From Mytilus californianus (lineage: Eukaryota), in NCBI RefSeq assembly GCF_021869535.1, contig NW_026262604.1:3596001-3660000 (forward strand): a stretch of DNA of 64,000 nucleotides, written 5' to 3'. A model generated the notes under the pieces. That model worked only from the letters and a program-made list of their open reading frames with translations, had not been told where the DNA came from and did not search any database. Numbering within the stretch: the first letter of the stretch is position 1; each line of letters begins with the position of its first letter. The translations under genes and the position numbers were made by a program. Positions 1 to 64,000 of the stretch are shown piece after piece.

Positions 1-7
1 TGTATTT

Positions 8-51
8 GCACCAAACGCGCGTTTCGTCTACAAAAGACTCATCAGTGACGC
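8..51 (-). ncRNA. Type I hammerhead ribozyme (retrozyme fragment at window edge)
   Basis: Minus strand GCGTCA-CTGATGA-GTC-TTTTGTA-GAC-GAAA-CGCGCG-TT-TGGTGC; stems I-III can form; triplet is GUU. Confidence 0.8.
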
Positions 52-1201
52 TCGAATAAAAAAACGTTGAAAAGGCCAAATAAAGTACGAAGTTGAAGAG
101 AATTTGTTGGATGTACAAACGTCACTTATCGGCATTTTATGAATTTTTGAATTAACATGCAGATAAAATTAGTCACTCAATATCATAACCATTTAATAGT
201 TTGAATGCTATATACTATAATAGAGAAAATTCAAATGAAATATGCATCGTCTATTGATTTTAATATAAAGCGATGCAGTTTGTAATTAAAAGTCCTGAAA
301 TTTTACACAAGCACTTAACAAAATAGTTTTAAATATCTTTAATTTAAATAATTATGTTCATTGTATTCCTATTGCAATGAAATGATTCTTTAGAAAGAAA
401 ACTTGGTTTACACCCCTTGGGATTTTGTCGTTAAATTGAAAAAAAAATAGTTCAAAGATTGTTATTACTAATTAACTATTCCTGTCGTTTTTACTGAAAC
501 CATTAACGTGATAAATGAATGTGTTTTAAAATTTCTAACATTTGCTTTTATTGCATTTCTATATGGACATTCAAATACTGTAGAAGATGACGTAGTCATA
601 CTTACATAGGAATATAAGAAACGTATTAAAATTGTGGCGATTTCTAATTTTCGCTTATTTGTTTCTGAGGTTTTCTTTAATTGTGCATGTATTTTTTTAT
701 TATAAAATTGAGTGTTTTGCTTAGGGAACTTTATTTCGCGATTTTGTGTTACATGTTTACAGAGTAAAATGAATACAATGCAAAATTACGACTTTTGCAA
801 AGTTATCTTCTTACAAAAAAAAATCATTCATTTACATTGACATACACGCTTTACATATATATATATAGTCATTCAATTTTTAAATAATGTCGATACTTGG
901 TCATCATCATCCAGCTCATATTAACCAGACTTTAACACTCCACATACAACAAGCGCTAGAAAGAACAAACGAACCCACGACCTCCCGCACTGGAGGCGAG
1001 GAAGGCTAACACGAGACCACCGAGATAAAACATTGGCAAATTGCATGATCTGCTAAGGGGAAACCCAAACAATCGGATCCAAAAATTTAAAAGGAACACA
1101 ATGGCATGAACGCCTAATTCTGTCAAATTCTTTGGAAAATGCCTGTACCCAGTCAGGAATATGGCAGCTGTTTTTCACTTGTTCTGTTAATTAATAGCGT
1201 T

Positions 1202-1329
1202 TGATTTTGTTAGTTGTTATGGACTTCCCCTTTTAGTTTGCCTTGGAGTTCAGTGTTTTTGTTAGTGATTTTGTTAGTTGTTATGGGACTTCCCCTTTTA
1301 GTTTGCCTTGGAGTTCAGTGTTTTTGTTA
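1202..1329 (+). repeat. Tandem duplication, ~64-bp unit x2
   Basis: tgattttgttagttgttat...ggagttcagtgtttttgtta starts at 1202 and 1266. Confidence 0.85.
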
Positions 1330-2899
1330 TACCCTTTTATTTTACGATGGATATTCTGAGAAATGTCAATCAATTCTGATTAAGGGTATAGGAGGAGAAC
1401 GATATAGAAATGTGGTCGGTTGTGTGCGAATATGATAAAGTCCGTTTCGTTCCAAAGTAAGACCCAATAAAGAATTCGGATGGAGACATGTCAAGCGGTA
1501 ATGAGCAGTAGGGGATATGTAATTTGGGCGGAATAACAATCGGAAAAACACAAGAAAGAACAAACGGGCGGACAACTCCATTTTTATATGCCGCACGACG
1601 GAATGGGTATTAATAGACAAAAAGTGTGTTAGGATTTCAATTTTATGTATTAAGATAAGATCTTCAAAATCGAGGACGCTCTGAATCGACTCGAATATGA
1701 AAAATACATAACTCATAACAAGAAACCACAAATTGATAAAAAACAAATTCAAGTTACCTAAAATTGTTTATAGGAAATAAGAAAATCAAAGCTAAGTGAA
1801 ACGTTTATACTTTGCTGCATTATATGCCTGCATTAATACACTTTCGAAATATTTTTTTTTATTTTGAAAATGAAAAAAAAACACTCTAATAATTTCATCC
1901 GTTCGAAACCTAACATAAGTATAGGATATAGAGATTGAATAAAATAATAGAAAAGCAAGATATTTTCCGTGTGCCGTGTGGTTATTGGATATTTATAACT
2001 TCATCGTTTAGTTATTGGTTTCTGAACATAAAACACAGAAGCCTTACGACGCAAATTAAACGAAAGACATTTTGGCCAACTTATTTATTCTAAGATCTGA
2101 GCAACTTCACTCGATGTTTAATTTGTAATGTCCCTTTGGCATATTTCGCCTCTCTTTTAAATTAACTTAAATGTACACATACATGTTAGAATGAATAAAC
2201 GAAATTAAAAATATGACAACACTTACCACCTAGGTGCCAAAAATGCTGCATCAGAATAAAAGTTACCGTATGCCTTAGCATACTGAACTTTTCGGAATCA
2301 AAATTAATACTAAACTGATTAAAAGAGCAGCGCTGTAACAGATATGTAACGTAAATATCTATGTTAATTATTAATGAATTGCCATCAGTCTACTGTTCCA
2401 AATATGATGGTATTTGAAACATATATCAGGTGGAATATTGATATAATGGTGCATGGTTAATGATGCATTTTCAAATTTACTTTTTCTCAGTTTCGTCTTC
2501 TTGTTAGGTATACGTCGTAATTGTTTTTTGTTAGTTGTTTTATTATCTAAGTGTGTATTGTTTGACCTATAATTGACCAAATGACGTCTTTTCAGTGTTG
2601 CTCGGTCTTTATTTTTCTGTGTTGTATTTTGTGTACTATTGTTTGTCTTTTGGTCTTTTCTTTTTGCCATGGCGTGTCAGTTTATTTTCGACGTATGAGT
2701 TTAAAAGCCCCTTTGGTATCTTTTGCTTCTCTTTTTTATTGATTTGCAACTCACATATACACTAGTTTTAACGGTTTTTAACCCTAAGTATTATTAAGAT
2801 AATGTCTCCATCCATAGCATGATGTCAATCGATCAGATATAAAACACAAGATCGATTAAACAATATTCTAAAAAATGAATTTGAACTTTATCCGTATTT

Positions 2900-3110
2900 T
2901 TATACCAGTACTGAAGTACTGGCTACTGGAGTGATGATACCGTCGGTGATTAAAATTCCCCTGCAGAGGTATTGACAAAGTAGTAGTAATAACAATAACG
3001 CTACCGATTGTACTGCTTATGATACTGATATTGATAATTTATGTGTCTTCAGTGATGCTCGATGCCAAATTATTTAAAAAGCCAAAACCAAAGACAAATG
3101 TTGAAGAGCT
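2900..3110 (-). mobile_element. Highly decayed retrozyme-family fragment
   Basis: The reverse complement resembles the retrozyme spacer at 56100-56180 and contains gagcatcaCTGAAGA, but the rest of the core is lost. Confidence 0.45.
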
Positions 3111-3924
3111 GATACAACTTAAAGTACCTACAAAATAGATAATTCCGGCGCACAAAGAATCAGAGTGTTGCACGAGGGTTTATATTCTATACTATACACA
3201 AACTACAAAACCTTTTTTTATTTCCGTCTTTTAAAATTTATTCGTATGTTTGTTTGGATGTTTTCTTGTATATATACGATGAATGTTTACACACTTTTGG
3301 ATCCTAATTATCCTCACGTTGACCAATTATGTCTGTTTGGGTTGCTGACACAAATATTTTTAAACAACGGAGGTATATACATCTGTCATACAAGTGGGAG
3401 GTTCTGCTAGTTATAACAGCAGGTTCAACCCACTAATGTATTTGGAAAATACATGTACTAAGTCAGAAATATGACTTTTTTTCAGTCATTCCCATGTTTG
3501 ATATAGTCGCGCTTTTGTTTATCAGTTTTTATTGACTAGCTTCGGTAAGAATTTACCTCGGAGTTTACTATTTTTGTGAATACATTTTTTCGTTATTTTA
3601 AATTCAAACCATATTCGTACTTTCATGCCAGTTCCGAAGTATTGGTTTCTTGGCTGGTGTTAACCTCGGGACTAACAGTATGTACCTATAAGTAAATAAA
3701 AATCGTTTATGCATCATGTAAAGATTCACAACACATTTAATTTGTTACCGTTCGGTGACCTGTAAAATGTACAGGTACATAAAACAACACAGACTTTCGT
3801 TATCCTTTGTTTCATGTTGCTGCGGGAATTTGTGATATCGATCTCAATCGGTTCAAATTAATGACTTAACACTTGGTTTTTGTTGCTACTCACTGCACGC
3901 TGCAATTAGACTTAACAGCAAAAT

Positions 3925-4083
3925 NNNNNNNNNNNNNNNNNNNNNNNNNNNNNNNNNNNNNNNNNNNNNNNNNNNNNNNNNNNNNNNNNNNNNNNNNNNN
4001 NNNNNNNNNNNNNNNNNNNNNNNNNNNNNNNNNNNNNNNNNNNNNNNNNNNNNNNNNNNNNNNNNNNNNNNNNNNNNNNNNNN
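3925..4083. other. Assembly gap (159 N)
   Basis: Run of N. Confidence 1.
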
Positions 4084-4654
4084 CGAATAATGTCATGGTT
4101 AAGATCAATAAAGAAAAGCTGTCGCCTTAGAAGAGTACGGGATGACCCAATAGCAGAGTATTCTGAAGATAACGAATCTGCATTCTCCGATCAGCACTGT
4201 TTAAGGAGGGTGGTATATATTTTTTTTTTTCATTGGACGAATTACGGGTGGAGGGAGTACAATATAAGTTTTTTTTTTTAAGTGAAAACAAGACGAGGAT
4301 GAAACAACAGTAGGATAGCTTACGGCCTTCAACAATGACCAAAACCAAGCAGTACAGTAAGCTATAAATAGGTCTCGGTATGACATTATTCAAATAATTC
4401 AGAAGAGAAAAAAATAGGTTTGATTGGTGCTCAAAACAACAAACGAAAAACAAATACGACAGATTACAACATCTGACTGACATGCCCTGACGTCGGACCG
4501 GGACATATTGAATGTAAGCACTCAATCTTCCCATTATCTCGCATAGAGGTGTGACAGATAAAAATAAGAAAAAAAACTGTACAATTTAGTTGGAAATTGC
4601 TCGATTCATAAGATGGGCAAAAAGTATAAAAAAACAAAACAATTTGATACAAGA

Positions 4655-4870
4655 GAGGCTAAGTATACTAAAGGGACGGACATTCCAACTCACAGATCGA
4701 AAATAAATTGACAGGACCATGGCCAAAAAAGAAAAAGACAAACAGACAAAAACATTACACAAAATATAACATAGAAAACCAAAAACTGAGCAACACGAAT
4801 CCCCCAAAAAACTGGGGGTGATCTCTGGTGCTCCGGAAGGGTACGTAGATCTTGCTCTACATGTGGCACA
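4655..4870 (-). repeat. Abundant interspersed repeat family (gtgccacatg..gagcaggatctgc..acccttccggagcac)
   Basis: Related fragments at ~7440-7510, 19763-19912, 53063-53150 and 53412-53625. Confidence 0.65.
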
Positions 4871-7800
4871 ATATACCAATCCTACAGTACTCATTGGTAG
4901 TAAAAGTTATTGAAATCTAGCTCGCAGAAAATTTTATATGCCTTTTTTTAAATTCTCTCTTCATTTTTTTTAGAGTTTATTTATCTTTAAAAATCGTTGA
5001 TAAACTGATAGTCCAAATCTTTCAGGAACAGTTAGACTTAGATGGACTTGGCTATTCTTTTTATGTCACGTTTCCTTTTTAGACAAATAAGTTCTCAGTT
5101 TTCAATATTTTAAACATATCTTTCGCTTTCATATTTTTGTTGAAGATTTATCCGGGAAAGCGCGAAAACGCAACGTATCAATATCGTTTTTTTTTTCATT
5201 TGATTAATCAAAAAGGTCACCCATTTTCAGTTGGTAATGCTCTTGTCAACTTACAGGCCACCAGCAGAGACATCGATCAATGGTTAGGAATAACATTCTA
5301 CGGTTCAAATTTTACAACACCTGACATTTATCATGAGCTTATGAAAAATGCCACGAACTTCATCCCTATATCATTTTAGTAGAAAAACTGTCAAGTTTGG
5401 ATCTTTTTTTTTGCCATGTTTGGAATTTAATAAAAAAATATTTTGATAATGATCAGATTTATAAAAAGTAAAAGAACTTGAATATAGAAAATCACAAACA
5501 TCTCTTTTCAATGATTTTATTAGTAATTTGGAGAGGACTGTTTTCGATTTCAATGGCGAAGTTTCGGTAAGAGCCTATTTTGACCAAATATTAAGTGCAT
5601 ACTTTTAGGATGAAAAGAGTTTGAAGTTAAATAATATATTCGTGAGAAATTAAAACAGATCGATTTGTGTCGAGTTTTTTTTTAACAAAGCTTTGCAGAT
5701 TACATTCAAAAACTAAGTTGAAATCTGAATGTTTTCATTGACCTTGTGGGGAAATAAAGATGCATGCGCAGTATGACTTCATTGAAAGAACGCCGATGCT
5801 TAAATTACCTGTTTCTTATTTAGTCATTGTCAAAATTATGATAGATAGTGATAATCATAATTTTATAATTCAAGCTAACAGAGGGGACCTTATTGCATAT
5901 GTTCCTTATCATTGTGGAACAAAGTAATCACCTGCAATGACGACTCAGCTAAAAATGTTTTCTTTTAAAGTTTCTTGTTTTTACTAGTGATTTTTTTTAT
6001 ATATTTATAGATTATTGATGGTTTTTTAAACGAGAGGGAGTTTCTCAGCTACAATCTCATCGAAGGGCGACAGCCCTGAGATGAGATGTGGCTGAGAAAC
6101 ATCCTCGAGTTTGAAAGACCATTGATAATTTGTTTTTTCGCTATTTTGCCTATGATGTCGTTCATGTTTACACTGACAACGTCACGTGCGCCCTAAGTTT
6201 CTGACGATAATTTTCCATCTCAAGCGAGTAGCATGATATGAAAAATTATCACCAAAAAAGATCAATATATTTATATCATCGAAATAACAATAATATAATA
6301 TTTAACTGTCACTACTTTGAAGAATTAAAATGCACAAAAAAGCGATAATCTATAATTATTGTTTAAATGCACCGTCTTTATGTATCGATAGTTAAGCGAT
6401 ATTTTTCTTTATTTCATTGTATGTGTAAAAATGGATAGTTCAGATGTGCATCATCGTATCGACAGAAAAGTGATGTACAAACAATCACCGTTCTGTTGGG
6501 CATGGTTTTGGACAAGACAGTATGGATGATAAATATCTCATTATTAACTAAGGATATATATCCAATACGTCGAATTGAAGAGGTAAGTATAACTTCAACT
6601 GAATAATTTGAAATAACTAGGTACATGAAATTGTCATATATTTTGCGTATCCAATTCATAAGTGTTAATCAGAACAGTGAAATATCGTCATGGGACATTC
6701 TGACGCAGTAGCAACATGAGTGCTACAATGTAGTAAAATTGTATCAATTGTAAACATGCCAAATAACAATTACAATATATCTCAAGCAAGTTCGTTAGTT
6801 TTCTCGTTTGAATTGTTTTACGTTTGGCAATTTCAGGGCCTTTTATAGCTGACTATGTGGTATATGTTTTGCTCATTGTTAAAGGCCATGTTAAGACCAA
6901 TAGTTGTTAAATTCATGTCATTTGATCTCTGGTGGAGAGTTGCCTCATTGGCAATCGTTATATTTTTAAAATTAAAATTACAATGTATCATTTATTTCAT
7001 GCATGTCAAACAATAAGCTATAAATGAATTGTACTCTCTTAGGAATACCCCAACAGCATCGTTACTGGCCAAGTGACAGTTTAGAACAAGTTTTATCAAA
7101 GAAAACTGAAAGTAAAATATATCATTTAAGAAGCTAGTACCGATATACTTTGGTTGTTACAAAAACTAAAAGAAAAGTCACATTTGCATTCTTCATTTAT
7201 TATATACACCGTGTTGTATTATCTTTTGCACTCTTTGAATATTACTTCGATTTATTTTGTTTTCAAACACTTGTCTTTCATTCTTACACCTCACCTGTAA
7301 CAGAAATTAAAAAAGATATGTATCAATGTATCTTAACTTCCAACCAAAATAAAAACATAAAACATAAACATCATTTCACATTTCCTGGAATGTGACGTAC
7401 CAAATTAAACTTATCACCTGGTTTGTACTTACATGAGGTACACGACGGGTGCCACACATGAGCAGTATCTGCCTATCCTTCCGGAGCGTGTGAGATCACC
7501 CTCGGTTTTTATTATTTGTCTTGTGGTCGTCTTTTGTTTTGCGTTTTCGTCTTGTAAATAGAAACAAGACGATATGGTATGAGTGCCAATGAGACAACTC
7601 TCCATCCAAGTCACAACGTGTAAAAAGTAAACAGTTTGAATATCCCTTTGGGGTCTCTCGACTCTCTTTTACTATTTTTCAAAACATACATGTATTTCTA
7701 TAATTTGATCATATGAACCTAAAAATATTTATATTTTTTGCCAATATTTAGATAATCTATATAAATTAATATCAAAGAGGTAAATGTTCAAAGAAAATAA

Positions 7801-8709
7801 TTTTTGTCTCACAAAGTTTGGAGGCCTTAGATTCAAAATGAAAATTATCATCACTACAAAACTGTATTTTTTACGTTTTTTTTTTTGAAAAATGTCCGTT
7901 TTTTCCTCAAATACATATGCATTTCAAGATAGTTTATGAACTGGTAGAAATTAGAATGGCCACATTGGACATTAAGTGTTACTAATGTCTGTCGAACGAG
8001 TAATGTGAACCTATTTTACCACAGTGTACTTAAATAGAGTACCTTAACATAACGTCACTGGTCTAGTATTTGAAGGTACACAAAGACACAATCCATTGGG
8101 AAATAACGTGCATTTATCTTTAACTGTGAAAACAAATAATCATAATTTAAGAAACTTGACATAGTACTATAGATGGTGTTTTTCAGATTTTTGTTTTGTT
8201 AGCAAGAAATGATATGTCTAAAAAAATAAACAATTCATACGCAAAATCTATTTTCAAACTATATTAAAAAGAAAAACAATCTAATAACACAAATTAAATT
8301 TTCTAAATATTTTTTGGCCGTGAAAACGAATTTGTTAGATCACCTGTTACCTTCGTAATATAAGACAAATTCTAAGATCATATATAAAAACATTTACATC
8401 TGCAAAATCATTTTAGCATGATATCATCTTTTTCATTAATGGAATTACATTATTGTTCTAACTTTAGTTTTTGCTTATGGTATTCACGCACATGAACCAA
8501 GATGGTTTTCTATTCCTCTCGATATGATAGAACCAACTTCAATTTAAGTTTATGTTTATATCACTATGAATTACATTAAATACAACAAAATGCTCTTAAT
8601 GGTCAATTATCGTATTAACCATGTTAAATAAGGAAAATCTGACGGGTTAAAATGCTAAGAAAACCAACTTACTTGTCTTGTCATAACAAAATATAAGACT
8701 ACTCTTTAA

Positions 8710-8984
8710 GAGGGTATCCAACACTTTGACTAATATAGATTTGGCTCGTTTAATTTTCATAAAGTTTTGACAAAATATTTACTCTGACCTGTTGACAAAA
8801 AAAAATGATAATTTCTAGAAATTTGAATCACACAATTTACAGGAATAATTTGGTTGGATATATAGCAGTTTGAAAAACACTAATTTTGATCGTTGAAAAG
8901 CTTGATGTCTCCTTACTACTACTATGTGAATAAAACGTTCAGCTGATTTTTAAGAGTTAACTCCCTTAGGTGTTCTGTACCCCC
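8710..8984. mobile_element. Non-autonomous DNA transposon (Kolobok-like MITE)
   Basis: TTAA at 8706-8709 and 8985-8988; imperfect TIR GAGGGTATCCAACAC versus GGGGGTACAGAACAC (11/15). Confidence 0.6.
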
Positions 8985-9043
8985 TTAATAAAGTTCGAGA
9001 AAGTTATTTCCAAAAGAAGAAAACATTCTTCATTTTTTTTTCA

Positions 9044-9236
9044 GATCGAACAATTTAGACGGATATATACACTTTCAGATCATTTTAGCTATAAGTTTGT
9101 GTATAGCAAGGTAGAAGTGGTTAGCTTTGAAATGATTTTCTTTGATGCAGACTCTCAGCTCACACTTATCATATGTTGACACAAACATGGTTTAAGCACA
9201 GTAATCAATTAGTAGTTATCTGCTTATATATAGCTT
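9044..9236 (+). repeat. 193-bp dispersed duplication, copy 1
   Basis: Ungapped match to 10141-10333 with 8 substitutions (hand count). Confidence 0.9.
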
Positions 9237-9258
9237 AAATTAAGCTTGTTACAGTAAG

Positions 9259-9330
9259 TCCGATGTGGTCTAGTGGTTAGGATTTCTGGTTTTTACCCAT
9301 ACGGCCCGGGTTCGATTCCCGGCATCGGAG
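9259..9330 (+). tRNA. tRNA-Glu-type body with anticodon TTT; probable pseudogene or variant
   Basis: Acceptor TCCGATG/CATCGGA, D arm TGGTCTAGTGGTTAGGAT, T arm CCGGG-TTCGATT-CCCGG. Anticodon stem TCTGG/CCATA has one mismatch; loop TTTTTAC. Confidence 0.75.
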
Positions 9331-9665
9331 CCTTAGTTTTTGGTCATCTTTATCACATTACTGTTCTTGTAATACATGCCATTAAGAAAGAAAAAGTTGC
9401 AGATGAGGAGTTTACTTAGTTAAGACATTTTTTCCGACTTTCAACTGACATAGGAAATGGTTACATCATTTGATTTACATAGATTTGTAAAAGGAAATTT
9501 TCAAACAGACTGTAGTAATTCTTTGAATGTTGTAACATATCACCAAAATTAATTTTAAACAACCGTCCATTATTATTAAGTATTGGAACTGTAAAACTAG
9601 TATGCTTTCCTCACTCTACATTGCCAGTTGGTACATTTGAAAGTTGCAAAGATAAGAAAAAAAAA

Positions 9666-9736
9666 TGCATCGGCCGGGAATCGAACCCGGGCCGCCCGCG
9701 TGGCAGGCGAGCATTATACCACTGAACTACCGATGC
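9666..9736 (-). tRNA. tRNA-Gly (GCC)
   Basis: Minus strand GCATCGGTAGTTCAGTGGTATAATGCTCGCCTGCCACGCGGGCGGCCCGGGTTCGATTCCCGGCCGATGCA, 71 nt. Perfect acceptor, anticodon and T stems, followed directly by a T-run (Pol III terminator). Two deviations from the usual invertebrate sequence, one of which breaks a D-stem pair. Confidence 0.9.
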
Positions 9737-10140
9737 TTATGACACATGATGTCTAACTCGAACATATAACGGCAGTACATGATTACTACGTGTTACATAG
9801 TATGTATGATATATGGCATGTTTATTATACAACATTGTCGGTACAACATGTAAAAACACGAAAAACATGTTTGACAAGAGAGGAATCGACGGGCATTTAG
9901 TACTAATTCCATTGCTAATCTGCAACATAATATCGTGATTCAAATGCTATGATAAGTGTGCTGTCGGTTTCGTGTCTAATTCAATTGAAACTTCACAATG
10001 AAAATCAAGATGTAAAAAGGGGGAGTGGGTATAACTAATCAAATTCGGTAAAGAAACATTAATAACGTTCACTGTACGTAGTTTTCAGTTTGGGCGACTT
10101 TGCCGACTAACTACCTATACATAATCAATACAGATTTTTA

Positions 10141-10333
10141 GATCGAACGATTTAGACGGATATATACACTTTCAGATTATTTTAGCTATAAGTTTGTGTA
10201 TAGCAATGTAGAAATGGTTAGCTTTGAAATGATTTTCTTTGATGCAGACTTTCAGCTCACACTTGTCATATGTTGACACAAACATGGTTTAAGCACAGTA
10301 ATCAATTAGTCGTTTTCTGCTTATATATAGCTT
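10141..10333 (+). repeat. 193-bp dispersed duplication, copy 2
   Basis: Direct-orientation copy of 9044-9236. Confidence 0.9.
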
Positions 10334-12915
10334 GACAGGATGCCGACCTTACATTGACCCCGCTACAGGAGTTAAAATACATTTCTTTCCCCTTTCCTTG
10401 ATTGACCTGATGATTTATCGACCAAAAACGTAAAAGGTGAAAATATGTTAATTAATATATTCTACGCCATATCTGGAATTTTATTTAAAAACAAAATCCT
10501 TGTGTTATTCTTTTTTTAAATGACCCTTTACTTCCACTATAACTGACAAAATAATAAGTGGACGATCGGAAATGTATATGTTTAATTATATTATATTAGG
10601 TTAATATAATGTTTCAACTTAACATGCGTTTTATGAAAATCTTCAACATAGGGATTTATATAATATATTGTTGATTCCTGGCACAGTTTGTATTCTTTTA
10701 AATTTTGATATGCCACGTAAATTACTTAAACTATCGTTTGTGATGTTGATACACCTTTAATCATTATTTTCAAGTTAAACATTTATTTTCAAAATGTAGA
10801 TTATGAATTCTAAAAGTAGTTAATAACAATTGATGATTGACCCATTTTATAAATATTTAAGGCTAAGGAAAACTCTGATTGTCTCCCAAAGTCCAAGGGT
10901 GTTGTTCTCTTTTTTTCTTCTTTCCTGATTTTGGCTTTGGTGCTGGCATAAAATCAGTCTGATAGTTTTACCGACCTATTCACATATTTTCAAGCTTGAA
11001 AAGGTGACGTTTTCCAGTTGCACGTCCTATCATCTTTTTTTGTCAATGTTAAGTTCATCCAATATTCATATAACGCAGTGGTAGTCTTATGATTGAGATA
11101 TACTAAGAATCGTCAGTGTTATGATAACCTGATTATCGAAACAATGGTTTTTATGTTTTCTTTTATTTATGTGGATTGTGTTAGTCAACTAATCATTATC
11201 TCTGTTTTTATGTACATTTTGTGAGAGACTGATTATGCTGTCGGTTTTCTATGTATATTTTGTAAGTTATCTGATTATTTTCTCGTTTTTTATGTAGATA
11301 TTGTAGTTACCTGATCTGAAAACAAATTTTGAGTTATTTCAACCCCAAAGATTCTTATTTACTCAAATCATAAAGGCCCCAACTAGGCTAGGACGTTAGA
11401 TGAATTTTGATTGTATTAATCCTGGTCAAAACGATACAGACCAGATGGTTTCAACAATTTTCGTTTATTGGTGTATTGTATTCAGATATCAATTGTGTTA
11501 TAAATTGTAGTTTATTGGAACTTGTAGATTATAAATTGGAAAGAAAAAAGGATCTATATCGAAATAGGGTGGGTTTAGATTGATTGATTGTTTGATTGAT
11601 TGATTTAATCTTAATTCATTTGTATATTTCGGAGTTGAGGTTGCCGTCAGGTATACAAGTACTATATATACCATGGCTCTTACGAGTTAACATATTTAAA
11701 CAAACGAATCCAAAGGATGAGTTTGTTTAAATATGTTAATGAGTAAGACATGTGGTATATATAATTTGTAATATAAATAAAATGATTGACAGCTTGAACT
11801 AAGCTCGCGCAAGTCAGTTGTGCGCCCCGTGTATGATTGTATGCGCAGGTAATTTCATTATGTCATCTGAAAGTAAACAAAAATGTCGGATTCCAGCAAC
11901 AAGGATTAAATAATTATTCTAATGACGGTGAGTTTGGTTTTTTGTTTTATTGGTTTTCAAGATATCATACAAATCAATTATATTTTACAGGTTGCTCATT
12001 TCATTGGAAAAATGTATATTTTTACATTTAAAGTTTTCGTACAAACTGCTTTTCTTCCGTAATTTTATTAATTTGATAATTAGATTATTTATAAGAACAT
12101 AATTTTAATAATAAAACACTAAACAGTGGCGGACCCAGGGAGCGTAGAAAGTGTACGTCCCCCTATTTGATCGCAAAAAAAATCATGTTTTTTCACAAAT
12201 TAAATGAAAACAAATAAATGTTCATGACCTTTTACGTTTTCCAGTTTCCTTAATATTTCAGAGGCGGGTATCTTTCAAAAAAGGTGTGGAGCTTCAGCCA
12301 TGGAATAACATGAAAATGAATATGTTGTACCATAGCTAAGCTCCGCCTTCTTTCCTTTAGATTTTAGTTGAGCTGCATATCTAATTATCAAAGTATGGTA
12401 CAACATCAAATTGCAGATAATATACCATGGTTTTCCCTCAACACGCTTTTTAAGCAAATTATTTCATTAAAACATCTAAAGAAAAAATGCAATTTATATT
12501 ACAATATTGTTTAGTGGCCAGCTGGACCCGCATCCGGGTGCTTGAATTTTTCTCATCGTTGCATACCCATTAGTGGCATTCGGCTGTCTTCTGCTCTTTG
12601 GTGGAGTTGATGTATGATTGGCGCGATCCATGTTTTCATCGTCTATTTTACATGTAGTTTAGTGAATTTGAATAATTGGTTTGTTTAATTCTTCGACGTA
12701 TTTTCTCTTTGATGCAATTATAAAATTTATTAATGCTTATAAGTGTTATGTATATCCTTGAACAGTGTAATATTCGTTTTGTAATTGTACTTTCTTTTAG
12801 CTAATGTTAAACATAACGTTCATCATACATCATAGTAAACTGCAATATAACCATCACAGTGGTTATTACTAGTGTTTTTAATTGATTATGTCAGACAAAA
12901 ATGAATGTTCCTTAA

Positions 12916-13305
12916 GGATGTTCGCTACTCTGTTTGAAAATAACAAGCTTTTTAAATGACTGTTATAAATTGATAGTATATAAATAACAGAAATTAAAAA
13001 GCAGAAAAAAAATGAAAGGTCCACGATCTTGTTTTTGAGATATAATCAATTGAAAATTTGGCGGGAAATGATTCTCTCTAGATTTTTCATACATTTTACA
13101 TTGGCACCTTTTTCTTTCAAAAACTATGAAAAAATAACAAGCATTTTATAAGATTTTCAAATATGGCTTCTTAAACTATATGTAATAAAATTATAAAAAG
13201 AAAAGTAGGGGTTAGCAGGCAAAATGTTTTAATGGCAATACATGGATAAAACCAGAGGATTCCAAAAATCTGACAAAAATTCAAAAACAAGAGGAGCGAA
13301 CATCC
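12916..13305. mobile_element. Non-autonomous DNA transposon (Kolobok-like MITE)
   Basis: TIR GGATGTTCGCT(A/C)CTC, 14/15 matches, flanked on both sides by TTAA (12912-12915, 13306-13309); termini are GG...CC. Confidence 0.8.
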
Positions 13306-13671
13306 TTAATTCAATCATAAGTTTGCCAAATATACGAATTAAATTTTATATTGTGAATGATTATAACAAGGGATAGTAATAGTAAAATGAGTATCAAATT
13401 GCATATACATATTCCTATTGATGACAAGAGGGTACCAAACGTAGTGTATGAATATGTGAAAGGGGTCTCTTCGTGTATGAATAACAAGGAGACTTTCTAT
13501 AGTTCGGATGGTTTATTACCAGAGAATATAAACTCTGAAATAACAAAATTATAAACAATAAAGATAGTTCATGTAACATAGAATATCGTATGCATATGAT
13601 TTTACAGGCAATTATAATGGTTAAAACAATTTCTAGTACCACAGTGTTACTATAAACATTAGATACACATT

Positions 13672-13860
13672 TACTTTAGCTGTATTTGGCAAAACCTTTA
13701 GGAATGTTTGGCCCTCAATGCTCTTCAAATTCGTATTTTATTTGGCTTTTTTTTTTTACTTTTTTAGATTCGAGTCACTGATGAGTATTTTGTAGACGAA
13801 ACGCGTCTTGCGCAAATGCAAATTTTCAATCCTGGTATCTATGATGAGTGTATTTACTAT
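13672..13860 (+). mobile_element. Decayed retrozyme fragment with a degenerate hammerhead (13772-13813)
   Basis: Same family flank (ttagctgtatttggcaaaac...ctcaatgctcttcaa). Core is CTGATGA-GTA...GAC-GAAA-CGCGTC with a stem II mismatch and poor stem I. Confidence 0.7.
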
Positions 13861-15199
13861 GGAATGTTCATTCATTCAATTGTGTAGTGAAATGTGAATC
13901 ATATGTCACATGTACTTTAATTTACCGGTTTCTGTGATCGACGTATAAATATAACGATAATCAGTTTCATTGCGTTTACAACCAAATAGAATTACATGTA
14001 TCTTTAAAATAACTTCTCGCAAGTACATGAAAGTTTACAATTGAACTTTACTAATATATTTTGATCATAATGAAATAGATAATACATGATAAACAGAATT
14101 TATCATTGGTTTCACAGCATTCAAAAAGTATCCACTATGTCTAAAATCGACATATAGATTCTATACATTGATTTGCTAAAAACGCACGATCACCAAAGGA
14201 AATAGTCCATGACTTACTATTATTTCTATAATATAAAATATTACAAAAACTACCAATTATGCACTTACCACTTGTTGAGCGAGTTTTCTAGTAAATAAGA
14301 AATTGGCACAATGTATAACAAGTAATCTACATCAGAGTCCTGAAAACCAAATTACAATAATAAGAACGAACTCTTAGTAAATATGTAAAATACTAAACAC
14401 ATGCATATGACAATTGTATTCAATTCGTCCATATAATAATAGCATTACACAAATTTGTAACTCGAATATTCTTTTCACAATATACATGCCGCCATTTTTC
14501 AAGATGCAGTATTCGTAAAATACTGGTATTCCGATATCTCTAAACATTACTGTTACATTATAACGCTATGACCAGCCTCAAATATTATATTACTCTATAA
14601 AAATAAAAAAAAATGACCTAGCTTCTTTACCAAAATACGCTCATTCAAATCTTTCATTCCTGTGTTATAAACATGCAATCTGAAGAGTATTTACTCGAAA
14701 GTAAAAAAGTTAACCAAATATTTTCATTCGTGTCAAAATGTTAATAAGGAAGGATGTGTAACTTACGTTGTCAGTAACGTAGTCGTGTCTTAGGTTTAAA
14801 GATAATAAAATATAGACAAATAAATGAACGTCTTTCTCCGACCTGAGCACAAAAGAAAATCTCAACTTAACCGCCAAAAACTAAGAACAAATCAAAACAT
14901 GGGTTCGATTTCAACTCCCATGAATAATTATATGCATATATACTCAATACGTGAATTATATTCTAAATCAAGTATTAAAGGATAAATATCCTATAGTAAA
15001 AAATACTTTGAAAGGGTGAAATAATTAAACTAAGTTTAGATAAGAATTTGATAAATAGATTTTCATTATAAATCAATGATTTCTAAAATACAAATTACAT
15101 AATTTATAAAGCATAACAAATCATTCTGCTACACATATGTATTCCTTTTGGTCTGGGTTAATATAGATTCATATCGCCTAAAATATTTCATTAAAAAAA

Positions 15200-17100
15200 C
15201 TTCCTAATATTTCCTTATTTTAATCCTGGTTCCAGTAGAACATATTCATTCAAATTGTCCAATGAATTCATAACATTTTTTCAACAGTTTGTCAATCTTT
15301 AATCCAATTCAAAGTGTGACAGCGATCCGTATCTGTTACAACATAGTCGAGTATTTTGAAAACAACATTTGGTTAACTTTTTTATTGTAAAATTGGTTTC
15401 AACGCCAATGTTTTACGATGGATAACATATTTTCTTTAATCTAAGGATGCATATATACAATTGTTAAAGCATCTTTTAAAATACAAATCGGAACAAATTC
15501 CAGTATTTTTAACCTTTCAGATTTTAATTCGGATGGAAACAAATACATGAAAAATACGCGCTAATCTCTTTTTGCAACAATTTAAAGCGTAAATCGATTG
15601 GTTTTCGATTTATCTAACCTTTCAGATGACATTATCTCAACTAAAATAGAACTACAAGCTGTACAATAAAAATGTTATTTAGTGTTTACATTCATAAAAA
15701 AAACAAGAATGATATAACGTAGGAGACCTGAAGAAAGAAAAAAATACATTGAAATTGTGTAAAAAACTTGTGATATCAAGCAGTTATAAAAAACTCTAGT
15801 GAACTATCAGTGTACATGATAGTGCTGCAATTAAGTGCTGTTTAATTTAAATGTTGATAATCGAAGTGTATCAAAATACTCACCGAAACAATCAGCAACG
15901 GCAAAGGCAACAGCAGCAAGTATAAACAGTTCAGACATCACAAACCTTAACAAAAACTGTATCTGATGGCGGTTGCTTACTTTTTATATTAACATCTAAG
16001 GGGCATTATAGGGGTCGCATGTTTAATAACATTAATATTGATATTAAAGTTTACTTTTGAATTTTGTAATTTTAATACGCATGTCATTCGTTTTTGCAAC
16101 CTTCAACAAATACCGACATCCAGAAAACTCGTGCTTTAGAGATATGATGGTTAACGGTTTAATCAATGTCCGTAGGATCCAGGAGTTTATATCATTTATG
16201 GAAATGTTACACTGTATCATATAATCAAAGATCCATCCATTAATTTGAAATTTTGTTTCTGTAAAACTGTTGCTACCAGTCAATTGTGTAAAACTTGTAT
16301 TGTCTGTTATCTGATAAATACAAAACAAAGCTTTTTTTCTCTGATAAAATTTGTGTTCTAAAGAGTAGGATATGTAAACAACAGTGTTTATTTAAAGATC
16401 TGAAAAAATTGCAAAATAATTAACTATACACAGATTCGCCTGTTATTTAACAGGTTTAGTTACTGCGTCTATCCGTGCTTCTGATAATCATAAATAAGCT
16501 TATTTATATTATTCATATTTCGAGGCAAGTCTAAACATACAAGAATTTTTATTTATTTTGGCACTGTGCGCGTTCGTGTCTACCAGTACTGTTTATAAGG
16601 TTGCTGTTTAAATCGTCTATAAAACACCAACCTAAATAAACGTTTCGAATATAATACTTCCTAATCAACATTATAATACTTTAAGCTTGCTATAATTTAC
16701 TGCAAAAGTTTTGTCATGAGGTATAACATTGTTTAATATTTTGTGTTGTTGTGGTCTATTATACTGTGTTTTTTTTCTATTATTTAGCTTTTTTTTTCTC
16801 TATTATTGATATCTACAAAACTTATTGTATTTTCGTCCGAATGATTTTACGGCGTTTTTCAGACTGATACCTATTTATTAACGCGATAAGGTAATTTGTA
16901 TACACATCTAATCGGGAATAATATTTCTATGTCAAAGTATGTTTGCATAATGTTACCAAAATAACCCTGTTTAAGGTTTGTGCGTCCGAATTCCTTCTTT
17001 AGACTTATCTCCATCCGGAATGCTCAAATATAAATTTCGAAAGTCAGGGATGTATTAATACACAGAATTGTCCAATAGTTTGTACATTCGCAGTTGTGTA
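15200..17100 (-). mobile_element. Possible heavily decayed LINE (RT and 3' region) relic
   Basis: Broken minus-strand translations such as FPSELK..VPI and RTHKP-TGLF..NI..D-MC loosely resemble LINE RT and C-terminal motifs; many stops. Confidence 0.3.
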
Positions 17101-17414
17101 GTTGATTCACATAGAAAACATAGTCTATTAATACTTTTTTTTTATCTTAAATGCATCAAAACAATGATAAAATCGCAATTTTGCATTGGCAAATTTATTA
17201 ATTTTTATCAGCATAATTAGAATTGAAGGTTTTTAGACTCAAATCACAACAATGTGATTACTGTGACCAATACTCTACAGCACTTGTCTAAGTATGCTGA
17301 TGAACACATTTATATTTGAGAGAACATACATGTACCTGATTAGTATTATCTTTACAAGGGTATATTTGAAAGTGCAGAATTGTATGGTAAATATTTTATC
17401 TTTCAAATTGGTAA

Positions 17415-17866
17415 AGGGGTAAATTCAGTAAATAAACATACGTCATCAGGGACCGCCCATTTGGGGGAGAGCTTTCTGTATAAAACTGAAGTCCTGTGCT
17501 CTTCTGATTGGTAGATAATGTTTGTAATAAATATTTTTTGATAGATGGATCAAAACTAGAGTTAAAAAAAATTAAAAAATTAATGCTGAATGCACTAATT
17601 CTTTTTTACTACAGGGTTGAAAAGTAATGGGGGTCAGGAAAGGAATTAAGTGCGAATCTACAATGTTTGTAAACAAGGCCATGTGAATGCCAAAAAATGC
17701 CGCATGACCCTATGTTTTTATTGTTGCAAAAGATGGGGCTACATTTGTACTTTAATGAATGATATATGAAAGCTTCTGATTTCTAAAGTTAAATCAGGTA
17801 TAAATTTAATTCAAGACATGGATTAGCACTAAAGTCAATGGGAGATTGTTTACTGAATTTACCCCT
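17415..17866. mobile_element. MITE with an 18-bp perfect TIR
   Basis: AGGGGTAAATTCAGTAAA ... TTTACTGAATTTACCCCT; TSD not resolved. Confidence 0.75.
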
Positions 17867-20800
17867 ATAGCAACACAGTGTTTTTTTTTATTTCAATAAA
17901 AAAATAGTTTGATCTGCGTAAAAAGTTGTGTTCCACAAATGATGGAAGGTCGATGCTGTACAAGGTACGTATTCAAACATGTTATTATCACAATGACATA
18001 AGATTAAAGATAAAATTGTACTATATCTATGTTATCTGATCATAAAAGTTAAGGTATATTATATAACGAGTGTGCCTGCTGAATTTTCAATCTATATCAA
18101 CTGTCTAAATTTATAAACTTGGTCAGGAACGGTTACATATCGGATACATGTTAAATCATATAAAACTGTTATGAATTAACCGTAAGAAATCCTGAAGTAT
18201 ACTAGTATTTGAAAACTAGGATACTATATTTCATTATATCATTGGCATAAAGAAGCACAGATAAAATTCGGGACGGTCATTTCTAGTTCTAGTTTAAAGA
18301 AACTTAACAATTCAGTGGATATGTCAAATAGTGCATGTGCATTTAATGATGTTGCAATCATACATCTTGGAAAATTAAAGTTGAATCAAAATTAATTTTA
18401 AGCTTCAATGTTTGTTAGGAAGGTATAGAGTTTCAGTGGTCCCCTAAGGTGTTACATTTTCCCATATAAATAACAAACTTCAAAGCCAAATTGCATCATA
18501 ATACCTACATAAGTGCAAAATGGACAATTTTTAAATCTTACATATCAAAATCAGTTTAAAAAGATGAATTTCAATTCGAAATTATTATCTTTCTCTGTAA
18601 ATGTATCCTCAAATTAATTATAAAAGAAAACTTCTTTTCAATAGGGTCTCTGTATGTATCTGTTTTCTTTCAAATTTCCTATGTCAATCTATTCTTTAAC
18701 AATGGTTTATTTTTCTATAATCAACACTTTCATATTCGGTCGTTTTACTGCAGTGATCAAATTATGACTAATTTCGCATTTCGTTTTTTTTATTTCATAG
18801 TTTGAATTGCCCATGTTTTTCTACAGTAAAAGATGGCCTTCACCAAAATTACAATGAGGTAAATTCAAAAGAAATAAAAATCCAATGTGGGTTCCAAAAA
18901 ATCTTGCGATCTATTCCATTTTCTTCAAACAGAATATTTTAATTTTGCAGTAATATCAAAACTTTTAATCTCTCCATGTTTTACACTTCTACACTACTAT
19001 TAATAATGCTCAATTTAAAGATCAGCTACATAATGAGTATCGTAGATGCAACTTTCCTGTTTAAGTCCATGAAATATCTTACTTTGAGAAGAACTACACT
19101 CATTTCAATAACAAACACACAGTAGATGATATCACCAGAATGCTGGATTTTTGACGACCACATATTTATTGATTTTCGATAAATATGTCAACTGAAAGGC
19201 AGTTTAAAAGACGGTGCTAATTGTGCATTCAAATCGATTTGTTTATATACTCATATGAAGCAGAATTCATACACAACCGTATTCATGAAAAAGCATCTTG
19301 CAAAATTTATAATTTCACTTTCAGATATCTATTGCTGATGTTCTGTCACCGTATTGCCAATATTTCTGTTAGTGCTTGCATCTGATATATCTCAGCGAAA
19401 TTAAGGTTAATGAAATACTGAAAGAAGAAGGTTTACTTCATATCTTAATGGGCTTTTTTTATATTTGTTAGACCAGAATAAATAAGCTTTCAATTAAAAC
19501 ATGCTCATTAGTCAAAATGATTTTTAAAATCAGAATAAATATACTGTTTAAGGAGAGACATTCTTTCCTCGTCAAGTTACTATAAAAACGTTTTGTTTTT
19601 GTCTTTGTTTGATTTACTATCAACTTCAACTACCTTTATTGTTGACGTCTTTGTTTGATTTATCTGCATCTATGTCTGATTATTTTAATGAGTTGTGTTT
19701 TATGTCTGGGATATGAATTTACAAAGTATGGGCTTCTGGATCCCAATTTTTGTCACAGTAAAAGAGGGGCGAAAGATTCCAGAGGGACAGTCAAACTCAT
19801 AGATCGAAAATAAACTGACAACACCATGGCTAAAAAAGAAAAAGTCAAACAGACAAATAATAGAACACAATACACAACATAGAAAACTAACGACTAAGCA
19901 ACACGAACCCCGATGTTTTTCATTTTCAGCTAAAATAACATGTTGCTTTTATACTTGTAGATATGGCCACGTATGACAACAGATTAATTGATCTAATGAT
20001 CTGTAGGCTACAAATAACTAAAATCAAGGTCAAATTCACACAAAAAGTGGATTTTCACCTGTTTATTTATATACTTCATATAGAATTGTCCCCTTACTTT
20101 AACATGTGGTCAAAGTTACTAAAATAGACTAAAATGTTGTATGAAAACTGTTTCCTGATGTAAGCTTAATCGAAAAGGTATATGATTACATATATATATT
20201 GAGTGAAAAGATTCGTAAATAGTTTGATCGATAGTTGCCTGCTTCAAGTCCAGAGGCAATTGAGTCATGCATATTCAGGATGAAAACAAAAAGTCAATGA
20301 TATCAAAGGAAGGCACTGCAAGATACGACGACCAGGATAAAGATCATTGGAAGTTATAAGTATGATTGATAGGGAATAAATTGATTTAAATTTGCCTTGC
20401 AACAGGTCTTCTATAGAATCTTCTTAGCGTTGTAGCAGGAGTTCTTTTACGTGCTGCCAGCGTAGCACTCGAATTTACGTGGTATCGAATTTGCATCCCT
20501 ATTCAGATCGGAATTTGCTACTAATGTATACATCCCACACACTCAAATGAACACTCCACGTAAGCAAACGTTTGTATTCGTTTATGGATTTTAAAATTTG
20601 TTGATCTCGAGCACAATTGAAGAGACATTGATTGTCGAAATATTGTCACTTATATTGGAATAACTGGGATAAGAGATTTCAGGAGGTTATCTATCTCAAT
20701 CCTAATCAATTCTACATGTTATATTAATTTTCAGGTCACTGAGTCTAAATTCAAGGATAAAGGTAAACAAAATTGACCCTTATCTGTGTAGGAAAATGGT

Positions 20801-23072
20801 TTAATGATTTTTAATCTCTCACCTTATATCGCATTACAATCCTCTTTTTATATTTGATAACATATATTGACAGAAGATTAAAATAGATTTTCAAAATTTT
20901 CAAATCTCAATGTCTTTGGCCAAAGTTAATAACATAGATGTAATGTAACCATATTCATGTTTGAAATCATTACAGAAAAGGTTCATTCTAAAATAAATAA
21001 AAGATTATTATTTGTTTTGTGTTTATTGCTTGATTTTGAATGTGTTTCTGTTTTTGTTTTTGTTTTTGTTTTCATTTAAAACACAGCCAATGATAAGAAA
21101 ATATCAATAGGTTTATTATACGCGACCAAGTAAAACAACTTATCGACAAAATAAAAAAAAGAAATACGCTTCACCAATTTCACGGAAGTATCTAACCGAT
21201 ATTTTTTTTTTAATTATCCTGCTTCCTCAAATGTTGTGAATGTTTTTACAAACACTACAAATGATCTAGCCATCAATATTAATTTGTTTTTCTTGCAATC
21301 AATGAAATATCAGTAGCCATACAGAAAACGTATAGTAAAAATATTACCAACCACGAAAATCACAAAAAAAACAATGCAAACAAAAAACAAATTAAAAGGT
21401 AAACCACTACTAAAATAACATGCCATTGAATACGTATAGAATTAGAAAGCAAACAAAATGAACTAATTTCCTTGATTAATTACGTATACCTTATTCCACT
21501 GTAATATTATTCAAAGTACTGTTTTAGTACAATGTAGAAATGCGCAGTGAAGTTCAATATTATAAACACTTAATTTTGTGATAGAGTTAATTATCAAAAA
21601 ATAAAACAATACATGCACTTTTGTGTTAAACTGCATTTTATCTTGGTATGATACAGTAATCTTTTACACCTGAAACTAAAACAATCAGTATTCAGATAAT
21701 TGCATTTAAATACTTTAGTTTTTAACATTCGTACCACGATTCACTAAATAATATATGAAATTGATATTTCGAGTTATCGAAACAATCAGGAAAATAGAAG
21801 TCTTTATATCATAAATTAACAATATGAAACCTTCCTAAACACCATCAGTAAAGAGCTGGGCAATGTGCGCATGATACACCGGTTTTTTTTTGAAAGAATA
21901 AAGTGCCATAACTCCTCAATGTCATATCAGAAATTTAAAAAGAAAAAATTAAGGAATGCTAATTGTATGAATATAAACCAATCAACAGAAAAACTGCACG
22001 AACGACTTTTGAAAACTTGGAATTTCCCTTTATACGAATAATATCCCATTTCTCGGAAACATTATAACAAAAATTTATAAATTCGAAAGGAGCATACATT
22101 AATAGATATAAACAATTCACCAAATTTTAATGAAAACTGCTGAAAATTTTTGTTTGAGTTTTTTTGTCTGAAAGGTAGAAAATACGGGCATATAAAAAAT
22201 GCATCAACAATAACTAGCACGTCCTGCATTACTGTTTAATAAGTGAAATACACTGTTCATGATCCATCTATCAATTTCAGTTTAACCATTGTTATATTTG
22301 CATTTTGTTTAACAAAACAATATTTTTTAATGACATTATCTTTTGTATATCGTCTCTTATTAGAACAGTTTCAAACTACAGATGAATTCAGTAAATTAGT
22401 TATTTTCAAAGTCAAACATAACATGCATAAAACGACAATGATACCATAGATATGATTAATTGAAAAGTATACTTCATGACAAGTTGCACAAATACGCTAC
22501 AGTTTTTTTTTAAATCTTTACAATGATTGTATCTACAGGTTCAAACGACACTACACTATGAAGAAGAACAGCCTATGAAACAAAAGTCCACATGATAATT
22601 ACATTTTTTGCGTGTTTTGTCTTCAAATCAGGAGACTATTCCTTCTAGACCAAAGTGCTAGAGTTTGATGTAGTGTAAGCGGCGGGTGAAGAATAGAAAT
22701 GAAGTGGTAACGTCATACAAGAGTGAACATGAGTTTTGTTGCATTTGTGTTTTTTAGAAATTGGTTTTGCCCGAGAAATGAATTCTTATATAATTCTCCA
22801 AGAAGAATTTTGTTTACTAAATCCCTGCTGCAAATTCAATTTTTTTTGCCTTAGTTTATGAATTATTCATCTGCATACCTATCTATTTAATATGATATGT
22901 CATTTTCGTTGAAATTACGTCAAAATATTTTGTATGCAATTCTAGTACAAAATAAATGAAAAAAAATGTTACAGTGGAAATATGCGAAGATACTGCGAAA
23001 AGTATTGTACAAAATTTGCAAAAATCGCAAAATACTGTGGTCAACGTAAATCCTTCATACTCTCCATAATAT

Positions 23073-23837
23073 CTACTTATCATCTTTAATTTTAGTGGCA
23101 AGCAAACTTTCAAATTTTTCAGTTGCTATCTGTATTTTCCGGATGTTTTCCTCCAATCGCATAAGTGATTCTTGTTTCTGCTGAATATCATCATTCAGCC
23201 TTTCGTTTATCCTAAGCAAATTTTCTATTGTTTTAAGTAAAGATTCATCAAAAATTTGGACTACCATTTTACTGTATTCCTTACCAAATGATTTTTCAAA
23301 ACTTTCCTGCAATTTAGACTTTGATATCTGATCGAGACACGCTTTGTATGTATCAAGTGCAAGACATTTACGAAATAACGATGCAAGAAACCTACCCCTA
23401 TCAAGCAAAACAAAAGGAAAAATCAGCACACCAAAGACAATTACAAATATTACTGCCAACAGGAAAAGATTACCCTTAAACTCATCTATAGTTGTCATAT
23501 TATAATTTATGGAAGCGCCTCTTGTATTTATTCCTGTCATCTCAAATTCAATTTCCCGCAGTTCTACATCTAGATCTCGAGAAAGTGATCTGATTTTTTC
23601 AGCTGCATCCTCGATAATTAATTTGACTTTCTGACCTTCGCACCACCGCTTTATTCCACATCTAAACCGAGAGTGCACTTCATCTGGAATTTCCTTAAAC
23701 TGGACTTCACTTATTTTCATTGCACCAGGAGCATTTAAAATTTCTTCTCGTCCTTTACTAGAGTGAAGGTAATTATTCAGCATAGTTGTCAGTTTGTCAA
23801 TGATATAGGGCTTGTATCTTTCCAATTCTAATTTCGC
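23073..23837 (-). CDS. Gene A terminal exon 9 (AKLELERYK...KIKDDK*): stalk plus hydrophobic segment
   Basis: ttgcag|GCG, 765 nt ending in TAG; corresponds to track ORF 23073..23897. Confidence 0.9.
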   Translation of the reverse strand, partial: AKLELERYKPYIIDKLTTMLNNYLHSSKGREEILNAPGAMKISEVQFKEIPDEVHSRFRCGIKRWCEGQKVKLIIEDAAEKIRSLSRDLDVELREIEFEMTGINTRGASINYNMTTIDEFKGNLFLLAVIFVIVFGVLIFPFVLLDRGRFLASLFRKCLALDTYKACLDQISKSKLQESFEKSFGKEYSKMVVQIFDESLLKTIENLLRINERLNDDIQQKQESLMRLEENIRKIQIATEKFESLLATKIKDDK

Positions 23838-26800
23838 CTGCAACAGTAAAGATACACATGATAAATAGAAGATGAGCCTTTTCTGTCGCATTATCAAATG
23901 TGTAATACCGATTTGTGTGCGTCGACAGTTGTTTCATCAGAAAAGTATGACACAAATTAATACAAAATGCTAAACATGATGAACCAAAAAAAACCATAAT
24001 GAACAATATATATAACAACTTAAACCGTCAAAAGCTTAATAAAAATGAAATATTTGATCTTCAGCATTTACTTTCTTTTTAAATATGGGATTTCATGCAA
24101 ATAATTATTATTCAAATATAAATTAAAACAATTTCGATATCTGATAAGATTTAAGTAAGAATTTTATTCGCTTATTGTTTATTTTTCTTCATATTCTACC
24201 AGAATTAAACATTTACACGTGGAATACGTGTATCCGTTAATATTTACGTTTTCTTTACCTTTAAGTTAATCAATATTAATAATAGAAAAAGTACACCCAA
24301 AGGTTACTCATTTTAGAACTGTTTATTTTTCTTATTTTGTCATTCATTTACCAGAAAGCAGTTCACTTTCAAATCTGTAATCCTGACATGGTTCTGTCTG
24401 ACAGTTCTTTTCCGTTCGTTTTCTGACTTTCCCAAAAGTCTACACCTTACCAGTGTACCTCTCCATGCATTTTGTATGAAATTGTTCAAAAACCTACGAA
24501 TAAAAGTGGTTCTTTTATCTGTTATAATTTATGTATTTTAAAAGGCATCTTTTATACACGTAAATATTATATACAATTATATATTTCATTCATCATCATT
24601 TATAAAGTCTTATTACGAAACCTCTTCAACATAGGAAGTCAAATAAAGCCAAAGCTGAAAGTTAGGTATATCTAAACCACAAATAAGACAAAATATATAA
24701 AATGTCTATTTGTCTAAAACAAAAGGTCGTATTGAGGTTCATTTAAACACAATTTATAGACAATGTCGCACTTTTTTTGGTATCTTGTATTAAGAAAAAT
24801 AATTTTGTAAAATGAGTGATTTGTTATTAAGCTTGTTTATGATAAAACAAATTAATGGAATCTATGTAAGCAAACCTGTAGTAGTATTCCACTCTTTTAT
24901 TTTTATTCTTGTCAATCGTTTCTTTTAACATGGTTACAAATCTGTTGTATTCATGTGAAAAATTAACGGCTTTTTCGGCGCCTTTATCGATACTTTCTTC
25001 GGCACATTTTCCCACTTCTTTTTTATCGCCATTTTTAGCGTCTTTTTCTTTTATAATCTGAAAAGGGTTAAAATTAAGGAATATTTGAATAAATGTTATC
25101 ATGTGATGCCGTTTTTAAAGAATGACATCCTAAAACAGAATTGTAACTTTGAATTTGCGTTCTCATGCTCTCTCTTTGTAGCACTAAGTTTGAGAATTCT
25201 AGAATATGTTTTATCAAAACGCTTTCCATAATAGTTGAATAAATGTAAACAAGATTTTTTAGATCCAGCCCGTATAAAACATGTTGAGGAGCGAGCAAAT
25301 GTTGTCTTAATTACATCCTGAAAAGTCACTCAAAATAATCATATTTCTTTTATAGAGACTTGCAATATAATGAAACAGATCTGCACAATTCATTACTTAA
25401 CAAATATTATATTTTATAGTAGGCTAAATTCTTTTTGTGAAAAAGTATTGGTAACAATTAAGCATTTTATTGTGTAGTCAATCATTTCAATGCTGTTCTT
25501 CGGTTCTAAGATAAAGGTCTCATGACCTTCAAATAAGCTCAGATTGTACCTATGTCGAGCGACGTAATAATAAACCGAATAAAAGTACTCACCTGTTTTA
25601 AGCTTATTCGAAATACATTGTTAACATCACAACAACGCCACCCTTCTTTCAATTTTTCTTGAATTTTATTCCATGTAATTGCATGTTGATCATCTTTTTT
25701 ACTTTTTTCATCGTCTTCATCGTCCGATGAATGTTCGTATTTGTCGATAGCATCCCACTGATTTGTTATAAACATGACCTCACTTGGATCAAAACAAGGC
25801 ATTTTATCTTTGTTTTCCGTTATAGTTTCCAGAATTTTTGAAAGCTGAAAGAAGACATTGAATGCATTGATAAAACAATGATCATCAATTTTTAGGGACC
25901 ATAAACTGTTTTCCTTTGTATATATGTTGTAATCATATGTTTTATGTCTTAGAAAATCACTAAATCAAACATTAATTGCCGTTCTAGTTTTCGAGAAAAT
26001 TGAATCTAATGATGAGGGAGTTTGCATTTTTGTATAATATTTGAGGAATGTTATAGACATATTCTTGAATTGATAATAATGGATTATGGTTTAATTAAGT
26101 CAAAAATACGGGGACAATAGATCCATATAAGAAATAAAAGATTATTTTCAAAGCCATGCTTGAAATAAAGAATAATGCTCAACGTTCGTTTACTTTTAAA
26201 TGCCGAAATCGTGTGGATCTTAATTTCAGTGTCATTTTTCTAATTTTGTCTACACTAAATGTTTTTGTCATGCTTTCTAAAAATAGCAATGAACATAATA
26301 TAACACCGTGCATGATTTAGAGATATATCCCAATTGTGCACAAAAAATTGCGCAATCTTGGTTACCTCAGCGCGAAAAAACTAGACGTCGCTGAGTGAGA
26401 GTTTCGACGTCGCTAATCATTTTTCCCGGTCAGGTTATCGGCGTCATTTTTCAACAGTCTGTTACTTTTTGCAAGCGTCCTTATAGTTTATAACAGGTGT
26501 TGACGACTTACAGTCGATAGTCAATGAAAGTCGTGTGTCGATTACGGTTACATAAAATTAAATATTAGAACGTATATTTTATTAGTAGAATATTTAAGAT
26601 GATGTGCATATACTGGTTTTGTGTCATGGATGGATATCCAATATCTTTTGTGTTTCTACTATTTATTGAATAAAAATTATTAAAATAATATTATGAATTA
26701 TTTATGAAGTTATTTTCCGATTTATATTAAATTAAAAATGCTTAGTTACAAATTATTATTATGTCAAATATGTTTAAATAAAAGTTGCCTTAAAGGACGA

Positions 26801-29800
26801 CAATTTGAAGATTTTTTGCAGTTAGAATATTCAGTTTACACCGATTGATAGTACGGATTTTGCGAAAAAAAATCCTCTTTTGTAAACAACTATTTCTTGC
26901 AAAGTCCTGAATTTTGTAGGACAAAATATTCAATTTCATCGTGTCTTTTCATATTCTAGCTTTATGAGATTTTTTTTCAGGTCCTTATTTTACATATCTG
27001 AAAAGTTAAGACTTGTTTTCTACATATTATACAAAAGTGACTTTATACACATAAACGGTACTGAGTGCAGACCAATCAGTTAATATACCAGTACAATGAA
27101 TTTATAATGAAGTAAAAACCTTTTCAATATATAAACTTAATATGTTTGGACTATTGAATATTTAGAGCAAAGCTGTGCTTGTGCAAGCATTGAACTCTTT
27201 CATATTATATTAAATATCTTGGATATTTTTAATCAGTTTATCAACCGTTGCCAGATCGTCAGACATTGAATAACGATTGAGTTATAAATGATAAAATTGA
27301 GAATGAAAATGGGGAACATATATATTATTTGTATGTGTATTTGTATGAAATGTTTACCCTATGTTTATGTACACCGCCGGCATTATTGGCATTTAACACA
27401 AAAACATACGAAACTGCTTGCGGTAGAAAATCCAGTAATATTTCGTCCAGCCTGTTGTATTCCCCTATTCCAGGTGTGTCTACAAATATAACGTTTCCCT
27501 ACAAATACATAATGTATAGGCATTGTACTGTTATATTTGACAACACTAATCTGTATACAGTTTTATATGTTATAACAATCAATTGAGACGAATCGCTCTC
27601 CTATATGTTTGAGTGCTGATGTAAACTGTGTTCATGCGTCCTATAGAGATAAAATAGAATTAAATAAGTTTATTCCGATAACCTTTGTGAATACAATGGT
27701 ATACAGAAAACAATAACAACAAAGTTACCCTCTGTCACAACAATGGTGAAACATGAGGTTTACATAGAAATATTTAAATATGGACCGGATTATTAAATGA
27801 AGTAGTAAAAATCTCTTTGTTATGCCTACTATACTTTGAGGTAGTTGTTCGCCTTATACATGCTGTCGCTTGCATTCATTGAAAATTTGATACTTGAAAA
27901 TGTTAAGATATATATTACGATTAATTTAAAGATTCGTGACATCATTTCAGATATAGCATAGCAATGAATGATACTTATCAAAATATTTTACTGATTGTTA
28001 TATTAATATTCAATTAATGTTTTCATGGTTTGTATAAAAATACATGCTTAATTATAGACTGCATATGTTTAAAATTGTAATATATTGTATATCATGAATA
28101 TGCACCAAGTTGTACTTTAAAATAAAAATATCTATCTAAATATCTATAGCCTCCCATTTTATTATTCAAAAAATTGATTTCAACATGGGTTCAACAGTGA
28201 TGCCAAGTCCTAAAGCTTTTTTTAAATCATATTCAAAAGCTAAAAATAAGGATGTATAAATGTATCAACATTAATATTTAAACTTGGACATAATAATTAA
28301 AAATAAAAAATGGTTGTTGTTTTCACTGATTTAACAAGAGTGTACAAATCGATCGATTGAACCAATTACAAGATAGACCAAAGGCATTAAGTGCACTCAG
28401 TCATACCTGATAAAACTGATTGGTTTGTTTCAATGATTAGATTATTATAAAACTTTTTAAATCAAATTGAATACGGTATCAAATTGTCATTAGGTTATTG
28501 AACTCAATTGTGGCAAGTATACTTCTTTGACTAATCATTGCAGTTAACTGTTTCGGGTAGACATGTATGTCAATTTGAGTAAACAGTTAAACCGAGTAGG
28601 TTATCACAATCTAGATGAAAGGATATACAAGATCGACACATTGATAAAGTTGTCGATAATGTCAAATCTCATTTCAGTTTTATTCTATTCAGATTCGAAA
28701 GTATGTATTTTGCAAACAATACATTCAGGGAAAAATTCACTCAAAATATGCAAACTATAAGATAAAAACTGTTCGTATGTTTTTATACGGGTTTTTGTAA
28801 TTTGGAATTTTTTCCCTATATTTGGATAAAGTGAATGAATTTCTCTTTAAGATATATGCAAATCAGTCACATTCAGTTTTAACAATCAGAAGTTTTAATT
28901 TGAAGACCTTAATAGAAATTTAGATTAATTCACATTGACAAACTAAACAAAATAGGTATCGTAATTACCCTATAACAAACTTTGATTTTCAGCTATTTCT
29001 ATTTTAAACTAGAAAATACTTGTTTTTATCACCATGACAATACAATTGCGATAAGTAAAGATAGCTTTGTTGAATTTATCATTACTACATACACATCTGT
29101 AGTTACGTAGCATATCAAATACCGCAACGAATACTATGTTACTGAGTTAGCTCTGGTAGCTTTGCAAACAATTTTACCTTCAAAAACGGCACAGGTAGGT
29201 ATACGTCAACATAGTTTATGGCTTCCAAATTCTTTTCACTATTTTTAATAACAGTTAATTCCTTGATAACAGATTTCAGTGTTTTAATATCTTGTATGTC
29301 TTCGTGTTTCTCCAGAAGTTTGTCTTCTGAATAACATTTTAATCCCAACTCTTTCGAATTTCGGATCCTAGTTATTGTACCAGTTGATGCTGTGTTACTT
29401 GTTACTAAAACCGTTTTCCCGATAAGCAGATTGATAAGAGTTGATTTACCTGCACTAGTTTCTCCTAAAAGAAGAAAAAACTTCATTTTATAACCCTAAA
29501 AAGAAACATAATTTTACTATGTTTAACTCTTCAAACATACGTAGTTTACGGCTACATAACATTATTTCAACGCTAAACATATTCATGTTTAAACGACACC
29601 TACATGCTTTAACTATTCAAACAATATATTTAAAGACGTTATTCATATATGTTTTGACACTATAGACAAATATTATTAACACTACACACATTCATGTTTT
29701 AACGATACCCACATTTATGTTTTAATTCTACCAACATAAATGTTTTAACTTTACATAAATTCATGTTGTAACGCTAAATTTTAATGCTGTAACGATACAA

Positions 29801-32800
29801 ACATAGTGTTTTAACGATACAAACATATAATGTTTTAACAATACAAACATACATGTGTGTTCTTATTATGACATTTATATGATATGAGTGTTTGTTGTTG
29901 TGTTTAAGCAACAAGCAATTATCAATCTTAACTCTGTAAAGAGTTTACAAGAAACATCTGATGCAGGGATTAAAACTATTTACTAGCAAATCATGTAGTT
30001 CGTTTGAAGACCTTGGCAGTCATACCACGTCTTCCTAAATCTACTTATGATTTTTTTTTAATTGTTTTGCTGATTATTTCGTAATTTGTTATCCATTTGT
30101 TTGATGTGTTTGAGGTTTTGATTTTGCCATTTGATTAGGGACTTTCCTTTTTGAATTTTCCTCGGAGTTCAGTATTTTTGTTGTGTTACGTTTTACTGTT
30201 GTTTTTTATTTCAAGTTGCAATGCGGGTCAAAAATTAAATGATCAATATATAAAAGTTATAATTGGCATATACATGTCTCTGGTTTATTAAGTATAATCC
30301 TAACATTTTTATTATGTACTTTTTCTATAAAGCAATGTATGACGTTTTCCATTATGTTAAAAAGATATTTGCATATACCATCTGGTTGATCTGTTATATA
30401 TTTACGATTACTTTTTTTACATTTGAGATATAGTTTAAATACATGATTGTGTCCAAAACTTATCTTATAGACACTATGGATTGTTTTACGTGGACGTGTG
30501 CAACATGATTATAGAACATAATGAAATATCGTAGAGACAATTGTTGCAAGATATGGTGCAAATTTGTCCCCATGTTTTCAGAGAGAATTACGATCACCAC
30601 GACGACTTACGCCGATTAAAGACAATAGTTTAAAACAACATACAGTCAAAGGTGACAAGTCTAGTTTAAAAAAAAGGCGAAAAAAACACAAGTGTTGCTG
30701 ACAAACCTGTCACCAAGATTCCACAATCGTTTCTTATCAAATCACGTTTTGCAGCTTCGAAAACAGACATGAAGTTTGGACAGGCTGCAGTTAATTCATC
30801 TCGTAGGTTTTTATCATAATCGAGTGAAGTCAGTATCTCTTTCACGGATTCAAATATAACGTGTAAACTTTTAACTTGTTCATCTGGAGACATTTTAGTT
30901 GTCGGTCCTCTGAAAAATATCATAACTTTGACATTTTATTTTGTCATAATTGTCTAGAGGAAAGTATATGTTTCTTATTATTTTTCATATTGCTTACTTA
31001 TTTTGCAAGATTTTGATATAATAGCAAACACTGTATTCATGGATCAATGACCAACAACTGAGTAAAGTTTTTATGTGATAACCAAATCAACAGATAAAAG
31101 GCAATGAGTATTACGTTAGAGAAAAAGGCAAGCCACTTTATTAATTGGTTGTTAAAAATATATTTACTTTTGCGAAAGTGGTGTATCTGTATAGTCTTCT
31201 TTGCCATCTTTTCTTTCTGCAATTGTACAGCAAAAATCACAACTCCTTGATTCGTAAAAGTAAAGTATAAGTATCAATCCTGTTTAAAAAACTACTGAAT
31301 AAATGTAAGTATATTTAGAGTGGATAAAGAACTGTCAATTACATTTTGTTGGTGTTTACCCACATTTATCTCTATTCAAATATTTCATATCTATCCCTCT
31401 AGTTTGTTTTTGATTTTCATCTTTTTGGTGTAGGTTTTTCACCGATTTTAATGAGAAAACTAATTCTATCAAATTCCTCATGATGAGATTTAGGCAACAG
31501 TTATTTACCAATTTGCAGAGACAGATCAAGTGACAAACAAAACCAGTGGGAATCGAATTAACCCCCCCCCCTAAAAAAGAAACATGGCTTGTCGACATGG
31601 TAAGTGTCTCCTGCTATGCACGCACTTCCAACCATGAGAAAAAAATTAACAAACGCGACAAGGAAACAATCGGTAAAATTATACATTAGTTTAATATCCA
31701 TTTTTTTAATATCTTTGTTTCCAGTAACTCAGCCTATGGACTCTTACAGTTTTAAGAAATTTATTCCTCCTCCCAAACATCAATATTGAAAAAAATTACC
31801 AGCGTATTGATTATTGATAATTTGTATAGCATTCAAGATTTTTATTTCAGTTCGACAACCACATGTCAAGATAAGATTCATTTTACATCTTACTGATGAA
31901 GGATATTAGTTATCCGAAATATCTAAAATTTGTTCATGATTTAATTATTTTTTGGTGATGTTGAACCCTTTTAGACTTGTTATATATTATATTTTGTAGT
32001 ATACTGTATCATAATTTTATGATCTATCGCCCCGTAAGATTTATCGTTGGCTATTATTCAGTCATTTAACATTTTTTAATATCTATATATCTGAGACGGC
32101 AAAATCATGTCAGTCAACCCAATTGATAATTTCAAAATTGAAATAACCTCGTTTGTCATAAATTCTGGTACTGAGATGACTGCTTAAGAATGTGTCAAAT
32201 TCGAGGTACAAGTCTAAAAAATCGTATGGGTTCCGTGGAACCCTATGTCTCGCCTTCTTTTGCTGTTAATAAGATATTTGAAATTTATAAAAAAAAGTTA
32301 TGTTTCTAAAAAATGAATACAGTATGCAATGAAATCTATAGATTTATATAAGAGTGGAAACATAAATTTATTGAATGAACAAATGATAAAGAAAATAATT
32401 TTTACATTGCTTGAAGATTTATCCCTTCATTAATCAATTAAAATGCATGTAATAAGAAGATGCAATTATAAAATTTTGCTCAAAATAATTGATGCAACTA
32501 AAGTTGCAGGCTCAACAAAAATGTGGACAAAATTATTAAAAATTTTCCTCTAGATACTATCTTTTGATTGTAAGAAGCTTCTGTCCAAATTTGGTAGAAA
32601 TTCAGAATGGTTTATGAATCTAATAAATGTTTTAAAAACTTTAACTGCAGACTGTATTTAATGTATGTAATGTTAATTGGAAGAAAAACTAAGTCCATTT
32701 ATATATGGAAAAACAGGAAATAAATTTTTACCACAGAGTAATTGTTATCTTAACTGGCGGAACAACTAAGTCCATTTATCAGTAAAATAAGGATAAATAA

Positions 32801-35789
32801 GGATTTTGTTTTAACAAAATGAACTTCTGGATACTATATTATGATCTTAACCCATTTCTCTGACGTCAGTCTATTGTTCTTACTGTAGATTATTTTTCAA
32901 GAATCCACTGACCACAGTATTAACTTAAGAGAACTTTTATTATAACTTTAAACTTTTAACTTACGATCTTTTATCCTCTCAAAAACGAGTGGCATGTGTA
33001 GGATTCAAACCCGTTCGCATTTTCTTCATGATCAATAGAGTCTTCAGTCTATGCATGATACCACAAGACCACGATGGCTGACATCAATCATTATATGAAT
33101 AGTACTCTTAAAGCGTTTAATTGTCAATACATGTCATTTAACTGTATTTCTGTCTCATTGATAATTCGCTTTTGTAATCTAATGAACTATATATATCTTG
33201 GTTTGTTTAAGTTTATTGAATTTGTTTTATTTTGGGTGGTTTTTTTTTAAGAAATGGATTAAAACTACTTCTTTGACAGTAAAAACAGAAACAAAATCAT
33301 CGCAATTATATCAAAATGAAATATATAATACTTCTACATATTCTACGATTAAAACAATATTTGGGTCCAGAAAAAAATTACAATGAAAAAATTTCATCCC
33401 GGATACAAGGGTCGAACTTTGCACTGTTAATATCACCGTTATGACATTCGTTACCAACGACTAGACGATCACGGCTATGAACAGCTTGTTGGTAAGTTTA
33501 TGAAATCAACATAATTATTCATTGTACATCCGTAGCAAGAGCAATTCTGATGGGGATTCAGAATGCGTACCACAGATAAAACTAGTTTATTGACCGGTGA
33601 ACGATATATGCTAAATGGAATAACGTTAAAATAATCTTAACTTAATGAAACGGAAACAGTTTAAACAAAATTTAAATATAATTGTTCAATTTAAATGGTA
33701 AGCACATAATTTTAATACATTAGGAAAGCAACATGAATTTGAGCATTATGAAATGGCAGATTTATGGCATCAACGCTAATAATATTTATTTGACTAAGAA
33801 CGGCTTAACGTTGTTTGGCTTCAATATACCAAATCATGTTGCTAAATATTATATAAATAAATGTTGAAGGTTCTAAATTTTGGTAATTAAAATTTGTTAA
33901 CTTTTCAAAACAAGATAAATAAATTCTGTATATTAATATACACGATATATGTCTTTTTGAATAAATTAAATATACCAAAATCCATTCAATTTAAATAATT
34001 TGTAATAATTAAACATTAAATGAAATATGTATATACAAAAATAAAATCTGGTGTTAAAAAGGGGAGCTAACATCCCATTAAAGTTATCTTAAACTTATGT
34101 CAACTTGTCAAATGTCTAAATATAGATGCGAACCGTGTGGATATAATCATTTCCAGCTATTATAGAATAAAAAAGACAAAATACGAAACTATTTTTTATG
34201 AATTATCGTTGATTCATTATCAAAACGTAAAAAAGATAGTCGTTTTACTAAAAATGGGTAACGCTAGAGAATTGATAAGAAGAAGTGGATTCGGAAATGA
34301 TAATCAACTTGCGACTAAAGTCGCTCGTTGATTATCGGTTACGAATCCACTACGTCTTATCAATTCTCTACAACATAAACAAGCTTATTTCCAAGAATGT
34401 TAGAAATCCAGGATATTTTAAGAAAGTTATTAAAATTTAAAAAAACTTGAACCACAGAGTGAATGTAATGTTAACTAGCAGAAAAAATATGTCCATTTAT
34501 AAGTACAATACAGATAAACAGGATTTATTTTTACAAAATTTACTTCTGGATACTATCTTATGATCATAAACAAGCTTCTGTATACAGAGTGAATATTTGT
34601 GGACGCCGACGACAGAATGTAGGATCGCTATGTCTCGCTTTTGCGACAAAAGTCGCAGGCTCGACAAAAATGAGGCAGAGGAAGTCGTGTCTGTGTTTTT
34701 TTAATTTCTAGTTCTGACGGATACATTGATGGAACCCAATCAGAAAAGTTTGATTTGTTAAAGGAAAGATCATCATCAATATACCTGTTGTATCAAATCT
34801 AGAAAATATCTTTTTTCTTGGGAAATGATATCACGATCTCAATTGGTCATACAAACTGGAATTACTATTTCTACCTATACAATATTATATTAGTGTTATA
34901 AATTTTCCGTATGCTTTAATTGACATATATGAAAAATAGAAAATAAACTGGACAAAAGATAAAAAGGTTACAATCAAGTCCACAAGTTGAAAAATACATG
35001 ACGATACCATTGCAACAACAACCAAAAAACGGCAATAGGAAAAACAAACATTGAGCAACGCAATGATGGCGTAGTCTAATGTGATCCGGGAGGATAAATA
35101 GATCCTTTTCAACGAGTAGCATCCGTTGTATTGAACGCTAGTAAACGAAGTAAATATTTGGTAATGTGAACTATTTTCCGATAGGTCACATTCGGTGATA
35201 CATTTATCAAGAAAACCTAATGCTTAATGATGTACGCGCTGCAATGCATTTTTTTAATATGCAAAGAAAAATGTCTTTCAGCAATTAAATACAGAAATAC
35301 GTGGAAAACAGCAATTCCCGTAATTTGGTTTTACGCTTAAATTGTTTTAAAATATTCTTTATCAGCTTTACTTAGATTAACAGTTTTTCAAATGCAGATG
35401 TGTAAAGTTTTGACTAAGGGTATATTCGAGTTGCTGGTAATGAATGCATAGCAGGAGGCGTTTACCATGTCGCTTCACCCGTTACAAGTGTTCTGAACTT
35501 TTTCTGTATAGCATAATTGGGATCCAACCAATCATATCAATAATGGAATGTATCTCTCTACAGAGTACCTATGCTTCCTTGACCGGGTTTTGCAATACTT
35601 TTAGGCCCCTTTCGGTCATATCAGATTTTTTATTTAGAATTATGATATATATTTTCAAATACTACTGCCTTCAGGATCGCTGAAGAGACATAAGTTGTCG
35701 AAATAAGTATTGGTGCTGTAAAGTGGTTAATAATCTCATGACAAAATATATAAATCCTTACCTGAATCGAACTGCTTCGATGACGACAT
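23073..35789 (-). CDS. Gene A: dynamin-like GTPase (BDLP/mitofusin-like, Dynamin_N type), 9 coding exons, 682 aa
   Basis: Manual model, complement(join(23073..23837,24352..24493,24876..25057,25593..25844,27358..27498,29178..29464,30707..30909,31168..31216,35762..35789)). Total 2049 nt, open frame, all introns GT-AG, phases 1,2,1,0,0,0,2,0. Motifs GETSAGKS, TGTIT, DTPG, TNQWD; C-terminal helical region with a hydrophobic stretch. The model is mirrored exon-for-exon by paralog B. Confidence 0.88.
24352..24493 (-). CDS. Gene A exon 8 (FLNNFIQNAWRGTL...KVNCFL)
   Basis: tcgtag| to |gtaaat, 142 nt; homologous to B exon 8. Confidence 0.87.
24876..25057 (-). CDS. Gene A exon 7 (IIKEKDAK...KRVEYYYR)
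   Basis: tttcag| to AG|gtttgc, 182 nt; the 3' part is homologous to B exon 7. Confidence 0.8.
25593..25844 (-). CDS. Gene A exon 6, G4 (LSKILET...TNQWD...RISLKQ)
   Basis: tttcag| to CAG|gtgagt, 252 nt. Confidence 0.9.
27358..27498 (-). CDS. Gene A exon 5, G3 (GNVIFVDTPGIGE...AGGVHKHR)
   Basis: ttgtag| to |gtaaac, 141 nt, DTPG motif. Absent from the ORF track because it has no start codon. Confidence 0.92.
29178..29464 (-). CDS. Gene A exon 4, P-loop (GETSAGKSTLINLLIG...VDVYLPVPFLK)
   Basis: ttttag| to |gtaaaa, 287 nt; contains the G1 and G2 motifs. Confidence 0.92.
29565..29855 (+). repeat. Degenerate ~21-bp minisatellite (ATGTTTTAACGATACAAACAT-like), gene A intron 3
   Basis: atgttttaac/aacgatac motifs recur many times. 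Confidence 0.6.
30707..30909 (-). CDS. Gene A exon 3 (GPTTKMSPDEQ...RNDCGILVTG)
   Basis: tttcag| to |gtttgt, 203 nt; homologous to B exon 3. Ends in the first base of the P-loop Gly codon. Confidence 0.88.
31168..31216 (-). CDS. Gene A exon 2 (ERKDGKEDYTDTPLSQK)
   Basis: Acceptor ttgcag|, donor |gtaaat, 49 nt. Same length as B exon 2, with a conserved ~30-nt acceptor context. Confidence 0.8.
32228..34670 (-). mobile_element. Same HINE-like family, split by a ~1.5-kb insertion, in gene A intron 1
   Basis: Palindrome GGGTTCC-GT-GGAACCC at 32228. The repeat unit breaks at ~32851 and resumes at ~34375; the GCGACAAAAGTCGC end is at 34643-34670. Confidence 0.65.
35762..35789 (-). CDS. Gene A coding exon 1 (MSSSKQFDS)
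   Basis: ATG at 35789, donor G|GTAAGG, 28 nt, phase 1. Matches B exon 1 (MAASKQCDS) in length and sequence. Confidence 0.75.
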
Positions 35790-36174
35790 GGTAGCCTATG
35801 TACCATCAAGCTATTTCCTTCAATATTATAAAATATAGAAACATAAAGAAATCGATTCTTATGTCTACCTTAATTTATCACAATTCACCCGTAAATATGG
35901 TCAACAATATTTTTCCTATACTCAAATGTGTATTTATGACATTCACTATATAAAACCGAAGCAAACATTAAATGTATTTATGTACACGTTATATCTCATT
36001 CTACAAAAAGTTTAAGATTTGTCTTTTTATTATTAAATCATGAATAATTTCAAAATACATTAATACGCAGACAGTAATGAACGCTTCTATTCCAGTAAAA
36101 ATAAATCGCGAAAAATATTATTGAGAATGTATGTACTCGTTTATATTTTTCTTTTGCTGAATATTATATACATA

Positions 36175-36432
36175 CAGTTCAGTGGTTGTCGTTTGTTGAT
36201 GTGGTTCATAAGTGTTTCTTGGTTTTTTTTATAGAAATTAGACCGTTGGTTTTCCTGTTTGAATGGTTTTACACTAGTCATTTTGGGGGCCCTTTATAGC
36301 TTACTGTTCGGCGTAAGCCAAGGCTTCGTGTTGAAGAATGTACTTTAACTTATAATGGTTTATTTTTTTCAAATTGTGACTTGGATGGAGAGTTGCCTCA
36401 TTTGCACTCATTCCACATCTTCTTATATCTTT
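36175..36432 (+). repeat. Partial copy of the same abundant interspersed repeat
   Basis: Near-collinear with 56538-56787. Confidence 0.75.
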
Positions 36433-36800
36433 ATAGAGTTGAAAACATGATTGAGACTTTCAAAAAGTATACACATTGATATTTGATAAATTCAACTCAT
36501 TAAAGTTTATTACTAAAAATTGTTATTTACTTTCCTACCTTCATAAGACAGCTTAGAAAAACACCTCGACTTCTCAGTATCTTTATAACATCGTATTGGG
36601 ACATCGTATGATTAAAATATACTGATAACCCAAACTGACACAATAAACAGATAAAGAATAAATAACTTCAAGGACATTGACTGAGTGAGACCAAAAGATA
36701 AATTGATATAAAACAAATATAATTGTTTAATATTTTTTCTCATCAAATATACCTGTAAATGGATGTTTGGTTAATATTTCTCTAATAAAAAATTATCATC

Positions 36801-37015
36801 CGAATTCTGGGTCCTCGGTGCTCTTAAACTTTGTTAATTATTTTGCCTTTTTAACTTTTTCATTCGAGCGTCACTGATAAAATTAAAAATGGAAATGGGG
36901 AATGTTTCAAAGAGACAGCAACATGATCAAAGAGCGGAAAACATCCGACTTTTTGTAGTCAAAACGCGCGTCTTGGAAACTCATTATTAGTCCTATTATC
37001 ATTCTACGATGAGTT
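36801..37015 (+). mobile_element. Decayed retrozyme fragment whose hammerhead is split by a ~68-bp repeat insertion
   Basis: gagcgtcaCTGAT[insert 36879-36946]GActtttgtagtcAAAAcgcgcgtc. Confidence 0.7.
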
Positions 37016-38310
37016 TATGAAAAAAAAAACCAGAACAATTTTGTTAATCGCGGTTACATACGCATTTAGAAATTATGTACTCTTTCTAACTGTCTATACT
37101 TAATCAAGAATGATTGCAACATATTAATAATCAAAACATTTGTGTCGAGCTAACTGTTTTACTCAATCTGGGTGACTTTTTTTTTTGGTATCTTGTCCTT
37201 TTGATTTGCAAAAAAAAACTTTTGTTTGACCATCATTTATTTCCTTTTTACTACTTGTTGGCTGTCTTATTTTTGCTGATCCCAGTGCAATGCACTCCAA
37301 AGTTATATGCTCTGATCGCGATCGTGACATCAGCGGAGTCAGAATAAATCAAAGTTACACGATTTTGTTTTCCTTTTGTTAAAGCTTTTATACTGAGGAT
37401 TTGTTAAAAGAAAATACATGGTCAAACAACCACATATTTGTAATTTGACGAAAGTAATTATGACTCTTTTTAAATGATGATTCCCATGGTGATTTTTTAA
37501 TACTCAATGTTTATGTTTTTTAAGAAGTTCGAAACTACCCATTTCAGATGTCAACGCTAACAAGAGTATTTTTTGACAGTTTCATACTGTTAAGCGTTCC
37601 CCTTTTCATATAAAGCGGCTTAGAGTATGTACTCACAAACATTTTTTTTCTTACTTCTTTTTCTGTTGTGTGTGTGTGGATTTTGTATTAATATAGTTTA
37701 AATCATTATTGTAATATTTGTTTCAAATAGCATAAGTATACTATACCCTTCTTCAGTTGTATTTTATACAAAGGTCCACCAAGGTATTTTCATTTGGCAA
37801 ATTAAATAAGATGTCGGTATATGTCAACGTAAAAGCAACTTCAAAATTACAGTTAGATTTAACCAGTTATTTATTTATGCCCCGCCAACAATAGCGGGGT
37901 GTTATGTTTTTTGTTTGCCTGTCCTGCCTGTCGTCTGTTCTGTATAAGGTTTGAGATTTTGGTTTTGGTAGCTTAACATCAAGTTGTGGCCAAATGAGAA
38001 TGCTGCATATTCTACATGCTTCTTATTATGTGAACTGGTCTTAAATATATATACCAAATTAAGATATTTACCCGATTTCAAGGTTCAAAGAACAAATTTG
38101 GAAATATGAAATCAGAATGTGTGATTGTTGGCATTCAATGAGTCTTAGTTGCATGAATCTTTTTTGTAAGTTGTTATTGGTTAAACTAGCTGTCAATAAC
38201 TGCAAGTACTCTCAGATCTTTACAATTTTGTTGTGGGAATGTACAAGAACCCTGCCTAGTCCACTGTGTGTTATTGTTAGATGTATTTCTGCGTTACACC
38301 ACTATCCCAG

Positions 38311-39476
38311 CAGGGGTTCAAATTAACATTAGGTACTGGAAGGTCCAGGACCTTTGACACTCCAAACTGAAAGGTCCACAACCTAAATTCCAGGTCCTCC
38401 TTTTACTTGAAATATTTCCTAACATAGTAAGATACAAGTAACAAAATTAATGTGCTGTTGGTGTTAGGTCAACTTGTTTCATTGTCAAAGTCACTGTTGT
38501 ATAAAATATTTAATAACAATTGTAATTGTCTTGTATATTATAATTCAGATAATCTTTTTTTTTTTTGTTATTGAGGAGGGTGTCACCATGGGTGGGTGTG
38601 TTGTCTCAACTATTGGTAATTTATTACTACTTATACCATTTTATAAAACAATTCAAATTCAAAGCTGTTTAAGCAGAGACGTATATACATGTGAATATAT
38701 GTCTCTGGTTTAAGTGTATCATATCTAGTTGCACTATTATAATGCATTAGTTCCTCTGTGAAAATAAGACAAGAAACTTCCAAATTTGTACTGGTCCTTT
38801 AAAATTGGGAAGACATTACCTCTTGGAATTGTAGTAATACTTTTACACTATACAAAAATCTACATGCAATATCAATATTTATTAATGATAAAGAAAATTA
38901 CCGTCACATTTTTTTGGATTTTGAGATGAAAATTTATTATCTAAAAGTAATTTTGAGTTTCTGTAAAAAAATATTTCCTACTTTTTCTTTCTTTTCAATA
39001 TATCTTTTGGTTTTCAATTCTAGTGTTTATATTTTATCATCATAGATGTATTTTGTCAACTGCCTGGAATTATTATTTTTTCATTGTATTTGATCGGCAA
39101 ACCCGGAATTACCCTTATCCGCTGTGGATCGGATCCGTTTTTTGTTATTTTCTTCATTTCCGGTTTATGGCATCCAATGTTTTTCAATGTTGTTTTGTCA
39201 GTCAGATACGATTTTACTCGGATTTACACATTACTAGTTGGCAATTTTCGGTATAAAGCTAGCGGTTGAACAAAATGAACATCGCTGTCATGAATAATAA
39301 TGATGAAAATACATTTTGAGATTGTTTGGAAATTTTTGTTTAAAAAGGTCGGCAAAGTTAATTTTTATTTTCTTTCAAACAGAAGGTCCGTCGGGCGTAG
39401 CTTGTAACCAAAACGAGAGTCCGACTGCAAAAATGGAAGGTCGCGGACCTCGGACCACCGCTAATTTGAACCCCTA
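38311..39476. mobile_element. Probable hAT-type non-autonomous element
   Basis: (C)AGGGGTTCAAATTA ... TAATTTGAACCCCT, 14-bp perfect TIR with GC-rich subterminal GGACC/GGTCC motifs; no clean 8-bp TSD. Confidence 0.55.
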
Positions 39477-39849
39477 GGACTCCCAGGGAAGGGTTGACGC
39501 TCCTTCAAAATAGTTTATCCCCTCCACATTTTGTGTCATTGACATAGCTTCTTCTTGATTTCTGCTAGATCTATACATTTTACATTACAATAATTAAAAT
39601 GACTATATTACACAATGATGATGCTAACGGCTGTTTCACGTCCAGTGGCAAATTAATGCATACTCATGACAGAGACATGTTAACGTAAATTAATAATGAC
39701 TCTGTTTAATACCGACACGCTGAGCCATATTTTTAATGTGCTATAAGAAAAAGAAGATGTGGTATGATTTCCAATGAGACAACTCTTCACAAGAGACCAA
39801 ATGACAACGAAATTAACAACTATAGTTTACCGTACGGCCTTCAACAAGG

Positions 39850-40022
39850 TTCCAGTCTGCAGGAAAAAAATGTCACCCTACCCTGATACATTATTCTGAC
39901 TCCAAGGTAACTAGTTTTTTTTGTAACTCCCTTATGCTGCATGCTTAGTGGAGAAGTAGCAAATACCAAATTTCGAGTTTTCTTTAAGACAAACACTCTA
40001 CCGCGAGACCATCTAGCCGGTA
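39850..40022 (-). mobile_element. Decayed tRNA-SINE of a second family
   Basis: The minus strand has a degenerate tRNA-like head and a body ggtatttgctacttctccactaagcatgcagcataaggag. A similar SINE-type head lies at 965-1025. Confidence 0.5.
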
Positions 40023-40807
40023 TCAAAAAAAGAACATTGACGAACGTAAACAAAAAAAGTAGTAATCATAAGAGTACTGAACTATAGACAATCGATATTA
40101 TAAGTCAAGAAAACAAAACAAAAAACTCGATATACCTTTACTGTAATAAAGTATAGTTTTAGAGTATGTAAGCAAATCAAAAGAAATTTTGCCGCTGATT
40201 AAAAATAAAACTTCAGTACAGTAAAATGATGTAAAGTGTAAGCAGGCATTGTTTAGTTCAAGGCAAAACAAAATCGTAATTTTATTACTATTACAAAAAC
40301 TCTATTCCTTCTACATGATTTATAAATATTTATACAATGTAAAATGCACAACTTGTACATACTGTAAAAATCTGTGACCAGTAAAAAGGTAAACTTGAGA
40401 TCAATAGGTTGTTATACCATATATGAAATCAATTTAAAACAAATATACCTTGTGATATGTTACAGAAAAAGTAAAATGCACCTTTTTTTAAGAATCTTAC
40501 AGCTTCAGAGAAAATGACCTGAGCTATTTACAAGAAATCAGCTGACACAACTTAAATTCCCCAAAATCAATTTGAATATACCGTTTTACCCTTAGTTATT
40601 TTGGCTATTAACTGCCTTCTTATGTAATAAAAAAATGTGTATAAGTTTTCCTTCATGCAACATGAGTTTGTCGAGAGAAAACATTCAGTGCGTCTTTCTC
40701 ACAAAAAACATGATGATAAGCAAACTTGACAATTAAAAGTATTCTATAAGATAAATCCCACCTCAAAAACTGCTCATGTTTGTGTGCATCGTAAATAACA
40801 CGCAAAT

Positions 40808-41548
40808 CTAATTGTTTTTTTCAAAATCTTTAGTTGCTTCCTGGATTTTTGAGATTTTATCCCCCAATCGCACAAATGATTCTTGTTTCTGCTTTATGTC
40901 CTTGTGTGTGTCAAGAAGCCTTTCGTTGGTAGCAATCAGGCTGTTTAATACATTAGGCAAAGATTTATCAAAAATACTTATTATCACCTTACTATATTCT
41001 GCACCAACTGATTTTTCGAAACTTTCCTCTAAGACAGACGTTGATATCTGTGACAGGCAGCTATCATAGATCATATCTGCGGTTTTACGATAAAGATCCG
41101 AACCAAAAATCAAATAGCCGCCCCAAAATAAGGGAACAGATATCAAAGCAAATGCAACCGAAATGACTATTGCTAAAGGTAAAAGCAGAAGCCCCAAAAA
41201 AATAATACTACTGTTAGGACTGTATTGTACGCTTGGATCTGGCCCGGTCATAACTAACTCTATTTCCTGCAGTTTTGATAATATATCTTCGACATGTGTT
41301 CTAATTTTTGTGTCTGCATCATCAATGATTTGTTTTACTTCCTGTCCTTTGCACCATCGCTGTATTCCACTTTTAAGTCTGGCTGGAACTTCTCCACTTA
41401 GACTTATGTATGAGACTTCACATATTCCTTTCGTATCAGGAGGATTAAGGATGTGCTCTCGTCCCTCTGGCGAATGAAGGTATAAATGCAGCTTCTCTGT
41501 TAGCTCTGTAATTATTGTCTTTTTGTACTCTTCCAATTCTTTGCTTGA
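40808..41548 (-). CDS. Gene B terminal exon 9 (SSKELEEYK...KDFEKNN*)
   Basis: ttgtag|TCA, 741 nt to the stop; corresponds to track ORF 40808..41536. Confidence 0.9.
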   Translation of the reverse strand, partial: SSKELEEYKKTIITELTEKLHLYLHSPEGREHILNPPDTKGICEVSYISLSGEVPARLKSGIQRWCKGQEVKQIIDDADTKIRTHVEDILSKLQEIELVMTGPDPSVQYSPNSSIIFLGLLLLPLAIVISVAFALISVPLFWGGYLIFGSDLYRKTADMIYDSCLSQISTSVLEESFEKSVGAEYSKVIISIFDKSLPNVLNSLIATNERLLDTHKDIKQKQESFVRLGDKISKIQEATKDFEKNN

Positions 41549-44500
41549 CTACAAAAGTTAAGGAATATGAAAATTAATAGCAATTTGTGTAGTCGCAAAA
41601 CCTTTTGCGCACTTCGAATAAAAAAGTCAAAATATTTTAGTTGACACATGCTCCTTTGAAAAGCTTTAATCAGATGAGCGAAAAACAACTTTAAAAAGTA
41701 ATCCGTGAGGAGGCTAAATATATAGTGGTATTCTAGGGAACAGATAAAATCGTCTTTATTCGAAGCCTAAGATTACCTGGATTACCTAAACTTTATGTTT
41801 TATGTATTTCATGAGATGAATAAGTCAATTTGTTTGTTAGAAGCAGCTTTTCGTGTTTATTAAGTAAATCATCGATAAAACTAACCCGAGATTAAAACAG
41901 TCATAATGAATATTTCCAGTCATAACTGTAAACTTGTACTTCGCTTTAAACAAAAATTAGCCAACGTTCATACAATAGTTCAAGACGTTACATACAAAGG
42001 TTATTTTTCATTAAAATCAGTGCCATTTCAATGACTGAAAATGTGAAAGCTGTTTAAAATTAAATATGATAAGGGCCTTATGCATTTTTAAACACCGTCG
42101 GTAGGTTTTGCTGCACTTGAAGAAAACGTGAAATGTTATGCATATTCAATAGGAATAAAAAAGGGAAATAATTAGAATAAAAGGGTTATTCATATGAGAT
42201 CCTTTTTCGAAATCTAAAAACGTTTTGCTTTTTATGTACGATGGAGATTGGAATTCTTTAACTACATATCGGTCTACAGATATATTCTCTGTGATATAAC
42301 GGTAAACGTAAAACTCATGAGAGCTGATATTACTTTAATACATATAGTAATCTTAGACGAGAGGAACAAACTAAAGATAACGCAGAATAATGTCCTCGTG
42401 TATCAAATATAAAGAGAACGATTTCTCATTTAGTATGAAACTGTAACTAATAACTTGTTTAGACCATCGCACTTCAGCGAGACCATCGCACTTCAACGTC
42501 CCCATCGCACCTTCCAGAAAGAACATATAATAATTTAATACATATCTCTCACAAAATGGTCAAAATGCCTAGTTGTGTTACTATTAGAATACACACTGTT
42601 TGTAAAATATTTGGATAATCATGGTACGAAAAAAAGTTAAAATAGCAAAAATTAACCGAGGAAAACTCAAAACGGAAAGTCCTTTTATCAAATGGGAAAA
42701 TCAAAAGCTCAAACGAATGGTACAGTCATTTCCTCAGGTAGAAAATGGTGGATTACAAAGTGAAATCTTAAAGACTTAATTCACTGTAAAATCTTTGTTG
42801 AAAGTTTATTTTGAATAGTAAAAAAGGTCATATGAAATTGAACTAGATTACCTTAGTTTACCTATGTCTGAGATCAGAAGTACCTGTATTTGGACTTCCG
42901 GGAACAAATTCTCTCGTATGTGCAATTATAGGTATGTTGACTTTTTCATTATAAGTCGGGCGTAGGTAATGATTTAATATGACATAATTTTCACTTTATT
43001 CAAACTTAAGACAGAATGGCAATGAACATGTAAAATTGTTGAATCTTACACCGAAAGCAGTGGAGAGATAAATAAGTGGTTTGAAACATGTTAACGTGCA
43101 CATTTTCTTTTTTGTTAGATTGAAATTTTTCCGAACTTTTTTCCTATTTTGTTATAGATTTACCTCCTGGCATTTGGTTTGCAAGTCATGAATCTTTGAA
43201 ATGTTTTGATTTATGAAGCCTTGTTGTTCTTCTTCTGTCCTCTTTAACATTTTCAGTCGTGTAAGTGTACCTCTCTCTGCATTTCGTATGAAATCTTTCA
43301 AAAATCTATAAAAAGTTATGATAATAGATCATTTTACCTTTTCTTCTGTCTGATATTTGACATTTATTCAACAAGGCAATTGTCATACACATATTCAAAT
43401 ACAAACGTCTAAAAAGTAAAATCACATAAATACTGAACTCCGAGGAAAATTCAAAATAGGAAAATCCCTAATCAAATGGCAAAATCAAAAGCTCAAACAC
43501 ATCAAACGAATGGAAAGCAACTGGCATAGTCCTGACCTGGAATAGGCATTTTCGTATATTGAAAATGGTAGATTAAACCTTGTTTTAAAGTTAATTCAAC
43601 CTCTTACTTGTATGACAGTCTTTTTTACGTATTTCTGTACTTTGTTTTAATAACATTATACATGTTATAGAGAACATGAGAATTAACACAGTTTTGTCAT
43701 TTAAAAAATACAAAACGAGATACAAACTAACCTGTAATAGAATTCCACTCTTTTATTGTCATTCTTTTCAATAGTTTCCGTTAAAACGGTTTCGAATCTC
43801 TTATATTCAGCAGTAAAACAGTTATTGATCCCTTTCCGAACCTCAAAAAGTAAATCAGAGATAAATTTACATAACGTAGAATATGACATTGAAAACTTTC
43901 TCAAATTGCACACTCATACTCATTTTATTAAGCTTCTTATTATAAAATAATTTATTCTATAAAGGTATAGGTGAAGATGTGCGATCCTGGTTCAATAAAA
44001 TGTTTTCGGTGAGTTTGTGTGTGTGTTTCTTTTTAATCTGTTTTATGTTTCCTGTATATTACATAAACCATCATCAAAATGCTGATCTTTTTTTATCGGT
44101 AGCATATTTGTCGTGTTTTGTGGATTGCCAATTAATACGTTCACACTATACAGCCTTAATATATGTATGGCTCTCTAAACACACGTCAGCTCTCAACAAC
44201 TACAGCAACAATTTTGCATTAGCAAACATCAGACAACAATCTGTTTCATTTGTTATTTAGAGAAAATGATATGTTATTGAAGACACAAACCTGAATAAAA
44301 TTCAATCTCTATATTTTAATAGAAAATGATATTTTTTATAGATAGCATAGATGTTTGCTCGCTGTCCACATTTACCTACTGACCAACAGTCCAGTGAAGA
44401 AGAAAAAAAACTAGGTCTTGTGACAGCAGATGATCGTACCTAGAGCAATTGCACATTGACTGAACAAAAAAGTACTTGCCTGCGTTAAGCTTACACGAAA

Positions 44501-47500
44501 TACTTTCTCAACATCAAACGAACACCAGGCATTTTCAAATTTTCTTTGAATAAGCTTCCATGTCTGTGCATGTTGATCCTTTTTTTTGCTTTTGCCATCC
44601 TCGTCTTCGTCTGATGATGAATCGTCATTTTGGATACAATCCCACTGATTTGTAAGAATCATGACCTCTCGTGGATCAAAACAAGGCATTTCTTCTCGAT
44701 TCTCCATAATGGTTTTCAAAATTTTTAAGAGCTGAAAGAAAATAGTAAATAGCATGCGTATTGGTTATATTTCATGTATTCAATATAAGTAGTTTCATTT
44801 GCTAAATACAGGCAACAGTAGTATACCGCTGTTCGAATGTCAAAAATCGATTGAGAGAAAACAAATCCGGGTTACAAACTAAAACCGAGTGAAACACGTC
44901 AACTATAAGAGGAAAACAACCAAACAACAGAAACACTTAAGTGCAACAAAAAATCAAACGACACAAAAAGGAACTATAAGATAAAAACTACCATTTTCCT
45001 GACTTGGTACAGGACATTTTAAGAAAAAATGGTGGGTTGAACCTGGTTTTGTGGCTAGCCAAACCTCGCGCTTTAATGGCAATGTTAAATATAACACTAA
45101 AAGGGCAACATTACATGACAGGACCACAGTACAAATAAATGCAAGAACATTCAGGACAGAGAAATACACAAATAAACAATACAATAATACATTTCGACAT
45201 GCTAATCAAGCTTTATGATCTTGTGAACTATTCCAGTGTTTATAATCTGCTCATTTAAATTGAAGATAAAATATAATTGTATAAGGCTAAAAAGGACAAT
45301 TTTAAACGTATAAGGTATTTTGAATTCAAATATGTTAGACTATAAGTGCGTAGAAAAACAAATAAATTAAATAAAACAAATTGATGGTTAGTTCTTGCTC
45401 CCTACTTGTTCCCCATTATAAATTTGTGATGTATTTACGTTCAATCAACTTTATGTTTACCGAATAGATTAAGTTTCATAAATATAATGGCCATGCATAC
45501 TATTTGCGTCGTATTTTTCTCAATTAATACTGCACAGCGAATTTTATCTAAAATATTAAGCTTCATTTGCTTTCATATAAATAACATTAATTTCGTATTA
45601 ATCGAATGAAAAAACATGACTACTAGATGTATAGAATCAATAAAAAACATGCCTGACAATAGTGTGACAGAATTAACATGGGACAGAGGAAAAGAATGAC
45701 TGACGAAACACGAGTACACTTTCCTAGAAAAACGAAGGATTCGGTTATCCTCTGTGTGCCGTTTTGAGTCATTTTGCCCATTAAACCTCCAAGTATTAAC
45801 ACATTCTTTGCATTCGTGTTTTCGATTTGATCTTTCCTGATTGAATTAATCCAGAAAATTTATCGGACGCACCTAATCTAATAATTTTCATTTTCAATTT
45901 TTATAGTATAATACAATGGATACATTTGAAATTCTTACCCTATCTTCGTGGATTCCACCTGTATCTTTTGCATTTACTACAAACACAAATGAGACAGCAT
46001 GCGGCAAAAATTCAAGTAAAATGTTGTCCAGATTGTCATTCTCTCCTATTCCAGGTGTATCTACTATTATGACATTTCCCTAAAAATGTAAAATACATAT
46101 GCATTTTGCTGTTTTGTAATTCCGGTTAGACTTCAAATGAAATTTGTTCAAAGTTCAAAACTATTTTACAATCACGCGTCGATTTAATTTGAACTCATTT
46201 ATGTGTTAAAATTCTCACGATCAGGTTCTTTTATAGCCAAACATACTACATCTATCGTATTGTCTCGGAATGAGGTGTTCCTATTGTTGAAGGCCGTATG
46301 GTTGCCTTTAAATGTTACATCGACTTCATTTGAAATCTGGTGATATTTTTCAAATGTTTATACTGAACTGTGTATATGTAAATAAGTTCCTGTAGCATGC
46401 AGAGGTATGCTATTAACTAATAGAAAAACAGTCAAACATACCATTGATGTTAGTAATAAATGATATATACAAAATATGACCATTTATTGATGTATGCTGT
46501 TTTTATTTTGATTGGAAGGCTGTTATAATATGTATACTTACCCCATTTACTACCTCACAGATTAATGTTAACATTGAGACCTAATGGGTTACTTTTTTAT
46601 GAAATTGACCGCCAGAATTCATATGTATCACATTTAAACATGCATCATGGAAAAAGAAATAATTTTTAGGACTTTTTATACTATATAGAATTCAAACGGT
46701 CTAAACTTTGTTATAAAAATGCGTTAGTTCACACTTGATAACTATGACTATTTAATGATGTATGCTGTGGTTAACACTTGATAACTTACTTTACATTTCC
46801 GGCAAAGTTATTATCAATAGGAAATTCAATCCGTATTTAATGCAAAGATACCTGGTTGATTTTAATCAGTAAATGGTTTTTTCGCTTTACCTGTTTCCGA
46901 TTGACTTGAATACACTCATTACAAATTTACTATAATCTGTTGCATGTCGATTTTGAAAGAAGGTGAATATGTTTGGAAGAACATATACTATGATAATATT
47001 AATGAAGATTATCTAAACAATGCAAAAGCAAAACTAATGAGGAGAAATTTTCCTGTTAACATTTGATTCCTCGATATATTCTAAATGCTATAAATAGAAA
47101 TGAAACAACACTGTATAAATGGCGTATAAGAACCAAAACAGTTGAATAGCTATATGACCACAATACCAGAAAGTAATAGCTAAATCCATTTAAGGTAAAT
47201 TTTGGCTAGTCTGGGGGTTGGGATGTTAAACCTTATTGTTATTCTTAATTTCTTAATTTTCATATACGGACAACCAAAGAAAGGTTAAAATGGTTACATG
47301 CATGTATGCATGTAAAAAGTGTGATTTATGGTTTTTATAGTACACAGTTCTTTGTCTTCATCAGTTGCTTTTTAAAGTATATTAGTCTACTTAAAAATAA
47401 TATGAAAAAAGTGGTGTAATTATAATTGAGGAAAAAACACTGCTGATTTTTCTCCATATTAAATCAAAGTGAATATGACATAATTTGAATAATAAATAAT

Positions 47501-50500
47501 CTATGGGGCTATTTTTACAAACTAGTCATTTAAACTCCATTTTGCAAGCCATATTAGCACAATTGGTACTATTGATATGATTTGCATGATTTGTTTTTAA
47601 ATGAATAAATTGTACATCAGTGCGATATTGTATAATGACTTTCGCAAATGAGTAGAACCAGTTTTTTTATCAATGGAGATAGTTCTGTAGAAAATGTGAT
47701 GAATTCATAATTGATTTTTTTTTTTGGTTCGTAAAATATTTCAAATCATCATGATGACAAAAACTATGTTAGTGGGATAACCCTGACAGAATTCCAATCA
47801 TTTTGCTTATAACATTTTACCTTCAAAATAGGCACTGGTAAGTACACATCCACAAAGTATTTGTCCTGTCCGTCCTGTGATGCTATTTGAATCTCAGTTA
47901 GTTTTTCGATGATAGATCTTAGTTTCTTTATATCGTCCACTTCTTTCTCTTCCTTCAGAGTTTCTTCTTTTGTAAAACATTTTATTTTTATTGTTTCTGA
48001 ATCCCTTATCCTGGTTATTTTGCCAGTTGTTGCTAAATTGCCTGTTACGAAAACTTTCTTTCCGATAAGTTGATTTATGAGAGTTGTCTTACCAGCACTT
48101 GTTTCTCCTAAAAATAAGAAAAGCTTTATGTTCCATGCATACATAAATTGTTTCAATAATGCAAACCAATAAAAGTTATATGATATGATCGTCGAATGTT
48201 TTCTTCCCAAAATGGAATTATCAATTAACATGTGTTGACCAAAATTTTACATGTAATATCAGTTCCAGGGGTTTCAACTAGTTATAAGTCAAAATCAGAT
48301 ATAGGTTTGTAAGACAAAATAAATCGGTTGTTTTAAATTTCAATTCATCTATATTAATATGATTGTGTTTCTGCATACAAAACACATTCAAGGAAAATAA
48401 AACATGTCATAAATGGTTCGTTAGAAACATTGATGTAAAACTGATTCTCCTGTTCTGGTTTCTTTTTTATTGTTGGTTCATGAGTTCATATTTTATATGT
48501 GTGATATAAAATAAGTTCTCATGAATTTTTTAACTATTCGGTTAATTTGTTAGAAATAAGAGCATGCGTAGTTTAGTAAAAGATTAGTTCCAAACCGACG
48601 TTGACGTTCAGTAAAATTTTTATGCAAATTTGTACTGGCAGACTTTGGATGTAACATTGCCAACAAAAGAAAAATAATAGAGGCTTAATTTGGCACCATG
48701 GTTAGAGGAGTTACCTGTATAATAAGGGAGATCAGAAACCTCAGTACAAGTACATGTATTGTTTATTGTTTGCAGAAAACCAAACGTGTTGCTAACAAAC
48801 CTGCAACGACGATTCCACAATCATTTCTCAGTAAATCACGTTTTGCTGATTGGAAAACAGTCATGTAGTTTGGACAGGCTATCGATAATTCATCTTGTAA
48901 ATCTTTATCATAGTCTGGAGATTCAAGCATTTCTTCCACTGATTCAAACATTACTCTCAATTTTTCAATTTGTTCATCTGGAGACGATTTTTTGGTCGAA
49001 CACCTAACATATAGGTTATCAATTTGTTGCTGACTGTCGAGAGGAAAGATACATACAACAATTATTTATTTTAACTTCAATTATAGTGGTTATTCTAATA
49101 ACTCTGAACGATTAATGAAGGGGGTATTGGTTTGATATTTTAATTGAATATATTCTTTTATTTTGCATTCGCAAAAACTTAAATATAATATGAAATTTGT
49201 TGTTTCTGGAAAACAATTTCAAATGGCATTAGTGCATCTTAAGAGAACTAAAAACTAATAACCTTTATTTATTATTGATCTTAAAATTAAAAAAAAATCA
49301 TTTACTTTGTTGGAATCCGTGGATCTGTATAGTTTTCTTTTAACTCTTTTGTATCTGCAATTGTACAGCAAACATCACAACTCGAATTCGTAAACAATTA
49401 TATTGTGTGGTATATTAAATATAATCCCTATAATTGAATACATCATTATTTGTCATTTGACATTGTGTAGTTTGTTTTACCCTCGTGTATACTTCTCTCC
49501 CAATTCAATACTCGATTAGTGAAGTCTTCACCTATTATTTATACGTTTACCCTTTTTTTTTTTTTTAAAGATATCGATATTAGAAGATGTGGTATGAGTG
49601 GCAATGAGACATCTCTCCATTCAAGTCACAACTTGTAAAAGTAAACCGTTATAGATCAAAGTACGGTCTCAGCAATGAGCCTTGGCTCACACCAAACAGC
49701 AAGATATATATAGGGCCCCAAAAATGACTGGTGTAAAACCATTCAAACGGGAAAACCAACGGTCTAATCTTTTTGCCTGTTTTACAAGATTCCTTAGTTT
49801 AGAATAAACATCTCTGGCTGATGTACTTATTTTTTATTCTTTACTGTTATTTCTAAATGAAAAGCTGTTTTCTCCGATTAGATTTTCACAAAATGTTTTT
49901 TTTGTTTTATTATTAACGTGTAAATCTTTGTTTTCGTCGAATTGTATGGTATACGAGGCAAAGGCACAATCTGCATGTTTTGTCCATGTTTTTATCAAAT
50001 TTTAAAGCCTTTCTTTTATTAATGGTTTACTTGTCCTTTGTAAAGTACTACTGTTTAAAACCTAAAAATTATTATGTTTCTACAAAATGGTACAATGATG
50101 GTCCATGAAATGAAATGCATGTGTTACTGCACTTTATAAGACATATTGATTGTATGAATGTTTTCTAGCATTTGCATTACTAACCAGTAAAAGGGCATGC
50201 ATTTATCATGATTGTTCACTTTTGCGCTTTTGATTATTGTATTTGATAAATGACTTTCTGTTATGAACTTTCCATGAAATCGTTATTTTTGTATATATTT
50301 TTTTTTTTGCATTTTAATATGATGATATTCAACATAATCAATAGAAGAAACAGATCAATTGATTTTAATACAATCAAAATACTGTGTTCTGTAGCAGATG
50401 CAATACTTGTTTATTTAGAATACTTTTATCTCTAAAATGCAGCTTGTCTTTTGCTTATTTTCTTTTTTGTTTTTATGACAATATTTAGAAAGTTTTTTTT

Positions 50501-50942
50501 ATTTCATTACTTAGACAGGCAAATTTTTCTCACGTGAATGTCATATGAAATTCAGATGAAACTCACCTCGAATAACCTCATACATGAAAGGCACGTGCAA
50601 TTTTTTCCATTTCAACTTTAACACCCCCCCCCCCCCCAAAAAAAATTGTAGTCTTCATGATTTAATTTTCATTTGAAAATTTAGATGTTATATAAATAAT
50701 TTGTTTGTTTTTTTTTAAATTCATGTGTTTGCCACGTGAAAACAGTTCATGTGCTTTTCATTAGAAATTCAAACAAATTTCACATCTGAGATTCACCTAA
50801 AACTCACGTCAAATCAGTTCACGTGAGTTTCACGTATAAACTCGTTTAAATTGATAGAAATTTCCCTTTCTAGATCATGTCATAATGTCAAATTAAATAA
50901 ATCGTTTTCTTTACCAGAATCGCATTGCTTCGATGCAGCCAT
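40808..50942 (-). CDS. Gene B: paralogous dynamin-like GTPase (BDLP/mitofusin-like), 9 coding exons, 650 aa
   Basis: Manual model, complement(join(40808..41548,43164..43305,43732..43841,44480..44731,45939..46079,47821..48107,48801..49003,49306..49354,50915..50942)). Total 1953 nt, open frame, same intron phases as gene A. Motifs GETSAGKT, DTPG, TNQWD. Intron 6 needs a GC donor and a GAG acceptor. 50/96 identical residues to A in the P-loop exon (hand count). Confidence 0.85.
43164..43305 (-). CDS. Gene B exon 8 (FLKDFIRNAERGTL...QTKCQE)
   Basis: ttatag| to |gtaaat, 142 nt. Confidence 0.87.
43732..43841 (-). CDS. Gene B exon 7 (VRKGINNCFTAEYKRF...KRVEFYYR)
   Basis: Donor AG|gttagt is clear. 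The only phase-compatible acceptor after the in-frame upstream stop is ctttttgag|GTT, giving 110 nt; the 5' boundary is less certain. Confidence 0.7.
44480..44731 (-). CDS. Gene B exon 6, G4 (LLKILKT...TNQWD...RVSLTQ)
   Basis: tttcag| to CAG|gcaagt (GC donor), 252 nt, same length as A exon 6. Confidence 0.88.
45939..46079 (-). CDS. Gene B exon 5, G3 (GNVIIVDTPGIGE...GGIHEDR)
   Basis: ttttag| to |gtaaga, 141 nt. Confidence 0.92.
47821..48107 (-). CDS. Gene B exon 4, P-loop (GETSAGKTTLINQLIG...VDVYLPVPILK)
   Basis: ttttag| to |gtaaaa, 287 nt. Confidence 0.92.
48801..49003 (-). CDS. Gene B exon 3 (CSTKKSSPDEQ...RNDCGIVVAG)
   Basis: gttag| to |gtttgt, 203 nt. Confidence 0.88.
49306..49354 (-). 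CDS. Gene B exon 2 (DTKELKENYTDPRIPTK)
   Basis: ttgcag| to |gtaaat, 49 nt. Confidence 0.8.
49582..49770 (-). repeat. Partial copy of the same abundant interspersed repeat, in gene B intron 1
   Basis: Reverse complement of 56600-56785. Confidence 0.75.
50915..50942 (-). CDS. Gene B coding exon 1 (MAASKQCDS)
   Basis: ATG at 50942, donor G|GTAAAG, 28 nt, phase 1. Confidence 0.75.
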
Positions 50943-52579
50943 GTTGATGAAAGTACCCTCAAATTAATGCCTACAATATTAGAAAATAGTTATTTAGACA
51001 TTAAGAAATTTATTCGAACTGAAAAAGTTTTGGCAATAACGTTTTCTTTGTCAGGTTATATTGTTTTTACTTTTTCAACCTACTAATCATCAAGGTATAG
51101 GTATGTCCGATAAAAATGTTCATCTTGCTTACCGAAATTTACTCAAAATTTAGAAATATTCATTTTTACATGTTTTTGAACGACATCATTAACATATTTA
51201 AATAAGCATAAACTATCTATTAAAATTGTATTCATATCTATGATTTATACAAATAGTTTGATCGCATCCACAATTTTCGTTGTTTGTTTGTTTCCTAATC
51301 GATTGGTAAGATTTAAAGATCGATAAATTACTGTTCCCTAAAATCCTGCACTTTAAAGCCCAAATCCGGAATTTAGAAGTAGATAAAATTTTGTATGCGT
51401 GTCAAATATGGAACACATTTTTCAACACATTGTGAGCACTTTATTATCGAAATAAATTGCTTAGCATTCAATAATGGGTGCACAAAAAAAACTATGGAAA
51501 AAAAAAAAATAAGGTATCTCTACTTCGTACATTTTCCAACCCACTTGTACTATACACAAGCAGTTCTTGTGATGATCATGGGACGAGATTTTACACAAAC
51601 ATCCAGCTAGTATAAATGAATATGTTTTTTTATTCGTATAACTTTATAAATTTTTTAAAAGCATTTGTTTTTTTTCGTTTCTCTTAATATTCTTACCTTT
51701 CTAAGTCTCCGGTTCGTCTCACATTTGTTTGTAGAAGATAAAGTATATCTGCTTACGAAGATAAAGAGAACAGGTTCGAATTCGGAACATCTGCCAATCA
51801 AATTGCGACATCGTGTGATTAAAACAAACTTGAATCGCTTAACCTGACACAATAAAGTGATACGGTAAGATAAGGTTTAAATGAGGACATAGACACTGCA
51901 AGTTGCTTAATAGTCGAGTATAATTTGCTTCTTATCAGACCTATCATATTTCGCGTGTTTTTATTTGCAATGTTGAAAGATTCAAATCTGGTACAGTTAG
52001 GGGACAACATTAATCTGCCTTTACATTTGATTGCACTGGGCATAGCTTACCATAACATCTTGTTACATTTTTTTATATTGATGTTTAAAACATATTCCAA
52101 AGTACAGCCATATCAAAATTAGAATGTATAAGAATTCAAATATACATTTTGCTTGCTGCCGCTGACTAGCTCTTTCTATCATACCAGTATTATAGTGTTT
52201 AGGTACTCCCTTGATTAACATGAGTATAAACATATGGTCCCTTGATTTCTAATATTCGACAGTAAAATTAAGATGGGCGTCCGTATGGATGGTCGGGCTG
52301 TATGAATATGCAGTCAAATCTAGTTAGAAGGCAGGCTTTAGATATGATGCTTCGTATATGGAACACTGTTTTGCTCTGTACAAGTGATATAAACAGTGTT
52401 CTTGTATGAATCATTTGTTATTCTATTTATTACTATAAATCTGAAGGTTCCTTACAGTCTATTTCGTCCGCCTGCCAAAATATGGCAATTCGATATATTT
52501 TGTTTATTGTTTATTACAAACAAAGTATTGTGTTTAAGAATCAAAACTTATTTTGAAATAAACAGTTTTTCTATAAATT

Positions 52580-52648
52580 ATATCTGGCTATATTAAGTGC
52601 AATCAATTATATATATCATATCTGGCTATATTAAGTGCAATCAATTAT
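52580..52648 (+). repeat. Tandem duplication, 38-bp period x2
   Basis: tatctggctatattaagtgcaatcaattat starts at 52581 and 52619. Confidence 0.8.
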
Positions 52649-54686
52649 GTGTTTTTCAAAACTTGATTTACGAATATTCAGGATATTGTATTTTTGCTGT
52701 GTCTGTCTATCTATCATACTATAGTAGTTATCCAATCAAAAAGCGACATTATGTTAACAAATTGGCAATTGAATGCAAGAACACATAGAAGAAGTATTTC
52801 AGTGATTATGGTCATGTTGGCATTTTTGTTAATTTTGCCTTTCTTATTATTTCTGCTTTTCACAGTTTATACCTACCCAAATCAAATGCAAAAACACGAC
52901 AATTAGTCAAAAATTGAGGGCTATAAACCATATATATCTGCATTGATGTAGATTGTATATTGCTGATCAGTTTCTATATATCTAATATAGATTTTTTAGA
53001 AACACAAACATTTGTTAATATATAAATCATATGTAAAGGTTAATTACTCTTATGCGTCTTGTACACGACAGGTGGGGCAGGATCTGCGTGCCCTTCTTGA
53101 GCATATGAGACCCCCTAGATTTGTTTAAAATTGGTTTGTGCTGCTCTTGCTTTGGTTTTAATTGTTGCTCTTTATGCTTTTAATTTTTGAAATGCCTGTG
53201 TTATATTTATACCAGTAGCAGTCTTATTTATCCTTTGCCATGAAAAATGTGTTTCCAATTCAAATGTTCACAGTCGGTCATGTTTCAGGGTTATTATATT
53301 CAATTTACGGATGGTTTATTGAATTGGTGATGTCTAAGGGTAAGAGACAATTACCAATCCGTTATTTCGTGATGGCTTATCACTTGATAAAACTAACGTA
53401 TTTTATAGGAGAAACTCGAGGGGTGTCTCATGTGGAACAGGATCTGCCCACCTTTCCGAAGAACCGGAGAGATTACCCCAAGTTTGTTGGTGGGTTCGTG
53501 TTGCTCAGTCTTCAGTTTTCTTTGTTGCGTTTTGCATACTGTTGTTTGTCCTTTGATAGGCTTTCGCTGTTTGCCATGACGTTGTCAGTTTGTTTTCGAC
53601 TTACGAGTGAATTTCCCTTTGTTATCTTTTGCCTCTCTATTATAATGGTTCCTTTGTATTGATGAAAAAAATTATATACATTTTGTTATAATGATAAATT
53701 TTCTTACCATATATCCTCTTTTATATAAGTAGTATTTCGACCTAATGTGGCTGACATTGGTCCTATGCTTTCATAGAAGATGTTTTAAAACATAATTTCT
53801 GCGACATATGCTTGTCTCAAAAAGGTTTGTTTATAGTTTCATCTTTTTACGTCATGGAACTTGATGATTTATGCTGATAGCCGATCTTTTGTTTGATCTG
53901 TAGGAGTTTATATGAAACATTTCTAGACTCGGTGCAATTTAAAGCGCAACATATCTGCACATATCTAGCTAAAGTTGAAAGAAACCCATCATTTCTTTAA
54001 AGCATTTGTCTGGGATATGCAGGCAATAGTTGCCACTGGGTGTTAAGCCAATAACAATAAATGTTTGCACTTTGAATTTATAAATAACAGTTTATTGACT
54101 AAATTTAAAAATCAATTCAGTGCAAGTGTATTTTAAAAGTTTCCAGTAGGAAGCAGTTCATTTTTACATTTTAATATTTGCCAACTTATTTATAGATCTC
54201 TCTTTGTTTGATAAAAGTTAACCTACAATATTGTCAGTTCAGATTTATTGTACTTAAAGTATGTACTTAAAGTATACTGACGGACTTTAAAAGGCATCAC
54301 ACATTTTTTTTATTTATTTTAAGAGTGTGATATATTACTACTATTCATGATTACCACTTTGCCTTCTGTTTAAAAACATGTAATACCTGACTAACCTGAG
54401 GTTGTTGAACATACCGGGCTATTGAAGTTGCACGACTTTCTTAAAGTGAAATTTGAAACCAATAAATGGTTTATTTAAAGTTTTTTGTTTCTTCGTGAAA
54501 CAAATTTTTCAATCCTTACCCACACTTAAATCAGTAAAATAATGTTACATTTCCATATTGCCGAGGCTGAACAATTAAAATCTGAGTTAGGCCATACAAA
54601 TATTGCAGGACGGAATATGCTAAGGTGCTATTGCTAGACAATTTCATGTCAGAAACTCCTCTTACTGTCCTTACAAAAAACCGTTA

Positions 54687-55274
54687 GGGTTCCACGGAAC
54701 CCAGTGTCTCGCCTAATTCTGCTGTTAGTCGCAGGCTCAACACAAATGGGGAAAAAAATTAAAAATTTTCCTCTTGAAACTATCTTTTGATTGTAAGAAG
54801 CTTCTGTTCAAGTTTGTTAAAAATCCAGGATGGTTTATGAATCTAATAAATGTTTTTAAATACTTTAACTGCTGACTGAATGTAATGTTAACTGGCAGCA
54901 AAACTAAGTCCATTTATAAGTAATATACGGAAAACAGGAATAAATTTTTACAAAATTTCCTTCTAGATACTAGCTTTGGATCCTAAACAAGCTTCTGTCC
55001 AAGTTTGATAAAAATCCAGGATAGTTTAAGAAAGTTATATAAATTTTTAAAACTTTAACCACAGAGTGTACGTAATGTTAACTGGCAGAAAAAACTAAGT
55101 CCATTTATAAGTAAAATACGGATAAACAGGATTTTTGTTTACAAATTTTACTTCTGGATACTATCTTATGGTCATAAACAAGCTTCTGTCCAAGTTTGGT
55201 AGAAATCCAGGATAGTTTAAGAAAGTTATTTAAATTTCAAAAACTTTAACAACAGACTGAATATTTGTGGACGC

Positions 55275-55308
<34 letters not shown>

Positions 55309-55362
55309 AGAATGTAGGATCGCTATGTTTCGCTTTTGCGACAAAAGTCGCAGGCTCGACAA
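54687..55362 (-). mobile_element. HINE/DINE-1-like element with internal 191-bp tandem repeats
   Basis: Terminal palindrome GGGTTCC-AC-GGAACCC; repeat anchor aagcttctg at 54798, 54989 and 55180; (GCC)n(GAC)n microsatellite at ~55272-55308; hairpin GCGAC-AAAA-GTCGC near the other end. Confidence 0.75.
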
Positions 55363-56023
55363 CAACAGTACAGGCAGACGGGATTGGTTTATGACAAGTC
55401 ATGACCCGATCAATATGGATCGACAACTCCATGTCAAGAAAATTTGGTTACGCAACGTCAATTGTGAGACACGGCTACTGCTTATGAAGGGCCAAATGCC
55501 ATTGAAGACATATTAAAGTCATAAATGTTTCCCAAATATTAGTACTTAAATGCCAAAGAATCGACTGAAAATAAACATTAAACGCACTCAAGTTTAAATC
55601 GCATAATTGTCAAAGCACACTGTAATGGGTGGGACAGAGGCAAAATCAGAAATTTCAAAACAGAACCATTAACATGCCCAACATAACTGGTTGACCTATC
55701 TGTCAATCATCGAGGCATCGGTTAAAGGCAGTCATGGCCTTCGACAGTCACGCATCCTTTGATAAGGGGGAAACTAGGGTTTCAGTGTATACCACATGAT
55801 GTCAACACTAAACATAACGTAATCAATTCAACATTCTAACTGCATATATGGTCATTTTTATAAATTTACTGTTTGCAAAAGTATGAATTATTCGAAATAC
55901 TAAGGATTTTCTTATCCCAGGCATAGATTATCTTAGCCGTATTTGGCACAACTTATTGGAATTTTGGATCCTCAATGCTCTTCAACTTTATACTTGTTTG
56001 GCTTTTTAACTATTTTGATCAGA

Positions 56024-56061
56024 GCATCACTGATGAGTCTTATTTAGACGAAACGCGCGTA
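56024..56061 (+). ncRNA. Hammerhead ribozyme copy lacking the 3' strand of stem I (likely inactive)
   Basis: GCATCA-CTGATGA-GTC-TTATTTA-GAC-GAAA-CGCGCGT followed by a 7-nt deletion (CTGGCGT) relative to the 56888 copy. Confidence 0.8.
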
Positions 56062-56272
56062 TCAAATTATAAGCCTGGTACCTTTGATAACTATTTACAC
56101 CACTGGGTCGATGCCACTGCTGGTGGACGTTTTGTCCCCGAGGTATCACCAGCCCAGTAGTCAGCACTTCGGTGTTGACATGAATATCAATTATATGGTA
56201 AGTTTTAGAAATTTACTGTTTGCAAAAATATGAATTATTCGAAATAATACGGATTTTCTTATCCCAGGCATA

Positions 56273-56787
56273 TTGTTACTTTAATTATTCTTCCCTTAGT
56301 TTATTTATTTTGTATTTACATTGTATCATAGATCAAATTTATTTGTTCAGTGTATGTTCACTGGTGTTATTATGTCTTTTGATTGAGTTAAGCCATTTCA
56401 ATTGATATTTTATAGTGTGTCTTTCTATGTTGTGATGTTACACTATTGTTTCAGATAAGGGTGAAGGTTTGGTACCATTAAAACGTTTAAATCCACTGCA
56501 ATTGCTTGCACCTGTCCTAAGTCAGGAATCTGATGTTCAGTAGTTGTCGTTTGTTGATGTGGTTCATAAGTGTTTCTCGTTTCTCGTTTTTTATATAGAT
56601 TAGACCGTTGGTTTTCCCGTTTGAATGGTTTTACACTAGTAATTTTTGGGGCCCTTTATAGCTTGCAGTTCGGTGTTAGCCAAGGCTCCGTGTTGAAGAC
56701 CGTACTTTGACCTATAATGGTTTACTTTTATAAATTTTGACTTGGATGGAGAGTTGTCTACACTCATACCACATCTTCTTATATCTA
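56273..56787 (+). mobile_element. Abundant interspersed repeat (HINE/MITE-like, ending ccacatcttcttatatcta) inserted into the retrozyme
   Basis: Splits the retrozyme sequence ggcata|gattacc, with a possible TA duplication. Partial copies of the family at ~6796-6965, 7560-7640, 36175-36432, 39750-39845 and 49582-49770. Confidence 0.75.
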
Positions 56788-56887
56788 TAGATTACCTTAG
56801 CCGTTTTTGGCACAACGTTTTGGAATTTTGGATCCTCAATGCTCTTCAACTTTATATTTGTTTAGCTTTCTAACTATTTTGGTCTGG

Positions 56888-56931
56888 GCGTCACTGATGA
56901 GTCTTATGCAGACGAAACGCTCGTCTGGCGT
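56888..56931 (+). ncRNA. Type I hammerhead ribozyme, core intact
   Basis: Stem I GCGTCA/TGGCGT; CTGATGA at 56894-56900; stem II GTC/GAC with loop TTATGCA; GAAA at 56914-56917; stem III ACG-CT-CGT; GUC triplet with predicted cleavage after 56925. Confidence 0.88.
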
Positions 56932-58596
56932 ATTAAATTATAAGCATGGTACCTTTGATAACTATTATACATTCAACTAATGAATGAAATTTATGTTTAT
57001 GCATTTATTTTACAAAATTGCATATTTGAAAATATGAATTCAAAAGAATAATCTAGTGTTGCTTTTTTAAAGTCCGTCAGTATACTGCTTCAACCACCTT
57101 GTATTCCTTTTCAAAGAGAGTGAAGTTTTGACAGATGGGTGCATTTGTCTTTCTTCAATTGACATTGTGAAATCTATATTGATTCATGGCTATACACTTA
57201 TGTTTTGATCATATGTTAGTTTTTAGTGTGAGTGGAATTGCTGTGCCATATCTGTTGGTCATAGATTTACTTTTGTCGGCAATTTGTACATTTTCCCTTT
57301 CGCCTTACTGTCTAATATGCTTCTATATCATTGACAGAACCTGATGATATAAGCAAATGACGTTACGTAACAGTGCAGTTAACTATTTAAATTTGTTTTA
57401 TATTCTCAACCATAAGCTTTTTGTACTGTTTGGACAAGATACAGAATGTGAAGTAATTTGACACCATGTAGATAATATTGTTTGTATCTAACTGTATGCG
57501 CCAATCTTGCTGGTTTTTCCCCAGGTATATCCATGCCATATTGAAGTGTTGTATTTGTTCCTTCAAGAAGCATGATAACGACATAGATTGAAATTAGAAC
57601 ACAACTATGTGTAACCTGGTAATCGTCAATGTTGTATGGATTAATATATTCTAATGGGCGAACCCAGGAGGGGGCAAGGAGGTCCAGATCCCCTTATTAC
57701 TGAAAAATAATAAGGTGTTTTGTTCATTTTCTTATTTTGTTATTGCATTCTCCCCAAATGGCAAATAAATATGTTAAGCAGCCAAGCCTCGTTTTAAAAA
57801 TCCTGGATACGTCACTGATAACAGCCTGTTTATTGTGAATTATAGCACGGCAAATTTATCTTTAAAATTATCTGAGTAATAGGTTCTTTCTTTAATGCAT
57901 ACTTGAAAAGTGACCTTGTTAGAAAGTTGCTATTAGATTATATCAGTTGAAGGCAGCAATTATGGAAAATCATTAATCGGAATAGAATAAACAAGTATAA
58001 AGCTCGCACTGTCGCAATTACAAGTATGCTTAGAGGTAAAAATAAACGTCAAAATTTTATGGATTGATATATGCTTATGGGCGGACACAGGAGGGCCTAG
58101 GGAGACACGTCTCCTTATTGCAGAAGAATAATGCGGTTTTGTTCATTGCCTGATTTTGGTATTGCATCCTCCCTTAACTGTAAATATTTCCCAAAAAATC
58201 TTCCAAGAAAACATACTCGTAATTCTAATGCAATTATTGTGTGGTTCTGATTGGATGACAGTAAGCGTAAAATTCTCTATCTCCTTGTCTGTAACTAAGG
58301 AAGCCGACATTTTGAATTGTTGAATGTATTGACATGTAATTTTTACAATAATAAGCAAAAACAAACTCACACGTTGGACCTAGAAATCTTCTTTTTATCA
58401 AATTTTATTACATTCTGAAGCCGCCAAGAAGCTAGAAAACGCCCGGTGTTTACGTTTAACGCCGGAAGCATACCTATGACGTCGCCTAGTTTAGGGGCCA
58501 AAGAAGATAACATCTTTTCGCGGAATTTTCTTTAATGAGAATTTTACACTGAAATAATGATTGAAATTGAATTATGAACTTGTTTTGCATTAGAAT

Positions 58597-58764
58597 AGAG
58601 ATAACTGTATTGTATTTGAAGCTTTGCAGACGTCCATCGGTAGTTTTACTGTCGTAAATACCTGTTTACCTGTATCCGCTACGTGTCGCCCGGTAGACTA
58701 AATTTGCGACAGTAAAACTACCGATAGACGTCCGCAAAGCTTCAAATACAATACAGTTATCTCT
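58597..58764. mobile_element. 168-bp foldback MITE
   Basis: 63-bp arms (58597-58659 and 58702-58764) with 3 mismatches around a 42-bp spacer. Confidence 0.85.
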
Positions 58765-59920
58765 TAAGTCTTGAACATTTCAGAATAGAATAATCATGTA
58801 TAAAGATCACACTTTCAAATCCCAGAATGCTTCGAGGGATAGATAAACATGTACTTTTATTGCTATTTTTTTACCTGTATACGATTCATAGTTTGCTACA
58901 TTCCCCAAAACAATAGCAAGGGATATTCAAGTTAACATCTGCAAACCATTTGTTTAAGATACTTGGATGGATGGAAATACAAAGCAATCACTATACGTGA
59001 CTCTCAAAATTTGTTCCAGGAACATCAAAACTTGGGAGGATAATTTAAAAACTTATTTAACCCCAACTTATTAATGTGCTTGTTTTAATTAAGGAACTAT
59101 GCTGCTGGTCGTCCTTTTATACTTGTATGTTTTTTTTTCTTCTTTAAAATATAGGGTGTTGATTGAAGATCTTTGGTAGAAAATAGATATTACCTCTGTT
59201 CATTTTTCTGCATTTGAGAGTTCGACAAAATAAGACTGGTATATTGACTTTATAAGTTGTTGACATACTCTCACGTTAGTTTAAGATATTCAAAAAAGAC
59301 AAAGAAGAAATAAAAACAAACAATAAGCCTGGCAATGGTTTTATTATCACAGATTTACCATGGAATGTCATACTAGTACAAAATATTTATTGCCCAATTG
59401 GTTTGTTATTTGTTCCTGATGAACATAAGGAACATAAATAAATCATAATTATTTTACTGCAAATATAACATTTTCATGTGTAGGAAGGATCCCATACATA
59501 ACATTTTCTATTCACTGATATTTTTTATATAGAATATAGGTTGGTAGAGTTCGTTATCCTGTTCTCCTAAGATGACCAATTCTCATCTTATTATTAAAAT
59601 TAAATCAAATTGTGTCAAAAGCCTAGATCATGTTTAAATTCATAAATAAATAACTTGAGAAAATTAGTTTATATTTGTTGACTATCTTGAAATTTAGAAT
59701 GATGCACAAAATTTTAAATTCTGTAAAACAAAACTAATAATGACATTTTCTATACATGAATTTGTTTATCCAAAAATTTCTATTTTTATTTTCAAAGGAA
59801 ATTACATATGGAAGCTGCCATTATAAAATTGATTGTTTGTTTGTTTGTTTGTCTTTTTTAAATAAAAAAACACACTAAAAACATCACTAAACTATTTTGG
59901 CATAATCATTCAGTTAATGG

Positions 59921-60182
59921 GGGGCCTCGGTGGCCGAGTGGTCTAAGTAGTTACTACTGTAATCACTAGCCAGTCAACACTGAGGTTGTGAGTTCGAACC
60001 CCGCTCGTGCGGGTGCACTCGACTCCAATCTTAATTGACTAGGATTGTCAGTTTTCCTATCGAAGGTCGGTGGTTTTCTCCGGGCACTCCGGCTTCCTCC
60101 ACCAATAAAAACTGGCCGCCACGAAATAGCCCAAAAGCGGTGCTTAAAAGTGGCGTTAAAACACCAAAAATCAAATCAATCA
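59921..60182 (+). mobile_element. Full-length tRNA-derived SINE with a V-domain-like core
   Basis: A box TGGCCGAGTGG, B box GTTCGAACCC, core GGTGGTTTTCTCCGGGCACTCCGGCTTCCTCCACC, (AAATC)n-type tail. Perfect 17-bp TSD AATCATTCAGTTAATGG at 59904-59920 and 60183-60199. Confidence 0.9.
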
Positions 60183-61851
60183 AATCATTCAGTTAATGGA
60201 AAAATCTATGGTTTTGACAAGATAGTCGTTTTGGTTTCTCTCAGCCTATTCTAGGTAAAACATCTTATAAATTTTGTTCAGTCAACATCCTATATTCAAG
60301 TCATATTGCAACATCTACAGTGAGTTGTTAGTACATCTAACATCAGTATCTAAATCCCTAATACTGACAAATCATTTATATACAAGTTCAGGCTATTCCA
60401 TTCAAAGTGGAAGAGTAGGAAAGGAAAAAATCAAAGTAAGAATATTGTTTAAAGGGTTTCTGAAAATCCCTTCCTAACCCCAATTTAAATAGAATAGCCC
60501 TTATATACTATACTAAATTAAGCCAATATACAGCAATACAGTGACCTACAATTTAAATATTACAAAATCATGTGACCTACTTAAATCTATGATTTGAACA
60601 ATAAAAAAATCAGGTGACTTTAATATAATATGCCACTACTATTAGAAATGAAACATGCAATTCTAATTTTATTTTATCAAAAACTGTCTTTAAAAAATCA
60701 GAGAAAAGCATGAACTAGTCGACTGAACAAAAGTACTGGAATTGACTGTATATTGTATATGTTTACAATAAACACTTGTATAAATGCAATATACAGGATT
60801 AATAAACAGACTAGACATAACAGTATTTTATACTGATTTCAAGAGACAAGATAACTAAAGTCATCTTGCATACAGTGATGAAATATTAGTTACAGCTTTA
60901 TCACAAAATTTGGTATATAGTTATTAATCTATTAGTTATAGCTATTCCACAACATCTGGTTTATAGTAATGAATTATTAGTTCTAGCTATTCAACAAAAT
61001 CTGCTATACATATAGTAATGAAAGACAAGTTAAAAGGGTTAAAGTACTGAAGTTACCAAAATTCGGAAATCAAGATAAATTCAAAATTTTGTAAGGAATA
61101 TCAGCGGGCAAAAAATGTCAAGGTTAGAAATCCAGCAAATTCCTGAAAAATTTCATGCATGAAGTTACAGCTATCCCACAAAACATACATCTGTAGAGGT
61201 TGCCAAGCATACATATATATTGACACTGAAACAATTGCCTCATGTATAAGTAGTTGAAATGTGAAAATCTTGACTAACCTTAATACCTATGGACACACAC
61301 TATCACAAAACTTGGAAGTCAAGTGCAATCCATTTACACAAACGGTAATGTTTTTTTCTAAATATAGGCCAAATTTTTTACTGTTTAAATATCATAGATA
61401 AAACTTATACTGGTTTAAAGGTCCAGTTTAAAACAACTGTTTGAGGATTTGGTGACAAGTTTATGAGTTAGTTATTATCGGTGGGAAATAATGTACAAAA
61501 GTATAAAAATAGATATTATAAAGGTGTCAAGTTTAAAAAGGAACTCATCTGCAATCAGGTGAGCTGCGTAGGATAGAAATTGACCTTATGCAAATGAATA
61601 TCAATACATCTGTTTTGTTATTTCGGGTTGAAAATATCTCTATGCAAAGTCTAACTGTTTGAAAATGAATTTGAAACAAGAAACCCTACAAAACAGACCA
61701 AAACTTATCTTTTACTTCATATTTGAATGTTCCAAAATCAATCAAAGACTTATACATGTACATGTATATGTGTACTTGCATAAGGTTGATTTCTATCTGA
61801 GGCAGCTCAGATGATAATTTTCTTAGGGAATAAGTTGAGGTATTTCTTCAC

Positions 61852-62248
61852 CATACCTGCCAACACACCAGTTCTAAGTAGAAGACTCCCCCTTTTTTTC
61901 CTTAAAGAATTTCAAATTTCCCGTATTGGATTTGTCACAGGGGAGGAAACAAATCTTCCCTCTGTGTCAAAAAAAATCAACGTTTATCATTTCACTTCTT
62001 TTGATATTAATTTCTTTGGTTCATTTACACTGCAAAAACAATTTTTTCCCCAGACATTTAATGGTATCAAGACTTATTTTTTACTTATAAAACCCAGGTA
62101 TAGAAAAAACAATTTTATCTTTTTGTGCTTTATGATTATCTTTATACAAAATTTAAAATGAAAGAGGTGTTCATGCATATTCTCCCTCTCAGTGGACCTG
62201 GAAAGAGGTGATATCCTCCTCTATAGCCTCAAGAGGTTGGCAGGTATG
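61852..62248. mobile_element. MITE with a 13-bp TIR
   Basis: CATACCTGCCAAC ... GTTGGCAGGTATG, perfect. Confidence 0.7.
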
Positions 62249-62514
62249 CTATATATAGCTAAAACTGAATATTAGTTCTGATGGTTCGCTTCAGGCTAAC
62301 AAGCTCTAAAAATGTAGTATTCATCAAAACAAAATTTTTGGCAATTTCAATGCATGTTCTCCATTGATAGTGGTTATGAAGAGATTTGCAAAATGAAACA
62401 ATAGAACTGGAGAGCTGTGATAAAGTTTGTTAGTCTTTTAACATTATTCTATTAAGCAAGAGAAAAAAAAATATTAGCCTGATTGGCATTATTAACAAAA
62501 ATGGTGAGCTTGTT

Positions 62515-62566
62515 AATCTCTAAACCATCTATAATCTCTAAACCATCTATAATCTCTAAACCATCT
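62515..62566 (+). repeat. 18-bp minisatellite x~3
   Basis: aatctctaaaccatctat repeated. Confidence 0.85.
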
Positions 62567-64000
62567 CAACTGATGTACACATGTATCACAGTGCCTCAAG
62601 TAAAAAATTCCATCAAACATCAAAAAAGTTTGATATAAAAAAGTAACAAGGTAAAAAACTTGCATCTAAGAGGTACAAGAACTGCTCACAACCATGAATT
62701 CTGATCACATTTAGCAGTTTATCGTTGATTTTACACATTAGTATGAAATACTCTAATTTTTTGTATCACCTGTTCCTGAGAATTCAGAAATTAATCGTTT
62801 CCAACCAAATCATGATTATTTGAAACCAAATTTTTTTGTCGGTTTCAGCTTTATTATGGCATTTGCCCTTTCAGTCATCTTCGGAAAATTTGCATACACA
62901 TGCGTTTATTTCCAAACTAACAGTAGTTAGAGAGTATCATAATGTCAAACTTTTAAGTAATATCTCTGAATTATTTTATAGTCAGGAATGGATAAATTAT
63001 TGTCAACAGGAAAAAATACACTGGAAAAAATGATAACAAATCTGGCAACAATGGAAATCAGGTGGCTTAAAACTTCTCAAACATGGAATATTTTGTCCTA
63101 ATAGAGACATAAGTATTTTGACCAAATTATTATGCTATGTTTTTAATCAGCACTATTTTAAACTTTAAAAATTCATTGAACATCAATGTATCTCTTTTTG
63201 ATAAACAGAGTAACTTCCCTTTCATAGAATTTTTTCCCTTTCCCTTGCAATATAATAAAACTACAAAATGCACTTTTCTGCATGAGTAATGATTTTTGTG
63301 CATGATGAAGTATGATATATAATACTGATTTAATGCATTATATCATTTTTATAAAACCTCAGCATGCAAGAGACAAAATCTTCAAAAAGGGGAGATAACC
63401 TGTATATGTTTGAAATTAAGGGAATGGAATTCAACAAAATAATAAAGTGTGAGACAGAAATAGCGAGACATACCTTTCATGAAAACAATCCCTTCATTTT
63501 GACTTCTCATTACAAATAAACTTGGTATAAAACAGTAAAAAAAATATATAACAAATCTGCATTACTTTTTATGAAAGGTAAAAAGATTTAATATTTAGTA
63601 GAAAAAATGAAAATATGTTACCTGTTTTGAAGACTTGAATGAAAGAACTCTAGCTAAACACTACTCTAACTTTCATCCATTTTGATTTATACTGTTGGCC
63701 TATTACCTTAAGTTTCATTTAATTTGTTATGAATATTAGCAAAAAAATATGGACAATCCAATGAGACAAAACGCACACTGTACATAAACCAAAAGACATA
63801 GTCTTAAACAATACACAAGCATCTTCAGAATATTAAAATTTTAAAAAAGATAGTTTGCAAATCTTAATAGTTGATGGATTTGAGCTTTTTTTCTCACAAT
63901 TACTTTATTGCATCTTTCTAAAAGTATTTTTGGCAATACAATTTACTACAAACATTTAGTGTCTTTTAACTTCCTCAGATACTTAAAAGTATGATCAAAC

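Follow-up and report, generated by a model that had tools for sequence, protein, structure and literature searches.

Two tandem genes in Mytilus californianus probably encode BDLP/mitofusin-class GTPases of an uncharacterised bivalve family

The window analysed here, a stretch of 64,000 nucleotides from the mussel Mytilus californianus, contains two neighbouring genes in the same orientation, designated A and B, both of which are predicted to encode large GTPases. According to our splice model, gene A occupies positions 23073..35789 on the minus strand and is composed of nine coding exons (35789-35762, 31216-31168, 30909-30707, 29464-29178, 27498-27358, 25844-25593, 25057-24876, 24493-24352 and 23837-23073, the last including the stop codon at 23075-23073) with lengths of 28/49/203/287/141/252/182/142/765 nucleotides. 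All of its introns are of the GT-AG type, and the translation yields a protein of 682 amino acids without internal stops. Gene B, also on the minus strand at 40808..50942, starts with an ATG at 50942 and likewise has nine coding exons in the splice model (50942-50915, 49354-49306, 49003-48801, 48107-47821, 46079-45939, 44731-44480, 43841-43732, 43305-43164 and 41548-40808, again including the stop), which are 28/49/203/287/141/252/110/142/741 nucleotides long and encode 650 amino acids. The limits proposed for two complete, open nine-exon genes in a first-pass annotation of this DNA were thus recovered to the exact coordinate, and as far as the sequence models go both genes appear complete. 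The relationship between the two that had been described was also reproduced: the phase is the same at every intron, seven of the nine exons are equal in length, and 49 of the 95 amino acids (52%) encoded by the P-loop exon are identical. Over the entire proteins the identity is 50%, and no similarity is detectable between the introns of A and B.

The one irregular splice site resides in gene B, where the donor following exon 6 at position 44480 is a non-canonical GC (CAG|GCAAGT); all remaining introns of this gene conform to GT-AG. Only the junction formed with the GC donor restores the Q-V-x-K-G residues which are conserved in the family (P0045, P0054, P0046 and P0059). A canonical GT-AG alternative, with the donor after 44476 and the acceptor before 43831, also remains in frame, but was ranked second because the conserved V-x-K-G is lost. 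A different acceptor for exon 7 at 43895, which would result in a protein of 668 amino acids, was rejected, as the 110-nt exon fits both the length and the residues of the family. A cryptic GT donor is located further inside exon 6, after the DEDED run, and corresponds to the donor used in RefSeq, where the sole model of gene B is truncated and frame-shifted. Exon 4 of gene B is 100% identical to RefSeq model P0066. The protein databases that were searched hold no entry for gene A, and a word search based on the last exon alone recovered only ORF fragments, owing to its length filter. Both genes had been described as hidden, and this description is borne out by the annotation, which misses A and truncates B, probably as a result of the GC-AG intron. 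Copy numbers of the family that are counted from annotation are therefore underestimates.

Both proteins display the order of elements that had been read from the sequence, a GTPase domain, then a helical stalk, and a hydrophobic segment late in the sequence. The P-loop exons, exon 4 in each gene, match Dynamin_N (PF00350) with 46.3 and 50.3 bits at a cut-off of 27. In gene A this exon (29178..29464, minus strand; E 6e-12) carries the G1 motif GETSAGKS at residue 94 together with the switch I region, and in gene B (47821..48107, minus strand; E 3.7e-13) it carries G1 in the form GETSAGKT. The G3 motif DTPG is encoded by exon 5 (27358..27498 in A and 45939..46079 in B, both minus strand), and the G4 motif NQWD by exon 6 (25593..25844 in A and 44480..44731 in B, both minus strand), where it is followed by an acidic loop, rich in Ser, Asp and Glu in A. 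G1, G3 and G4 are intact in both proteins and start at the same residues, 94, 196 and 264, in both models. A Kyte-Doolittle scan located the hydrophobic segment of A at 23403..23471 on the minus strand (residues 551-573, about 23 amino acids); that of B, at 41105..41209 on the minus strand (residues 518-552, about 35 amino acids), contains prolines and may form a membrane hairpin or paddle. In a profile alignment this segment lines up with the paddle region of BDLP, and a hydrophobic hairpin is retained in most of the family members scanned. Pfam searches identified no Dynamin_M, GED or GBP domain, and a kinase domain is absent from both A and B.

One or both genes might instead be relics without expression, or pseudogenes that died only recently and are still open by chance. 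This explanation would be favoured by the GC donor of B, its truncated RefSeq model, the missing database entry for A and the RNA data on B. RNA-seq run X1, for which tissue and condition are unknown and of which about 6% was read, showed zero depth over exons 5-9 of B, and the coverage between positions 40750 and 46749 of the window was confined to intronic repeats, so that the proposed confirmation of the B model by RNA-seq was not obtained from this run. Searching sequencing runs with the A region 23073-29500 returned no RNA run among the matches listed. With the last exon of B, small runs of two related species were found to hold about 0.4 of its words; however, their label as RNA is a guess, and they were therefore not counted as evidence of expression. 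Two paralogues are present on spliced, transcript-length contigs, namely P0046 (contig L002, 2.8 kb) and P0044, a near-identical counterpart of a family copy at 29.92 Mb of contig C24. Expression of A and B looks low or conditional.

The coding sequences themselves argue against decay. Both are open over approximately 2 kb, which at 31% GC would occur by chance with a probability of about 1e-24. An orthologous contig of a related mussel (L001) retains exons 6-9 of gene A together with their splice sites, with 88-94% identity in the exons compared to 65-82% in the introns and an omega of 0.45 (Fisher p 1.7e-4). For exons 8-9 of gene B, the orthologous contigs L004 and L003 gave omega values of 0.08 and 0.13, respectively, with exons being 96-97% and the intron 77-80% identical. 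All splice sites of the tested exons are conserved, and indels within exons occur in multiples of three only. Furthermore, the last exon of B was found in four other DNA samples of M. californianus and, in diverged form, in related species. Both genes are under purifying selection, with omega well under 1 (0.45 for A and about 0.1 for B), and we regard it as quite improbable that either of them is a pseudogene.

The class of the proteins had been proposed from the order of GTPase domain, stalk and membrane segment, which is that of BDLP and the Fzo/mitofusin proteins. Since a search of PDB sequences with single exons (BDLP at E 0.007) was too weak for classification, a family profile was needed. 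Among PDB entries this profile matched best to the BDLP of Nostoc punctiforme (2j68/2j69/2w6d) with an E-value of 8.3e-18, in a collinear alignment of nearly full length (profile positions 62-619 with BDLP residues 66-683), followed by mitofusins 1 and 2 at about 2e-9 and then by a Campylobacter DLP and IniA. The motifs G1 (GxxxxGKS), G3 (DxPG) and G4 (N-x-W-D) of BDLP line up with those of the mussel proteins, the family consensus NkWD being aligned with NAWD in BDLP and with NRWD in Mfn1, and the hydrophobic paddle is found at the equivalent position. As a structural proxy for A and B we used an AF2 model of the homologue P0045 (pLDDT 81, pTM 0.72), which shares 64% identity with B and 52% with A. 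With this model BDLP was again the best match of all, both in Foldseek (2j69, 1.7e-14) and in VIA-align (Z 17.7 over 544 residues), ahead of Mfn1/2 (Z 15-16.6), which, like Fzo1, resemble it in the G domain and the fold of the first helical bundle, whereas Mx and dynamin chains (Z 10-12) rank below BDLP, mitofusin and IniA. The full-length fold of BDLP and mitofusin, consisting of a G domain and of neck and trunk bundles built from N- and C-terminal helices that fold back, is present in the P0045 model. Taken together, profile and predicted structure support the assignment of A and B to the BDLP/mitofusin class of dynamin-like GTPases, in line with the initial proposal. The likeness to BDLP has its limits: only about 14% of the residues are identical, the genes of the mussel are animal genes rich in introns, the hydrophobic segment of their proteins is longer and contains prolines, and an acidic loop follows G4.

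Mitofusin shares with A and B the tryptophan in G4 (NRWD compared to NQWD in the mussel), a hydrophobic region flanked by a helical half on either side and thus the general GTPase-helical-hydrophobic-helical order. Given the structural similarity to Mfn1/2, A and B might accordingly be the mussel orthologues of canonical mitofusin (Mfn/Marf/Fzo). However, the last exons of both genes did not match the C-terminal Fzo_mitofusin domain (PF04799) at E-values up to 1, and the only PF04799 locus of the genome, the true mitofusin locus, lies elsewhere, on contig C13 at 66.416-66.421 Mb. In addition, the profile scores BDLP far above mitofusin, and the mussel family has six copies in the genome and is confined to one lineage. 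Canonical mitofusin identity is hereby effectively refuted and its probability almost nil; that A and B are distinct from the housekeeping mitofusin, as already suspected, is supported by these comparisons.

The mussel proteins also resemble kinase-fused DLPs, known from molluscs and amphioxus, in which Dynamin_N is followed by a C-terminal protein kinase. The predicted structure that comes closest in the ESM Atlas belongs to this group (TM 0.73 over 571 residues), their sequence matches reach E-values of 1e-45 to 1e-75, and five of the six that were scanned possess a hydrophobic hairpin. Unlike them, A and B are devoid of the kinase domain, and they have a C-terminal helical arm of their own. 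Bacillus DynA, LeoA/BC of ETEC, Campylobacter DLP1/2, Mycobacterium IniA and SynDLP likewise fall into the bacterial-type class of DLPs and all appeared among the structural or profile matches. In contrast to DynA, the mussel proteins are devoid of a two-module fusion, and the homologues P0013, P0019, P0045 and P0046 reached only 14-32 bits with the DynA model NF052648 (cut-off 1600); their PADLOC matches to LeoA and LeoBC were weak (E 1e-8 to 3e-3) and restricted to short stretches.

Overall, we consider it likely that A and B are intact, constrained paralogues which encode BDLP/mitofusin-class GTPases of an uncharacterised bivalve family and not the canonical mitofusin. The predicted layout would comprise an N-terminal helix, the G domain with G1, G3 and the NQWD-type G4, and a long helical neck and trunk, followed in the C-terminal part by the proline-containing hydrophobic hairpin or paddle and a back-folding helical arm. 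If the proteins work as BDLP and mitofusin do, the hairpin might serve as a membrane anchor, and binding of GTP would be expected to lead to dimerisation of the G domains and a swing of the helical bundles from a closed to an open state, by which membranes could be tethered, bent or fused.

The family is larger than the pair. The family-specific C-terminal exon occurs in six copies in the M. californianus genome and the P-loop exon at no fewer than 20 loci. Out of 1.84 billion proteins, no more than 40 representatives match the C-terminal exon, and the named members are restricted to Mytilus, Saccostrea and Ostrea. The earlier suggestion of an expanded, uncharacterised bivalve family therefore held, and multiplication that took place independently in mussels and oysters is supported by the sequence comparisons. 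A literature search, which included papers on the evolution of the dynamin superfamily, found nothing on this family. The contig that harbours A and B holds a second same-strand pair of family members, about 50 kb apart (C24:29.92/29.97 Mb). The recurrence of such pairs, the position of A next to B on the same strand at 50% divergence and the occurrence of Campylobacter DLP2 among the structural matches might be taken to indicate an obligate heterotypic pair, similar to the operon-encoded bacterial DLP1/DLP2 or LeoB/C. However, A, B and the two genes of the second pair group within a single Mytilus-only clade of the C-terminal tree (support 96), an A-type/B-type division common to mussels and oysters is absent, the oyster copies forming clades of their own, two more members on contig C165 are each single, and G-domain dimers are to be expected for any dynamin pair. 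An obligate heterotypic pair thus appears improbable. The tree and the single members suggest that both pairs arose by recent tandem duplication and do not represent an ancient heterotypic pair that has been inherited together.

It might be speculated that the proteins are inducible innate-immune or membrane-damage effectors similar to Bacillus DynA or to Mx/GBP, and that both genes remain silent in the absence of a challenge. The lineage-specific expansion of copies in mussels and oysters, the fast evolution of A (omega 0.45 and a long branch) and the weak PADLOC matches to LeoA and LeoBC dynamins are consistent with such a role, and the lack of B reads in run X1, given its unknown tissue and condition, would fit conditional expression. 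On the other hand, the strong conservation of B would not be expected of a gene in an arms race, the matches to PADLOC and to the NCBIfam model of DynA are far below any cut-off, the literature search found no paper on the family, and expansion by itself is common in bivalve genomes. We therefore rate a function as inducible effectors as rather unlikely. An extended version of this idea, in which kin of the kinase-fused DLPs form a second, non-mitofusin BDLP-type lineage of animals that expanded in bivalves as conditionally expressed, membrane-anchored defence or repair effectors and counterparts of DynA, is put forward as a tentative hypothesis of similarly modest probability. To our knowledge, no BDLP-class GTPase of animals other than mitofusin has been studied. 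The existence in bivalves of a separate multi-copy family of membrane-anchored, BDLP-like proteins, to which kinase-fused cousins are related, would enlarge the known membrane-remodelling repertoire of animals. The family is also a candidate, amenable to experiment, for immunity or membrane repair specific to this lineage.

Gene A differs from its relatives in two respects: its hydrophobic segment is shorter than that of most family members, and it is placed on a long branch of the C-terminal tree. Thus, judging from its sequence, A may have diverged in function.

A six-frame comparison of the region's two halves revealed seven collinear blocks of protein similarity on the minus strand. Exon models were derived by reading the splice sites around each block and by adding two short upstream exons, which were located through a conserved block and through fuzzy matching to the first exon of B. 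In the resulting splice models, gene A spans 35789-23073 (minus strand; 9 exons of 28/49/203/287/141/252/182/142/765 nt, 682 aa) and gene B spans 50942-40808 (minus strand; 9 exons of 28/49/203/287/141/252/110/142/741 nt, 650 aa). The models agree with the first-pass annotation, which had proposed two 9-exon genes in the same orientation and with these outer limits: all intron phases are identical, seven of the nine exons are equal in length, and the identity in the P-loop exon was measured at 52%, as against the approximately 52% claimed, with 50% overall. No similarity was detectable between the introns of A and B. At 31% GC, the chance of an open frame of 650-680 codons is about 1e-24. All introns are of the GT-AG type except that following B exon 6, whose donor is GC (CAG|GCAAGT); this junction recovers the motif Q-V-x-K-G, which is conserved in homologues of the family. 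An in-frame GT-AG alternative for B exon 6 ranks second, as it is weaker and does not recover the motif.

Both genes are under constraint, as indicated by a comparison with Logan contigs from a related mussel that are collinear with the window including the introns. In exons 6-9 of A, identity to this mussel is 88-94%, compared to 65-82% in the introns; the splice sites are kept, the sole exon indel comprises 3 nt, and dS of 0.163 and dN of 0.073 yield an omega of 0.45 (Fisher p 1.7e-4). For B exons 8-9, two contigs gave omega values of 0.08 and 0.13, at exon identities of 96-97% versus 77-80% in the intron. Four other DNA samples of M. californianus also contain the last exon of B. A and B are thus two open, constrained paralogues at the coordinates claimed for them. 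In addition, the first exons together with about 70 bp upstream (35738-35858 in A, 50885-51015 in B) are 69% identical while the introns cannot be aligned, and this stretch may have been conserved as a 5' UTR or core promoter.

A family profile search identified two M. californianus RefSeq proteins on C24, the contig carrying the window. P0066, the RefSeq model of B, is a 272-aa protein named 'uncharacterized protein in xynA 3'region-like'. It matches B exons 3-4 at 100% identity, then splices out of exon 6 from an internal GT past the DEDED run and continues out of frame in exon 9 (junction at 44480-44627 and 41448-41549), so that B is represented in RefSeq only by a truncated and frame-shifted product. 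The frame conserved in B exon 9 is that of the splice model and not that of the shifted RefSeq tail. The GC donor of exon 6 is the probable cause of this truncation. Among the matches listed in word and profile searches, no protein was more than 85% identical to A, which therefore appears to be unannotated.

With regard to protein class, Pfam detects Dynamin_N in the P-loop exon and the G3 exon of both A and B; G1, G3 (DTPG) and G4 (NQWD) are intact, and a late hydrophobic segment is present, in line with the domain order initially proposed. No Pfam domain was found in the C-terminal exon. A 32-row family profile retrieved Nostoc BDLP from the PDB at E 8.3e-18 (profile 62-619, chain residues 66-683), followed by Mfn1/2 (about 2e-9), Campylobacter DLP2 and IniA. 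In the BDLP alignment, G1 is aligned, VDTPG corresponds to VDSPG and the G4 consensus NkWD (NQWD in A and B) to NAWD, and the hydrophobic region of the family falls onto the BDLP paddle. This hydrophobic insert is conserved, as a proline-containing stretch of 30-44 aa was kept in most relatives scanned; that of A is shorter, at about 23 aa. Neither A nor B carries a Pfam Fzo_mitofusin domain, which in the M. californianus genome was found only on contig C13 (66.416-66.421 Mb). A and B are accordingly distinct from the housekeeping mitofusin, as had been suggested.

Structural modeling was carried out, together with the family alignment, on P0045, a M. trossulus homologue 64% identical to B and 52% to A (pLDDT 81.3, pTM 0.72). 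Foldseek ranked BDLP first over the full length (1.7e-14), ahead of IniA, Cj-DLP2, SynDLP, Mfn1 and LeoA, and VIA-align gave Z 17.7 over 544 residues for BDLP and Z 15-16.6 over about 330 residues for Mfn1/2. The profile and, with P0045 as a proxy, the predicted fold place A and B in the BDLP/mitofusin class, as first surmised. In the model, the sequences flanking the hydrophobic segment pack together in one helical bundle, which favours a hairpin or paddle over a single membrane pass. By analogy to BDLP and mitofusin biology, such a hairpin would anchor the proteins in the membrane, and dimerization of the G domains might lead to GTP-dependent tethering or remodelling of membranes.

Of 1.84 billion representatives searched, only 40 matched the C-terminal exon. 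Named family members come from Mytilus species, Saccostrea and Ostrea and are labelled 'uncharacterized' or 'bacterial dynamin-like protein' by NCBI. The M. californianus genome holds six copies of this exon, namely the pair in the window, a second pair, also on one strand, at C24:29.92/29.97 Mb and two copies lying singly on contig C165, so that the proposed expansion of an uncharacterized bivalve family is borne out within the lineage. The P-loop exon occurs at at least 20 loci, some of which presumably belong to kinase-fused relatives. These more distant relatives, with a C-terminal protein kinase, are found in unionids, Dreissena and Branchiostoma, and a molluscan kinase-fused cluster is the nearest Atlas structure (TM 0.73); the next nearest relatives are bacterial dynamins (E 1e-9 or weaker). 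A literature search returned no paper on the family. The kinase-fused proteins P0072-P0075 and P0077 (Sinanodonta, Branchiostoma, Dreissena) share the same DLP module followed by the kinase; the hydrophobic hairpin is kept in the four Sinanodonta and Branchiostoma proteins, and none was found in Dreissena P0077.

A quick-search tree of the C-terminal domain, with branch support from SH-aLRT alone, groups A, B and the two genes of the second pair in a single Mytilus-only clade (support 96); the stem of A is long (0.78), and the oyster proteins fall into separate clades. As judged from these sequences, the pattern is that of a lineage-specific tandem duplication and not of an old A-type/B-type pair, which leaves the suggested A/B hetero-oligomer without support. 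The second pair lies on the minus strand at C24:29916963-29925736 and 29967085-29977111, 26 Mb from the window along one chromosome; RefSeq P0054 corresponds to one of its copies, and the Logan protein P0044 is nearly identical to the other.

RNA-seq did not confirm the gene models: in X1, a run from the same species of which about 6% was read, depth was zero over B exons 5-9, the only stretches covered being intronic repeats, and none of the indexed RNA runs contained A. Spliced mRNAs do exist for the family, as transcript-length contigs encode the full-length paralogues P0046 (2.8 kb) and P0044, the latter being a near match to the copy at C24:29.92 Mb. An interspersed repeat is common to the introns of both genes (43350-43549 in B intron 7; 30088-30159 in A intron 3, inverted). 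Its X1 depth of 20-30x, from partly fitting reads of 95-99% identity, indicates that the genome contains transcribed copies of it, and another repeat (44750-45149) behaves in the same way. The only matches in the window at the Rfam gathering score are two divergent tRNA genes at 9259-9330 (plus strand) and 9666-9736 (minus strand); at 55845-56966, all hammerhead families stayed below that score. A run of 159 N at 3925-4083 marks an assembly gap or masked sequence.
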